Of a DNA stretch of 64,000 bases, positions 1-64,000 are shown in pieces. Numbering within the stretch: the first letter of the stretch is position 1; each line of letters opens with the position of its first letter. The notes beneath the pieces are model-generated. The model was not told the DNA's origin and did no database searches. It worked only from the letters and a program-made list of their open reading frames with translations. The DNA is from Methylophilus sp. (GTDB lineage: Bacteria > Pseudomonadota > Gammaproteobacteria > Burkholderiales > Methylophilaceae): assembly GCA_033762415.1 (NCBI GenBank), contig JANRLR010000003.1, forward strand, positions 39,009-103,008. The letters are read 5' to 3'. Both the position numbers and the translations under genes were made by a program.

Positions 1-705
1 AGCAGGTAGTTGTGGTAGCTTTTCTGCCGCTTGCGCTAATACTGAAATATCACCATTCAACTCTGTGAGATCAAGCAATGCTTGTTGTGTTTGACTATCT
101 AAACCTTGTACTAAGGCTTTGACGCTAGCTTTGTCTTTGCTTTGTAAAGCTGCATATAAAGCTTGCTCTAGATTACTATTGACCTGTCCAGCTTGAATCA
201 GGCTTTCAAAAATATCAACGTGACTAAAGTCAATATGTAATTCTTTTAGTCCTAATAACTGCAACGCTTTGATCATAAGGCATTGAATTTCAATATCACT
301 TTCAATTCCAGCATGACCAAACAACTCCGCACCAAGTTGCATCGGTTCACGTGTACGCGCTAACCCATCTGGCTTGGTTCGCAGTACGGTGCCTGCATAG
401 CAAAGTCTAGAGATCCCTTGATGATTCAGCATATGCGCATCAATGCGCGCCGCCTGTGGTGTGGTATCGGCACGCACACCCATCAAACGACCTGTGAGTT
501 GATCTACCACTTTAAATGTAGCAAGATCTAAATCATGACCAGTACCAGTCATGAGTGACTCTGTGTATTCCAACATAGGTGGAATCACGTATTGATAACC
601 ATGCACTTGGAACAAATCCAGTAATTGTCGACGCAATGACTCAATTCGCACCGCTTCGGCAGGCAGTACATCTTCTATATATTCGGGAAGTAACCAGTTT
701 CGCAT
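1..705 (-). CDS. hisZ: ATP phosphoribosyltransferase regulatory subunit (runs off the left edge)
   Basis: Manual translation from ATG at 705 gives MRNWLLPEYIEDVLPAEAVRIESLRRQLLDLF...RADTTPQAARIDAH, a HisZ-type N-terminus. It follows hflKC-DUF2065 as usual. Confidence 0.9.
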   Translation of the reverse strand, partial: MRNWLLPEYIEDVLPAEAVRIESLRRQLLDLFQVHGYQYVIPPMLEYTESLMTGTGHDLDLATFKVVDQLTGRLMGVRADTTPQAARIDAHMLNHQGISRLCYAGTVLRTKPDGLARTREPMQLGAELFGHAGIESDIEIQCLMIKALQLLGLKELHIDFSHVDIFESLIQAGQVNSNLEQALYAALQSKDKASVKALVQGLDSQTQQALLDLTELNGDISVLAQAAEKLPQLPA

Positions 706-743
706 CGCGACATTATACCCGTAAACCGTTAAAACAGTTTACG

Positions 744-929
744 TTAGCGCCCTAAGAACATCAGCAAAAAACCACCTAAAATTGAAATTAGGCCAATAAA
801 CCTAAGCTGTCCGTCTTTTAAAGAAATCAAACGCTTAAAGTTTTCACGCCAGGCTTGTGGCATCAGCAAAGGTAAGAGACCTTCGATCACTAGCATCAGC
901 CCCAATGCCATTAAAAATGTGGTTTTCAA
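744..929 (-). CDS. DUF2065 (YjeT-like) small membrane protein
   Basis: 61 aa with ALGLMLVIEGLLP...LRFIGL; conserved position after hflC. Confidence 0.85.
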   Translation of the reverse strand: MKTTFLMALGLMLVIEGLLPLLMPQAWRENFKRLISLKDGQLRFIGLISILGGFLLMFLGR

Positions 930-941
930 GTAACAACCTTA

Positions 942-1814
942 TTATTTTGCAGCATTACCACGCATGTATTTAAAGAAATCTGAACTAGGGTCTAGTACTA
1001 AGACATCGCTTTTGCTTTTGAAGCTATTTTTATACGCTTCTGTACTACGGTAAAATGCATAAAATTCAGGATTTTTTCCATAGGCATTCGCATAAATCTC
1101 TGCAGCCTTGGCATCGCCATCACCCTTAAGCTTTTGCGCTTCGCGATAAGCTTCTGCAATGATGACTTCACGCTGCTTATCAGCGTCTGCGCGGATACGT
1201 TCGGAGGCGGCGCCACCTTCTGATCGCAATTGATTCGCAATACGTTTACGTTCTGCAATCATGCGGTCATACACGGATTTACTAATTTCTTCTGAATAAT
1301 CAACACGTTTCAAACGTACATCTACCACTTGAATACCAATTTGACGCGCCTCTTTATCTGCACGCGTACGTAAATTATCCATAATGGCACTACGTTCTCC
1401 CGCGATCACATCATGCACGGTACGCTTACCAAATTCTTCACGAAAACCAGCATTGACAACCTTAGAAAGCCTATCTTCCGCAGCAGCTTCGCCGCCATCT
1501 CGAATAGAAACGTAATAAGTTTTAGGATCAATAATGCGCCACTTCACAAACGAATCCACCATCATATACTTGTTTTCACTTGTATTAAATTTGGCAGGCG
1601 CTTCCCAATCCAGCGTTACGATTCTTTTTTCAAGATGTTTAACGTTCTCGACTAACGGAATTTTAAAGTAAATGCCTGGTTCTTTTTTAACAGAAACAAT
1701 TTCCCCCAGCCTAAACACCAGTGCAAACTCACGTTGATCCACCGTGAATGCAGACATCCACAAGATAACAAGAACTGCAACCAACCCAACTAATAATGTT
1801 CCAATATTCTTCAT
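942..1814 (-). CDS. hflC: FtsH protease modulator HflC
   Basis: SPFH domain, N-terminal TM, C-terminal NPEFYAFYRS; in hflX-hflK-hflC order. Confidence 0.95.
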   Translation of the reverse strand: MKNIGTLLVGLVAVLVILWMSAFTVDQREFALVFRLGEIVSVKKEPGIYFKIPLVENVKHLEKRIVTLDWEAPAKFNTSENKYMMVDSFVKWRIIDPKTYYVSIRDGGEAAAEDRLSKVVNAGFREEFGKRTVHDVIAGERSAIMDNLRTRADKEARQIGIQVVDVRLKRVDYSEEISKSVYDRMIAERKRIANQLRSEGGAASERIRADADKQREVIIAEAYREAQKLKGDGDAKAAEIYANAYGKNPEFYAFYRSTEAYKNSFKSKSDVLVLDPSSDFFKYMRGNAAK

Positions 1815-1832
1815 TTGATTTATTTATCCTAT

Positions 1833-3017
1833 TTAGCGTGTTTCGCGATCTCGGCTGCGAAATGCATCACGCGAGCGATCTGACTCTTCTGCACTCGAAT
1901 CTGAAGAAGCTTCGTTGTTAGGTGCAACTGTCGGGGTAGACTCTTTCGCTGAAGCGGCTCCTCCAGTCGTTGCCATCAACTTATCTAAAGGCAAATAAAG
2001 TAAATTATTACCCGCCTTTTGATCAATGAGTACTTTACTGGTGCTAGATAAAATTTGCTCCTGTGCATCGATGTATAAACGCTGACGCGTCACTTGTGGT
2101 GCCTTATTGTATTGCGTAAGAATTTGTTCAAAGCGACTCGCGTTACCTTTGGCCTCATTTTCGACACGCAACTGATAGCCAGCAGCTTCAGCAGCCAATC
2201 TTGAAGCTGTACCCTTGGCACTTGGAATCACTTGATTCGCATATGCCTGACCTTCATTAATTTGTCGCTGATAATCCTGATTAGCACGGTTAACATCTTC
2301 AAATGCTTCTTGCACTTGTTCTGGCGGTTGTGCGCTTTGTAAAGAAACGCTTGTGATTTTAACGCCAGTACCATAACTGTCTAAAATAACCTGCATACGC
2401 TCAGACGTATCTGCCAAGCCTTTTTGTAGCAAGTCATCTAGCTTGCTCTTACCTACAACTTCGCGAATCGCCGTCTCAGCTGCTGACATCACTGCTTTGT
2501 CAGTATCACGATTATTGAATAGATAATCTTTTGCATTCTTAAGTTTGTACTGCACTGCAAATTGCAACTCAATAATATTTTCGTCCTCTGTCAGCATCAG
2601 CGCTTCTTTAGGCTGTTTAGTTTTTGAGCCTGTCCCTTCGCCATCACTACGGTAACCAACTTCTAAACGACGCACTTGCTCCATATTCACAACTTCTACA
2701 GACTCAATAGGATATGGCAGATGCCAGTTAGCACCTCTCTCTGTGGTTTCTACAAATTTACCAAAACGCTGCACGACACCCACAGAACCTTCTTGCACAA
2801 TATAAAAACCTGTCGCAAACCAAATTAATGCCGCTATCCCCAATAGAAAAGCTACTGGGAGTTCGAAGTTGGTGGGAGAACCACCTCTATCTTGGTTTGA
2901 CCAACCAAAGAAACCGTTGATTTTTTTACTTAAATCACGAAACACTTCATCCAAATCAGGAGGACCTTCGTTATTTCGTTGTCCGAATCCTGGAAACTTA
3001 ATCATGTAATACTCCAA
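1833..3017 (-). CDS. hflK: FtsH protease modulator HflK (start may be 3005)
   Basis: GPPDLDE, LMLTEDENI, PPEQVQEAFEDV motifs. Confidence 0.95.
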   Translation of the reverse strand: MEYYMIKFPGFGQRNNEGPPDLDEVFRDLSKKINGFFGWSNQDRGGSPTNFELPVAFLLGIAALIWFATGFYIVQEGSVGVVQRFGKFVETTERGANWHLPYPIESVEVVNMEQVRRLEVGYRSDGEGTGSKTKQPKEALMLTEDENIIELQFAVQYKLKNAKDYLFNNRDTDKAVMSAAETAIREVVGKSKLDDLLQKGLADTSERMQVILDSYGTGVKITSVSLQSAQPPEQVQEAFEDVNRANQDYQRQINEGQAYANQVIPSAKGTASRLAAEAAGYQLRVENEAKGNASRFEQILTQYNKAPQVTRQRLYIDAQEQILSSTSKVLIDQKAGNNLLYLPLDKLMATTGGAASAKESTPTVAPNNEASSDSSAEESDRSRDAFRSRDRETR

Positions 3018-3023
3018 ATAATA

Positions 3024-4151
3024 TTAAGCAAAGGCACTTTCTTCAGTACTTAATTGTTTTAATAGCTGCTGATGTTCGATCAGTGCTTGTCGTAAATCAT
3101 CAAGACCAGCACCATCTATTGCGGAAACTCTTACTTTGCAAATGTTACCATATTCATCCCGCTCAATCCCAGTCGGCATCCCTACTTTATCAATCTGATT
3201 TAACACTACAATTTGCGGCACTTCAGAAGCGCCTATCTCGTTTAATACCACATTGACTTGCTCAATTTGAGCATCTCTATTGGTACTTGAGACATCGACA
3301 ATGTGTAACAACAAATCAGCTTGTGCAGCCTCTTCCAACGTTGCACCAAAAGCTTCAATCAAAGTCGTGGGCAAGTGCTTGATAAATCCAACTGTATCCG
3401 ATAACACAATAGGGTTAGCTTCTGGCAAATGCATTTTTCTGGAAGTAGTATCTAGCGTAGCAAAAAGCTGATCCGCAGCATACACGCCTGAATGTGTTAA
3501 TCGATTAAATAATGTCGATTTACCAGCGTTGGTATAACCTACCAATGAAACCATCATCAAGTTAGAACGCTTACGCGCCCTGCGTTGCATTCCGCGCTGC
3601 TGTTTTAATTTAGTCAACTTTTCACGCAATTGTTTGACACGCACACGTAACATACGACGGTCAAGTTCCAATTGGGTTTCACCAGGCCCGCCGCGCACAC
3701 CGATACCACCTTTTTGGCGCTCCAAGTGCGTCCATCCTCGTACAAGCCGTGTCGACAAATGCTCTAATTGTGCTAGCTCAACTTGCAACTTGCCTTCATG
3801 CGTTTGCGCACGTTGCGCAAAGATATCTAAGATAAGTCCAGTTCTATCCACAACTCGCGCTTCTAGAAATCGTTCCAAGTTTCGCTGTTGTGATGGACTT
3901 AAGTCATGATTAAAAGCAACCACTTTAGACTCGCTACTTTCCAACATAGCCTTAAGCTCTTCTGCCTTGCCAGAGCCTATAAACAACTTAGCATCTGGAG
4001 AGTGTCGTTTGCCTTCAACCGTGGCGCGAATTTGCATACCTGCTGTGATGACAAGATGACGCAGCTCTTGCAAGCTTTCCGCATAATCCGACTCACCGAA
4101 GTCTACGCTGACAAGTACTACGGCATCACCGCCGACAGGTCTATCAAACAT
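3024..4151 (-). CDS. hflX: GTPase HflX
   Basis: GPGETQLELDRR, GYTNAGKS, FATLD, DTVGF motifs. Confidence 0.97.
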   Translation of the reverse strand: MFDRPVGGDAVVLVSVDFGESDYAESLQELRHLVITAGMQIRATVEGKRHSPDAKLFIGSGKAEELKAMLESSESKVVAFNHDLSPSQQRNLERFLEARVVDRTGLILDIFAQRAQTHEGKLQVELAQLEHLSTRLVRGWTHLERQKGGIGVRGGPGETQLELDRRMLRVRVKQLREKLTKLKQQRGMQRRARKRSNLMMVSLVGYTNAGKSTLFNRLTHSGVYAADQLFATLDTTSRKMHLPEANPIVLSDTVGFIKHLPTTLIEAFGATLEEAAQADLLLHIVDVSSTNRDAQIEQVNVVLNEIGASEVPQIVVLNQIDKVGMPTGIERDEYGNICKVRVSAIDGAGLDDLRQALIEHQQLLKQLSTEESAFA

Positions 4152-4157
4152 TAAACA

Positions 4158-4397
4158 TTATTCTTCTGAATGCTCTGGCATTCCCATCGTTACAGCGCGT
4201 GCTGGCACAATAGTTGAGATTGCATGTTTATAGACCATTTGTGTGACTGTGTTTTTCAACAAAATCACATATTGATCAAAAGAATCTACTTGTCCTTGCA
4301 ATTTAATACCGTTGACAAGGTAAATTGACACTTGTACATGTTCCTTTCTTAAAGCATTTAAGAAAGGGTCCTGTAACATTTGTCCTTTGTTATTCAT
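4158..4397 (-). CDS. hfq: RNA chaperone Hfq
   Basis: [12 protein letters not shown]...[11 protein letters not shown]. Confidence 0.98.
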
Positions 4398-4527
4398 TAT
4401 TATGCTCCTTTGTAATTCTAATAATGCTGGAGTAGCGTCTCATTAGTTTAGATCAAAAAATATCTTTAACTCACAGACTATGATTGTACTATTTTGTTCC
4501 GATTTCAATACCCTAGATTAGGTATTT

Positions 4528-5922
4528 TTAATTTAAATAAGCATTTATCCTAGAAATTGTTAATTCTTTCCCTAAAATCGCCATGACTTGATCAATACTT
4601 GGTGATTGTGCAATCCCTGTCAACATCACACGTAGTGGCATTGCCAGTTTGGGGAATTTCAACTGATGCTCTGTCACCATTTGATTCATCAATGCATGAA
4701 TATGTTCTGCTGACCATTCCACTTGTTCCAACTGCGTTTTTAGCGTAATTAGCACTGGCTTAATGTCACCTGTGATGTGTTTTTCCACATCACTTTGATT
4801 TGCAACTGGTGTTTGATAAAAATAGGCAATCTCCCTCGCCAACTGGTTCAGATTATTAGCCCGTTCTCGATAGAGCGCCAGTACTGCTGACAAATCTGGC
4901 TGATCTTGCACCATCACGCCAATACGCACTAAACGCCGCACAATTTCTTTTGCCAAGGCCTCCAGCGGCATTTCTTTGATGTAATGTGCATTCAACCAAT
5001 TTAATTTTTCAGTATTAAATTGCGCCGCGGAAGGGGTAATGTGATTTAAATCAAACCACTCACAAAACTGCTGCAGGCTAAATACTTCATCATCTCCATG
5101 TGACCAGCCAAGTCGCGCCAAATAATTGAGTACTGCCGCTGGAAGATAACCTTCCTCATCATACTGCATGACACTGACTGCACCATGTCTTTTTGACAGT
5201 TTCTGACCATCATCGCCTAATATCATAGAAAGATGTGCGTACTGAGGCACAGTCGCGCCAAGTGCCTTCAGCATATTAATCTGGCGCGGTGTATTATTCA
5301 CATGGTCGTCACCGCGAATCACTTGTGTGATACCCATTTCCCAATCATCCACCACCACACAAAAGTTGTAGGTAGGTGTACCATCGGCACGTGCGATAAT
5401 CAAATCATCCAACTCTTCATTGGCAATTTCAATACGTCCTTTAACTAAGTCGTCCCAAGCCACCACACCAGTCAGAGGATTTTTAAATCGTACGACAGGC
5501 GGAACACCTTGAGGAGGTGTTGGCAATACTTTCCCCTCCTCTGGCCGCCAGCGTCCATCGTAGCGTGGCTTTAACCCTTGTTGCATTTGCTGCTCGCGCA
5601 ATGCGTCCAGCTCTTCTTTGCTGCAATAACAATAATAAGCACTTCCATCATTCAACATTTTTTGAATGATTTCTCTATATTTATCCATGCGCTGCATTTG
5701 ATAGAAAGGACCTTCATCATAGGTTAAACCTAACCATTGCATTCCATCTAAAATAGCTTGCACTGCCTCAGGTGTAGAGCGTGCAACATCGGTATCTTCT
5801 ATACGTAAAATGAATTGGCCTTGATGACGTTTAGCGTAAGCCCATGAAAATAAAGCTGTACGTGCACCACCAATATGAAGAAAACCTGTAGGACTAGGAG
5901 CGAATCGAGTACGAACTTGCAT
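4528..5922 (-). CDS. gltX: Glutamate--tRNA ligase
   Basis: RFAPSPTGFLHIGG (HIGH) and KLSKR (KMSKS) motifs. Confidence 0.97.
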   Translation of the reverse strand: MQVRTRFAPSPTGFLHIGGARTALFSWAYAKRHQGQFILRIEDTDVARSTPEAVQAILDGMQWLGLTYDEGPFYQMQRMDKYREIIQKMLNDGSAYYCYCSKEELDALREQQMQQGLKPRYDGRWRPEEGKVLPTPPQGVPPVVRFKNPLTGVVAWDDLVKGRIEIANEELDDLIIARADGTPTYNFCVVVDDWEMGITQVIRGDDHVNNTPRQINMLKALGATVPQYAHLSMILGDDGQKLSKRHGAVSVMQYDEEGYLPAAVLNYLARLGWSHGDDEVFSLQQFCEWFDLNHITPSAAQFNTEKLNWLNAHYIKEMPLEALAKEIVRRLVRIGVMVQDQPDLSAVLALYRERANNLNQLAREIAYFYQTPVANQSDVEKHITGDIKPVLITLKTQLEQVEWSAEHIHALMNQMVTEHQLKFPKLAMPLRVMLTGIAQSPSIDQVMAILGKELTISRINAYLN

Positions 5923-6009
5923 ATAAACTCTCTTATTGGAAGCGCCATTTTACCATGTTGCAATCCATATTTTTTAAACTTCTATCCAAAAAAACAGGCT
6001 TTATCTCGC

Positions 6010-6023
6010 ACCCATTTGGGCTA
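6010..6023 (+). promoter_or_regulatory. Candidate transcription-factor site ACCCATTTGGGCTA, shared with the two PEP-CTERM promoters
   Basis: Near-identical 14-mers at 61308-61321 and 62022-62035; all three are intergenic and in the same orientation to the downstream gene. Confidence 0.45.
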
Positions 6024-6114
6024 ATGACCCTATATTTCGCTTGCTTAACCAAATAAAGAGAATTATATTCAGCCAAATCAATAATTTACAAACAATGCGC
6101 TTGACAAAAATAAA

Positions 6115-7755
6115 GTGAAAAACTTACTAACTACATTTTTGAAAAAAGACACCTCGGGGTATCATCACGCTAAGCTAAGTTGGCTTAGCGAGCTCAATCA
6201 GCTTGATGAAATCGCGAGCATAAAGCTATCGATTAGTCACATCACTACGATCCCCAACGACCCCAAGCTCACATTGCCAGAAAAAATCAATGTACTAGTC
6301 GCCATTGAAGATGCAAATGAAGCCTCGGTGCACATGCAAACCACGCAATTTGTAAAAGCAGATTACTTAAGTGCACAAGTTGCCGACAATATTATCAATA
6401 ATCATTATGCTTATCACAGAATATTATTTCTCGCATACTCCAAGCTGATTGGGATTAGTTACGGCCGCCCTTCCGACCAACAACCCAGCAAACATCTCAA
6501 GCTGATTATGGTCACTAGAGCCTTGATTGCCGCAGCCAATATGCTGAAATGGCGCTATTTTGAGCACGCTGCCGCACCAGCAAATCTTTGGGAGCAAGTC
6601 AACGCCATTTATCAGCGTGCTGATGAGGATTTGTTATGTAAACAATTAACGCAACCCTTCAAACGCTTACCCAGCACAACCATCACCAGCCTATTTCTGC
6701 AACTGCACATGTTTGGCAGCCTTAACTTTAGCAATTTACTTAAACAGCATTTAGATGTCATTGCCCAGCTCCTGCAAACATGGATGAATGAGGTACGCAT
6801 CAAGAAAAATGTTGAGCCATACCACCTGTTTTATATGGACTTAAATAAAGACCAACCTGCTAATCGCATTAGAAAGAAACGTCCAGAAGGCAACTGTTTA
6901 TTTTGGGATTTAGACGAGATTGAGTATATTATTAATATTTACATTCAATCACTTAGTGATAACAAAATGCCTCAAGGGTTACAACAAATTGATGCTAAAA
7001 ACACCCCTATTATCAAAGAAGCTTTGTGTTTTCTTAAAAACGAATGGTCTAAAGACAACTATAAGAGACAACGCAGAAAAGAGGCACGTCAAAAAACAGA
7101 ACGCATTGTGACTGTCACAGTAGGCATTCACAACATCTGTGAGCTACTCAAGCTATCTAATTTAACCATGCATTCCGCAAAAAGCATGTTAGACGGCACA
7201 CTCGATGACCGCCGTTTGGCTACAAGCGTAGTCATGCGTGGAGAGATTAACACGCTTACGATAGGCAAAGAAAAATGGACCGTTTTAGATGAAAGCAGTT
7301 CTGGCTTAGGCTCATTAATTTCTCAACGTAATGCGCCCAATATCAAGCCAAATAAGCTAGTGGCTATACTCAGCAAAAATGAAAACACTAAGCCTACATT
7401 AAATCTGGTGAGAAACATTCGGCAGATGAGTGGTGGGCAACTCAAAATTGGTATGGAAATTTATACGGATAATCCCACTTTAATCAGCTTAAAAAAGCTT
7501 GATTTGAAAAAAGAAAAAGATGTGCAACCACATATACCACCTATCATCAGCCATCTGAATTTCTTAGCCATTTACATTCCACAAAATATTTTGTTGGAGC
7601 GTGCTGCAAGTTTTATTTTGCCAAAAGCAGACTTTGTACCTAATGCATTTTATGAAATTCATTTTAAAAACAAGCGTGAAATCATCAAATTGCAAAGTCC
7701 AATCGAAACTGGAGACGACTGGGTTCGAGTAGCTTTCCCAGAAGAGTTGAAATAA
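6115..7755 (+). CDS. Putative c-di-GMP receptor with PilZ-type motifs (FimW-like architecture)
   Basis: 546 aa; RQRRKEAR (RxxxR) followed by WTVLDESSSGLG (D/NxSxxG); helical N-terminal region; GTG start. Confidence 0.55.
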   Translation: MKNLLTTFLKKDTSGYHHAKLSWLSELNQLDEIASIKLSISHITTIPNDPKLTLPEKINVLVAIEDANEASVHMQTTQFVKADYLSAQVADNIINNHYAYHRILFLAYSKLIGISYGRPSDQQPSKHLKLIMVTRALIAAANMLKWRYFEHAAAPANLWEQVNAIYQRADEDLLCKQLTQPFKRLPSTTITSLFLQLHMFGSLNFSNLLKQHLDVIAQLLQTWMNEVRIKKNVEPYHLFYMDLNKDQPANRIRKKRPEGNCLFWDLDEIEYIINIYIQSLSDNKMPQGLQQIDAKNTPIIKEALCFLKNEWSKDNYKRQRRKEARQKTERIVTVTVGIHNICELLKLSNLTMHSAKSMLDGTLDDRRLATSVVMRGEINTLTIGKEKWTVLDESSSGLGSLISQRNAPNIKPNKLVAILSKNENTKPTLNLVRNIRQMSGGQLKIGMEIYTDNPTLISLKKLDLKKEKDVQPHIPPIISHLNFLAIYIPQNILLERAASFILPKADFVPNAFYEIHFKNKREIIKLQSPIETGDDWVRVAFPEELK

Positions 7756-7868
7756 TGTGAGCGATACGACTTACAAATAAATAAGAAGAGAAACCATATT
7801 TTTGATATAAAACCGTTGTAAATCAATTGCCAAGGATATATTATTCTCTAAACGCTTGAGGAGTTACC

Positions 7869-8216
7869 ATGGAGATTCATACGGGTGAAATTTACGGCAA
7901 ACAAACTGCTAGTAAATTTGTCATGTACAGCGTACTTAAGGTGAGCAAGGCCAAAGGCGATAGCAAAGATATAGTCACGCTACAAAATATCGACAATCCG
8001 TTGAGCTTATTTGAAACCACCGCACAAAAACTCAGCACATCGGGTTACATACGTGTGAGCCAGACACCCTATATTAATATCAATGTCACCAGCACAAAAA
8101 AGAAAAAAGTAATTAAAAAGCCCACGCGTTGTCCCTATACATTAGATTTTTTAGAAGCACGTGCCGACTCTGAGCGCCCTGTTACAGTTTTACCAGATTT
8201 ATTTAGTACAATTTAA
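7869..8216 (+). CDS. Hypothetical 115-aa basic protein
   Basis: RBS gaggag before ATG; Lys-rich patch, RCPYTLDF and C-terminal PDLF; no family recognised. Confidence 0.7.
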   Translation: MEIHTGEIYGKQTASKFVMYSVLKVSKAKGDSKDIVTLQNIDNPLSLFETTAQKLSTSGYIRVSQTPYININVTSTKKKKVIKKPTRCPYTLDFLEARADSERPVTVLPDLFSTI

Positions 8217-8229
8217 TTGATTTTTTAAC

Positions 8230-9468
8230 TTAATATTGATCTACGCCCTGACAAACCCAATCCCAGCTCAGTAGTTCTTCTTTATTTTGTTCCGCTAATA
8301 ATTCAGACATAATGGTATTGCCATAATTTTCTGGCGAATGAAACGCTAATAAGCGCCTTGCTTGCGGTGATGTTTGGTAATTTTCTGACCGAGCAATCGC
8401 ACGTGTTATCGCCGCACTAACAGATGCAATTTCAAGCACATGACACAACTCTCCCAGCGCAAATCGTTTAGTCATCATGCCCGTATAGCCACAATCATCT
8501 ACGATAATTGGCTTTTCGTATGACACCGCTTTCAGCAAATTTGCGGACAAATTCATACGTCGATACTGCAATAACACATTCACATCAATCGCAGCATAAC
8601 CTAATTGCACTTCCTCATTACTTAAAAAACGATTCATGACAATAATGCGTTGCGATTTAACCAAATCACCGTATTGACTCTCAATTATCGCGGCATACTC
8701 TGGTGACATAAAGCCTGCCAGCAATAACCGACTCGTTTCGTGAGCTTTAGAATGGACAAACCCCGCCAACACTTCAGGGATAGCCTTGCGATTATCCATC
8801 ATGCCAACAAACCCAAGATATGTTCCTTCGGTTGGCAGATTAAGCCGTTGACGCGCCTCGATCTTATCAATATCGATTTTAGCTACTACAGGATCTGGTA
8901 ACAAAGTAAGCTTCTGCGAAAATGCATCATTTTTTGCAAGCAAACTTTCATAAACAAGTGGATTTACAAATAGAAAGCGATCCCAACTTGCATGACGCCA
9001 TGAAGTTTCATAAATCCATTGCTTGACACGCTCTTTCCAAGATAACGCAACGCCGCTTGGAAACCCATAATGAAAAATACCAACGGCTCTTGTGCCTGAC
9101 TTAAACCCGAAATGTGCTTGCCTTTTAAATAACGCATTCATCATCACATCATAATCTGCGGAAGTACAAATCACAGCATCTGGCCGGACCTCTTTGACTG
9201 CCGCATTCATCACATCAAATAAATGCTTGCGATCCCATGTATTCGGATCTGGATTTGTTTCAGGCAGATTAGGTGAAAAACGTAAGTTGACTTGCTCTGT
9301 TTTGATAACCCCCTGTTCCTGCAACGCCTCGAAATGTCTAGGCGTAATCGTAATCACAACTTCACTCAATCGTCCATTTTCTAAAAAATGCCGAAAAGTG
9401 GGCAACAAAGCTTCAATATAATTACTATGATGCCCTCCTTGAAAAGCTTCAATCAGCTGAATTTTCAT
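8230..9468 (-). CDS. Glycosyltransferase, GT-B fold (GT4-like)
   Basis: GGHHSNY N-terminus; FVGMMDNRKAI and SANLLKAVSYEKPII nucleotide-sugar-binding region. Confidence 0.7.
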   Translation of the reverse strand: MKIQLIEAFQGGHHSNYIEALLPTFRHFLENGRLSEVVITITPRHFEALQEQGVIKTEQVNLRFSPNLPETNPDPNTWDRKHLFDVMNAAVKEVRPDAVICTSADYDVMMNALFKRQAHFGFKSGTRAVGIFHYGFPSGVALSWKERVKQWIYETSWRHASWDRFLFVNPLVYESLLAKNDAFSQKLTLLPDPVVAKIDIDKIEARQRLNLPTEGTYLGFVGMMDNRKAIPEVLAGFVHSKAHETSRLLLAGFMSPEYAAIIESQYGDLVKSQRIIVMNRFLSNEEVQLGYAAIDVNVLLQYRRMNLSANLLKAVSYEKPIIVDDCGYTGMMTKRFALGELCHVLEIASVSAAITRAIARSENYQTSPQARRLLAFHSPENYGNTIMSELLAEQNKEELLSWDWVCQGVDQY

Positions 9469-9535
9469 AATTCGAACTCCATAGATTAATCTTCATAATC
9501 GTTAACCTGTTAACTAATCGTTTACTTGCACCACA

Positions 9536-10867
9536 TCAATTAGGTGGCCCACCTCTTAAATCATGTCCATCCGCGCTATAAATCTCCACCTCCACAAAAT
9601 CCCCAGGCGTTAACCCTTCCGCATCTTCCATATACACCACACCATCAATCTCTGGCGCATCGGCTTTGGTGCGGCCAATCGCCTCAATATTGCCTTCACT
9701 GTCTTGCACAATTTCATCCACCAACACCGTTTGCATGCTGCCGATTTTATGGTGTAGCTTAGCCGCGCTAATACGCTCTTGCACCGCCATAAAGCGGCTT
9801 AGGCGCTCTTGTTTCACTTCTTCTGGCACTTGGTCAGGCAAGTCATTGGCTTTGGCGCCATCGACCGCAGAATAAGCAAAACAACCCACTCTATCCAATT
9901 GTGCCTCTTCTAAAAAGTCGAGCAGCATTTGAAAGTCATCTTCGGTCTCACCTGGAAAGCCTGCAATAAAGGTAGAACGCACGGTGATATCGGGGCAGAT
10001 TTCGCGCCACGCTTTGATTCTGGCCAAATTATTCTCGGCATGCGCTGGGCGTTTCATCGCCTTTAAAATCCACGGACTCGCATGCTGAAACGGCACGTCT
10101 AAATACGGCAAAATGAGGCCATCAGCCATCAGCGGAACAACCTCATCCACGTGCGGGTATGGATACACATAATGCAGGCGTATCCACACACCCAGCTCAC
10201 TTAGGGCTTTACTGAGTGCCGTCATATGCGTTTTTACTGGGCGGCCGTTCCAAAAACCGCTACGATATTTCACATCTACACCGTAAGCAGACGTATCTTG
10301 TGAGATGACCAAAATCTCGCTCACACCAGCATTGACAAGGGTTTCCGCCTCATTCATTACTTCGCCAATGGGGCGGCTCACCAAATCACCACGCATACTG
10401 GGGATAATGCAAAAGCTGCAGCGGTGGTTGCAACCTTCTGAAATTTTTAAATAGGCGTAATGACCAGGCGTCAGGCGAATGCCTTGCGGTGGCACTAAAT
10501 CGGTGTAAGGGTCGTGCAATTTGGGCAAATTGGCGTGCACATGCGTCATCACCTCTTCTAATGCATGCGGGCCAGTCACTGCCAACACGGAAGGATGCGC
10601 ATTTTGTACTACGTCTTTTTTGGCGCCTAGACAGCCTGTGACGATCACTTTGCCGTTTTTATGTAGCGCTTCACCAATCGCATCTAGACTTTCTTGCACG
10701 GCAGAATCGATAAAGCCGCATGTGTTGACCACCACCAAATCGGATTCTTCATAAGTGCTTGAGATTTCATACCCTTCCGCACGCAATTGCGTGAGAATAC
10801 GCTCAGCATCCGAACCCGCTTTAGGACAACCCAGAGAAACAAAACCTACTTTTGGAATACTACTCAT
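9536..10867 (-). CDS. rimO: Ribosomal protein S12 methylthiotransferase
   Basis: VSLGCPK, NTCGFI, radical-SAM CNHRCSFC, C-terminal TRAM (APEIDG). Confidence 0.97.
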
Positions 10868-10906
10868 AACATAACACCTAACAAAAAATCATTAAAATTC
10901 AGAGAA

Positions 10907-11824
10907 TTAACCCTCAAGCCACCACTTGGTGATAAAAATAGAAGCCACCCCAAGCACGATTAATCCAATCTGCTGTAGCGTATCTTTTATAGCCGTGCGT
11001 TTATGCAGCCCTGGAATCAAGTCTGCTACGGCAACATATAGCATGCTTGCAGCAGCCAAACTTAAGATATAAGGAATCCAACCTTGTACTGTTTGCAACG
11101 CAGCATACGCCAACAGACCACCCACCATGGTTGCTAAACTGGAAAATAAATTAAACAATAACGCTCGCTTTTTACTATAGCCAGAATGCAGGAGAATCAA
11201 AAAGTCACCTATTTCTTGTGGAATTTCATGCGCAATAATCGCTAATGCAGTCACTAAGCCAACTTGAATATTCACCATAAAGGCTGCGGCAATCAGAATA
11301 CCGTCCACAAAATTATGGAAGGTATCGCCTATCATAATCATCAAACCACTTCTGCCACCGTCATGCTCATGGCTATGACTATGACGTGTTGCAACAAGGC
11401 TAGGCGCTTTTTTTTCTACTGATTTAAATTTAAGGCCTGTGTGTTGTGATGTCGCTTGATGGTCGGGGCAATGCGCTTCGTCATGCAAAGCATGCGCTTC
11501 ACAGTGATCACCATGACAATGGCGCCATAACACCAGTTTTTCCAACGTAAAAAATAGCAAGATGCCAAATAAAATGGTACTCGTCATCGACTCTACATTT
11601 GGTGCCACTTCAATCGCATGCGGTAGGATTTCAAGAAAAACTGCGCCTAATAACGCACCTATCGCATAACTTACCAACAAAGGCACCCAATGGCGCTGAG
11701 CGTTAAGTGCAAAAAATGCTGCAATTAATACACTTAATACCCCACCGACCAAACTGGTAGTGATAATCCAAGCCAACGGTGACATTTCAATTACATTCAT
11801 CTCTATTCTCAAATTAAGGAGCAA
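10907..11824 (-). CDS. ZIP-family divalent metal (Zn) transporter
   Basis: GDTFHNFVDG and AHEIPQEIGDF motifs; His-rich loop. Confidence 0.9.
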   Translation of the reverse strand: MLLNLRIEMNVIEMSPLAWIITTSLVGGVLSVLIAAFFALNAQRHWVPLLVSYAIGALLGAVFLEILPHAIEVAPNVESMTSTILFGILLFFTLEKLVLWRHCHGDHCEAHALHDEAHCPDHQATSQHTGLKFKSVEKKAPSLVATRHSHSHEHDGGRSGLMIMIGDTFHNFVDGILIAAAFMVNIQVGLVTALAIIAHEIPQEIGDFLILLHSGYSKKRALLFNLFSSLATMVGGLLAYAALQTVQGWIPYILSLAAASMLYVAVADLIPGLHKRTAIKDTLQQIGLIVLGVASIFITKWWLEG

Positions 11825-12566
11825 GCCAAATCATGGTAGCCATCCTGCCTGTGTCACCATCGCGCCTGAAGGAAAAAAAACGTTCTGCATCCGTATAGGT
11901 ACACCATTGCTGATCTATACTACTGCCGTAAATTTGCGTGACACCCGCTTGATTCAAGCGCTGTATGGCAATTTGGTAAAGATTGCCGAGCCATTTATTT
12001 GCTCTGGGCATAAAGGCTGTCTCTGCATTAGCATCCTTTTTGATAAACTGCATTCTGACTTCATCACCCACTTCAAATGCGTCAGGACCAATCGCAGGAC
12101 CAAGCCAAGCCATGAGCGATGTATTTTCAGCGGGCATAGCAGCTACCGTGGCCTCTATCACACCATCGCACAAGCTACGCCAGCCGGCATGCACAGCAGC
12201 AACCGTTGTACCTTGCTTATCGCACAATAGTACTGGTAAACAATCTGCGGTCATGGTCACGCATACTACATTCGTTTGGCGTGTGAATGCCGCGTCTGCA
12301 TACTCTACACAACTGCTTAATGCCGCATCAATGACACGGATACCATGCACTTGATTTAACCACACAGGTTCAGTTGGGACAAAAGCATTTAACAGCTGGC
12401 GGTTATGCGCTACAGCAAAAGCGTCATCATTGACATGACTTCCCAGATTCAGACTATCGTATGGCGCTTGACTCACCCCGCCTTTGCGCGTGGTTTGTAT
12501 AGCCTTAACATTTGCGGGGGCTGACCAATCGGGGTAAATAAAATTGTCAGCTAAATAACTACTCAT
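11814..12566 (-). CDS. pgeF: Peptidoglycan editing factor / purine nucleoside phosphorylase (YfiH)
   Basis: QVHG, TADCLPV, HAGWR, FFSFRR; follows rluD. Confidence 0.93.
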   Translation of the reverse strand: MSSYLADNFIYPDWSAPANVKAIQTTRKGGVSQAPYDSLNLGSHVNDDAFAVAHNRQLLNAFVPTEPVWLNQVHGIRVIDAALSSCVEYADAAFTRQTNVVCVTMTADCLPVLLCDKQGTTVAAVHAGWRSLCDGVIEATVAAMPAENTSLMAWLGPAIGPDAFEVGDEVRMQFIKKDANAETAFMPRANKWLGNLYQIAIQRLNQAGVTQIYGSSIDQQWCTYTDAERFFSFRRDGDTGRMATMIWLAP

Positions 12567-13653
12567 CTTCTAATAGATCTTCATCTTCAAAATCGTCGTC
12601 GTCAGCCAAATCAAAATCATCTTCATCATCACCAATATACAAGCCATCTTCATCTACATTAAAATCATATGGCAACGCTTCAGGTGCTTCCACAGTACGC
12701 ATGGCATCCAGCAGCTCGCGCATGTCATCCGCCAACTCAATTTGCCACTCCATCGGTTCATTGGTTTTGGGATGGACCAATCCTAATTTAATCGCATGTA
12801 GCGCTTGACGCTTAAAATGTGTAATGGCTTCACGCAACACAGGCGTCATCAATTTATGCGGAATGATATTTCCGATCCCGTATAAAGGATCGCCTACCAT
12901 TGGCGCTTTTAAAAACTGCATGTGTACACGAATCTGGTGAGTACGCCCAGTTTCTAGATTGCAACGCATATAAGTATTGGTACCGAATCGCTCTAACACT
13001 TCATAATGAGTAACCGCTGGCTTGCCTGTGCGCGTCACTGCCATCTTAGTTCTGGCATGGGGATGACGACCTATCGGTTGATCAATCTTTCCATTGCGCC
13101 AAATTTGACCCCATACAATCGCACGATATTCACGCTTGACTGTTCTGGCTTGCAACTGACGCACCAAGCTGGTTTGCGCTTCTAATGTTTTGGCCACTAC
13201 AAGCAAACCGCTGGTATCTTTATCAAGCCGATGCACAATGCCGCAACGAGGAATTTCAGATAACGAGGGTAAATGAAATAACAACGCATTCAATAAGGTG
13301 CCAGTCCAATTGCCTGCGGCTGGATGTACCACTAATCCTGCAGGCTTATTAATCACTAGTAGCTCATCATCTTCATAAACAATATCCAATGGGATGTCTT
13401 CTGGCTTAAAAGCATTCTCCTGCATATTGACAGGCGGATTGATGGCCACACGTTCGCCGCCCCATACTTTGGTTTTAGCACTGGTAGCTTCACCGTTGAG
13501 CGTGACCAACCCCTCTTTAATCCATGCTTGCAAACGACTACGTGAGTGTTCTGGAAACATTTGTTGCAATGCCAAATCCAACCGATGCCCACCTAAATGC
13601 ATGGGTACAGAGAAATTGTGGTTTACGCTTTCTTTCATATTTTGTAATTGCAT
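12559..13653 (-). CDS. rluD: 23S rRNA pseudouridine synthase D with an acidic C-terminal tail
   Basis: S4 domain, HRLDKDTSG, GRTHQIRVH; divergent from bamD. Confidence 0.95.
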   Translation of the reverse strand: MQLQNMKESVNHNFSVPMHLGGHRLDLALQQMFPEHSRSRLQAWIKEGLVTLNGEATSAKTKVWGGERVAINPPVNMQENAFKPEDIPLDIVYEDDELLVINKPAGLVVHPAAGNWTGTLLNALLFHLPSLSEIPRCGIVHRLDKDTSGLLVVAKTLEAQTSLVRQLQARTVKREYRAIVWGQIWRNGKIDQPIGRHPHARTKMAVTRTGKPAVTHYEVLERFGTNTYMRCNLETGRTHQIRVHMQFLKAPMVGDPLYGIGNIIPHKLMTPVLREAITHFKRQALHAIKLGLVHPKTNEPMEWQIELADDMRELLDAMRTVEAPEALPYDFNVDEDGLYIGDDEDDFDLADDDDFEDEDLLEDE

Positions 13654-13694
13654 CAGTTATAATGTTGCAATTCTCTAACCTTGGGTTTTTAATA

Positions 13695-14507
13695 GTGAAC
13701 CGTATTTTACCGCTTATCTTGGTTTTACTTTCAGCTTTATTTCTGAATGGCTGTGCAATTTTTGGTGCACCTACTGAACTAGATGACACCAAAGGCTGGC
13801 AAGCAGATCGTATTTACGCTGCTGGCCAAGAAAAAATGCAAGATAAAGACTATGACAAAGCCATCGTCTATTTTCAAAAACTTGAATCAAGATTCCCGCA
13901 TGGCGCATATGCGCAACAAGCGCAATTAGAAATTGCGTATGCCTACTATAAAAAAGATGAGGCTGTACAATGTATCGCTGCTGCTGACCGGTTCATGAAA
14001 CTGCATCCTAACCATCCCAACATTGATTATGCATACTACCTAAAAGGGCTCGCTACATTCAATGAGCGTGGCATTATTGAAAAACTCTCTGATCAAGAAA
14101 TCAATGATCGCGATCCAAAAACTTTAAAACTCTCATTCGCCGCGTTTAAAGACCTGACTGACCGTTACCCTAAAAGTAAGTATTTTAAAGATGCAACACA
14201 ACGCATGGTGTATATCGTAAATGCGCTGGCACAACATGAGCTGCATGTAGCACGCTATTACATGCAACGCACAGCCTATGTAGCCGCACTTAACCGCGCG
14301 AAATACGTCATTGAATATTACCCGAACTCTACTGGTGTAGAAGAGGCCTTAGTCATTATGGTGAGTGCCTATGACAATATGGAAATGGAAGATTTTAAAA
14401 ATGATACTTTGCGCATTCTGAAAACGAATTACCCAGAAAACCCCATGATTACTGGGAAAGTAAAACAGGATGAAAAAGTCTGGTGGAAATTCTGGAAAAA
14501 CTTCTAG
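13695..14507 (+). CDS. bamD: Outer-membrane assembly lipoprotein BamD
   Basis: GTG at 13695, lipobox LNGC, TPR motifs (HPNIDYAYYLKGL). The track start at 13524 overlaps rluD and is too long. Confidence 0.93.
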   Translation: MNRILPLILVLLSALFLNGCAIFGAPTELDDTKGWQADRIYAAGQEKMQDKDYDKAIVYFQKLESRFPHGAYAQQAQLEIAYAYYKKDEAVQCIAAADRFMKLHPNHPNIDYAYYLKGLATFNERGIIEKLSDQEINDRDPKTLKLSFAAFKDLTDRYPKSKYFKDATQRMVYIVNALAQHELHVARYYMQRTAYVAALNRAKYVIEYYPNSTGVEEALVIMVSAYDNMEMEDFKNDTLRILKTNYPENPMITGKVKQDEKVWWKFWKNF

Positions 14508-14529
14508 ATCACTGCACTACCAACATAGC

Positions 14530-15210
14530 CTAACGCGCTTTCACAGATTGTGATGCGTTAGGTGACAACATCCAAATATAAAAAAACTCGCGTACGACAA
14601 TCAGAAAAAACTGTCTGGATTTTTTCAATCTGAACAAAGGCAGCGTCACATCCACTGCCATGCGATACACCAAATTATTGCCTTTAGGCGCATCTCGCAA
14701 TCTTAATAGAATGATTTTTGCCAGTTTAATTCTGGTAAAGATATACCGCTTTTCTACACCCTGTTTTTGCAAACCCTGCATATAACGCTCGAGTAATAGG
14801 CTTTCCCGCTCGTCAAATCGCTCTTTAGCCAAACTGAGACTCAGTGATTGTAAAGAGGCTGGTAAAGGTTTCCACTGAATCGCCTGTAAATCAATACCAT
14901 AATTTTCGTTGAGCAAAACAATCGCACGAATATCTTTCATCCAAAATGGATAAAACTCACGTGCTATTTTGATATGGTCATGCCACTCACTATCATGCTT
15001 TTTCTTGAGCACCGCATGCAAAGCCATGGCATATTCGTTGCGATTCAGGGGTTTGTCCATCAATCCAGAAGTAAGCTTCTTTAGAAATATTAATCGCTTA
15101 TCTAAAAAATCCTGGTTAAGACCTTTTTGCTTAAGAAACTTAATGTAGGCGTTAACTGCTTCCTCTTCGTGTGATAACGTTTGTTGCGCAGCTAACTCCA
15201 TTAAAATCAA
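14530..15210 (-). CDS. Hypothetical protein made of two internally repeated ~80-aa helical domains
   Basis: [10 protein letters not shown]...IAREFYPFW versus [10 protein letters not shown]...VVREFFYIW. Confidence 0.75.
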
Positions 15211-16142
15211 GCCTTTCGTTTTTCACCAATAATAGGTTCGCCTATGTGCGTTTCACCTCGTTGTTTCGCTAAGATTACTTGTTTCTGTCTTTCTGTCAGT
15301 GCTGCTTTCTTCTGTTCTGATGTCTTATCATAACAATGCGGGCAGGAAATGCCTGGCGTGTAAAACGTACTTTTTAGATCATCGGGAGACAAAGGCATGC
15401 GGCACGCATAACATTGATCATAATCGCCGACTTCCAAGCCATGCTTCACAGCCACACGCTGATCAAACACAAAGCATTCCCCTTGCCACATACTTTGCTC
15501 TTTCGGCACGGTTTCTAAATACTTTAGGATACCCCCTTGTAAATGATAAACCTCTTCGAAGCCTTGCTGCTTCATATAAGACGAAGCTTTCTCGCAACGA
15601 ATGCCGCCTGTGCAAAACATCGCCACTTTTTTTTGTCTGGTTTTATCTAAATGCTGCGCTACAAATTGAGGAAATTCGCGAAAAGTCGTCGTTTTAGGAT
15701 CGATTGCACCTTGAAACGTACCGATACTCACCTCGTAGTCGTTACGGGTATCTAGCAATAGCACATCTGGATCACTAATCAGCGCATTCCAGTCTTCTGG
15801 CTTCACATAAGTGCCCACCACATTGTTCGGATTCACACCCGCAACTCCCATGGTCACAATTTCTTTTTTGAGTTTCACCTTCATGCGGTAAAAAGGATGT
15901 CTATCTGCGTAAGACGCTTTATGCTCTAAATCACTTAAGCGTGGATCCTGCTTTAAATAAGTGAGTACTGCAGCAATATCACTGGGCGCCCCCGCAATTG
16001 TGCCATTGATACCTTCGGATGCCAATAACAAAGTACCCTTGATGCGATGTTGATTGCAAACCGCCAGAATAGGTGCTTGTAGTGCTTGATAGTCAGGCAG
16101 ACTGACAAATTTATAAAGTGCGGCAGTTAGAAACTGAGACAT
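15207..16142 (-). CDS. trhO: Rhodanese-domain tRNA uridine(34) hydroxylase (YceA/TrhO)
   Basis: [32 protein letters not shown]. Confidence 0.9.
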
Positions 16143-16223
16143 GATTCAATGGATAGACTATAAAAAGGCATTTTATCATTAATCGATACACGCTTATTCA
16201 TAAAGTCATTTCAAATCAATATT

Positions 16224-16889
16224 TTAGGGGGATAACACCAATATTTCTGCTTTTCCTAAACCAGAAACATCTCCCATCCAGCGCTGTACGCGTATGCCGT
16301 TGAGTTGAGAAAACTGAGTGTCTAACAAAGCAAATGATTTAAACAGCAGCTCTAAAAATGGCAGTGAGTGTATACCGCAATCTATCCAAGTGGCCTGATC
16401 TATTGGCCTGTGTGCCAATAATAAAGTACCTCGCTTCATGCCATAACCTAAACGTGCGCCAGTTTTGCCCAGTACGCCAATCGTACCCGCTTTCATGCTG
16501 GAAGCACAATATTCGCCTACATCGCCTTCCACCAGAATAGTACCTCTGCGCATACTATCGCCCAAGCGCTCACCCGCATTACCTTTGCAGATAATCGTAC
16601 CACCCTGCATCTGACTGCCCAAAAAGTCACCACAATCACCCTCTACAGTGATTGTGCCCTGGTTCATTTGATGTCCAATATAGCTTAATTGTGCATTGGT
16701 GTTTTTAAACACAATGTGCGTGACATCTTCTCCGACCACATCAAAAAAGTCTGCAACTTTTTGCGTTTTCGTCAGCATTAACGCCTGAATTTGCGCTATT
16801 GTTTTACCCTGTAATGCATTGGGCGTTAATAAACGGCAATCAACTGCTTGTTGAATAGCGGTTTTTAAAGTAAACGTCAGCGCATTCAT
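16224..16889 (-). CDS. fhcC: Formyltransferase/hydrolase complex subunit C
   Basis: GXGXG-type repeats (G..M..G.I.V.G); last gene of the fhc cluster. Confidence 0.9.
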   Translation of the reverse strand: MNALTFTLKTAIQQAVDCRLLTPNALQGKTIAQIQALMLTKTQKVADFFDVVGEDVTHIVFKNTNAQLSYIGHQMNQGTITVEGDCGDFLGSQMQGGTIICKGNAGERLGDSMRRGTILVEGDVGEYCASSMKAGTIGVLGKTGARLGYGMKRGTLLLAHRPIDQATWIDCGIHSLPFLELLFKSFALLDTQFSQLNGIRVQRWMGDVSGLGKAEILVLSP

Positions 16890-17809
16890 GTTGGAGCGAC
16901 TCCTGATAAATGGCCATTTAAAATCTCATGCAATTTAAAATGATGCTGACCCAACTTACCACCATAATTACCTGCCGATATACGTTTGATTCCAGCCTGA
17001 CTACCTAAGCTGCAAGCTGCCTCGATACCCACTTTCATTGACAAAGCGATATCCTCAAAGGTCAGTCCATCAATCACAATTTCCATCACACTTTCAATGT
17101 CCATGTTTAGCTCAGTATTAACCACACCTTTTAAGGTTGGACAAAAGGCATCATTAGTACTGGCAAACATTTTGGGATACTTGCTACCGACTTTAGAGCC
17201 AGATCGCACCACACCGCCAGGAAAAGGCATAATCACACTAGGCACTTTCTGCATTGCTTCAATAGCTGCCTCACACGCCGCCAACACTTGCGGCTGACTT
17301 TGCCCTAGCACTAAAAAATTACCGCCACCAATTGCACGTACCATGCCTGTTGTTTCTTGCGTTAAAAACTCACCATCCATCACTGGAATACGCCAATATC
17401 GTTTACCTTGAATCAGTTTAGAAATTTGATATCCATCGCCAAAATAACGTAAATGTTTACCAAGGCTGATTTGGTCATCAGAATCAATGCCAGAGAAAGC
17501 AGCGGCTGTTGGGCAAGTAAGAATACACTGACCCATGCGCGTTTCCAGTTGCTGCATCAGCACTTTGCTGCCCATCGCAAACATCAGAATACTCACGCCA
17601 GGGCGACTGTCTGGTGTCTCGTCCATAGAAAGTTCACGCTCTATGCCAGCCTCTACGCCACAACCAATCACGCTGGTTGCAAAGCCAGTCATGGCATTGG
17701 CCGCATGATAAGCCCACTTGAGATTCTGCGCAGTAATCAATACTCTTGTGCCGCGCATATTAAATGCCTCGGCAAATGTATCGTCTATTTGTACGCCATT
17801 AATTTGCAC
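16886..17809 (-). CDS. fhcD: Formylmethanofuran--H4MPT N-formyltransferase, Fhc subunit D
   Basis: IDDTFAEAF, QCILTCPT, SAGNYGGKLG. Confidence 0.95.
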   Translation of the reverse strand: MQINGVQIDDTFAEAFNMRGTRVLITAQNLKWAYHAANAMTGFATSVIGCGVEAGIERELSMDETPDSRPGVSILMFAMGSKVLMQQLETRMGQCILTCPTAAAFSGIDSDDQISLGKHLRYFGDGYQISKLIQGKRYWRIPVMDGEFLTQETTGMVRAIGGGNFLVLGQSQPQVLAACEAAIEAMQKVPSVIMPFPGGVVRSGSKVGSKYPKMFASTNDAFCPTLKGVVNTELNMDIESVMEIVIDGLTFEDIALSMKVGIEAACSLGSQAGIKRISAGNYGGKLGQHHFKLHEILNGHLSGVAPT

Positions 17810-17827
17810 TGATTTTTCCTATGTCAC

Positions 17828-18487
17828 TTAAGCATCTGGTGCGCCAGACTGAATTTTGGCAATCCATTCGCCAATCTCGATCGTGCCAACCGATTGTGCT
17901 TTTGCTAGATCTGCGGGCACTAACACATCTTGCAATAAATCCACACGCTTCCACTCAGCGAGCGGTGTCTCACATTCAGCACTTGGAATGTATCGAGAGG
18001 TACGTATTTTTTGCATCTGCGGAATATAGCGTGGACAGTTCTGCCATAATTCAGATAATTTCACAGTCACTACAAAATCTGCTTCTTGATAGTGCGCAAG
18101 CAGTGTAGGGTCTTGCGAGATGCTCGCTGTGCCTTGTACACGAATCCGATGTGGACGCTCAAACGAAATAAACAGCATCCCGATTTGTGGGTTGCCTGTA
18201 ATATTTCCCATACTTAAAAACATACCGTTACCATCATAACTGGGAAACAGGAGTGTCTGTTCATCTAGCACTTTGACAAAACCTGCATGTCCCCCTTTAA
18301 ATGAAACTGTAGGTCGACCTTTATCATCAATCGTCGTTAAAAAGAACATCTCACTCTGTTCAATAAAACCTTTGGCATCCTCATCAAACGTCGTATGACA
18401 GGCAAGTTCTTCAATGCGATCCGCCATTTTTTCAGTACCAAATTGCGCCTGCAACTTCCTGTGCTGTTTACCGTAAAGTCTGCTCAT
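17828..18487 (-). CDS. Pyridoxamine 5'-phosphate oxidase-like FMN-binding protein
   Basis: FFLTT...SFKGG..GFVKVLD...PSYDGNGMFLSMGNI...NCPRYI split-barrel pattern; lies between fhcA and fhcD. Confidence 0.8.
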   Translation of the reverse strand: MSRLYGKQHRKLQAQFGTEKMADRIEELACHTTFDEDAKGFIEQSEMFFLTTIDDKGRPTVSFKGGHAGFVKVLDEQTLLFPSYDGNGMFLSMGNITGNPQIGMLFISFERPHRIRVQGTASISQDPTLLAHYQEADFVVTVKLSELWQNCPRYIPQMQKIRTSRYIPSAECETPLAEWKRVDLLQDVLVPADLAKAQSVGTIEIGEWIAKIQSGAPDA

Positions 18488-18503
18488 GTTGTCCTCGAGT
18501 GTT

Positions 18504-20171
18504 TTATTTTTTATTAAAATGATTAATTACACTATTTCTACCATCTTCCGCGATCTCATTATCACTGATTTTAAAGTTATCCACTTTAATCGTGTGATAT
18601 TTATCAAAGTAATCTTGCAGATCTTTTTCAACATGCGCATCAAAATCAGGTTTGGCCGTGTGTGTTTTACCCCAGACGACTTTTACCACCTTACCCTCTT
18701 TTACAACCAACTCACCATCTTTAAACACATAGTCAGGTTTTGCAAACATGGCTTCACGGTCAGCTTGGTCAGTGTAGACCGTAATATCAGCCGTTGCGCC
18801 GACACCTAAATGCCCGCAGTTGTTCAGACCTATTAATTTTGCGGCACCAGCACGTGTCATTATCGCGATTTCATACAGGCTATATTCGCGATTCAAACTA
18901 CTCAGATTGCTCATTGCCTGCGCATCTAAGTTAAGTTTTGCAAAGGCATCATTTCTAAAATTTTTATCCATCAGCAAGCGAATCAAATGTGGGTAGCTTG
19001 TGAACGGCGCCCCATTGGGGTGATCAGTCGTTAAAAAGATACGCCATGGATCCTCAACACTTAAAAAGATTTCCAAACCAATCGCCCATTGCAAGGCATT
19101 GACATAATTTTGGTCACGGTATTTAAACGGCACGACACCACAACCTGCATCACACTCAATATCCATAATCACGGACTTTTTAGGATTGGCGTGCTTAGCA
19201 TTCAAGTGTTGCATCATATTATCGCCAGAAGTCGTGACGGTTTGCCCAAACAAAATCTGCCCAACATCGGCGGTAATATGTTTATTTTTATTCAAAGCTT
19301 CGGCAATCTGCCCTGCCGCAGATGAGAACTTCTTATCGCCTTCAGTGCCATAGCTATGAAACTGAATGTGCGTGAGGTGCATAGGAATGCCATCACTCGC
19401 CCCCATCGTATCTAGCGTCGTCTGAAAATTGCCAGCCGCCCCCAAATTGTTAGAGTGCACGTGCAACGGTTTAGCAATGCCTAGTTCATGCACGGCACGG
19501 CTTAAACTTTGTAAAATTTGACGCGGTGTCACTTGGTAATGCACATTATTTTCATCTAAATTCAAACGACGCTGATTAAATTTAAATGCGGAAATCCCAC
19601 CAGGATTCACTACTTTAATGCCTATGGTTTGTGTTGCGTTGAGCGTCCACGCCACATAATCATTAATCACTTTTTGCTCTGCTTTATTGGCTAATAAACG
19701 CAGAAAGTAATCATCATTACCTAATACTGCGTAACCGCCTTTATCTATCATGGGCGTGTCACCCATTTCAAAATGCGCTTGTCTGGCATTGATGGCGAGG
19801 ACTGCTGGTTCAAACGCAGCGGTATAACCCATTTCAATATAACGCATGCCTGTATCGGTCGTATTTGGGGTTGCATTGTGACTGCAATTGGGCGTACAGA
19901 TGTGCGCTTCTGGTTCAGTGTAATGTTTAGTTTCCTGATATTCAGGCAACATCATGCGTGCAATATTGACTTTACCGCCGCCAATATGACTATGCATATC
20001 AATAGCACCCGCCATCACCACCTTGCCTTTTAAATCAAAGGTTTGATCAATTTTTTCAGTGCCTACTGGCTTGTCAATAATACGACCATCACGAATATAG
20101 ATATCCTGCACTACGCCATCTTTTCCATGGGTGGGATCAAACACTTTGCCATTTTTAAGGAGGGTAATCAT
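18504..20171 (-). CDS. fhcA: Formyltransferase/hydrolase complex subunit A (amidohydrolase)
   Basis: DMHSHIGGGKVN, HVHSNNLG, TTDHPNG. Confidence 0.95.
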   Translation of the reverse strand: MITLLKNGKVFDPTHGKDGVVQDIYIRDGRIIDKPVGTEKIDQTFDLKGKVVMAGAIDMHSHIGGGKVNIARMMLPEYQETKHYTEPEAHICTPNCSHNATPNTTDTGMRYIEMGYTAAFEPAVLAINARQAHFEMGDTPMIDKGGYAVLGNDDYFLRLLANKAEQKVINDYVAWTLNATQTIGIKVVNPGGISAFKFNQRRLNLDENNVHYQVTPRQILQSLSRAVHELGIAKPLHVHSNNLGAAGNFQTTLDTMGASDGIPMHLTHIQFHSYGTEGDKKFSSAAGQIAEALNKNKHITADVGQILFGQTVTTSGDNMMQHLNAKHANPKKSVIMDIECDAGCGVVPFKYRDQNYVNALQWAIGLEIFLSVEDPWRIFLTTDHPNGAPFTSYPHLIRLLMDKNFRNDAFAKLNLDAQAMSNLSSLNREYSLYEIAIMTRAGAAKLIGLNNCGHLGVGATADITVYTDQADREAMFAKPDYVFKDGELVVKEGKVVKVVWGKTHTAKPDFDAHVEKDLQDYFDKYHTIKVDNFKISDNEIAEDGRNSVINHFNKK

Positions 20172-21391
20172 GCTAGCAAATCCTCTATTTGTACCAACAC
20201 TTGCACCAAGGTAGGTGCATTACTCTCACGCACTTGTTTTAACGGCAACACGACAGAAGAATCTACTCTAAACAAAGTGCCTTCGCAATCCAGACCTGGT
20301 GTGGCGATTGGAATAAATACCTCTGGTTCAACCTCAAACTTGACGGCAGGGTGACCCAATACGATCAAAGGCTTAGCTGTAATTGGCAGAGGCTTATCTG
20401 GGCTAAAACTATTCACCCAAATGAGCGCATCATGTGCTGGCAGCGTCTCTTGTTGTATCGCCAAGCCGTTTAACCAAGTATGCGCATAATTTACAGTTGT
20501 ATCGCCATCGCTACCACCCAGCGCTAAGCCTCCAGCGCGTGTGGTTTCATTGAGGGTGACCACCGTTTGCGTGATTTGCTGAATCGCTAATTCTGCATGT
20601 GGGAAATCCATATCTTTGGCAATCCACACCAGTACCGCATATTTGGCTTGCTTCAATCGCTCAGCAACACTAGCCAGATCAGCCACTGGAATGCCCGCAA
20701 CCTGATTGGATTTAAGCACTTTACCATTTACCAAAGCATGCAATGCTGCCGTCAGTTCTGGCAATAGGGCTGGTGCACATGACAATATGGTCGGCTGCTT
20801 ACCGCTTGGTGAAACACCATATGAAGTATCTAACCCTTCGCCACCTAAGTAAATAATGTCTCGTACTTGTGGGTCAACAAACATGGCCTCTTTTGTCCAT
20901 ACCACACGTTCAAAAAAGCGTGGGTTATGTTGTACCACGTCAGTACCAATGCAAACAATCACATCTGCACGATTTTTAACTTCCGTGAGTGTTGTGGTTT
21001 GCCATCCTGTGCTTTGCAATACTTTTAGATTACGCCATGTGGTAGTTGCATTCATATGCGCTAAATTCGCATTCGTTTTTTCTGCTAACCGATACGCAGC
21101 CCTAAAACCCGCTAAATCTGTACTCAAGCCAGCCAATAAAGGCTGTTTTGACTCTTTCAATATTGTCACAATCCTTGCTACCGCTTGCGCTAATGTCACG
21201 GACTTACCTAAAATCCTAGGTGATGTGTCTAATGGTGCTTGTGAGAAAAATGCAATGCTTTTACTACAAGTACTGGTGGATGCCATCTGTCCGTTTAAAG
21301 GTGGTGTTACTGAAACGACGACATCATCACACAACAATCCACATGCTGGGCAAGTAGCGTTGATCAAAGCGGATGGATTGGACATTTGCAT
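20168..21391 (-). CDS. fhcB: Formyltransferase/hydrolase complex subunit B
   Basis: CPACGLLCDD, TTLTEVKNRAD, FRVDSSVVLPL; first gene of the fhc cluster. Confidence 0.9.
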   Translation of the reverse strand: MQMSNPSALINATCPACGLLCDDVVVSVTPPLNGQMASTSTCSKSIAFFSQAPLDTSPRILGKSVTLAQAVARIVTILKESKQPLLAGLSTDLAGFRAAYRLAEKTNANLAHMNATTTWRNLKVLQSTGWQTTTLTEVKNRADVIVCIGTDVVQHNPRFFERVVWTKEAMFVDPQVRDIIYLGGEGLDTSYGVSPSGKQPTILSCAPALLPELTAALHALVNGKVLKSNQVAGIPVADLASVAERLKQAKYAVLVWIAKDMDFPHAELAIQQITQTVVTLNETTRAGGLALGGSDGDTTVNYAHTWLNGLAIQQETLPAHDALIWVNSFSPDKPLPITAKPLIVLGHPAVKFEVEPEVFIPIATPGLDCEGTLFRVDSSVVLPLKQVRESNAPTLVQVLVQIEDLLA

Positions 21392-21663
21392 AAGCCTTAT
21401 TCTGCCATACTAGATTGGATTGAATATAAAGCGCATTGAATGCTAAGTGTATAACCAACAATACTTTTTATTCTAGTTAATTTTGTCATGTCTCGCATTT
21501 TAACCATACTTAATAGCTCCGAATTTGCACAAAAGCCCTATTTATCCAGTCTTATTCCAAGGTTTGATGCTCAAACAATTTTCTTATTCAATAGTATGAT
21601 TTATCTCAATTGCTTAATCATTAGACGAACGCTTAGTAATGTGACTTATGGCATAATATCGGA

Positions 21664-22413
21664 ATGTTTAATCATCTAAAAGAAGACATCTCTATTGTGT
21701 TTGAGCGCGATCCTGCCGCGCGTACACATTGGGAGATACTCACCACCTATCCTGGCGTACACGCGCTCATTATGCATCGCTTTAGCCATTGGTTATGGAA
21801 AAACAATTTTTATTGGCTAGGTCGCGTATCGTCTCATATCGGACGTTGGCTGACTGGTATTGAAATTCATCCAGGCGCGACCATTGGTCGTCGCGTGTTC
21901 ATCGACCACGGCATGGGGGTCGTCATTGGCGAAACAGCAGTCATCGGTGACGACTGCACGCTCTATCATGGTGTGACTTTAGGCGGAACCACATGGAATA
22001 AAGGTAAACGTCACCCCACACTAGAAACTGGGGTAGTCATTGGTGCTGGTGCCAAAGTGCTCGGCCCGATTACCATAGGCAAAAACGCCAAGATCGGCTC
22101 CAACGCTGTTGTAGTCAAAGACGTGCCTGATAACGCTACAGCCGTGGGGATTCCTGCCCGTATTTTAGAAGAGGAAAAAGCCAAACAGCGTGACCATACT
22201 GCGCAAAAAATTGGCTTTAGTGCATATGCGATAGGCAATGATGAAAACGATCCGATTACTAAAGCCATACACAGCTTACTAGATCACGCCGAAAAACAAG
22301 ATAAGATCATCACCTCGTTACAAGCACAATTAGCGCAATTAAATGACATGCAGGCTAACACAGAAGTTGGCGAAGCTTTCTCAGCAAAAAAAGACTCCAA
22401 ACTGAAGAACTAA
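21664..22413 (+). CDS. cysE: Serine O-acetyltransferase
   Basis: RDPAAR, EIHPGA, FIDHG hexapeptide repeats. Confidence 0.95.
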
Positions 22414-22421
22414 ATCACATA

Positions 22422-22446
22422 ATAATTGACTAAAATAGTAGGTTAT
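22422..22446 (+). promoter_or_regulatory. IscR type-1 operator overlapping the iscR promoter
   Basis: ATAATTGACTAAAATAGTAGGTTAT matches ATASYYGACTRWWWYAGTCRRSTAT at 22 of 25 positions and contains TTGACT. Confidence 0.8.
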
Positions 22447-22484
22447 TATAGAATCCGCAACTTCCGAAACATATTGAGTTATAT

Positions 22485-22958
22485 ATGAGACTGACGACCA
22501 AAGGACGTTTTGCTGTCACCGCCATGCTAGACCTCGCCCTATTTGAGGCAGATAAGCCTGTCACGTTAGCAGGTATTAGCGAACGACAAAGCATTTCGCT
22601 CTCATATTTAGAACAGCTATTCAGCCGCCTGCGCCGTCAAGGCTTGGTAACAAGCGTACGGGGGCCAGGCGGCGGCTATCGTTTGGCAAAATCGCATCAA
22701 GAGATTTCAGTGTCTGACATCATTACTGCAGTTGATGAGTTAATAGATGCAACACAATGTGGTGGTAATGAGAACTGCCACGAAGATGGCCCTTGTATGA
22801 CACATGACTTATGGACATCACTGAATAACAAGATTTTAGAATACCTTTCAGGCGTGTCTTTAGCTGACATGGTAGAAATGCAAAAGAAAAAAGGTAATGG
22901 ATCAGAAATAGTGTTTGCACCGCGCAAACTTGGTACAAGTGAAGCAGTTTCAGCATAA
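22485..22958 (+). CDS. iscR: Fe-S cluster assembly regulator IscR
   Basis: [22 protein letters not shown], three Cys plus His (C-x5-C-x5-C-x2-H). Confidence 0.95.
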
Positions 22959-24103
22959 TGAGCACAGTCTATTTTGATCATAACAGTACCACAGCACTCA
23001 AACCAGAGGTGCTAGAGGCAATGTTGCCCTGGATGACCCAACAACATGGGAATCCAACCAGTCGCCATGTGTTTGGTCGGAATGCACGTGATGCCATTGA
23101 ACATGCACGTACACAAGTGGCCAGTGCAGTCGGTGCACAAGCTTCACAAGTGGTATTTACTGCGAGTGGTACTGAAGCTAATAATTTTGCAATCACTGGC
23201 ATTGCAGGCAACAATGAGCCTATGCAAATACTCACCAGTAGCATTGAGCACCCTTGTGTTACGCTCCCTGCAATGGCGATGCAAATGCGCGGCTGGCAAG
23301 CAAGCAGTATTGCTGTTGATGACCAGTGTCAAATCAACATGACGCATTTAGAAGAGTTATTAAAATCACCGACTCACCTAGTCTCCGTCATGCTCGCCAA
23401 TAATGAAACTGGAACAATACAAAATATTGCGCGTATCAGCGAATTAGCACGTCAACGCAAAGCATATATGCATACAGATGCAGTGCAGGCACTCGGTAAG
23501 TTACCTGTAGATTTTGCTGAATTAGGTGTGCATGCCATGACCATTTCCAGCCACAAAATCGGTGGGCCGCTAGGCGCAGGTGCTTTAGTGTTAGATAAAC
23601 GTGTAGACATTCAGCCGCTGCTATATGGCGGTGGGCAAGAAAAAGGGTTACGCAGTGGCACAGAAAATATTGCTGCAATAGTAGGCTTTGGCACAGCATG
23701 CGCGTTAGCTGTCAATGGTTTAGGTACCTACGCGAGCCATACATCAGCCTTACGTCAAACATTAGAGTCTGGTCTCAGAAAAATTGGAGCATCCATATTT
23801 GCAGAGCATAGCCACCGCATTCCTAACACCAGCTTTTTTGCCTTTCCTAATATTGAAGGCGAAACGCTAGTGACCGCCTTGGATAAAACAGGTTTTGCAG
23901 TTGCCAGTGGTTCAGCATGCTCTAGCGATAGCACAGAACCAAGCCATGTATTACTGGCAATGGGTATTGAAACAGATTTAGCACGTGGCGCCGTACGCGT
24001 CAGCTTGGGCATTAACAATACCCTCGCGCAAATAGAAGCATTTTTACTGACATTGCAAAATGAAGTAAAAAGATTAAGAGATTTGACCGCCATTGCGGCC
24101 TAA
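22958..24103 (+). CDS. Second cysteine desulfurase (NifS/IscS-like)
   Basis: YFDHNSTT, HTDAVQA, SSHKIGGP (PLP Lys), ASGSACSS; lacks the IscS C-terminal extension. Confidence 0.9.
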   Translation: MSTVYFDHNSTTALKPEVLEAMLPWMTQQHGNPTSRHVFGRNARDAIEHARTQVASAVGAQASQVVFTASGTEANNFAITGIAGNNEPMQILTSSIEHPCVTLPAMAMQMRGWQASSIAVDDQCQINMTHLEELLKSPTHLVSVMLANNETGTIQNIARISELARQRKAYMHTDAVQALGKLPVDFAELGVHAMTISSHKIGGPLGAGALVLDKRVDIQPLLYGGGQEKGLRSGTENIAAIVGFGTACALAVNGLGTYASHTSALRQTLESGLRKIGASIFAEHSHRIPNTSFFAFPNIEGETLVTALDKTGFAVASGSACSSDSTEPSHVLLAMGIETDLARGAVRVSLGINNTLAQIEAFLLTLQNEVKRLRDLTAIAA

Positions 24104-24136
24104 ACATTTGTATCGATTAGAAATTTAAGGATTAGC

Positions 24137-25354
24137 ATGACAGTTCACACCCCAATATATTTGGATTATTCAGCGACTACACCAGTAGACCCGCGTGTAG
24201 CCGCAAAGATGATTCCATTTTTAACCGAGAATTTTGGCAATCCAGCTTCACGTAGCCACTCTTTTGGCTGGACAGCAGAAAAGGCTGTGGAAGAAGCGCG
24301 TGAAGAAGTGGCTAAATTAGTCAACGCTGACCCACGCGAAATCGTGTGGACATCTGGCGCAACTGAATCTAACAACCTTGCTATTAAAGGTGCCGCGCAT
24401 TTTTACAGTGCAACTAAAGGTAAACACGTCATTACTGTTGCTACAGAGCATAAAGCAGTGATTGACCCCGTGCGTGAGCTTGAACGTGAAGGTTTTGAGG
24501 CCACATTTTTACAACCTGAGCCTAATGGTCTGATTGATTTAGAAAAATTCAAGGCAGCGATTCGTCCAGATACAGTATTAGCCTCTGTCATGTTCGTCAA
24601 TAACGAAATCGGCGTGATTCAAGATATTGAAGCGATTGGCAATATCTGCCGTGAAAACAATATTATTTTTCACGTAGATTCTGCGCAAGCGACAGGCAAA
24701 GTTGCAATTGATTTAGAAAAACTACCTGTTGATTTAATGAGCTTTAGCGCACATAAAACCTACGGCCCGAAAGGCATCGGTGCACTGTATGTACGCCGTA
24801 AACCACGTATCCGTATTGAAGCGCAAATGCACGGTGGCGGTCATGAGCGTGGCATGCGTTCTGGTACATTAGCAACGCATCAAATCGTCGGCATGGGCGA
24901 AGCGTTCCGCATTGCACGCGAAGAAATGGCAACAGAAAATGAGCGCATTCGCATGTTGCGTGATCGCCTGCTCAAAGGCTTGCAAGAAATTGATGAAGTG
25001 TATGTAAATGGCGATTTAGAGCACCGTGTACCGCATAATTTAAACATCAGCTTTAACTTTGTGGAGGGCGAATCTCTGATTATGGCGGTGAAGGACATCG
25101 CGGTTTCAAGCGGCTCTGCATGTACCTCTGCTAGCTTAGAGCCTTCATATGTTTTACGCGCGCTTGGTCGTTCAGATGAATTAGCACATAGCTCTATTAG
25201 ATTTAGTATTGGCCGTTTCACCACTGAAGAAGATGTGGATTACACCATCAATTTGATGAAGAGTAAAATTGGTAAATTACGTGAACTTTCACCGCTTTGG
25301 GAAATGCATTTAGATGGTGTTGATTTATCCAAAGTTGAATGGGCAGCCCACTGA
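24137..25354 (+). CDS. iscS: Cysteine desulfurase IscS
   Basis: [40 protein letters not shown]. Confidence 0.97.
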
Positions 25355-25486
25355 TAATTTATCTTTGTACGTCTGACTTTGTTGGCTGTCAGCCAAACAA
25401 ATCTTAAATTATCGAAGTTTTTTTATTAAGTAATTTTGATGTAAGAGTATTTATTAGAAATTTTTATTGAAAAATTAAAAGGTAAA

Positions 25487-25554
25487 ACAAATTCAAGGCA
25501 GTGAGGCGAAGACAGTACGTTTAGTACGGCAAGCCGAACTAACGCAGAAGTTGT
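25487..25554. repeat. Imperfect palindromic intergenic element (ERIC/MITE-like)
   Basis: GC-rich island CAAGGCAGTGAGGCGAAGACAGTACGTTTAGTACGGCAAGCCGAACTAACGCAG in an AT-rich spacer, with near-complementary ends acaaattc / gaagttgt. Confidence 0.4.
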
Positions 25555-25583
25555 GAAGCATTTTAATTTTAAGGAGTGTTGAG

Positions 25584-25979
25584 ATGGCATATTCAGATAA
25601 GGTTTTAGATCATTATGAGAATCCACGTAACGTTGGTTCTTTAGACAAAGACGACCCAAACGTCGGCACAGGCATGGTCGGCGCGCCCGCTTGCGGTGAC
25701 GTGATGAAATTGATGATTAAAGTAAACGATGCTGGCGTTATTGAAGATGCAAAATTCAAAACTTACGGCTGCGGCTCTGCCATTGCTTCTAGCTCTTTAG
25801 TAACCGAATGGCTCAAAGGCCGCACAATTGAAGAGGCTTACGCGATTAAAAACTCTGAAATTGCAGAAGAGCTTGCCCTGCCACCTGTAAAAATTCACTG
25901 CTCCGTATTAGCAGAAGATGCGATTAAAGCAGCTGTGGCTGATATTAAGGCTAAACAGGCGAATAAAGAGGCGGCGTGA
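25584..25979 (+). CDS. iscU: Fe-S scaffold IscU
   Basis: MAYSDKVLDHYENPRNVG, APACGD, LPPVKIHCS. Confidence 0.98.
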   Translation: MAYSDKVLDHYENPRNVGSLDKDDPNVGTGMVGAPACGDVMKLMIKVNDAGVIEDAKFKTYGCGSAIASSSLVTEWLKGRTIEEAYAIKNSEIAEELALPPVKIHCSVLAEDAIKAAVADIKAKQANKEAA

Positions 25980-25985
25980 TTTAGT

Positions 25986-26022
25986 CCCTCGCCCGCAAGC
26001 GGGAGAGGGGTTGGTGTGAGGG
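25986..26022. repeat. Palindromic intergenic repeat of the CCCTCTCCCGC..GCGGGAGAGGG type
   Basis: ccctcgcccgc-aa-gcgggagaggg stem with one mismatch, followed by gttggtgtgaggg. Confidence 0.6.
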
Positions 26023-26040
26023 AAAAGCTCAAACCAAAAA

Positions 26041-26067
26041 TAGATTCCCGCTTTCGCGGGAGTGACG
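26041..26067. repeat. Single copy of the GTCATTCCCGCGAAAGCGGGAATC (dRS3/REP-like) palindrome
   Basis: Reverse complement cgtcactcccgcgaaagcgggaatcta is nearly identical to the copies at 28868 and 28946. Confidence 0.8.
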
Positions 26068-26084
26068 AAACAGGAAATTGAAAC

Positions 26085-26408
26085 ATGGCAATTACACTCA
26101 CAGAAACTGCGGCTAACCGCGTTGAAAAATTCCTCGCCAACCGTGGTAAAGGTATTGGCTTACGCTTGGGCGTCAAAACCACAGGCTGTTCTGGCATGGC
26201 ATACACGCTTGAATTTGTGGATGAAATGCATGAGGAAGACACGGCATTTGAGAGCCACGGGGTAAAGGTGATCGTTGACCCTAAAAGCTTGGTGTACATT
26301 GATGGCACTGAACTTGATTTCACCAAAGAGGGTTTGAACGAAGGCTTTAAATTCAACAACCCAAACGTGAAAGATGAGTGTGGTTGTGGAGAAAGCTTTA
26401 CAGTGTGA
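26085..26408 (+). CDS. iscA: Fe-S carrier IscA
   Basis: GCSGMAY and CGCGESF. Confidence 0.97.
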
Positions 26409-26926
26409 GCCAAAGTTATTTTGAATTTTTTCGGCTACCTGCCCAATACGACATTGATTTAGCCTTACTGGATAACACTTACCGCAACATACAAGCGGAA
26501 GTGCATCCTGATAAATTTGTTACGGCCAGTCCTGCAGAACGCTTAAAATCCATGCAAATCGCCACACTCGCCAATGAGGCCTATCAAACGCTTAAGCACC
26601 CTACTTCTCGCGCTCGATACCTACTCCATTTAAACGGGGTAGAAACGCAAGAAGAGAGCAATACCGCCATGCCTACAGATTTTCTAATGACGCAAATGGA
26701 ATGGCGTGAGGCCATTGAAGAAGCAGAAAATGCGAAGGATGTTGCCGCACTTGACCAACAACTCATGATGATGAAAAAAACTGCAAAATCATTACAACAA
26801 ACACTTGCCGCTGCTTTATCCACCCCTGAGACGTTTCCAGAAGCAGCAAAAATTGTGCGTAAACTAAGCTTTATCGACAAAGTAAGCGCTGATGTAGGCA
26901 ATATTATTGCCAGACTAGAAGATTAA
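26405..26926 (+). CDS. hscB: Co-chaperone HscB
   Basis: GTG at 26405 overlapping the iscA stop; J-domain [21 protein letters not shown]. Confidence 0.93.
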
Positions 26927-26931
26927 TTACC

Positions 26932-28830
26932 ATGGCTTTACTGCAAATCTCAGAACCTGGCATGTCCGCCGCCCCGCACCAGCACAAACTGGCAGTTGGC
27001 ATTGATTTAGGTACAACCAACTCCTTAGTAGCCACTGTGCGTAGTGGCATGAGTACCGTACTACAAGATGAGCATGGGCACGCACTACTCCCCTCTGTTG
27101 TGCGCTATTTAAGTAGCGATGAAGTCATTGTCGGCCATGATGCGCAAGCACAACAAAGCATAGACCCGGTAAACACCATTGTTTCTGTTAAACGCTTTAT
27201 GGGTCGTAGCCTTAAAGATATTGCGGATAGAGCTCACATCCCCTATAAGTTTGTGGATGTCTCTGGCGAACAAGCCTCGCGCATGTTGCAGATTGATACT
27301 AGAGCCGGTTTAAAAAGCCCCGTGGAAATCTCTGCCGAAATTTTAAAAGCACTTAAAGCGCGTGCTGAAAAAGCACTTGGAGGTGAACTCACGGGTGCCG
27401 TGATTACCGTACCCGCTTATTTTGATGATGCACAACGTCAGGCCACCAAAGATGCAGCTCGCTTAGCTGGTTTGCATGTGTTGCGCCTATTGAACGAGCC
27501 AACCGCAGCAGCCGTAGCCTACGGGCTAGATAATGCCTCTGAAGGCATTTATGTGATTTATGACCTAGGTGGCGGCACCTTTGATATTTCTATATTACGT
27601 CTATCAAAAGGCGTATTTGAGGTTTTAGCCACAAATGGCGACTCTGCTTTAGGCGGTGACGACTTTGACCACCGTATTTATTGCTGGGTACTAGATAAAG
27701 TACGTGAAGATGCCAAAAGTTTTACCCCTTTAAATGAAGGAGACACACGCCTTTTGCTCACCAAAGCACGACAAGCCAAAGAATGGCTTACCGATAATTT
27801 TGAAGCACAAATTACCTGCAAACTGAGCAATGGTAACTTTGTAGACGTGACGCTTTCGGCACCTCAATTTGTAGAGCTCACACAAACCTTAGTCATAAAA
27901 ACCCTTTCACCTACGCGCAAAGCCATGCGTGATGCAGGTTTAGCATTGGAAGATATTAATGGTGTAGTACTCGTTGGCGGCGCTACGCGCATGCCGCATA
28001 TTCGCCATGCCGTGCAAGAATTTTTTGGACAAGAACCTCTTACCAATCTAGACCCAGATAAAGTCGTCGCACTGGGTGCTGCAATACAAGCCAATGTGCT
28101 GGCTGGCAATCGTAGTGATGGCGATTTGTTGCTACTCGACGTGACACCACTTTCACTTGGTTTAGAAACCATGGGCGGCTTGGTTGAAAAAGTAATCCCT
28201 CGCAACTCCACTCTACCCGTTGCCCGAGCGCAAGATTTCACCACCTTTAAGGATGGTCAAACCGCCATGAGCATACACGTATTGCAAGGCGAACGTGAAC
28301 TTGTGAGTGATTGCCGTTCACTGGCCAAATTTGAACTCCGTGGCATTCCTCCTATGGCAGCTGGTGCAGCACGTATCCGCGTGACCTTTCAAGTGGATGC
28401 TGATGGTTTGCTTTCAGTCAGCGCACGTGAGCAAACCAGCGGAATTGAAGCTAATATCGTGGTAAAACCATCATACGGCTTAACTGAAGATGAAATCACG
28501 CATATGTTGAAATCATCGTTTGGCGCAGCTGAAGCCGACAAACAAGCACGTGCATTGCGTGAAGCCATGGTAGATGCAGAACAACTGATTGAGGCGGTTA
28601 ACACAGCTTTAACAAAAGATGGTGACAACCTATTGTCTAGCGAGGAAAAACAAAGGATTTTAGCGAATATAGATACACTAAAATCACTATGTCATACCAA
28701 GGATAGCCACGCCATACATCAAGCCGCCGAAACACTTAACCATGCGACAGAAGCATTTGCTGCACGGCGTATGGATGCCTCAGTAAAAAGCGCGCTGGCA
28801 GGTAAAAATGTTGAAAAATTGGATTTATAA
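26932..28830 (+). CDS. hscA: Fe-S chaperone HscA
   Basis: [27 protein letters not shown]. Confidence 0.97.
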
Positions 28831-28867
28831 CCATACCCAATCATGCTCAAATAGTATTGTTTTAAAT

Positions 28868-28973
28868 CGTCATTCCCGCGAAAGCGGGAATCCATTGACG
28901 GTTTAATTCTAAAACCAACGACTTATAAATGCTTTAAATTTAAATATGGATTTCCGCTTTCGCGGGAATGACG
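28868..28973. repeat. Inverted pair of 28-bp GTCATTCCCGCGAAAGCGGGAATCCA palindromes (REPIN/MITE-like, 106 bp)
   Basis: 28868-28895 and 28946-28973 are reverse complements with one mismatch, around a 50-bp AT-rich spacer. Confidence 0.85.
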
Positions 28974-29029
28974 GGATGGTAAATTACTATTCTAATTAAG
29001 CTTTTAACTAAAATAGTTAGGAATCAAAA

Positions 29030-29371
29030 ATGACACAGATAATCGTACTCCCACATGTAGAGCTCTGCCCTGAAGGCACCGTGATTCAGGCGGAAAAAGG
29101 AGTGTCCATTTGCGATAATTTACTCAACAACCATATCGATATTGACCATGCCTGTGACAAAGTATGCGCTTGTACCACTTGCCATGTGATTGTGCGTGAA
29201 GGCTATAAAAGCTTGAACCCTGCGCAAGACAATGAAGAAGACTTACTGGACAAAGCATGGGGGCTGGAACCCCTATCACGGCTTTCTTGCCAAGCCATTG
29301 TGGGCGATGCCGATTTAGTGGTGGAAATCCCTAAATACAGTATTAACATGGCCAAAGAAGGCCACCGTTAA
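29030..29371 (+). CDS. fdx: ISC-system [2Fe-2S] ferredoxin
   Basis: HACDKVCACTTCH, SRLSCQA. Confidence 0.95.
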   Translation: MTQIIVLPHVELCPEGTVIQAEKGVSICDNLLNNHIDIDHACDKVCACTTCHVIVREGYKSLNPAQDNEEDLLDKAWGLEPLSRLSCQAIVGDADLVVEIPKYSINMAKEGHR

Positions 29372-29387
29372 GACAACACAATTATTG

Positions 29388-30026
29388 CTATAAGATAAGC
29401 GTATCTTCCAAGAACCTGACCTGACCAGAAGCAATATCATAGATACCGCCAATCAAGCCTATCTTCTTCTCATTCAGTAAGTCTTCAATAATATCGCTAC
29501 TATGCAGAATTTGTTTAATCTGCACTTTCACATTCAACTCGCATACTTTTGCCACAAACGCTTCATTGCTTGAGTCCCGCGTGCCAAGCTCAGTTTTTTC
29601 TTTTCTCACTGCAGGGCGAATATGATTAATAATCTCACCGATATGTCCTTCTCTAAAATTATCACATGCCGCTTTCACTGCACCACAACTCGTGTGTCCT
29701 AGCACGACAATCAACTTTGAGCCAAGATATTTGCTCGCGAACTCCAGACTACCAATCCCTTTGTCAGAAGCAATATTGCCAGCCAAACGTACGCTAAATA
29801 CATCGCCCAGCGCCTGATCAAACAACATTTCAACAGGTGCGCGTGAATCACTACAGCTCAAAAATGAGGTAAACGGATGCTGTTTATCTTTAGTAATTTC
29901 AATTAAAGACTGAAAATCTTTTTTTGAGGTTTGATTGTTCACAAAGCGCTGATTACCTTCAATCAGGATTTCAAGCGCTTGCTGTGGGCTGATTTGATCT
30001 CGGTCTAATAATGGATGTTTATACAT
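29388..30026 (-). CDS. Beta-class carbonic anhydrase
   Basis: CSDSR and GHTSCGA zinc ligands. Confidence 0.92.
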   Translation of the reverse strand: MYKHPLLDRDQISPQQALEILIEGNQRFVNNQTSKKDFQSLIEITKDKQHPFTSFLSCSDSRAPVEMLFDQALGDVFSVRLAGNIASDKGIGSLEFASKYLGSKLIVVLGHTSCGAVKAACDNFREGHIGEIINHIRPAVRKEKTELGTRDSSNEAFVAKVCELNVKVQIKQILHSSDIIEDLLNEKKIGLIGGIYDIASGQVRFLEDTLIL

Positions 30027-30095
30027 GCATAACTCCTAACTCAACAGTTTGAATTATACCTGATGGAGAAATGTGCTTACGCTTTAATATATGCG

Positions 30096-30123
30096 AAAAA
30101 AAAGCCCACCAAATGGTGGGCTT
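30096..30123 (-). terminator. Intrinsic terminator after the porin gene
   Basis: Minus strand AAGCCCACC-ATTT-GGTGGGCTT followed by a U-run. Confidence 0.8.
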
Positions 30124-30144
30124 AAATTTAATAATTGAGTTAAA

Positions 30145-31548
30145 TTAGAAATCAAACTGAGTACGCATCGTGATTGCTTTTTCACCATCCTCAACTTTGC
30201 CACCTAAAGTGACTGGTGTATCAAAATCAGTATCAACGTAATTGATCATTACACGCATATTTGGATTTACTATCCATTTCAAACCTAAGGTCCAAGCGTC
30301 AGCTTCATTCGTTCCTGTTAACACACCTGTACCAACAGCATTGGTAGTTTTAAAGTCTGATGCATCGAATTTACTATAACGAACACCCACTTCCCAAGCA
30401 CCCATACCTTTATCTTGCGGATCAAAATTCGTTGTTGGCTTAATACGGTCAAACTTACCACCCTTGTAAGCACTTGCATAAGTCTCACCAGTAATTAACC
30501 ATAGTGCTTCAGCATAATAAGCATCTAATTCACGGTCATATGAAACATTACCACTAGAGGTACCTTCAAAGCTAGCTTGCGCCCACTCAGCTTGTACTTT
30601 AAATGGACCATAAGCAACTGCACCTTCTAAACCTGTACGCGTACGTTCCATATCAGCACCTGTAAATGCTGCTGTACTAAAGAATTGTACGCCACGACCT
30701 TCTGTACGTTGTGAAGAAAGTGCTGCAACAGGCAAATCACCTTGTGTATAACTTGCGCCCAAGTGAATCACCATATCTTTATTGCCCATCATTTCTGCAA
30801 TGTTAGCATCAGCATGCACTATCACATCTTTACCATCTTCACGGTTATCTGTTTCATTGGTGTTTTTACCTGCGCCATTTGAGAATGCTAACGCATAGTT
30901 AACACCAGTAAATGGTGTACCGTGTACCATAATACCGCGCTCTTTACCTGGTACTAAGCTACCATTGTTAACAAATGAACGCTCTTGAAAATCAACAAAA
31001 CGTGAACTGGTGCGCTCTTCTAAGCTAAATGGCATTTTGAACTGACCAAATTGAAAATTCGCTTGTTGCCACCACTTAATATTCATGTAAGCAACATCAA
31101 GATGAGATGTATTAGACTGTCCAGCAAAGTCCGCTGTCACTTCAAAGTCATAATACTTTAAGAAAGTACCTTTAGCACCTAAGTAAGCGCGACGGATATC
31201 AAATGTATCCGCGTTATTGGCTTGTGCTGAAGTTGTGTTTTCGCTGGTATCAAAGTTGCGATAATCTAATTGGATACGACCATTAATAGAAAACTTATTT
31301 GCCCCATCGCCAGACTCTATACTAAAGCCATCTTTAAACTTTGTAGAGACACTCGCCTTTTTCTTATCTCGATCTTCTGTTTCCTTACCTTTCATTAATG
31401 CAAGGCCTTCCTCTTCAGTAAGTACGCCCTTGTTAATTAAAGCTTGAACCAAGTCAAATGTTGAGTCTGCCATGGCAGTTGCGCCAAAGCCCATTAAGAA
31501 TGTACCTGCAAGCGTTGCAGCTACAATATTGCGTAATTTAAAGTTCAT
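30145..31548 (-). CDS. Phosphate-selective porin, OprO/OprP family
   Basis: Signal peptide, LINKGVLT N-terminal segment, RRAYL, FGQFKMPFSLEE, C-terminal Phe; Pho boxes upstream. Confidence 0.88.
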   Translation of the reverse strand: MNFKLRNIVAATLAGTFLMGFGATAMADSTFDLVQALINKGVLTEEEGLALMKGKETEDRDKKKASVSTKFKDGFSIESGDGANKFSINGRIQLDYRNFDTSENTTSAQANNADTFDIRRAYLGAKGTFLKYYDFEVTADFAGQSNTSHLDVAYMNIKWWQQANFQFGQFKMPFSLEERTSSRFVDFQERSFVNNGSLVPGKERGIMVHGTPFTGVNYALAFSNGAGKNTNETDNREDGKDVIVHADANIAEMMGNKDMVIHLGASYTQGDLPVAALSSQRTEGRGVQFFSTAAFTGADMERTRTGLEGAVAYGPFKVQAEWAQASFEGTSSGNVSYDRELDAYYAEALWLITGETYASAYKGGKFDRIKPTTNFDPQDKGMGAWEVGVRYSKFDASDFKTTNAVGTGVLTGTNEADAWTLGLKWIVNPNMRVMINYVDTDFDTPVTLGGKVEDGEKAITMRTQFDF

Positions 31549-31598
31549 TCAGAAACTCCCCAAGTTAAAATAATCTGCTCTGTTTTTCAACAGTGAGA

Positions 31599-31631
31599 TT
31601 CTGAGACAAAATTATGACAGTTTGATGACAA
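31599..31631 (-). promoter_or_regulatory. Pho box array upstream of the porin
   Basis: Minus strand TTGTCATCAAA-CTGTCATAATT-TTGTCTC at 11-bp period; CAGAAT 10 bp after the second half-site. Confidence 0.85.
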
Positions 31632-31760
31632 CGGACTATTTTTTATGTCAGCTGTTGCACGAATACAACAACTAAAAACCTGTCTATAGAAAAATAAACA
31701 GGTGTATAAGCAATTGATAAGACTCAATCTTTTCAAAAAGATTACATCGGACTAGCGCCC

Positions 31761-33278
31761 TTAATTTTCCGCGCGCATGTGCGGGAACAAGATGACATCA
31801 CGAATGCTCGGGCTATCCGTAATCAGCATCACCAGACGATCAATACCGATACCACAACCGCCTGTGGGCGGCATGCCGTATTCCAAGGCGCGAATAAAAT
31901 CTGCATCGTAATACATGGCTTCATGATCACCCGCTTCTTTCGCTTTCATTTGTGCATGAAAGCGTGCCGCCTGATCTTCTGCATCGTTTAACTCACTAAA
32001 GCCGTTCGCCATTTCACGTCCTGTAATAAATAGCTCAAAACGTTCAGTGATTTCAGGATTTTTATCAGAAGCACGTGCTAACGGAGAAACTTCTACTGGA
32101 TAATCAATAATATAGGTTGGCTGCCACAGTTGGCTTTCTGCGGTTTCTTCAAATAGCGCAAGTTGTAATGCACCCAAACCTGCATGATCGAAGGCTTTGA
32201 CACCAAATTTAAGAAGCTCTTTCCTAATAAATTCTGCATCGCTTAATTGTGCAAAGGTATAGTGTGGTGCATATTTTTGTATGGCGCCCACGATTGTCAA
32301 ACGCTCAAAAGGTTGGCTCAAATCGACTTCTTTACCATCGTAACTCAAGACTGCTGTACCACGCGCAGCAATGGCGGCTGCACGTATACACTGCTCCGTA
32401 AAATCCATGAGCCATTGGTAATCGGTATAGGCTGCATAAAATTCCATCATGGTAAATTCTGGATTGTGACGAACACTTAACCCTTCGTTCCTAAAATTGC
32501 GATTGATTTCAAACACGCGTTCAAAACCACCTACTACTAATCTTTTTAGATAGAGCTCTGGCGCAATGCGCATGAACATCTGCATATCCAACGCATTATG
32601 ATGTGTAATAAAGGGTTTAGCCGATGCGCCGCCTGGAATGGGATGCAACATTGGAGTTTCTACTTCCAAAAATTCATTTTGAATCATGAAGTTACGAATG
32701 GCAGTGACGACTTTGCTGCGTGCTACAAAGGTTGCACGCGCCTCTTCACTGGTAATCAAATCAACATAGCGCTGACGATACTTAATTTCCTGATCTTGCA
32801 AACCGTGAAATTTTTCTGGCAATGGGCGTAAAGATTTTGTCAGCAATTTAATTTCACTCACGTGAATTGAAAGCTCGCCTGTTTTGGTTTTAAACAAGCG
32901 TCCTGACGCGCCAATAATGTCACCTAAATCCCAGTGCTTAAAGTGCTCATACAACGCTTCGCCTATTTCATCACGTGCTATATAAAGTTGAATACGGTCA
33001 GTCGCATCTTGAATGGTCGCAAAACTTGCCTTACCCATCACACGTTTGAGCATCATACGACCAGCGACAGTCACAGGAATTGCTTGTGGATCAAGAGTTT
33101 CTTTGTCTAACTCAGCATACTGCTGATGCAAGTTAACCGCTTTATGCTGCGGTTTAAAATCGTTGGGAAAGGCAACACCGTTTGTTGCCTCGCGAATGAC
33201 TTTAAGCTTTTCGCGACGCTCAGCAATCACATGATTTTCGTCTACTAATGGGGTTTGTTCTGTTGTATGTTCATTCAT
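31761..33278 (-). CDS. lysS: Lysine--tRNA ligase (class II)
   Basis: [21 protein letters not shown]; start taken at MNEH (33278). Confidence 0.97.
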
Positions 33279-33396
33279 ATTGAATTGCTCGCATCTTAAT
33301 AAGGTGATTTCGCCACTTAACTTAGTTTGCTTGGCTTGTCTTTTACAAAAAAGCGCCATTTTAGCATTAAAAACAATGTGTTGACGGTACAGTTAA

Positions 33397-34224
33397 CTAA
33401 ATAGACTGCGACGAAGCGTGAATATCTTTGGCTAACTGGATATTGTGCTGTTGCAATAAGGTCAAAAAATGTGAGCTTGATAACGCTTGATACTCTATCT
33501 CTCTTGCCTGATAAATGGCATCCTCTTGACGAATACCAAGACTCTTAAGGCTGGGGTGACACATGAGGACAGAAGACTGCGCATATGTCTGGTGGTGCAT
33601 TTGTGCAAACCATTGATTCAACTTATGTTGATACTGATCTAGGTTTCCCTTGAACCCATACACACCAAGCAAAGTTTGACTATGCTGAATTTGCTTACGT
33701 TCTGCCAATGCAGCTATGGCATGGCTTCCTAACTGGCCGATCACAACTGCCTTGATGCCATCTTGCATAGGCGGCTTAGCAATGCGAATCCAAGGTTTTT
33801 TTTGTGGATAGCGCTGACACAGTATTTCAACCAATGCATCTCTAATTTGTGGCAGTTGATGTACGTGCTGATGCCCGTCAATATAATCTGGCGGCATATT
33901 TAATGCATGTTCAAAAGCATCTAGCTGAGAATGAATAGCCGCCTTGATTTTTTGTGTACTGAGTAATCTCAAATAGGTACACATTATCAGCTTGGGCAAG
34001 CTACGCTTTGGTTGCGCATATTGTGTGAAATCCAAATGCAAGCCGATGGCTGCTTTATCTCGTATTGCTGGTGTAATTCGACCTGACGCTTGTAACCAAC
34101 GCGGACTCAGTGTTAAACAAGAGGTGGCGGTTAATCTATTTTTTTCGATCAACGCTATAATCGCGCTATCGATTTCCTCGCTCTGAGCAAAATCATCAGC
34201 GCATACAATTAACTGGCGCATCAT
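33397..34224 (-). CDS. ChbG/HpnK (YdjC) family deacetylase
   Basis: CADDF, GLHLDF, DGHQHVHQLP, MCHP. Confidence 0.9.
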   Translation of the reverse strand: MMRQLIVCADDFAQSEEIDSAIIALIEKNRLTATSCLTLSPRWLQASGRITPAIRDKAAIGLHLDFTQYAQPKRSLPKLIMCTYLRLLSTQKIKAAIHSQLDAFEHALNMPPDYIDGHQHVHQLPQIRDALVEILCQRYPQKKPWIRIAKPPMQDGIKAVVIGQLGSHAIAALAERKQIQHSQTLLGVYGFKGNLDQYQHKLNQWFAQMHHQTYAQSSVLMCHPSLKSLGIRQEDAIYQAREIEYQALSSSHFLTLLQQHNIQLAKDIHASSQSI

Positions 34225-34640
34225 AAGGAGGGATGACCTGATTTAAACGCCCAATAGCGGCTCAACAGATAGGTAGAAACTGCCACAACCACCATGACGA
34301 TGCCTAATAACAGCCAAAATGGTAAGGGTGTATAACGCAGACCCAACACAACTAAACTTTGATTTGCCACGAAACCAGCCAAAGCCACACATAAAAACCT
34401 TGGTAGGGCTTGCCGATTTAAGGCATTTTGACTTGCGAAAGAAAATTTAGAATGTCCAATATAGCTGACAGGAAAAGCCAAAACAAAGCCAAGTACATTA
34501 CTCCATGTAGGCTGTACACTTACAAAACGCTCAAGCCCCACTGCTACTAAATAATGTACGCAAGCCGCTACTGCCCCAATAACGGTGAACCATGTTGCAG
34601 ATTTTTGATGATGGCTAAAAGATGAAGATGGCTGGGACAT
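34221..34640 (-). CDS. GtrA-family flippase-like membrane protein
   Basis: 139 aa with four TM segments and the N..GF...VSY.GH..FSF pattern. Confidence 0.85.
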   Translation of the reverse strand: MSQPSSSFSHHQKSATWFTVIGAVAACVHYLVAVGLERFVSVQPTWSNVLGFVLAFPVSYIGHSKFSFASQNALNRQALPRFLCVALAGFVANQSLVVLGLRYTPLPFWLLLGIVMVVVAVSTYLLSRYWAFKSGHPSL

Positions 34641-35692
34641 TATGCATCTTTGGCTAGTGTCACCGTTTGATCTAGCTTCATACCTTGAACTTTTACATCG
34701 AGAGCTTGCGTTATCACTGGTGGTTTTGGTGTCACCACTTCCGCCACGATATAAGGTGGGCGACCTTTCACTTCGTCATAAATCCGCGCAAGGTACTCAC
34801 CCAATATACCAATAAACAGCAACTGTACACCTGAAAAAAACATCATGCTCGCCACTACGGTAGGCCAGCCTGGTACAGACTCATGAAAAAATAATTTATC
34901 TATCACAACAGCAATGCCATATCCAAAAGCCAGAAGTGCAAGCAATACACCCACAGCACTTGCCAATCTCAAGGGCATCACAGAAAAGCTCGTGATACCA
35001 GTCCACGCCAGACCTAACAAACGTAAACGGGAAAAGGTGCTTTCCCCATGTGTGCGTGGTAATGGCGTATATGGAATGCCGATTGATGCATACCCGACCC
35101 AGGCATAAATGCCTTTCATAAAACGATTACGCTCTGGTAAAGCGCATAATGCATCCACGACTTTGCGATCCATTAACCTAAAGTCACCCGCATCTTTAGG
35201 AATGTTCACTTGACCACTCGCACTCATCATGCCATAGAATATTTTTGAGCCCCACTTTTTAAACTTTGACTCTACTTCTCTATCTTGGCGCACGGCATAT
35301 ACCATATCGTAGCCTTCGCGCCATTTTTCAAGCATGTCTTTTAACAATGTGGATGAGTGCTGACCATCAGCATCCATGCAGATCACGATGTCTCCTTTGG
35401 CATAACTTAAGCCTGCAGTAATCGCGTTTTCTTTACCAAAGTTACGTGAAAATCTAACCAGCGTAGTATTCCATTTCTCCGCTAAACCTTTTACAACCAA
35501 CGCAGTTTGGTCACGGCTGCCATCATCCACGACCAAAATATCCCAGACGGGACTTAGGCCTGACAAGGTTTGTGCAATATTCTCAACGGTATTTGCAATG
35601 GCAAGTGCCTCATTGTACGCTGGCACAATCACAGTAATGTGTGGTTGCAGATGATGGCGATGCTGTAAGTGATGTGTATTCATCATGCTCAA
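34640..35692 (-). CDS. GT2 polyprenol-phosphate glycosyltransferase (GtrB/ArnC-like)
   Basis: VPAYNE, VDDGSRD, SRNFGKE, MDADGQH, GDFRLMDR; two C-terminal TMs. Confidence 0.92.
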   Translation of the reverse strand: MSMMNTHHLQHRHHLQPHITVIVPAYNEALAIANTVENIAQTLSGLSPVWDILVVDDGSRDQTALVVKGLAEKWNTTLVRFSRNFGKENAITAGLSYAKGDIVICMDADGQHSSTLLKDMLEKWREGYDMVYAVRQDREVESKFKKWGSKIFYGMMSASGQVNIPKDAGDFRLMDRKVVDALCALPERNRFMKGIYAWVGYASIGIPYTPLPRTHGESTFSRLRLLGLAWTGITSFSVMPLRLASAVGVLLALLAFGYGIAVVIDKLFFHESVPGWPTVVASMMFFSGVQLLFIGILGEYLARIYDEVKGRPPYIVAEVVTPKPPVITQALDVKVQGMKLDQTVTLAKDA

Positions 35693-37284
35693 TTATTAGG
35701 TGCAGGTACAGGGATACGTGCTTTGCCTACTAACATTCTCCTATCTTTGACAACTGACAGCACCAGACCATGCCGCTTCACTTGCGTAATTACCGCACCT
35801 TGCAACACCTGATCACAATGCATATTGGTGCTGGACATATAAAAGTCTGCCGCTGTCCAATCTTTCGTGACTTGGAATCGGCTATCCAAATAGGCGCTTC
35901 CTTGGCTGTTTTCTGCACATACCGCCACCAGATAGGGCTTGTCCCGCTTGGGTAATGACATTGTATTCAGTGCCTTTGCAGCCTCACGCAAGCTACTGGA
36001 CCAGTAATCGCCTTCCCATTCATTTTCCAGCAACTTTCTTTTACCTGCAATCTCATTATAGTAAACATACTCATAAGGATGTAAAGCGCAAAGGTATGAG
36101 AATGTATACACACTTAATAGTACACAAGCAATCCACATGGTTGCTGTCCACTTGATAGACTGATTTAACGTAACTAGTGCAAAATGAATCCCTAGCGCCG
36201 ACAATACTGCTAAAGGTGGAATAATGAAAGTAAAGTGGCGTACGCCATTATACAAAGCAGGCTCTATTGCCAACACAAATAGAATAGGGAACATGACTGC
36301 AATCAAGACCGCTATCAAAGCAAGGTGTTGCGCATGTGAAAGCTGATTCCACCAGCCTTTTTTATCAACAACCGCCAGCACTATTAAACTTGCCAGCCCC
36401 AACAAAAACACCTCTGGCAATTTAACTAAAAGATAATCCAATAGATAAGTTCTTGGCACATCCCCGATGCTATAGACCCGATGATCATCTATCGTTTGCA
36501 TGTTAAAAGAAAAATGTGAAAACGCTTTGATCGCTTCAAATGGATGCTCTGGAGACATCACTCCCCATGGCCAGCATATGGCCATGATAACAAAAGCAAC
36601 CACTACAGCTGGAATCAGCGATCGAATAACTTCAAACAAATACTTAAACCTAGACTGATGCCCCCGCACCAACCAGCATGCAGCGCTGAGTGTTAATAGC
36701 AAGTAAATTACAGCAAACACACCACCGATACGTATACCAAGTGCGCATCCAATGGCAATCCCCAGTTTAATACTCACTGACTTAGGAATGCTGGGTAAAG
36801 TGCGCGTTGCGACGGCAGTGTAATAAAGCGCCCAAGCCATACAAGTAGCGAAAGGAATGTCCTTGGTATGGGTAAACATCGTGCCTGACCATGAGGCTGT
36901 GAGCGCCAAAAGTACTAATGCAAAAAAACCAGCACGTTGCCCACCGATAAGATGACTGATTTTGTAGGCTGCAATAAACCCAAAAAAACCAAAAATAGCT
37001 GTTAATAAATGACGTAAATCCCACACCCAAAGTGAAGTATGTTTTTCTAATCCTGCCGCAATCAGGTCAAAAAAACCGCCATAAAGGTACAAGTTAACAT
37101 AGTGAAACGCAGATTGGTCTTTAAAGCCAGAGAGGTACCATTTGAGCAATAGTTGACCATAGGTATGCTGCACCATTTCATCGTTACTAATGCCGTGCTG
37201 TTTAAATGTGAATAAAATAAAAACAATTAACAATAGTAATAGAGCGTAACTCGCGCGCTTGTAATTAACTGTTTGAATTTGCAT
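35689..37284 (-). CDS. Polytopic GT-C glycosyltransferase (ArnT/PMT-like)
   Basis: Early DE motif (ISNDE), many TM helices, KDIPFA, RHF..I.P; in an operon with GT2, GtrA and a deacetylase. Confidence 0.75.
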   Translation of the reverse strand: MQIQTVNYKRASYALLLLLIVFILFTFKQHGISNDEMVQHTYGQLLLKWYLSGFKDQSAFHYVNLYLYGGFFDLIAAGLEKHTSLWVWDLRHLLTAIFGFFGFIAAYKISHLIGGQRAGFFALVLLALTASWSGTMFTHTKDIPFATCMAWALYYTAVATRTLPSIPKSVSIKLGIAIGCALGIRIGGVFAVIYLLLTLSAACWLVRGHQSRFKYLFEVIRSLIPAVVVAFVIMAICWPWGVMSPEHPFEAIKAFSHFSFNMQTIDDHRVYSIGDVPRTYLLDYLLVKLPEVFLLGLASLIVLAVVDKKGWWNQLSHAQHLALIAVLIAVMFPILFVLAIEPALYNGVRHFTFIIPPLAVLSALGIHFALVTLNQSIKWTATMWIACVLLSVYTFSYLCALHPYEYVYYNEIAGKRKLLENEWEGDYWSSSLREAAKALNTMSLPKRDKPYLVAVCAENSQGSAYLDSRFQVTKDWTAADFYMSSTNMHCDQVLQGAVITQVKRHGLVLSVVKDRRMLVGKARIPVPAPNN

Positions 37285-37424
37285 AGTATTTTCTACTAAT
37301 TAAGGATGATGGTAGTTGGAAATATTTTGTTTTTGTAATAATAACTTGATAGTGGCAGCAGAGTATTCAAGCACTATGATCTAAATAGCCACTTGCTCGC
37401 CCTGAGAACTATTTTTAATTAAAT

Positions 37425-37457
37425 TCGGGTGAATGATACATGAATATTTAATGACGG
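37425..37457 (-). promoter_or_regulatory. Possible OmpR/PhoB-type half-site array
   Basis: Minus strand CCGTCATTAAA-TATTCATGTAT-CATTCAC at 11-bp period; no clean -10 at the canonical distance. Confidence 0.35.
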
Positions 37458-37754
37458 CAACTATCCCAAAATAAATAGTCTGGCATGCAAATAAATCGCT
37501 TGATTACCGCATCAATTTAACAACAAAAACACGCAACTGAAACCCATGCTTTATCGTGATTAACAATCATCCTACATTATGAATAAATCATTTTTTGTCA
37601 CTAGCGCACCAAATCAATGCAAGTTACTTATCTTGGGGCATATGCCCTGAATATTTAGACAGTTAGTCAATATAACCTATTGATAATAAACATTATTCAT
37701 ACTGGTGCATTTGTTGCTAGTTAAGACTATAAACTACTTAACTCTGGTGTAAAT

Positions 37755-40532
37755 ATGACCGCAACACACTCCAAACAACAATACGAAATCAAAGAAAATA
37801 TTCGCTATCTTGGGCGACTACTTGGTGAAGCTATCGAACAAAATGAAGGGGAAGAAACATTACAGCTCATTGAAAAGATACGCAAATCAGCGGTAAAGTT
37901 TCATAAAACCAATGATCAGGAAGCTTCTTTATCACTCGAGAAACTCTTGAAAAATCTAACGCCAGATCAAAATACTGCGGTCATACGCGCTTTCAGCTAC
38001 TTTAAGCACCTCGTGAATATTGCTGAAGACCTGTATATGCAACAGCAAACGCGCCTGAACGAAGACAGCTTAAACGCAGGTATGCTAGCCTACTCTATAG
38101 ATGAAATTAAAGAAAAAAATCTTTCATTTCAAGAGGTTGATCACTTTTTTAAAGATGCGCTGATTTCACCAGTGTTGACCGCACACCCCACAGAAGTACA
38201 GCGAAAAAGTGTGTTGGAAATAGAAGATCGAGTTGCGCATTTACTTGCTGAGCGTACAACCTTAATTTCTAAAAAGGAGTTGTCACGTAACCATTTGCTG
38301 TTGCAAGGCGCGATTTCTTCATTATGGCAAACCCGCATACTGCGTTTTTCTAAACTGACTGTTATCAATGAAATTGAAAATGCGCTAAGTTACTATGAAA
38401 CCACTTTTCTAGACACGATTCCCGAACTGCTACAAGATTTAGAACGTGACATTAATCATCTCTATCAAAAGGAAATTCAAGGTCACTATCAGTTGCCGAC
38501 CTTTCTACATATGGGCAGCTGGATTGGTGGGGACCGTGATGGCAACCCATTTGTCAATGCAGAGACGTTAGAACAGGCTGTGCATTTACAAGCCATCACC
38601 GCATTTAAATACTATGCTAAAGCACTCAACACTCTGCGCCGAGAACTCGCCGTATCTTCTCGACTCGTTAAAGTCAGCCCAGAGGTCCTCAAGCTCGCCA
38701 AACGTTCTCATGACCAATCTCCTCATCGTCTGGATGAGCCCTATCGACTCGCTTTAAATGGCATCTATGACAGACTGGCATTGACTGCCAACCAGCTATT
38801 GCCTAAGGCCATGGAAGCAGACATCCATCATGAAGTGACGCCATATCACAATGCAGAAGAACTGCTCGCAGAGATTAACACGCTGATCCAATCGTTAAAT
38901 GAGCATCATGGAGAAGCGCTGGTTTACCCAGGCTTAGGAAAACTCGCCAAAGCAGTAGAAACTTTTGGATTTCACCTAGCAACAATTGATATTCGACAAT
39001 CATCTGACATACATGAAACCGTGATTAAAGAGCTATTTCATAAAGCAGGATACGATTTTAACTATGATGAACTAACTGAAGAAGAAAAAATAAAAACGCT
39101 GCTAGATGAGCTCAAACAGCCTAGACTTCTGTTTTCGCCATTCCAGCAATACTCGGAACTCGTGGTTAAAGAAATTGGCGTGCTCAATCAAGCCAGAGCC
39201 ATGCGTCAGTCGTTTGGTCAACGCACTGTGCGCCAATATATTATTTCTCACACCGAGACGCTTTCTGACTTACTGGAAGTTGCCTTGCTGCAAAAAGAAA
39301 CAGGCATGATCAAAGGGATTTGGGGTTCGCAAAAAATTCAAGTTGATCTCAATATTGTGCCACTGTTTGAAACCATCGCCGACTTGCGCAACGCGCCCAT
39401 GATTATGGGCAAATGGCTCAGTTTACTTGGCATACGGCATGTGTTGCGTAATCAGGGAAATGAGCAAGAAATCATGTTAGGCTACTCTGACAGTAACAAA
39501 GATGGTGGATTCTTGACCTCAAACTGGGAGCTCTATAAAGCTGAAATTACCTTGGTAGAGTTGTTCACGCAAGCAAAAATCAAACTGCGTTTATTCCACG
39601 GACGTGGCGGTACAGTGGGACGTGGTGGCGGTCCTACCTATCAGGCGATCATGGCACAACCGCAAGGCACGGTTGACGGCCAAATCAGACTGACCGAGCA
39701 GGGTGAGATTATTGCTAACAAATACGCCAACCCTAAAGTTGGCAGACAACATTTAGAAACGCTTATCGCTGCAACGATTGATGCTAGCTTGTTTCCACAA
39801 GACAGCTTGCAGCACCAAAAACGTCGCGTATATGAAACAGTGATGGAAGAACTTTCCACCACTGCCATGACCAGCTACCGCAACCTTGTGTACGAAACCC
39901 CTGGCTTTACTGATTATTTTTTCAGCGCCACACCGATTGCTGAAATTGCTGAATTGAACATTGGCAGCCGTCCCTCTGCAAGAAAATCTACCCGTAGAAT
40001 TGAAGATTTACGCGCTATTCCATGGGGATTTTCATGGGCGCAATGTCGACTACTCCTGCCAGGGTGGTTTGGCCTAGGTAGCGCAATTCACCAATATATT
40101 CATGCAGATGAAAGCATGAGTGAAGCGCGCATTCAAACCCTAAAAGAAATGCTGGCTGGCTGGCCGTTGTTCAAGACACTGATTGCCAATGTCGATATGG
40201 TGCTCGCCAAAACTGATTTGATTGTTGCCAGACATTACGCACACTTGGTGCAAGATAAGGAGTTAAGAGAGTCCATCTTCAGTAAAATCACGCATGAACA
40301 TATGCTGACAACGCAAGCACTAAACTTATTGCAAGAAACTACAGTAAGACTCAGTAACAACTCTATGCTGGCTGATTCCATCAGAAACCGTTTACCTTAT
40401 CTAGATCCATTAAATCATCTTCAAGTAGAAATGATTCAACGCTATCGAAATGGCGAAGAGGATGAAAAGTTAAAACTCTCAATCCAGCGTACAATCAATG
40501 GTATTGCAGCTGGATTAAGAAATACAGGGTGA
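37755..40532 (+). CDS. ppc: Phosphoenolpyruvate carboxylase
   Basis: LTAHPTE, GGDRDGNP, MLGYSDSNKDGG, FHGRGGTVGRGGG, LRAIPW. Confidence 0.97.
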   Translation: MTATHSKQQYEIKENIRYLGRLLGEAIEQNEGEETLQLIEKIRKSAVKFHKTNDQEASLSLEKLLKNLTPDQNTAVIRAFSYFKHLVNIAEDLYMQQQTRLNEDSLNAGMLAYSIDEIKEKNLSFQEVDHFFKDALISPVLTAHPTEVQRKSVLEIEDRVAHLLAERTTLISKKELSRNHLLLQGAISSLWQTRILRFSKLTVINEIENALSYYETTFLDTIPELLQDLERDINHLYQKEIQGHYQLPTFLHMGSWIGGDRDGNPFVNAETLEQAVHLQAITAFKYYAKALNTLRRELAVSSRLVKVSPEVLKLAKRSHDQSPHRLDEPYRLALNGIYDRLALTANQLLPKAMEADIHHEVTPYHNAEELLAEINTLIQSLNEHHGEALVYPGLGKLAKAVETFGFHLATIDIRQSSDIHETVIKELFHKAGYDFNYDELTEEEKIKTLLDELKQPRLLFSPFQQYSELVVKEIGVLNQARAMRQSFGQRTVRQYIISHTETLSDLLEVALLQKETGMIKGIWGSQKIQVDLNIVPLFETIADLRNAPMIMGKWLSLLGIRHVLRNQGNEQEIMLGYSDSNKDGGFLTSNWELYKAEITLVELFTQAKIKLRLFHGRGGTVGRGGGPTYQAIMAQPQGTVDGQIRLTEQGEIIANKYANPKVGRQHLETLIAATIDASLFPQDSLQHQKRRVYETVMEELSTTAMTSYRNLVYETPGFTDYFFSATPIAEIAELNIGSRPSARKSTRRIEDLRAIPWGFSWAQCRLLLPGWFGLGSAIHQYIHADESMSEARIQTLKEMLAGWPLFKTLIANVDMVLAKTDLIVARHYAHLVQDKELRESIFSKITHEHMLTTQALNLLQETTVRLSNNSMLADSIRNRLPYLDPLNHLQVEMIQRYRNGEEDEKLKLSIQRTINGIAAGLRNTG

Positions 40533-40557
40533 TGCACATCCAAAAAATCTGGATAAA

Positions 40558-41662
40558 TCAAACCCCTTGTTTCAGGCTCTCAAAAATAAACTGATCAAGG
40601 TCGCCATCCAGCACGCCCTGCGTATTGCCCACCTCTACGTTGGTGCGCAAATCTTTAATTCGCGATTGATCCAGTACGTAACTGCGGATTTGATGTCCCC
40701 AGCCAATATCCGTTTTAGCATCTTCTAATGCTTGTTTTTCTTCGTTACGTTTACTTAACTCCAAGTTATACAACGCACCTTTCAGCATACTCATCGCTTC
40801 ATCTCTATTGCGATGCTGAGATCGATCGTTCTGACACTGCACCACAACGCCAGTCGGCAAGTGCGTGATACGCACAGCTGAATCAGTTTTATTAATATGC
40901 TGACCACCTGCTCCACTGGCTCGATAAGTATCAATGCGCAAATCCGCTGGATTAATATCAATCTCAATTGAATCATCCACTTCTGGAAATACCTGTACGC
41001 TAGCAAAACTGGTATGGCGTTTAGCATTTGAGTCAAAAGGAGATTTACGTACCAAACGATGTACACCATTCTCTGTACGTAACGTGCCATAAGCATAATC
41101 ACCCGATACCTTAATGGACGCGCCTTTAATACCAGCCACGTCTCCATCAGACTCTTCCAACACCTCAACCTTAAAGCCTTTGCGCTCGCAATAACGCAAA
41201 TACATGCGCAACAACATATTCGCCCAATCTTGCGCCTCGGTACCGCCGCTCCCTGATTGAAACTCGAGAAAGCAATTATTGGCATCCATCGGCTGAGAAA
41301 ACATGCGGCGGAACTCCATCTCAGCGATTTTCTTTTCCAGCGTCTCAGAATCGCTCGCCACACTCAATAAAGTATCGTCATCATTTTCCTCACGCGCCAT
41401 GTCAAATAATTCACGACTGTCTTGAATGACTTGCTCCACATGCTGCAAAGTAGTCACGATAGTTTCCAGCTCACGCTTTTCCTTGCCAAGCTTTTGTGCT
41501 TTTTCGGCATCGTTCCAAATATTAGGGTCTTCTAGCAGACCATTGACTTCTTCTAGACGCTGACTTTTCGTTTCAAAGTCAAAGATACCCCCGAAGGGCA
41601 AGATGACGTGCATTTAAATCTGTTAAACGATTCGCAATGAGATTGAGTTGTTCGGCTTCCAT
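40558..41662 (-). CDS. prfB: Peptide chain release factor 2 with programmed +1 frameshift
   Basis: ATG at 41662 gives MEAEQLNL...LRGYL, then CTT TGA C; the +1 frame continues DFETKSQRL with SPF and GGQ motifs. Confidence 0.96.
41578..41593 (-). other. RF2 autoregulatory frameshift site
   Basis: Minus strand CGGGGGTATCTTTGAC: internal SD-like GGGGG plus slippery CTT-TGA-C. Confidence 0.95.
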
Positions 41663-41731
41663 AATGCATCACACATATTAAAGGCGCTATTATACTGCAA
41701 ACACCACAAAACCTTGTAAGCATGCGCCAAG

Positions 41732-42133
41732 CTAAGTCTTTACAACTTCACCATCCTCTTTCACAAATATACCGATGTGAGGGTTTTCTAAAATTTCCAG
41801 CACCACTTCTGATGGTCTGCACAAACGCGCGCCTTTACTCGTCACCACAATCGGACGATTGATTAATATAGGATGTTGCATCATTGCATCGAGCAATACC
41901 TCATCTGACAGTTGCGCATTATCAAGTCCTAGCTCGGCATAAGGCGTTCCCTTTTCACGTAAGATTGCTCTTGGAGTAATGCCCATATTGGCAATCAGTT
42001 GTATTAATTGTGCTTTGGTGGGAGGTGTTTTTAAGTACTCAATGACTTCAGGTTCTACACCACTCGCGCGTATCATGGCTAAAGTGTTGCGCGATGTGCC
42101 ACATTTAGGGTTGTGATATATGGTGACGCTCAT
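41732..42133 (-). CDS. arsC: Glutaredoxin-type arsenate reductase
   Basis: TIYHNPKCGTSR, HPILINRPIV, LCRPSE; ATG at 42133 overlaps the upstream stop (ATGA). Confidence 0.92.
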   Translation of the reverse strand: MSVTIYHNPKCGTSRNTLAMIRASGVEPEVIEYLKTPPTKAQLIQLIANMGITPRAILREKGTPYAELGLDNAQLSDEVLLDAMMQHPILINRPIVVTSKGARLCRPSEVVLEILENPHIGIFVKEDGEVVKT

Positions 42134-42774
42134 TTTGATTCCAATTTCATCCAAAATACTGTGAATAATAAAGCTGCAAACTGGGCGGAGATAAATAAGA
42201 GCAGGTCTGCTGGTGCAATCCCGACAAAGGTATCAGTCAATGTACGCGCAATTGTCACTGCGGGATTAGCAAAAAAAGTGGACGAGGTAAACCAATAACC
42301 TGCGGTCACGGTCATCGCGACTAGCATCGCGACTTTTTCAGATGCATACTTTAATGCTAATCGAATTAACGTCAGTAATATCATCGTCGAGGCAAGCTCA
42401 CTGAGCCATTGCCCAGCGCCACTCCTTGATTTGCTGGAAACTTCAATTAATGATAATCCAAACATTAAATGCGTTAGCCAAACCCCTAAAATTGCACCTA
42501 TGCATTGCGCTGTGATATACCCTATCGCATTTTTTAAACTGATTACATTCGCTTGCCACATCATTAAACTCACTAACGGATTAAAGTGCGCGCCTGAAAT
42601 AGGTCCTAACACCGTAATCAGCACATACAAGCCGCAGCCTGTCGCAATGCTATTGCCCAATAATGCGACTGCAGTATTTCCAGCCGCCAAAGACTCTCCC
42701 ATCACGCCCGAACCAGTCACCACTGCTAACAGCAGCGCTGTGCCTAACAACTCAGCAATTATCTTACTTTTCAT
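42130..42774 (-). CDS. MIP/aquaporin-family channel (AqpS-like arsenite channel)
   Basis: SGAHFNPL and FANPAVT loops; translationally coupled to arsC. Confidence 0.85.
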   Translation of the reverse strand: MKSKIIAELLGTALLLAVVTGSGVMGESLAAGNTAVALLGNSIATGCGLYVLITVLGPISGAHFNPLVSLMMWQANVISLKNAIGYITAQCIGAILGVWLTHLMFGLSLIEVSSKSRSGAGQWLSELASTMILLTLIRLALKYASEKVAMLVAMTVTAGYWFTSSTFFANPAVTIARTLTDTFVGIAPADLLLFISAQFAALLFTVFWMKLESK

Positions 42775-43056
42775 TGATTATCCATTTTCAATATTCAGTA
42801 ACACATTTTAAGTCAGAATTCCTGAATTTCGTACGCCTAACACTTTTAAATTTCGCACCAAAGCAGAAGTTATATTTTATTCATAAAAGCTTCATTAAAG
42901 CTTAACAAGAAACGTAAACCCGCCCCAATGACAACCGTTAGTAGCGTAACCCTACTTTTTTATTTTTTAACAGGAGAATTTGATGTAGCTTAAATACAAG
43001 CCCACTTAATCAAGTCATGATGAGTATTTTATAATGTGCGACTTGACTACCCTTAA

Positions 43057-43090
43057 TTGTCACATAAGTGTCACAATTAAGGATTAACAT
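43057..43090 (+). promoter_or_regulatory. PhoB-dependent promoter of pstS
   Basis: TTGTCACATAA-GTGTCAC, then exactly 10 bp, then TAACAT. Confidence 0.85.
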
Positions 43091-43132
43091 ACAACCGTCT
43101 CAGGACATACACTATGCAAACAGGAGAAATTA

Positions 43133-44185
43133 ATGCAAGTATCCAAATTTAACTTCAAGGCGGCGCTTTTAGTTGCAGGCCTTACCGTTGCTACCAGCAC
43201 ATTCGCTACTGACATCACAGGCGCTGGCGCTACATTCCCTTACCCAATTTATGCAAAATGGGCAGAATCTTATAACGTTAAAACTGGCGTTAAATTAAAC
43301 TACCAATCTATCGGTTCTGGTGGTGGTATCAAACAAATCACAAACAAAACTGTAGATTTTGGCGCTTCTGACAAACCATTAAAACAAGAAGAGTTAGACA
43401 AAGCAGGTTTAGTGCAATTCCCAACTGTAGTCGGTGGTGTAGTGCCTGTTGTCAACGTACCTGGTATTACCAACGGTGAGTTACGTCTGAGTGGTTCTGT
43501 GCTTGCAGATATCTATCTGAAAAAAATCACAAAATGGAATGATGCCGCAATCAAAGGTTTAAATCCGGGTGTAGACTTACCAGACTCAACAATTACGGTT
43601 GTTCATCGTTCAGACGGTTCTGGAACTACTTTCGTATTTACTAACTTTTTAGGCAAAGTAAGTAAAGAGTGGGCTGATAAAGTGGGTGCAGATACATCTG
43701 TTGCGTGGCCAGCTGGTGTGGGTGGTAAAGGTAACGAAGGTGTTGCTTCTTACGTACAACGTATCAAATACTCTATCGGTTATGTAGAGTTTGCTTATGC
43801 AAAACAAAATGGTTTACCTTATGCCACGATGCAAAACCGTGATGGCGAATTTGTTAAACCAAGTATCGAGAGCTTCCAATCAGCAGCTAAATACGCTGAC
43901 TGGGCAAAAGCACCAGGTTTCTATGAAATCTTAACAAATGAACCAGGGAAAGAAACTTGGCCAATCGCAGGTGCTACATTCATCTTGATGCATAAATCGC
44001 AAGACAATGCTGCAAATGCTGCTGAAGTATTGAAATTCTTTAGCTGGGGTTACAAAAGCGGTAGTTTGATGGCTAAAGCATTAGACTATGTACCAATGCC
44101 AAGTACTGTCGTTGATTTGATTGAAGCTAGCTGGAAAGACAACATCAAAGCTAAAGATGGCGCTGCAATCTGGCCAGCTAAATAA
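43133..44185 (+). CDS. pstS: Phosphate ABC transporter binding protein
   Basis: GAGATFP, YQSIGSGGG, HRSDGSGT, GGKGNEGV. Confidence 0.97.
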   Translation: MQVSKFNFKAALLVAGLTVATSTFATDITGAGATFPYPIYAKWAESYNVKTGVKLNYQSIGSGGGIKQITNKTVDFGASDKPLKQEELDKAGLVQFPTVVGGVVPVVNVPGITNGELRLSGSVLADIYLKKITKWNDAAIKGLNPGVDLPDSTITVVHRSDGSGTTFVFTNFLGKVSKEWADKVGADTSVAWPAGVGGKGNEGVASYVQRIKYSIGYVEFAYAKQNGLPYATMQNRDGEFVKPSIESFQSAAKYADWAKAPGFYEILTNEPGKETWPIAGATFILMHKSQDNAANAAEVLKFFSWGYKSGSLMAKALDYVPMPSTVVDLIEASWKDNIKAKDGAAIWPAK

Positions 44186-44236
44186 TTTAGCCTAGCTAAG
44201 TATGTCATCATCATATAATGACGCAAATGTAAGTTA

Positions 44237-44267
44237 TGCAGCAGAGGAGGCTCCCTCCTCTGCTGCA
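44237..44267 (+). other. Perfect 14-bp intercistronic hairpin between pstS and pstC
   Basis: tgcagcagaggagg-ctc-cctcctctgctgca with no U-tract. Confidence 0.75.
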
Positions 44268-44306
44268 ATCTTAAATGATCAAACAACTATTAGAAAAGCA
44301 GAACCT

Positions 44307-45263
44307 ATGTCTTCTGGTACACAAAGTAAAAATATGGGAGCCACGCTAGATAACCTGTTTCGTCGAACCACGATGTTTTTTGCGTTTCTAGTTTTCATCC
44401 TGCTATTTGGCATTATCATCACTTTATTTATTGGAAGTCTGCCCGCACTAAAAGCATTTGGCCCTAGCTTTTTTACAAGTGATGTATGGAATCCTGTTGA
44501 CATTCAATTTGGTGGCTTAGTCCCCATCTATGGCACATTCGTTACAGCATTAATCGCTATGCTAATCGGCGTACCAGTGAGTTTTGGTATTGCCATTTTT
44601 ATTACAGAACTCTCCCCTGCTTGGCTAAAACGTCCAATTGGTATTGCAATTGAATTGCTAGCAGGTATTCCCAGCATCATTTACGGTATGTGGGGACTAT
44701 TTGTCTTTGCACCGTTTTTTGCTGACAATGTGCAGCCATGGATTAATGATAATCTTGGCGCGCTACCGCTTATCGGTCAAATTTTCCAAGGCCCGCCAAT
44801 GGGAATTGGTATGTTAACTGCGGGCTTTATTTTAGCCATTATGGTGATTCCCTTTACAGCATCTGTGATGCGTGATGTGTTTGAAATTGTGCCCTCCCTG
44901 CTTAAAGAGTCCGCATATGGCTTAGGTGCAACCACTTGGGAAGTAGTTTGGAATGTTGTACTTCCTTACACCAAAACGGGTGTAGTAGGTGGCATTATGC
45001 TAGGCTTAGGTCGTGCCTTAGGTGAAACGATGGCAGTTACTTTTGTGATTGGTAATGCACACGAGCTATCTGCCTCCCTGATGATGCCAGGCAACACCAT
45101 TTCGTCGGCACTTGCAAATGAATTTACTGAAGCGGTGGGTGATGTCTACACATCATCTCTTATTACCCTAGGTTTAACCTTGTTTGTCATTACATTTATC
45201 GTATTAGCACTTGCGAAGTTGCTTTTGATTCGCCTGTCAATGCGCGAAGGGAAAGAGTCGTAA
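44307..45263 (+). CDS. pstC: Phosphate ABC transporter permease PstC
   Basis: [18 protein letters not shown]; start placed after the hairpin (track start 44202 is likely too long). Confidence 0.93.
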
Positions 45264-45268
45264 TCACG

Positions 45269-46117
45269 ATGGATAATCAACTTTATTTAAGACGTAAAAT
45301 AATCAATAAGCTCACACTTAGTATTGCAGTGGTGACGGTTATTTTTGCACTTTTCTTTTTAGCATGGATCTTATGGACATTATTTAGCCAAGGGTTTAGT
45401 TACCTCACAACAGATGTGTTCACTAAGATGACCCCCCCACCAGGAAGCGACGGTGGTTTATTAAATGCAATCGCAGGCAGTATCTATATGGTGCTGTTTG
45501 CAACAGTGATTGGTACGCCAGTGGGTATTTTGGCAGGCACTTACCTGGCTGAATATGGCAAATCTGGCTGGTTGGCTCCGACCACCCGATTCATTAATGA
45601 CATCCTGCTATCTGCGCCCTCTATTGTAATTGGTCTTTTTGTGTATGAAATAGCTGTACACACGACTGGACACTTCTCTGGTTGGGCTGGTGCTCTAGCA
45701 TTGTCTCTCATTGTGATTCCTGTGGTAGTGCGTACCACAGAAAATATGATGCAACTAGTACCAAGTACTTTACGTGAGGCAGCGGCTGCGCTTGGCTCTC
45801 CTTATTGGAAAGTCATTGTAAACGTGGTATACCGTGCAGCTAAAACTGGAATTATGACTGGGCTACTACTTGCAGTCGCAAGGATCAGTGGTGAAACTGC
45901 GCCGCTACTCTTTACGGCGCTTAACAATCAATTCTGGAACTCCGACATGAGCAAGCCTATCTCAAGCGTGGCTGTTGTGATTTTCCAATTTGCAATGAGT
46001 CCATATGAAGATTGGCAGCATCTAGCATGGGCTGGTGCATTGTTAATTACATTATTTGTGTTGGGTCTTAATATTCTCGCACGTACGCTTTTCCGTCCAG
46101 GCCAATCTCAAAACTAG
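45269..46117 (+). CDS. pstA: Phosphate ABC transporter permease PstA
   Basis: [19 protein letters not shown]. Confidence 0.95.
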
Positions 46118-46135
46118 CTTTAGGGTTATTTCAAT

Positions 46136-46906
46136 ATGTCTACACAAACGGCTTTACCAAAAATTGCAACACAAAACATGAACTTTTACTACGGTAAATT
46201 TCATGCACTTAAAAACATTAATCTAGATATTCCCTCAAGCAAAGTAACTGCTTTCATTGGTCCTTCTGGTTGTGGTAAATCCACTTTGTTGCGTACCTTT
46301 AATCGCATGTATGAGCTCTACCCAAAGCTCAGAGTAGAAGGCAAGATTTTACTAGACGGCAAAGATATTCATGCTGCAGATCAAGACCTGAATCTACTGC
46401 GTGCCAAAGTAGGCATGGTGTTCCAGAAGCCAACACCGTTTCCAATGTCAATTTATGACAACGTCGCATTTGGTGTAAAACTCTATGAAAATCTATCTAA
46501 AATCGAGATGGATGAGCGCGTTGAATGGGCTCTGCAAAAAGCGGCCATCTGGAACGAAGTAAAAGACAAATTAAACCAAAGTGGTACTGGCTTATCTGGT
46601 GGTCAACAACAGCGCCTGTGTATCGCACGTGGTGTGGCAGTGAAACCAAACGTATTATTGCTGGACGAACCATGCTCTGCGCTTGATCCTATTTCTACAG
46701 CGCGAGTAGAAGAGCTGATTCACGAACTTAAAAAGGACTACACGATTGTGATTGTGACTCACAACATGCAACAAGCAGCGCGTGTGTCTGACTATACGGC
46801 TTATATGTATCTGGGTGAATTAATTGAATTCAACGACACAGACAAAATTTTTACTAACCCAAGCCGTAAAGAAACAGAAGATTACATCACTGGCAAGTTT
46901 GGTTAA
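46136..46906 (+). CDS. pstB: Phosphate ABC transporter ATPase
   Basis: [31 protein letters not shown]. Confidence 0.97.
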
Positions 46907-46932
46907 TTTTACTCACTCCTGTGTGATTATCT

Positions 46933-46969
46933 AAATTAAAAAGCCAGCATATGCTGGCTTTCTTAATTT
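46933..46969. terminator. Bidirectional terminator between pstB and the GT4 gene
   Basis: aaattaaaaagccagcat/atgctggctttcttaattt inverted repeat. Confidence 0.8.
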
Positions 46970-47026
46970 AATGAGAAGTTAAATCTGCTGCGCCTATGTC
47001 CTTATGGCACTACATTCATTGTGCTT

Positions 47027-48232
47027 TTAGGTCTGCTGTGCCTCTAGGCCTGTCACTTTTTTCTCGATATTCTCATGAAATCCAATAGTAAGCCTTGCAT
47101 ACAAAGCTAGCATTTTTTCTGCCTGAGCCGCAGACGACCACTGTTGCAGCGCGTATTCCTTACCACGCTGACCTAATGCGACCCTGTGTTCTTTGTTGAT
47201 TAACAGACTATGAATTTTTTCAACAAAATCCAACTCACTTTCAGTCGCAACCTTAGCACCTACCCCATCCACTAACACAGAAGCAGTTCCCAATTCCGCA
47301 ATTGCAACAATTGGCGTACCTTGTGCCATCGCCTCAAGCAGCACCAAACCTTGTGTCTCGCTTTTAGAGGCAAAGACAAATATATCGGCAGCCTTATAAC
47401 AAGCGTTCAGCTCCGTGCTTCGATCTAAGTATCCTACAAATTGCACATGCTTTTGTAAGCTCAAGTGATTGACATGGTGTTTTAAACTTTCTTCCGCAGG
47501 GCCTTCCCCTGTAATCAAGAATAAAATATCAGGAATTTCATCAATGAGTAAACGCACTACCTCTAGCAAAAAACCGATATTTTTTTCATAAGCGACTCGC
47601 CCTACATATAACAGCATAGGTCGATTGGCAGGTATGCCATACATCTCTCTGAATGCGAGTCCATCCGCCTCAGCAAAACTGTTTTGTTGTAGCCCTGTTG
47701 GGATCACTTCTGACGATGTGCTCACACCATAACTATGCAAAACGTCCAGCATTGGTTGCGATGGCGATACTAAACCATACACTTGATTACACTGGCTTCT
47801 AGAAATCATTCTAGCAAGACCGCGTGCCATAGATTTTGGAATCCAGCCTAAATAATGGTGTAAATAATCTTCAAAAAAAGTATGGTAAGTCTCTACAGTA
47901 GGAATCTTTAGAGCTTTAGCCAGTTTAAGCCCAGCGTAATGCGCAACAAATGGCGTATGGACATGCAGAATATCGTAATGTGAATCCTTTAGTTTAGGGA
48001 TTAATTTTACAATTTCACCATATTTCATCAGCTTGTCTTCTGGATCAAAATAAATGCTACGCGCAGGTACTCTTGTAATCCATGCTTCATCTGAAGACGG
48101 CACACCATAATCAGGCGCAATTAAATGCACATCGTGCCCAAGTTGTTGCATTTGCTCGGTAAACGTTTTAATACTGGTTGAAACGCCATTCACTCTAGGG
48201 AAGTAAACATCAGAAATGAGCAATATTTTCAT
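47027..48232 (-). CDS. GT4 glycosyltransferase, diacylglycerol glucosyltransferase-like
   Basis: SDVYFPRVNGVSTS, HTPF, TYHT, SETQGLVLLEAMA; start at 48232 fits the upstream Pho promoter. Confidence 0.85.
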   Translation of the reverse strand: MKILLISDVYFPRVNGVSTSIKTFTEQMQQLGHDVHLIAPDYGVPSSDEAWITRVPARSIYFDPEDKLMKYGEIVKLIPKLKDSHYDILHVHTPFVAHYAGLKLAKALKIPTVETYHTFFEDYLHHYLGWIPKSMARGLARMISRSQCNQVYGLVSPSQPMLDVLHSYGVSTSSEVIPTGLQQNSFAEADGLAFREMYGIPANRPMLLYVGRVAYEKNIGFLLEVVRLLIDEIPDILFLITGEGPAEESLKHHVNHLSLQKHVQFVGYLDRSTELNACYKAADIFVFASKSETQGLVLLEAMAQGTPIVAIAELGTASVLVDGVGAKVATESELDFVEKIHSLLINKEHRVALGQRGKEYALQQWSSAAQAEKMLALYARLTIGFHENIEKKVTGLEAQQT

Positions 48233-48271
48233 AGACTTATTGTCAGCTTGTGGTGGTGTTAGCATGCCGTG

Positions 48272-48305
48272 ATGCTAACGATTAAATATGACAGCTAAAT
48301 GACTT
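48272..48305 (-). promoter_or_regulatory. PhoB-type promoter of the GT4 gene
   Basis: Minus strand AAGTCATTTAG-CTGTCAT, then 10 bp, then TAGCAT. Confidence 0.75.
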
Positions 48306-48325
48306 TATCTTAAATATAACTCGTA

Positions 48326-48369
48326 GTGTCATGGAACTTTCACGGACGCGTCATCTAAGTTTCACGCAG
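48326..48369 (+). promoter_or_regulatory. Four PhoB-type half-sites upstream of the Zn-PLC gene
   Basis: GTGTCATGGAA-CTTTCACGGAC-GCGTCATCTAA-GTTTCAC; TCA at 48329, 48340, 48351 and 48362. Confidence 0.7.
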
Positions 48370-48388
48370 AGATGTGAAAGTAACACCT

Positions 48389-49252
48389 ATGAAAAAGCGT
48401 ATCGTAATCAAGCTTTTATGGGGAATTCCTCTACTAATTTATGCAGCAGATGCGAGTGCATGGGGACTCTTCACCCACATTTATTTTGCACAGTATATCG
48501 CTCTATCCTTACCCATTTTCGATCCTAGACTACAAAATGCAATCAAAAAATTTCCTAAGTTAGTCATGGCTGGTGCCTGTTTACCAGACTTAGCGCTTGT
48601 TTCAAAACACTTTAATACTACCCATCAGTGGCACCAAGCACAGGAGATGCTAGCACAGGCAAAAAACGATGAAGAAATCGCTATTGCGGTAGGTTACACC
48701 AGTCATCTTTATGTGGATGTCATCGCGCATAATCACTTTGTTCCTGCATTTGAAGCTAAGTGGCTCAACCCCTCCATACTCACCCATGTGGTCGCAGAGT
48801 GGGCGATGGATGCACATATTGCCAAGCATATTGAAACTAGGCCTTATGGCTTACTTAAACATCACACAGATATTATCAGCATCTTAATTGCTCCATGCTT
48901 TAAGGTTAGTCACGCAGAAGCTAAAAAAGCAGTCACACGGCTCGCCTATGCAGATAAAACGCTACGCTTTTCAAAGCTGTCCTCCATGCTGTTACAAACG
49001 ATTAAGCGTAAAGATGATGAGTTTATTAAGAAGCTCGATTACTACAGAAGCAAGACTAAAGAGGCTTTACAAAACTTTGAATCGACATTAAGTGGTACTA
49101 GACCAACCATGGAAGCCGAACTATTGCATCTGAGTGCCACCGAGATGCATGCTTGGCGAGAAAAGTGTCTTATCGACGCTCGATTGAGGCTGACCACTCC
49201 ACTCCAATTTCATCAAGCGCACAGCGAACAATTACAAGTATTACACGCCTAG
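48389..49252 (+). CDS. Zinc-dependent phospholipase C / P1-nuclease superfamily protein, predicted exported
   Basis: Signal-like N-terminus ending ASA|WGLFTH, then GACLPD, TTH, HLYVDVIAH, HVVAE in the expected ligand order. Confidence 0.8.
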   Translation: MKKRIVIKLLWGIPLLIYAADASAWGLFTHIYFAQYIALSLPIFDPRLQNAIKKFPKLVMAGACLPDLALVSKHFNTTHQWHQAQEMLAQAKNDEEIAIAVGYTSHLYVDVIAHNHFVPAFEAKWLNPSILTHVVAEWAMDAHIAKHIETRPYGLLKHHTDIISILIAPCFKVSHAEAKKAVTRLAYADKTLRFSKLSSMLLQTIKRKDDEFIKKLDYYRSKTKEALQNFESTLSGTRPTMEAELLHLSATEMHAWREKCLIDARLRLTTPLQFHQAHSEQLQVLHA

Positions 49253-49337
49253 CAGTAGCAAAACTCGCTCTAACTCCCCACTCCCCCTACCAATCTAGTC
49301 AAACGTGCTAGCGCTCACTAATTGAGAGAAGTAAGTG

Positions 49338-49880
49338 CTATACAAACTGAAATGAAAGCAAGACAATCAGGTAGCCTATGGTTGCGCCAGCTGCCACATC
49401 GCTAGGGTAGTGCAATCCTAAAATCACTCTAGACATCGCAACCATCAACATAAATGGGATCAATACAATAGAAAGCACTGGATAATAAGTGATTGCAATT
49501 AAACCAAAAACGACGGCATGCAAGGTATGACCTGATGGAAAGCTAAAATGATCAAGCGCCTTTCCTGCCACCCATACATCTTGCCTGACTTGGTATGGAC
49601 GTGGTCGTAGCGTTTTAAGTTTTAACCACTTGTAAACAATAGTACCTGTCGCACCAGCTAAGGCCATATGCAGAAACGGCTGAATACCCTCCGTTTGTTG
49701 AATCACTAAAATGGCCGCCATCAGCGTATACCAGAACACGCCATCCCCCAGACGACTCACGACCCTAAACACATCGCGAATGACACGGTATTGACTCGTA
49801 TGGCTCACCGTCACACAGACAGCGCTATCCACTGCTTGCATACGGTGTAGGTACAAACGCATTTTACTGGTCATCATCAA
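49338..49880 (-). CDS. PAP2-family lipid phosphatase
   Basis: KLKTLRPRP, FPSGH, SRVILGLHYPSDV. Confidence 0.92.
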   Translation of the reverse strand: MMMTSKMRLYLHRMQAVDSAVCVTVSHTSQYRVIRDVFRVVSRLGDGVFWYTLMAAILVIQQTEGIQPFLHMALAGATGTIVYKWLKLKTLRPRPYQVRQDVWVAGKALDHFSFPSGHTLHAVVFGLIAITYYPVLSIVLIPFMLMVAMSRVILGLHYPSDVAAGATIGYLIVLLSFQFV

Positions 49881-49904
49881 ATCCTTACACTAGGTGATGC
49901 TGAC

Positions 49905-49949
49905 ATCATGCGCGCCTGCCATGAATGAATCATGACAGAAACATGAATA
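49905..49949 (-). promoter_or_regulatory. PhoB-type promoter of the PAP2 gene
   Basis: Minus strand TATTCATGTTT-CTGTCATGATT-CATTCAT, then 10 bp, then CATGAT. Confidence 0.65.
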
Positions 49950-49963
49950 TTTTTTGACTATTC

Positions 49964-51319
49964 CTAGACAGCTACGCGTTTCACTACATCAGCAATGGCT
50001 TCAGCTAACGTTTGTACCTGACGTTGATCCTGACCTTCAACCATCACTCTAATTTTGGGCTCTGTGCCAGAAGCACGCAATAAAACACGTCCTTTACCGT
50101 TAAGCTCAGCTTCTGCTTTTTTAACTGCAGATTGAATATCGCCAGTCATTAAATCGAGCTTTTGCTGCGTAGTCACATTGATCAGCACTTGCGGATAAAG
50201 TACTAAACCTGCGCCTAGCTCAGCTAAAGTTTTACCACTTTCACGTATAGACTGTAAGACCTGCAACGCGGCAATAATAGCATCGCCACTGGTATGCTTG
50301 TCCAGTGTGAGGATATGGCCTGAATTCTCGCCCCCTAATTTCCAGTTCTTCTCATTCAAAAGCTCAAGCACATAACGGTCACCCACTTTGGCGCGTGCAA
50401 ATGGTATTTGATGCTGCTGCAATGCGTGCTCCAAAGCAAGATTAGTCATTAAAGTGCCAGCAACGCCACCCTTAAGCTTACCTTTTGCATACAACCCCAA
50501 TGCAATGATATAGAGCAGTTGGTCACCATCCAATAAATGACCATGACTATCTACCATCATAACGCGGTCGCCATCACCATCGAACGCAATGCCCAAATCC
50601 GCTTGTTGATCCACCACCGCTTTTTGCAGGGCTTGAGGATAGGTAGAGCCTACCTTTTCATTAATATTGAGCCCATCAGGCTTATTGCCAATAGCTGTGA
50701 CTTCTGCACCCAGCTCATGAAATACATCAGGCGCTACGTGATAGGTGGCACCATGTGCGCAATCTAATACTATTTTCAGACCACGTAAGTCTAGATGGTT
50801 AGGAAAGGTACTTTTACAAAACTCTACGTAACGGCCAGCCGCATCGTCTACACGCCGCGCTTTACCTAAATGTGCAGACTCCATTACCTGTATCGGCTGC
50901 TCTAATGCTTCTTCAATCGCCAACTCTAATTCGTCAGGTAACTTTGCGCCCTGACTTGAGAAAAATTTGATACCGTTGTCATAGTACGGATTATGAGAAG
51001 CGGAGATCACAATCCCTGCTTGTGCACGTAAAGCACGTGTTAAATAAGCAATGGCTGGCGTAGGCATGGGCCCAGTTAACAACACATCCACACCTGCCGC
51101 AGACAACCCAGCTTCCAAAGCGGCTTCCAGCATGTATCCAGAAATCCGTGTGTCTTTTCCAATCAGCACCGTCGGACGCGTTCCCTTGGGCAAGCTATCA
51201 CCATGTATCGCAAGGACGCGGCCAGCCGCATACCCCAAGCGCATCACAAAATCTGGCGTAATGGTTGACTCTCCAACACGCCCGCGAATACCATCTGTTC
51301 CAAAATATTTCTTACTCAT
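49964..51319 (-). CDS. glmM: Phosphoglucosamine mutase
   Basis: [30 protein letters not shown]. Confidence 0.97.
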
Positions 51320-51333
51320 TATTTAAACCCAAA

Positions 51334-52164
51334 TTAAAATGATTCTATCGCCATGACCACTTTTAAAGCTTCCACAGTTGCCCTGACATCGTGTACCCGC
51401 ACAATTCTGGCTCCTCTCATTACCGCAATCACTGCTGCCGCGACGCTCGCGTATAGCCTAGCATCCACATCATGACCCGTGACCTGACCCAATACAGACT
51501 TCCGTGACAATCCTACCAGTAGCGGCAGTCCTAAATCTTGAAACGAAGCCAGTTGCTGAATCAAGGTAATATTATGTGCACGCGTTTTTCCAAAGCCAAA
51601 ACCTGGATCCAGAATGATGCGATTGGGCGCAATACCAAACTGCTCACAGGCTGACACGCGTTGCATTAAAAATGCTTTAACCTCTGCAACAACATCCTGA
51701 TATTCAGGATTTATTTGCATAGTTTGTGGTGTACCTTGCATATGCATTAGACAGACACCTGCAGATGATTTTGCCAATGTTTCGATAGCACCTACTTCTT
51801 GCAGCGCACGTACATCATTCACAATACTTGCACCAGCATCAATCGCTGCCTGCATCACCGCTGGCTTATAGGTATCGATTGAGATTGGAATATTAATCTG
51901 ACTCACTAATGCCTCAATCACAGGCAATATGCGATCTAACTCTTCTTGTGATGAAACAGGCGTTGCATTGGGTCGCGTAGATTCGCCTCCGATATCCAGA
52001 ATATCCGCACCTTCTTCCACCAGCTTTAGTCCATGCGCAACGGCCTGTGCAGTTTGTGTGTACTTTCCACCATCTGAGAATGAATCAGGCGTGACATTTA
52101 CAATACCCATCACACGCGGTATGTTTAGATCTAAATTAAAATTTCCACAATGCACTATCATCAA
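51334..52164 (-). CDS. folP: Dihydropteroate synthase
   Basis: NVTPDSFSDGG, GGESTRP, DPGFGFGK, SRKS, RVHDV. Confidence 0.97.
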   Translation of the reverse strand: MMIVHCGNFNLDLNIPRVMGIVNVTPDSFSDGGKYTQTAQAVAHGLKLVEEGADILDIGGESTRPNATPVSSQEELDRILPVIEALVSQINIPISIDTYKPAVMQAAIDAGASIVNDVRALQEVGAIETLAKSSAGVCLMHMQGTPQTMQINPEYQDVVAEVKAFLMQRVSACEQFGIAPNRIILDPGFGFGKTRAHNITLIQQLASFQDLGLPLLVGLSRKSVLGQVTGHDVDARLYASVAAAVIAVMRGARIVRVHDVRATVEALKVVMAIESF

Positions 52165-52165
52165 T

Positions 52166-52196
52166 AAAAAAGGGCTGGTAATTGAGACCAGCCCTT
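52166..52196 (-). terminator. Terminator-like hairpin after ftsH
   Basis: Minus strand AAGGGCTGGT-CTCAATT-ACCAGCCCTT plus U-run. Confidence 0.7.
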
Positions 52197-52214
52197 ATTC
52201 TAACCTAAAAAGCC

Positions 52215-54104
52215 TTAATCGCTCTTGGCAGTTGGTTGAGGCGTTGGCTTTACTACCGTACCAGAACTACCGCCAGTTGTTGACTTAATAGGTGACTGGC
52301 GTGGTTTAGGCTCACGGACAGGCAAGCCTGCCATAATGTCATTGATCTGATCCGCATCGATGGTTTCAAACTCCATCAGCGCAGCAGTCATCGCCTCTAC
52401 CTTGTCACGATTATCTTCCAGCAACTTGCGTGCAATCGCATACTGCTCATCCAAAATACGACGAATTTCTGCATCAACCTTTTGCTGTGTAGCTTCTGAC
52501 ACTGTTTTAGAGCTCATGCTACCAAAAAACGAGTCCTGCTCACTTCCTGCATATACCATTGTGCCTAGCGCATCCGACATCCCAAACTTAGTGACCATAT
52601 CACGTGCCAGTTTAGTAGCACGCTCAAAGTCGTTAGATGCACCAGTTGACATTTGATGCATAAAGATTTCTTCAGCAATACGTCCGCCAAATAAAATTGA
52701 AATCTCTTCGAGCATCTTATCTTTGTAGTTGCTGATGCGGTCAAACTCTGGCAACTGCCATGTCAACCCTAGCGCCCAACCACGCGGCATAATGGTTACC
52801 TTATGTACCGGATCAGCCTTAGGTAGTAGCTTGGCGACCACAGCATGCCCAGATTCGTGATATGCGGTGTTGCGGCGCTCCTCTTCACGCATCACCATAG
52901 ACTTACGCTCTGGCCCCATAAAGATTTTATCTTTCGCATCTTCAAAGTCAGCCATATCCACAGTACGTTTATTGCGACGCGCTGCAAATAACGCAGCCTC
53001 ATTCACCAGATTCGCCAAATCAGCACCACTAAAGCCAGGGGTACCACGTGCAATAATATCGGCTTTCACATCAGGATCAATCGGCACTTTACGCATGTGC
53101 ACCATCAAAATCTGTTCACGCCCTTTAATGTCAGGTAAGCCAACCATTACTTGACGATCAAAACGACCAGGGCGCAATAAGGCTTTATCAAGCACATCGG
53201 CACGGTTTGTTGCAGCAATCACAATCACACCTGAATTGGCTTCAAAACCATCCATTTCTACTAACATTTGGTTAAGTGTCTGTTCACGCTCGTCGTTACC
53301 GCCACCTGTACCCGCGCCACGACTACGGCCGACTGCATCAATCTCATCAATAAAAATAATACAAGGTGAGTTTTTCTTGGCAGTCTCGAACATATCGCGC
53401 ACGCGCGCAGCACCGACGCCGACAAACATCTCCACGAAATCAGAACCAGAAATGGTAAAGAACGGCACTTTTGCTTCACCTGCAATCGCACGTGCAAGTA
53501 AAGTCTTACCTGTCCCTGGAGGCCCGACCATCAAAACCCCACGGGGGATACGCCCCCCCAATTTTTGAAACTTACCTGGATCGCGCAAAAACTCAACTAA
53601 TTCAGTTACTTCTTCTTTGGCTTCATCGCAACCTGCAACATCTGCAAATGTGGTTTGATTTGAACTCTCGTCTAACTGACGCGCTTTACTTTTACCAAAG
53701 GAGAATGGACCGCCGCCTTTGCCGCCGCCTTGCATCTGACGCATGAAGAAAATCCACACGCCAATTAACAATATCATCGGGAACCATGACACAAATATAC
53801 TCATTAGTACTGACTCTTGTTCTTCTGGCTTCGCTTGCACCACAACGTGATTTTTTAGCAAATCAGAAACAAGCCAAGGATCATTAGGCGCATAGGTGTT
53901 AAATGTTTTATTGTCTTGCGTAGTCACACGCAGCACACGCCCGTCAATTTGTACTTTTGCAACGTGGCCATCTTTAACCTGCTGCATGAATTGCGAGTAA
54001 TCGACCTGACCCTCTGCTTTACTCGAGCTATCAAATTGCTTAAATACAAGCAATGATACTAATATGATAGCAATCCAAATTGCTAATTGTTTGATATTGT
54101 TCAA
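52215..54104 (-). CDS. ftsH: ATP-dependent zinc metalloprotease FtsH
   Basis: [23 protein letters not shown]. Confidence 0.98.
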
Positions 54105-54191
54105 TTACGTTCCTTCACCTAAATCCTAGGGATGATTAATTTTATACCTTTTTAACGGCAATATGTAATACAACTATAGCGGAACTACACA

Positions 54192-54809
54192 TTATTTACG
54201 TTTCAAACCCAATAAATACACCTCACTACTGCGATCACGCGAGGCTTTGGGTTTACGTGTCACGACCTTCTCGAAATGTAAGCGCATCGTTTTGACGATT
54301 TCATCAAACCCACTACCGATGAACACTTTGACCAGAAAATTACCCCCTGGTTTCAACCAAACCTGACTAAATTCTAGCGCCAGCTCAGTTAAGTATGCAG
54401 CGCCTGCTTGATCCACATCTTTTACACCGCTTATATTGGGTGCCATATCTGCAATTACAAGGTCAACCAGCTTATTATTTAATTTTTCTTCTAACTGCTT
54501 AAGTACGGCCTCTTCTCTAAAATCCCCTTGAATAAACTCCACATGAGGAATACCCTGCATCTCTAATATGTCTAAGGCAATCACACGTCCCTGACCTTTT
54601 AAACGCTGCACTACTACTTGCGACCAACTCCCTGGCGTAGAACCTAAATCTACGATGGTCATCCCTGGCTTAATGAGTTTATCTTTATCGTCTATCTCAA
54701 TCAGCTTATATGCTGCGCGCGCACGATACCCTTCCTTTTGTGCAAGTTTAACGTAAGGGTCATTTAAATGCTCTTGCATCCAAGCTTTACTGGTTCTGGT
54801 GGGTTTCAT
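54192..54809 (-). CDS. rlmE: 23S rRNA Um2552 methyltransferase
   Basis: YRARAAYKL, DLGSTPGSW, KPKASR. Confidence 0.96.
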   Translation of the reverse strand: MKPTRTSKAWMQEHLNDPYVKLAQKEGYRARAAYKLIEIDDKDKLIKPGMTIVDLGSTPGSWSQVVVQRLKGQGRVIALDILEMQGIPHVEFIQGDFREEAVLKQLEEKLNNKLVDLVIADMAPNISGVKDVDQAGAAYLTELALEFSQVWLKPGGNFLVKVFIGSGFDEIVKTMRLHFEKVVTRKPKASRDRSSEVYLLGLKRK

Positions 54810-54945
54810 ACGTGAAGAAGTGAATACTTGATAAGCTATTTTACACTTTAATTAGATTATTAGGTCGCCCTGCCTTCACGCACATGCATGCTGGCAGCGC
54901 CCAAATCTAAAGTCTAGTTAATTCATAATTGAATAATTTCAGAAT

Positions 54946-54981
54946 CATTGCGCCTTACGCGGGCATTGCGCCTTACGCGGG
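54946..54981. repeat. Perfect 18-bp tandem duplication CATTGCGCCTTACGCGGG x2 (REP-like remnant)
   Basis: Direct reading; GC-rich in an AT-rich spacer just before the low-GC ORF. Confidence 0.85.
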
Positions 54982-55008
54982 CTATGATCGCCCAATTCCG
55001 ATAGAATA

Positions 55009-55317
55009 GTGAAAATGAGAGGGATATTAATTTTTACATTGATAGTAATCATATTTAGTATGCTTTATCATCAAGCATGGATGTTTGCTTTTAAGAGTTT
55101 TCTTGGAGGTAAGAAACTCAATGATAATTTGCATGTACTAATGTTATATATAATTCCATTTTTAATAGTAATTTTTACTGGATTAAAGTTAGGATCGTTT
55201 AAATATACTAGTATTTGGAATAAATTTTTATTATCCTTTATGGCGGCTTTGTTACCACTAGTAGGACTACAGTTGCTTTTTTTAATATCTTGTATATTTG
55301 CCGAGAGCTGTCTTTAA
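55009..55317 (+). CDS. Low-GC hypothetical membrane protein (about three TMs)
   Basis: 102 aa; three sampled 60-nt lines are 20-30% GC; inserted between rlmE and yhbY. Confidence 0.6.
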   Translation: MKMRGILIFTLIVIIFSMLYHQAWMFAFKSFLGGKKLNDNLHVLMLYIIPFLIVIFTGLKLGSFKYTSIWNKFLLSFMAALLPLVGLQLLFLISCIFAESCL

Positions 55318-55417
55318 ATAAAATAATCTGGGTTAGCTCAGACCACGATTAATTTTCATCTTTGCTTTCCATTCACGTAATAAAAACCTGTGTATCGGTT
55401 TATGTTAAAATAGAACC

Positions 55418-55723
55418 ATGAAATTAACAACCAAACAAATTGCGCACTTACGTGGCCTTGCGCACAGCTTAAACCCTGTCGTGATGATAGGCAATCAGGG
55501 CTTGACAGAAAATGTGCTCAAAGAAATTGATTTAAATTTGAATGCGCATGAGCTCATTAAAGTGCAAGTTGCTGGAGATGATAGAGATGCCAGAAAAGCA
55601 ATGTACGCAGAAATATGTGATAAAACTAACGCTATTGCAGTACACCACATCGGCAAACAATTAGTATTTTATCGGGCGAGTGACTCTATTAAAGAATCAG
55701 CAAAGGTTGTGATTCCCAAGTAA
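55418..55723 (+). CDS. yhbY: CRM-domain RNA-binding protein YhbY
   Basis: LRGLAHSLNPVVMIG..G, HELIKV, IGKQLVFYR. Confidence 0.93.
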   Translation: MKLTTKQIAHLRGLAHSLNPVVMIGNQGLTENVLKEIDLNLNAHELIKVQVAGDDRDARKAMYAEICDKTNAIAVHHIGKQLVFYRASDSIKESAKVVIPK

Positions 55724-55738
55724 TCTAAAATGTGTAAT

Positions 55739-56176
55739 CTAACGCACCCTAAGCACCAACACAAAACCTAACAGGCACTCAATTACATAGGCAATGCTGG
55801 CCACGCCGTGCCAAGTGTTAAATCGATTGGCAAACACACTATGCATGACATCATTAGGTAATGCGTCCGTTTTCATCTGCGCCAGCAAGGGCTGAATACC
55901 AAAATGCCCAGCGAGCACTAGCAACAACATCACCAACACCGCCCAAAAATACTGCTGTTTTAAGGCGTTGGTTCCAAACTCAAGCAGGCGCTGGATGAGC
56001 AGATAAAAGGCACTTACCATGCCGATGTAGCTCATCACGGTAAACAAATGACCCGCGACATTTCCTGCAAGCTGCCTATCTTGTAATGTATTAAATAATA
56101 TATACGCGCTGAGCCCTGTCATCCAAAGCCCACCCACCCACAGGGTAATGATAATTAGCGTGAATTTGCGTGACAT
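55739..56176 (-). CDS. DUF4149 membrane protein
   Basis: LWVGGLW...DRQLAG.VAG...F..WHG.AS; conserved neighbour of greA in betaproteobacteria. Confidence 0.8.
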   Translation of the reverse strand: MSRKFTLIIITLWVGGLWMTGLSAYILFNTLQDRQLAGNVAGHLFTVMSYIGMVSAFYLLIQRLLEFGTNALKQQYFWAVLVMLLLVLAGHFGIQPLLAQMKTDALPNDVMHSVFANRFNTWHGVASIAYVIECLLGFVLVLRVR

Positions 56177-56177
56177 A

Positions 56178-56660
56178 TTAAATGTACTGTACTTCTATAA
56201 TTTCGTACTCTTTAACACCACCTGGAGATTGCACCTCTGCCACATCTCCTTCTGATTTACCAATCAGACCACGTGCAATGGGCGAACTCACTGAAACTTT
56301 ACCATTTTTAATATCAGCTTCATCCTCACCCACAATTTGGTATGTTTTAATGTCGCCAGAATCTAAATCTTCAAATCGTACAGTCGCGCCAAATACCACA
56401 CGTCCTTCAGCATTCAGGGTTTTAGGATCAATAATCTGCAAATTAGAAAGTTTACCTTCGAGCTCTGCAATGCGACCCTCAATAAAACTTTGGCGCTCTT
56501 TGGCTGATTCGTATTCTGCATTTTCGGACAGATCACCTTGCGCGCGCGCTTCAGCTATCGCTTGAATAATGTTGGGTCTATCTACAGAGCGCAAACGTTG
56601 CAGCTCCTCTTTCATTAATTCAGCACCAATAACTGTCACTGGAATTTGGTTTACCGCCAT
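56178..56660 (-). CDS. greA: Transcription elongation factor GreA
   Basis: [23 protein letters not shown]. Confidence 0.97.
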
Positions 56661-56680
56661 AACGCTACCTTTATCATCTT

Positions 56681-56716
56681 AAAAAAATAAACCACACTCA
56701 GCATAGAGCGTGGTTT
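56681..56716 (-). terminator. Terminator-like hairpin after carB
   Basis: Minus strand AAACCACGCTC-TATGCT-GAGTGTGGTTT plus U-run. Confidence 0.6.
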
Positions 56717-56735
56717 GAACAGTATTTAGTGTATT

Positions 56736-59700
56736 TTATACCAGCTTTTTATGCAAGTCCTGTATCGATTCCACATTCAACTCCTGCATATAAGTCATAC
56801 CGATACATGCCGCTTTTGCACCTGCTAATGTTGTGTAATAAGTGACTTTATTTTGTAACGCGCTGCGGCGGATTTCATAAGAATCTGCTACCGCTTTTTT
56901 GTCTTCTGTGACGTTGACAATAAAATTAATTTCATTGTTTTTAATCATATCCACAATATGTGGGCGACCCTCTGCGACTTTATTCACAGGCGTTACTGTC
57001 AGGCCATTTTCAGCCAAGGCTCTAGCGGTACCCTTGGTTGCCACTAAAGTAAAGCCTAAGCTAGCTAAATCTCTCGCAATATCAACCACTTTTTGGTGGT
57101 CTTCGTTACGTACACTAATGAAGGCTTTACCCCCTTTAGGAATCACAACCGAAGCCCCTAGTTGCGACTTCACAAAAGCTTCCGCGAATGTCGCACCCAC
57201 CCCCATGACTTCCCCTGTCGATTTCATCTCTGGGCCTAAAATCGTATCCACACCAGGGAATTTGATAAATGGGAACACCGCCTCTTTTACAGAATAATAG
57301 GGTGGAATCACTTCTTTAGTCATGCCTTGAGCTTTAAGGGTTTGACCCGCCATACAACGCGCTGCAATTTTTGCCAGTTGCAAACCACATGCTTTTGACA
57401 CAAAGGGTACGGTACGCGATGCACGAGGGTTGACCTCTAACACATAAACTGTTTCACCTTGAATTGCAAACTGGACATTCATTAAGCCCTTTACACCCAA
57501 GGCCATAGCCATCTGCACGGTTTGACGACGCAGCTCATCTTGTAACGCTGCGCTTAAACTATAAGGCGGCAATGAGCAAGCTGAATCCCCAGAGTGCACA
57601 CCAGCCTGTTCTACGTGCTGCATAATGCCGCCGATAAGCACCTCTTCACCATCACTGATGGCATCTACGTCAATTTCCAGCGCATCATTTAGGAATCGAT
57701 CCAGCAATACTGGCGAATCATTTGACACTTTAACGGCTTCACGCATATAGCGTTCAAGCTGACTTTGCTCATGCACAATTTCCATGGCGCGCCCACCCAA
57801 TACATAACTTGGACGAACGACGAGCGGATAACCAATCTCTTCCGCCAAACGAATCGCCTCATCAGGTGCGCGTGCCGTTCTGTTGGGAGGCTGCTTCAAA
57901 CCTAATGTCTGTAGCATTTTTTGAAAACGTTCGCGATCTTCAGCTCGGTCGATCGCATCTGGTGTGGTACCAATAATGGGCACCCCTGCTTTTTCTAAGC
58001 CGCGCGCCAATTTTAGAGGGGTTTGACCGCCATACTGGACGATCACACCGAAAGGCTTCTCAATATTGACGATTTCTAACACATCTTCAAGCGTGACTGG
58101 TTCAAAGTATAATCTGTCTGAGGTGTCATAATCTGTCGAAACCGTCTCTGGATTGCAATTGACCATGATGGTTTCATAACCATCGTCACGCATCGCAAAT
58201 GCGGCATGCACGCAGCAATAATCAAACTCTATTCCTTGACCAATACGGTTTGGCCCGCCACCCAGCACCATGATTTTTTTGTTATTGGTAGGCTGTGCTT
58301 CGCACTCTTCTTCGTAAGTGGAATACATATAAGCAGTATTCGTCGCGAACTCTGCCGCACAGGTATCTACGCGCTTGTAAACGGGGCGCACATTGAGCGC
58401 TTGCCGATACGCGCGCACCGCATGCTGATCAGTATCAAGCAAATGCGCCAAACGTCGATCGGAAAACCCGCGACGCTTTAATTGATACAAAGCCTCTTTA
58501 TCAAGATCTGCAATGTGTTTGCCTTTCAGTGCATGCTCGCGATCAATAATGTCTTTAATTTGCGCCAGAAACCAAGGGTCTATCTTCGTAATATCAAATA
58601 CTTGCGCTATGGTCATGCCAATTCTAAAAGCGTCTGCCACATACCATATACGTTCTGGCCCTGGCTCACCCATTTCTTTTGCAATGCGATCGGCATCCGT
58701 AGTAATGGTATCCAATCCATCTACGCCAACTTCTAAGCCACGTAACGCTTTTTGGAAAGATTCCTGAAAGGTGCGACCAATTGCCATGACCTCACCGACA
58801 GATTTCATTTGTGTCGTCAAACGGCTGTCCGCTTGCGGGAACTTCTCAAATGCAAATCTTGGTATTTTAGTTACAACGTAATCAATAGAAGGCTCAAAGC
58901 TTGCAGGGGTCGCTCCGCCCGTAATTTCATTACGCAATTCGTCTAAGGTATAGCCTACTGCTAACTTGGCTGCTACTTTGGCAATAGGAAAACCTGTCGC
59001 TTTAGAGGCCAATGCAGATGAACGCGACACGCGCGGATTCATCTCAATGACAATCATGCGACCATCTTCTGGATTAATGGCAAACTGTACGTTAGAACCA
59101 CCTGTATCCACACCAATTTCACGCAGTACCGCCAGCGAGGCGTTACGCATAATCTGGTATTCTTTATCAGTGAGTGTTTGCGCTGGTGCCACAGTAATTG
59201 AGTCACCCGTATGCACACCCATCGGGTCTAAGTTTTCAATGGAGCAGATAATAATGCAGTTATCTGCTTTATCACGCACCACTTCCATCTCATACTCTTT
59301 CCAGCCGAGCATAGATTCTTCAATCAACAACTCTTTGGTAGGAGATGCATCTAAACCACGTTCACAAATCGTAATAAATTCTTCACGATTATAAGCAATA
59401 CCGCCGCCACTTCCACCCATGGTAAATGAAGGGCGGATAATGGCAGGATAACCAATATTCGCCTGCACTTGTAGCGCCTCTTCCATACTGTGTGCAATAG
59501 CAGATTTAGCAGAACCCAAGCCAATTTTAGTCATGGCTTCTTTAAATTTTTGACGGTCTTCCGCTTTATCAATGGCCTCTTTTGAAGCACCAATCAGCTC
59601 CACGTTGTACTTTTTCAGCACACCATGCTTGTCCAAATCTAGCGCACAATTTAACGCGGTTTGTCCGCCCATGGTAGGGAGTAATGCATCTGGTTTTTCT

Positions 59701-59939
59701 TTGGCGATAATTTTCTCTACCACTTGCCAAGTAATGGGTTCGATATAAGTCGCATCCGCCATCTCAGGGTCTGTCATGATCGTAGCTGGGTTAGAGTTTA
59801 CCAAAATGACACGGTAACCTTCTTCACGCAACGCTTTACATGCCTGCGCCCCAGAATAATCAAACTCACAGGCTTGACCAATGACTATCGGACCGGCGCC
59901 GATGATGAGGATACTTTTAATGTCGGTTCTTTTAGCCAT
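56736..59939 (-). CDS. carB: Carbamoyl-phosphate synthase large subunit
   Basis: [17 protein letters not shown], duplicated ATP-grasp domains, MKSTGEVMG. Confidence 0.98.
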
Positions 59940-61075
59940 TAACTGGATTTTCTTTCTTGCATTAAATCAATAAATTGGTCAAACAAATAACTCATTTCTG
60001 TCGGGCCAGGACTCGCTTCAGGATGACCTTGAAAGCTAAATGCAGGCTGATCGGTGCGCGCAATGCCTTGCAAGCTACCATCAAATAAAGAGACATGCGT
60101 CACTTTCACATTGGCTGGCAATGTATTAGGGTCTGCTGCAAATCCATGGTTCTGACTAGTGATGTATACGCGCTTGGTTTCTACGTCTTGTACGGGATGA
60201 TTGGCACCGTGATGACCAAATTTCATTTTCAATGTTTTAGCGCCAGAAGCCAGAGCCAATAACTGATGTCCTAAACAAATGCCAAATGTGGGAATGCCTG
60301 TCTCTACCAATGTTTCAATGGCTTTAATTGCATAATCGCATGGCTCTGGATCGCCAGGGCCATTTGATAAAAAAATGCCATCAGGCTTATAACCAAGTGC
60401 TTGCGCTGCAGTCGCTTGTGCTGGCAACACAGTGACTTTACAGCCACGCGATACCAGCATACGCAAAATATTACGCTTTACACCGTAATCGAATGCCACG
60501 ACATGAAATGCTGAGTCTTTAGGCGCTGCAAATCCTTTATCCAGGCTCCACTCCCCTTCTGCAAACTCATAAGGGCTTTTGCAACTAACTACCTTGGCTA
60601 AGTCCAACCCTGCTAGGCCTGAGAAACTTTTGGCTAACTGCAACGCTTTAGCTTCATCCACATCGCCCGCCATCACGCATCCTGTTTGTGCACCTTTTTC
60701 ACGCAAAATACGTGTAAGCTTACGCGTATCAATGTCAGCAATTGCCACAACATTATTAACAATTAAATATTCAGATAAGGTTTGATTGCTGCGGAAGTTG
60801 TTGTGCAGCAAAGGTAAATCGCGAATAATTAAACCAGATGCATACACGCTTCCTGACTCGACATCTTCAGCGTTAGTACCATAGTTGCCAATATGCGGGT
60901 AAGTCAGTGTCACAATCTGCTTGGTATAGGAAGGATCTGTCAAGATTTCCTGATAGCCTGTCATGGAGGTGTTAAACACCACCTCGCCCACGGTTTGACC
61001 AGAAGCACCGATAGAGATGCCTTTAAAAACAGTTCCATCTGCCAAGACTAAAATCGCTGGAATTGTTTTTGACAC
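59939..61075 (-). CDS. carA: Carbamoyl-phosphate synthase small subunit
   Basis: [26 protein letters not shown]; GTG start at 61075. Confidence 0.97.
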
Positions 61076-61124
61076 CTTAAGCTCCTTAAATTTGATACGA
61101 CACACACCCATAAATAGATGTGCA

Positions 61125-61157
61125 AAACGGGAAAAGCTTTAATAACTCTTCCCGTTT
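61125..61157 (-). promoter_or_regulatory. carA 5' leader hairpin (possible attenuator)
   Basis: Minus strand AAACGGGAAGAG-TTATTAAAG-CTTTTCCCGTTT(T), immediately downstream of the predicted start site. Confidence 0.5.
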
Positions 61158-61169
61158 CAGAATTGATGC

Positions 61170-61198
61170 ATTATAGCCGAAATAACTTTAAGCCTCAA
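61170..61198 (-). promoter_or_regulatory. Sigma70 promoter of carA
   Basis: Minus strand TTGAGG-N17-TATAAT. Confidence 0.75.
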
Positions 61199-61307
61199 GC
61201 GCGCCCTATACAAGTGACCACATTAAACGCCACTACATGGATTCATGTACGCTTAAATTTCGTGCTTGTTGTAAAACGCTTGAAAGTTTAAATTTAAATA
61301 AAAATAT

Positions 61308-61321
61308 ACCTATTTGGGCTA
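61308..61321 (+). promoter_or_regulatory. Shared motif copy ACCTATTTGGGCTA
   Basis: About 70 bp upstream of PEP-CTERM gene 1. Confidence 0.45.
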
Positions 61322-61393
61322 TTGCAATCAAATTAAAATGACACGTATACTGTACACATGTATAGATACAATAACTTTCGAAAGGGATGCAAA

Positions 61394-61945
61394 ATGAAAT
61401 TACGTTTGTTAGCTGCATTACTCGCTACAGTCAGCTTTTCGGCTCAGGCGAACACACTTAACACGACTGTCGATGTTTCCACTAAAACAAAAACCGTACA
61501 GTATGTTAACTTTAATGTGAGTAGCGCAGGTGCTTTCAGCATCACAGCCACAAGGAATTTGGCAGATGTCACGCATTATCTCGCAGATCCTTTTGTTTAT
61601 TTATTTAAGGGGAGCTTGGACGCTGCCAACTTTCTGCAAGCCAACGATGACGCGAATGATTTTACTTGGAACTCTTTAATTAATCGTAACCTTGATTCTG
61701 GTAGCTATATCCTAGCCATTTCCTCATTTAACTTCACACTCAACAATGCATTAAACGGCACTAACTTGTGGGTGAACGATATTAATCATGGTCTTGTAGA
61801 TATTGGCATTAGCTCAAGAAATGGTATTGCCTCATTAGCAAATTCCACCGCCTCTGTGTCTGCTGTGCCAGTTCCTGCGGCAGCTTGGTTGTTTGGTACT
61901 GGATTACTGAGTCTAGCTGGTTTAAGAAAACGTAAATCTACTTAA
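61394..61945 (+). CDS. PEP-CTERM (VPLPA-type) surface protein 1 with a PPC/DVUA0089-like domain
   Basis: Signal peptide, DPFVYLF...NDD...L..GSYILAIS, C-terminal VPVPAAAWLFGTGLLSLAGLRKRK. Confidence 0.9.
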   Translation: MKLRLLAALLATVSFSAQANTLNTTVDVSTKTKTVQYVNFNVSSAGAFSITATRNLADVTHYLADPFVYLFKGSLDAANFLQANDDANDFTWNSLINRNLDSGSYILAISSFNFTLNNALNGTNLWVNDINHGLVDIGISSRNGIASLANSTASVSAVPVPAAAWLFGTGLLSLAGLRKRKST

Positions 61946-61968
61946 TTTAAGACTTAGCTTGAAAATAT

Positions 61969-61997
61969 AAAAACCGCATACATTATGCGGTTTTTTT
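61969..61997 (+). terminator. Intrinsic terminator
   Basis: AAAAACCGCATA-CAT-TATGCGGTTTTTTT. Confidence 0.85.
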
Positions 61998-62021
61998 GTT
62001 CCAAATTTAACACTTCATACC

Positions 62022-62035
62022 ACCCAAATGGGCTA
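62022..62035 (+). promoter_or_regulatory. Shared motif copy ACCCAAATGGGCTA
   Basis: About 105 bp upstream of PEP-CTERM gene 2. Confidence 0.45.
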
Positions 62036-62141
62036 TATCTAAACCAAATAAATTACTATTTAATTAGCTTATAGCACATAAGGTACAGTGTACTTTTTAT
62101 AACTTAACTACATTTTTATAACTGAATTTTGGTAGGTAGTC

Positions 62142-62672
62142 ATGAAGTTCAAGCTTTTTCTAGCTTCGCTTTTTTTGTTGGCATCATCTGCACAAGCCAA
62201 TACGATTAGTACAACCGTTTTCATCGATAATAGTGCGGGTGAGTCTGTGCAGTATGTAGACTTTAATGTAACTGACGCAGGGTTTTTTAACATCTACTCT
62301 TCTGAACCATTAATATCTGCTTTCACCGATCCACACGTATTGCTATTTTCTAACCCATTAACCAATGTCAACTTTATTACAGGTAACGATGATGGCGGTA
62401 CAGGTGACGACTCACTGATTGCCAGAAACTTAAATATTGGTAGTTATGTATTAGCTATTTCAAACAGCATCTTAACTGTCGATGAAGCAATTTCTGGCTA
62501 CAATCCAGATGTAAATTGGATCTCTGATGGCTTTATCAATGTGACAATTAGCTCTAGGGATGGTGTCGCAACTTTTGATAGCCCAGCTGCAGTACCTGTT
62601 CCTGCGGCAGCTTGGTTATTTGGCACTGGATTATTGAGTCTAGCTGGTCTAAGAAAACGTAAATCTGCTTAA
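62142..62672 (+). CDS. PEP-CTERM (VPLPA-type) surface protein 2, paralogue of gene 1
   Basis: Signal peptide, DPHVLLF...NDD...DSLIARNLNIGSYVLAIS, same sorting tail as gene 1. Confidence 0.9.
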   Translation: MKFKLFLASLFLLASSAQANTISTTVFIDNSAGESVQYVDFNVTDAGFFNIYSSEPLISAFTDPHVLLFSNPLTNVNFITGNDDGGTGDDSLIARNLNIGSYVLAISNSILTVDEAISGYNPDVNWISDGFINVTISSRDGVATFDSPAAVPVPAAAWLFGTGLLSLAGLRKRKSA

Positions 62673-62693
62673 TTTAAGACCTTGTTAAAATAT

Positions 62694-62721
62694 AAAAAGC
62701 CGCATATTTATGCGGCTTTTT
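62694..62721 (+). terminator. Intrinsic terminator
   Basis: AAAAAGCCGCATA-TT-TATGCGGCTTTTT. Confidence 0.85.
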
Positions 62722-62780
62722 ATTTCCAACTTTTATACACACTCCCTCTTCGCTAGATATTCATTAGATAATACTTGATA

Positions 62781-62809
62781 ATCTAAATGATAATGGTTAT
62801 CATTTAGAT
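62781..62809. promoter_or_regulatory. Fur box
   Basis: Perfect 13-bp inverted repeat ATCTAAATGATAA-TGG-TTATCATTTAGAT, with extra GATAAT hexamers upstream. Confidence 0.8.
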
Positions 62810-62843
62810 GTACATTCAATTTAACACTTATTAAGGAATTATC

Positions 62844-63755
62844 ATGCCCTCTCCTAGAAAGCATTTTATGCGCACACTTATTGCAGCGTCATGCATCAGC
62901 ATTACTGCACACGCAGATGAAAATTTGTTCGGTTATATCAAAGGTGCAGAAACACTCCCTATAGGTACCTTGGAGTTTGACCAGACCCTTACTTATAGAG
63001 CCGATAAAGACATCGGTGAATACAGCGCATGGGATTCAAAATCAGAAGTTGAATATGGAGTCACCGATCGATTCACAGCAGCGGCCTATTTAAAAATGCA
63101 ATCCATCAACACCAGTGGTATCGCTATAGATGCTTACATCCCTGGTGCAGAACAATACAACTTGAAGCCGTCAGGTCTTGAAGCTGAGCTAAAGTATAAC
63201 TTTTTAAGTCCCGCCAAAGATGATTTTGGTTTAGCAGGCATTGTCTCCATAAGCTATGACTGGCTAGATAAGCATTCTGGCTTAGATAAAGATCAATACT
63301 CGATTGAAACTATCCTCGCCGCGCAAAAATACTATCTAGAAGGTCAAATGATATGGGCAGGAAACCTAGGCATGGAAGCCACGTATGCGCATCGCGCGCC
63401 CTTGAGTGCAGATCGTGCAGCCAGCCTACCTGTTGATTTTGATTGGCCTACACACTCCGAAATGGAAATAGAACTCACAGCGGGCACAGGTATTACTTAT
63501 CGTTTTATCCCAAATTGGTTTATTGGTGCTGAGGCACAATACCAGACAGAATTTGAAACAGAAGTCGGGACAGAGCGCTGGTCGTTATTTGCAGGCCCAA
63601 CATTGCACTATGGTGGTCAGGACTGGTGGGCAACTGTCACCTGGTTCCAACAGCTGAAAGGTGGTGGCGAACGCTACAGCGGTCAAACGGAAGACCTGCA
63701 TTTAGTCGAAAAAACCAAACATGAGTTAAGACTCAAATTTGGTATTGATTTTTAA
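62844..63755 (+). CDS. Exported protein, probable outer-membrane beta-barrel (DUF6662-like)
   Basis: Signal peptide, ADENLFGYIKGAETLP, alternating beta-strand pattern, C-terminal GIDF; family name is from recall. Confidence 0.65.
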   Translation: MPSPRKHFMRTLIAASCISITAHADENLFGYIKGAETLPIGTLEFDQTLTYRADKDIGEYSAWDSKSEVEYGVTDRFTAAAYLKMQSINTSGIAIDAYIPGAEQYNLKPSGLEAELKYNFLSPAKDDFGLAGIVSISYDWLDKHSGLDKDQYSIETILAAQKYYLEGQMIWAGNLGMEATYAHRAPLSADRAASLPVDFDWPTHSEMEIELTAGTGITYRFIPNWFIGAEAQYQTEFETEVGTERWSLFAGPTLHYGGQDWWATVTWFQQLKGGGERYSGQTEDLHLVEKTKHELRLKFGIDF

Positions 63756-63764
63756 GGTATTCAC

Positions 63765-64000
63765 ATGAGTAACCACCCTTTTAATCCATACTGGATGATT
63801 GCAATTACCGCTATCTCTGCGCCAGCCTATGCGCAGGATTATCTAAACACACAACAAGCTCAGCAAGTGCTGTTTCCTGAGGCGGAGACGTTTATGCCAC
63901 TGTTAGTCAAGATTAACGAGCAGCAACGCGATGACATCAAAGCCATTTCAGGTGTACGCCAACGGTGGGACATTCAAAAAGTATGGAAAGTTGTGCAAAA
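63765..64000 (+). CDS. Exported FMN-binding-domain protein (5' part; runs off the right edge)
   Basis: Manual translation MSNHPFNPYWMIAITAISAPAYAQDYLNTQQAQQVLFPEA...; the YL..QAQ..LFP start recalls FMN_bind partners of DUF6662; the flavinylation motif is not inside the window. Confidence 0.5.
   Translation, partial: MSNHPFNPYWMIAITAISAPAYAQDYLNTQQAQQVLFPEAETFMPLLVKINEQQRDDIKAISGVRQRWDIQKVWKVVQ

Follow-up and report, generated by a model that had tools for sequence, protein, structure and literature searches.

The 14-mer ACCYAWWTGGGCTA, which occurs three times in the window (the whole 64,000-nucleotide stretch analysed here), forms the central part of an imperfect palindrome of 16 bp, T-n-R-CCC-AWWT-GGGCTA (the box), usually followed by TTG, which across this genome and the genus is associated with genes for PEP-CTERM proteins and polysaccharide export and stands in fixed phase to predicted promoters. 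The preferred reading, to which a probability of roughly 0.6 is assigned, is that the box serves as the class II activator site of a PEP-CTERM/EPS regulon, with the LuxR-type regulator EpsA as its most likely binder.

Copies of the box in the window and in the genome

Exact matches to the 14-mer were located at 6010-6023, 61308-61321 and 62022-62035, all on the + strand, with 0 copies expected in the window (100 shuffles); the genome of 2,498,180 bp contains no further exact copy. All three are intergenic and oriented toward the downstream gene, in agreement with the positions, the intergenic location and the single orientation given in a sequence-only reading of this DNA. The distance of about 70-105 bp to a start codon proposed there holds for the first two copies, which begin 105 bp (GTG 6115) and 86 bp (ATG 61394, the signal-peptide start, which was preferred over the longer ORF start at 61358) before the likely start codon, but not for the third, at 120 bp (ATG 62142). 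The statement that there is no other copy is correct within the window; in the genome, ten copies were found at up to one mismatch. Eight of the ten are intergenic (binomial p = 4e-7, with a genome ~92% coding as background), and most of the 1-mismatch copies lie upstream of genes for secreted or PEP-CTERM proteins. The sequence flanking the three window copies could not be aligned, so the match is not the residue of a longer duplication. Chance similarity together with a vestige of the event that duplicated the two PEP-CTERM genes in tandem, to which the post hoc definition of the motif and the position of two of the three exact copies before paralogues might point, is refuted by these flanks, by the copy-number and intergenic statistics and by the separate copies that precede the same gene classes on five other contigs and in dozens of other genomes.

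The features of the window and the box-bearing genes elsewhere in the genome are listed in Table 1. Both secreted proteins of the window exceed the cut-offs of TIGR03370 (25.35 bits) and NF038127 (29 bits) and, with scores of 16.8 and 16.9 bits, that of the TIGR02595 sorting domain (16 bits). Genome-wide, the box was found at 5/16 PEP-CTERM genes as against 12/2409 other genes (Fisher p = 3.7e-8), and a weaker copy lies upstream of gspG. These targets, together with the related genomes and the strong positional bias described below, support the box as a cis-regulatory element of a PEP-CTERM/EPS regulon, as had been proposed from the window alone; the two outcomes regarded in advance as fatal to that proposal, absence of the motif from PEP-CTERM/eps promoters and lack of positional bias, were looked for and neither was found.

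Table 1. Coordinates of boxes, predicted promoters and associated genes (positions without prefix refer to the window, C-prefixed positions to contigs of the same genome)
Feature	Position	Strand	Remarks
Box copy 1, GCACCCATTTGGGCTA	6008..6023	+	Before FimW-like PilZ gene; atypical, 17 nt upstream of predicted -35
Predicted sigma-70-like promoter of FimW-like gene, TTGCTT-N17-TATATT	6041..6069	+	Sequence reading
FimW-like candidate c-di-GMP receptor, 546 aa	6115..7755	+	PilZ domain at ~residues 315-460
Box copy 2, ATACCTATTTGGGCTA	61306..61321	+	Adjoins predicted -35; top PWM score of genome
Predicted sigma-70-like promoter, TTGCAA-N18-TATACT	61322..61351	+	Directly after box copy 2; hexamers 9/12
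VPLPA-CTERM / DVUA0089-family secreted protein 1, 183 aa	61394..61945	+	TIGR03370 25.9 bits, NF038127 39.8 bits
Terminator-like hairpin between the two VPLPA-CTERM paralogues	61969..61995	.	Palindromic stem, T-runs both sides; called on - strand
Box copy 3, CCACCCAAATGGGCTA	62020..62035	+	Followed by TATCTA-N17-TTTAAT, weak predicted promoter
VPLPA-CTERM / DVUA0089-family secreted protein 2, 176 aa	62142..62672	+	TIGR03370 26.0 bits, NF038127 33.6 bits
VPLPA-CTERM genes	C5:117230-117823; C8:231305-231613		Box upstream
64-aa PEP-CTERM-like (mini) gene	Inside ORF C8:423791-424021		Box upstream
2010-aa secreted protein	C4:2504-8536		Box upstream
eps export gene (TIGR03027-like) of eps export operon	C2:248538-249140		Box upstream; directly after epsA
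PEP-CTERM gene beside perfect palindrome TAGCCCATTCGGGCTA	C8:382932-383792 (gene)		Near second epsA

Box structure and predicted promoter architecture

The window copies are imperfect, with A in place of G and a weak outer TA, and perfect TAGCCC-N4-GGGCTA palindromes were found in the same genome at C8:384124 and C10:1236 as well as in many relatives. The pseudo-palindromic CCCA/TGGG core noticed by the sequence-only reading is part of a genuine dyad, but the true unit, a 16-bp palindrome fused to a predicted -35 element, had been missed. Architecture statistics were compiled from 60 unique boxes: the unconstrained position -13 is A or G only, TTG follows directly 3' of the box in 38, and TAnnnT, the predicted -10, starts 22-23 nt after it in 42. 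All promoters are consensus predictions from sequence; relative to the predicted hexamers the box spans ~-51 to -36, with its centre at -42.5 or -43.5, and adjoins the weak predicted -35 (TTGnnn) of sigma-70-type promoters in Methylophilus/Methylotenera, positions from which the true transcription start sites would follow. In the window, the hairpin between the two paralogues means that the second VPLPA-CTERM gene needs its own promoter.

Dyad symmetry with half-sites ~10 bp apart, which the box shows, is a feature of LuxR/NarL class II boxes. A dimeric helix-turn-helix protein, proposed to be EpsA, would contact both half-sites at their 10-bp distance, and the bound dimer would activate transcription in class II fashion, from the positions known for LuxR (-42.5) and NarL (-43.5). 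Such a regulon would cover the eps polysaccharide-export operon, the VPLPA-CTERM and PEP-CTERM proteins that are the exosortase's substrates, and a small number of further secreted proteins. We infer activation rather than repression, and a repressor occluding the -35 and the upstream region appears improbable: the box does touch the -35 and some promoters have reasonable hexamers (e.g. the 9/12 promoter after box copy 2), but most -35 hexamers match in TTG only (TTGAGT, TTGTGA, TTGCTG), as is typical of activator-dependent promoters, repressors usually bind across the core promoter or the start of transcription, and LuxR-family activators classically sit at just the fixed centre predicted here, -42.5/-43.5 (PMC10853779). 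That the motif instead belongs, as a -35-type element, to promoters of an alternative (ECF-like) sigma factor is very hard to sustain. Its orientation, its fixed distance to a conserved A/T-rich hexamer downstream and its position before secreted-protein genes would suit such an element, but the many perfect 16-bp palindromes are the sign of a dimeric DNA binder, palindromic copies serve divergent genes, and an ordinary TTG...TAnnnT sigma-70 pair with 16-17 nt spacing lies downstream.

The FimW-like gene and its box

The gene behind box copy 1, initially described as PilZ-like, is on sequence and modelling grounds a FimW-like PilZ protein and a candidate c-di-GMP receptor, and the initial description is borne out. 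The 546-aa protein contains RRKEAR (R321...R325) as its RxxxR motif and DESSSG as its (D/N)xSxxG motif, with R320, R321, R325, S394 and G397 invariant in an alignment of 22 sequences; PF27104 (FimW_N) is annotated on homologues at 40-89% identity, and in Foldseek an AF2 model (pLDDT 80.9) matched c-di-GMP-bound BcsA (E 7e-4) as well as PA0012, a PilZ protein (prob 0.98, TMt 0.78).

The predicted promoter of this gene scores below the 9/12 threshold of the promoter scan, and TTGnTT-N17-TATATT is conserved in the orthologous loci L003, L004, L006-L008 and L299. Box copy 1 lies at ~-60, 17 bp further from the predicted promoter than all others (~-43). An orthologue with 89% identity at the protein level keeps it, yet with a spacer that is nearly identical throughout, and in more distant orthologous promoters an element at the same place has other half-sites or is degenerate. 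Conservation at the orthologues, which had been suggested as a check, fails beyond the close relative; owing to this lack of conservation and the atypical position, membership of the FimW-like gene in the regulon is doubtful, and the originally proposed tie of a c-di-GMP receptor to the surface/EPS regulon is weak. The box at 6010 may be a lineage-specific site or the site of a different factor.

The box in related genomes

Dozens of related genomes have the box upstream of eps and PEP-CTERM genes, and at the genus level (31 genomes) the box pattern is ~2x over a reversed control. Fully palindromic boxes precede PEP-CTERM/VPLPA genes in M. aquaticus (6 tandem genes), M. flavus, M. medardicus, Leaf416, 'Methylophilaceae bacterium 11' and several MAGs. 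Among 80 epsA loci, ~35 carry a box oriented as epsA, either 65-220 bp or ~1500 bp downstream of it and preceding an export gene or a small secreted protein; in the footprint of these loci the spacers vary and the half-sites and TTG are conserved. No strict box was found within 1.5 kb of most epsA genes of the genus or upstream of either epsA of this genome, so adjacency is suggestive but not general. In sister genera that possess EpsA, the box is not enriched.

EpsA as candidate binder

EpsA is the XrtB/PEP-CTERM-associated regulator with a LuxR-type HTH (TIGR03020). Two genes of this genome match TIGR03020 over its full length, C2:249257-249976 (228.7 bits) and C8:385128-385874 (222.5 bits), against a curated cut-off of 170 bits; both are near a box, and in windows of 3 kb around boxes no LuxR-type genes other than EpsA genes were found. 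An exosortase (TIGR02602, 149.5 bits) was found at C2:230422-231111, ~19 kb from epsA, which places the latter in an exosortase/EPS locus; by reading, the ORFs in between appear glycosyltransferase- and chain-length-determinant-like, the export protein alone having been profile-scanned in this stretch.

EpsA probably binds the box, and the paralogue directly upstream of the eps-operon box (C2:249236-249997) is the better candidate. The support is circumstantial and of three kinds: the adjacency of epsA and boxes, the resemblance of box geometry to NarL/LuxR sites, and the apparent covariation of recognition-helix residues with box presence. All lineages with the box share the helix S-x-N-TVKNHL-K-R, among them another family (G118) in which ACCCGAAAGGGCTATTG lies between epsA and a PEP-CTERM-like gene; EpsA of the sister genera has x-F-TVKNHL-Q-R. 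Two MAGs (G002, G018) count against EpsA, as they have boxes before PEP-CTERM genes and no EpsA was found in them; the contig of G018 ends ~5.5 kb short of the expected epsA and G002 is without an exosortase as well, and the missing EpsA is put down to assembly gaps, an account that relies on missing data and falls short of proof.

A real operator bound by a factor other than EpsA, be it a different member of the LuxR/NarL family, such as a response regulator or the divergent 241-aa LuxR protein of G008, or an unrelated dimeric factor, is the strongest of the alternatives, if on balance unlikely. The genome has five more LuxR-HTH genes, most boxes are distant from any epsA, the EpsA-positive sister genera show no enrichment, and in G008 a palindromic box lies between the divergent LuxR gene, which has a weak homologue in this genome (C12:121930-122559), and a VPLPA-like gene. 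However, no strong box was found near C12:121930, no other regulator family recurs beside boxes, boxes lie next to both epsA genes of this genome, those of M. flavus, Leaf416 and G118 and ~35 further loci, and the helix residues N/K versus F/Q follow box presence.

Comparison with known systems

A published element of PEP-CTERM genes, served by PrsK/PrsR/PrsT, consists of a 17-nt motif ending in TTTACA with a sigma-54 promoter (-24/-12) ~63 nt later (Haft et al. 2006, PMC1569441). Like the box, it is a conserved cis-element that the PEP-CTERM operons of one genome, mostly of a single gene, have in common; it was found by comparison of upstream regions and marks out a PEP-CTERM regulon linked to EPS loci. 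Unlike it, the box is palindromic and merges with a predicted -35 of sigma-70 type. Upstream of the 16 PEP-CTERM genes no sigma-54 consensus was found within 400 bp (<=3 mismatches, GG/GC required) and TTTACA is sporadic and never paired with a sigma-54 promoter; this genome lacks the published element. Six ORFs of this genome have a GAFTGA motif: three of response-regulator type score 344-413 bits with PrsR (TIGR02915; cut-off 502.6) and match other families better, and the remaining three were judged NifA-, NtrC- and AcoR-like from their sequences.

The NarL consensus is TACCCAT-NN-ATGGGTA, with heptamers TACYYMT 2 bp apart. The box is not a NarL 7-2-7 site proper despite the equal length of 16 bp, since the CCC-GGG gap is 4 nt in the box versus 6 nt and position 3 is A/G versus C in the NarL heptamer. 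The lux box is a 20-bp dyad centred at ~-42.5, which replaces a good -35 and at which a LuxR-family dimer activates transcription in class II-type fashion; it shares with the box dyad symmetry and the ~-42.5 centre that is predicted for the latter, whereas its length differs and its sequence is unrelated. The NarL site at yeaR ('7-2-7', 16 bp, centre -43.5) lies just upstream of the -35 (PMC10853779), a position that is predicted for the box too. Like the box, it is an inverted repeat that ends in TA and has one C-rich and one G-rich half-site, and it is bound by an activating LuxR_C/GerE-type HTH dimer, as is proposed for the box. EpsA differs from NarL in being without a receiver domain and a nitrate link, and from the LuxR activators of lux boxes in being without an autoinducer-binding domain, as described for Curvibacter EpsA (PMC13751637). 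The best non-EpsA match of the EpsA HTH is the CsgD model. CsgD, a LuxR-family master regulator of the biofilm matrix, resembles EpsA in its LuxR-HTH, its lack of classical signal input and, as proposed for EpsA, the switching on of extracellular matrix genes, but homology is confined to the HTH, and target sequences, genes and organisms differ.

Implications

The box adds a new regulon motif for PEP-CTERM/EPS genes, one of a conventional kind and solid. More tentatively, in Methylophilus/Methylotenera the PrsK/PrsR/sigma-54 control of exosortase substrates may have been replaced by a sigma-70 class II circuit of a 'solo' LuxR-type EpsA, with operator specificity set by two helix residues (N...K versus F...Q in sister genera) and a FimW-like c-di-GMP receptor gene captured in this lineage. 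If this is true, the captured gene would couple the output of surface proteins and EPS to c-di-GMP-dependent surface behaviour.

Distribution of the box in the genome

Exact copies of the 14-mer ACCYAWWTGGGCTA, which forms the centre of an imperfect 16-bp palindrome (hereafter the box), number three in the 2.50 Mb genome (16 contigs, ~43% GC). All lie on the + strand of the window, which spans C3:39009-103008 and in which shuffled sequences gave an expectation of 0, and each is intergenic and oriented toward the gene downstream. Allowing at most one mismatch, ten copies were recovered genome-wide, eight of them intergenic (binomial p = 4e-7, with ~92% of the genome within ORFs by crude ORF calling), and fully palindromic copies were found by searching with the right half plus CCC. 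A box was present at 5/16 PEP-CTERM genes versus 12/2409 other genes (Fisher p = 3.7e-8). The three-copy motif that the sequence-only reading had noticed ahead of PEP-CTERM and PilZ-like genes is thus confirmed, by shuffles and genome-wide statistics, as far beyond chance. Its origin in a long duplication was rejected, since no common flanks emerged when the three upstream regions were aligned with MAFFT and the 14-mer is therefore not the visible remnant of a longer duplicated segment.

Several matches were set aside. C8:349972 and C9:117080, near matches reading CCATTTGGGCTA, fall within genes, lack the left half and were taken as chance. C13:95074 (GCGCTA, after parB) has no gene downstream in the direction in which it points and is probably a false positive. 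The count of CCY-N4-GGGCTA had been inflated by CCGCCCTACGCGGGCTAG, an unrelated REP-like repeat present at ~10 intergenic places, the tabulated ones outside the window; it contains GGGCTA, as the box does, but is an element of another kind, a GC-rich hairpin type. The 3' end of a presumed dprA, ~230 bp before smg, also holds one or two box copies, which many genomes of the genus keep, with spacers that vary (loci L093, L097, L099, L101, L103 and L105); they may act as an internal promoter or as a regulatory site, or may reflect coding constraint.

Features in the window (bare coordinates) and elsewhere in the same genome (contig:position)
Location	Strand	Feature	Context
6010	+	exact box	ahead of 546-aa FimW-like PilZ gene (6115-7755)
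6041-6069		predicted promoter TTGCTT-N17-TATATT	begins 17 nt after 6010 box
61308	+	exact box	ahead of VPLPA-CTERM gene 61394-61945
61322-61351		predicted promoter TTGCAA-N18-TATACT	clear instance of box-promoter fusion
61346-61364		inverted repeat TATAC-N9-GTATA	around GTACA
61969-61995		hairpin	between the VPLPA-CTERM paralogues
62022	+	exact box	ahead of VPLPA-CTERM gene 62142-62672; then TATCTA-N17-TTTAAT, weak predicted promoter
62083-62093		inverted repeat GTACA-G-TGTAC	around GTACA
62775-62803		good sigma-70-like promoter, no box	ahead of DUF6662 gene
62844-63755		DUF6662 outer-membrane beta-barrel-like protein (E 1e-95)	directly 3' of VPLPA-CTERM pair
C5:117903		box ACCCATTAGGGCTA	79 bp ahead of third VPLPA-CTERM gene
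C8:231683		box ACCCATATGGGTCA, two mismatches, outside the ten	ahead of 102-aa VPLPA-CTERM gene
C8:424094		box	ahead of 64-aa protein with IPEE...ARRR tail
C4:8637		box	100 bp ahead of 2010-aa secreted protein
C2:249160		box ACCCAATCGGGCTA	directly after an epsA; precedes eps operon gene 1 (polysaccharide export protein, TIGR03027/EpsE-like)
C8:384124-384139		palindromic box TAGCCCATTCGGGCTA	between PEP-CTERM gene and dsbC/G-like gene, near second epsA
C10:1236-1251		palindromic box TAGCCCGTATGGGCTA	
		palindromic box AGCCCAACTGGGCTATTG	189 bp ahead of gspG
C9:117087-117100		one or two box copies	inside presumed dprA
C5:133632, C7:41891, C12:191868, C8:310310		REP-like repeat (examples)	intergenic
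C2:230422, C8:355254, C6:42990		exosortase-family matches	the last weaker
C5:45625-47190	-	second, distant FimW-like PilZ paralogue	22% identity

Promoter architecture

The architecture was derived from 60 unique boxes of this genome and its relatives, using positions unconstrained by the search pattern. The consensus is T-n-(A/G)-CCC-N4(A/T-rich)-GGGCTA, and 10 bp separate the centres of its half-sites; the base preceding CCC is A in 35 boxes, G in 25 and never another, and 43/60 have a T two bases upstream of it. Directly 3' of the box stand T (47/60), T (56/60) and G (43/60), and a TAnnnT hexamer begins 22-23 nt past the box in 42/60. These non-random flanks and the phase of TAnnnT indicate that the box is fused to the weak -35 element (TTGnnn) of a promoter of the sigma-70 type whose spacer is 16-17 nt long. 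Relative to the predicted transcription starts, the box would then extend from about -51 to -36, with its centre at -42.5/-43.5. As a hairpin separates the two VPLPA-CTERM paralogues of the window, each has its own box and promoter. The inverted repeats around GTACA overlap the predicted -10 and transcription start of both genes and may form a second operator.

This geometry agrees with that of LuxR_C/GerE-type activators: the lux box is centred at -42.5, and half-sites of the TRGGY/TACCC type are typical of GerE/NarL proteins. The 16-bp 7-2-7 NarL site at yeaR likewise lies just upstream of the -35 element, with its centre at -43.5 (PMC10853779). By this conventional mechanism, a dimeric LuxR-family activator would act at about -43 on the predicted promoter, and activation through the box is likelier than repression.

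The PEP-CTERM cis-element of proteobacteria is a 17-nt motif ending in TTTACA with a sigma-54 -24/-12 promoter ~63 nt on, and was assigned to PrsR/PrsK/PrsT (Haft et al. 2006, PMC1569441). None of the 16 PEP-CTERM genes of this genome has such a pair, and PrsR (TIGR02915) was not found, the three response-regulator-type enhancer-binding proteins scanned all scoring below the cut-off; the box therefore belongs to a different, sigma-70-linked system and differs from the published element. A sigma-54 reading of TGGGCTATTGCA was rejected, as its GG and GC are wrongly spaced and no promoter of the sigma-54 type turned up. The genome holds three exosortase-family matches and at least 16 PEP-CTERM-type proteins without PrsR. 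The literature search returned PrsR/sigma-54 as the sole regulatory element described for PEP-CTERM/exosortase systems, and no description of the box or of any EpsA operator.

Conservation in relatives

The genome studied is that of a member of the Methylophilus/Methylotenera group. Across 31 genomes of the genus, CCCNNNNGGGCTA is ~2x as frequent as its reversed control. Among the loci fetched with context, TTAGCCC-N4-GGGCTA(A/T)T(G/T) recurs ahead of PEP-CTERM/VPLPA-CTERM genes, with palindromic examples in M. aquaticus, M. flavus, M. medardicus, Leaf416, 'Methylophilaceae bacterium 11' (G023) and three MAGs (G002, G008 and G018). One M. aquaticus locus (L092, G225:C6:83000-96000) carries six tandem VPLPA-CTERM genes with AAAWLFGSGL tails and a palindromic box each, a much enlarged version of the two-gene array in the window.

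At eps-linked epsA loci a box was found in ~35/80, nearly always in the epsA orientation and 65-220 bp or ~1500 bp downstream of epsA, the next gene always being a polysaccharide export gene or one for a small signal-peptide protein. Half-sites, TTG and a TAGAAT-like -10 are kept there and the spacers vary; as read from these sequences, this conservation is a phylogenetic footprint of the putative site. The orthologous eps box of the closest relatives is ACCCGTATGGACTA, so GGACTA is tolerated. No enrichment was seen in the sister genera G158, G054 and G109 or in G057 and G112, nothing convincing resembling the palindrome was found around epsA in other genera, and in other families the box is absent near epsA except in one genome (G118, 55% GC), which has ACTACCCGAAAGGGCTATTG in the interval from epsA to a PEP-CTERM-like gene and another copy ahead of a small membrane protein. 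This genome-wide and cross-genome evidence gives good support to the proposal that the motif serves an EPS/PEP-CTERM regulator as operator, and we put the probability that the regulon box is real at roughly 0.9.

EpsA as candidate binder

Two genes for EpsA (TIGR03020, 'XrtB/PEP-CTERM-associated transcriptional regulator'), at C2:249236-249997 and C8:385095-385952, exceed the cut-off in this genome, both near a box and one within the eps/exosortase locus; M. flavus and Leaf416 have a box in the stretch from the other epsA paralogue to a PEP-CTERM gene. In 71 windows of 3 kb around boxes, no LuxR-type genes were found other than those for EpsA. In the box-bearing lineages, G118 included, every eps-linked EpsA has the recognition helix x-N-TVKNHL-K-R, and EpsA of sister genera (G158, G109, G038 and G154) has x-F-TVKNHL-Q-R; of the latter, the two tested (G158 and G109) are without box enrichment. 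The helix of the other paralogue, PLTVKNHVQNIL, is identical in a genus without the box, which favours the eps-linked paralogue as binder.

Against EpsA counts a divergent LuxR gene that adjoins a box in G008. Most epsA genes of the genus lack a strict box within 1.5 kb, and no autoregulatory box was found upstream of either epsA. EpsA was not found in the box-bearing MAGs G002 and G018; the G018 contig, colinear with G008, stops ~5.5 kb short of the expected epsA, and G002 is also without an exosortase, so these absences look like assembly gaps. EpsA, which the sequence-only reading had named as the possible regulator, is made plausible by the boxes near epsA and the covariation of the helix and remains unproven; on balance we lean slightly toward its binding the box.

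The FimW-like PilZ gene

The 546-aa protein had no match when its sequence was compared with local Pfam, NCBIfam and the PDB, and it was therefore identified by motifs, its homologues' Pfam tag and fold. The homologues carry PF27104 (FimW_N), the PilZ c-di-GMP signature RRxxxR plus DxSxxG is invariant in an alignment of 22 of them, and the AlphaFold model (pLDDT 80.9) matches c-di-GMP-bound BcsA and the PilZ protein PA0012, so that the label 'PilZ-like' was right. This gene and its distant paralogue are both present in most genomes of the genus with a match.

The promoter of the gene is kept in orthologues, and its 17-nt distance from the box puts the box centre at about -60.5, not -43.5, of the predicted promoter; no usable -10 was found at the usual distance. 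An orthologue at 89% protein identity keeps the box, yet its whole spacer is nearly identical, which makes this retention uninformative. At 52% identity (L299:1400-1500), a different palindrome, TAGCGCATTTGCGCCA, occupies exactly the same place 17 nt before TTGCTT; G001 has ACTCTATTGGGCTA there, G014 is degenerate, and more distant orthologous promoters have nothing. A putative element at this place is conserved, though not as this box, its half-sites having changed. The suggested tie of a c-di-GMP receptor to the regulon is accordingly weak: the box is present at 6010, but its position is atypical and its half-sites are unconserved. Membership of the FimW-like gene in an EpsA-type regulon is somewhat doubtful and would at best be lineage-specific.

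Significance

PEP-CTERM/exosortase systems are widespread among environmental and biofilm-forming bacteria. The box offers a concrete, directly testable operator, with a regulon of sorting-signal proteins, EPS export and a few secreted proteins, defined for important freshwater and soil methylotrophs without PrsR. The N/K versus F/Q helices provide a natural specificity-switch pair for study of the divergence of LuxR-family 'solo' regulators.
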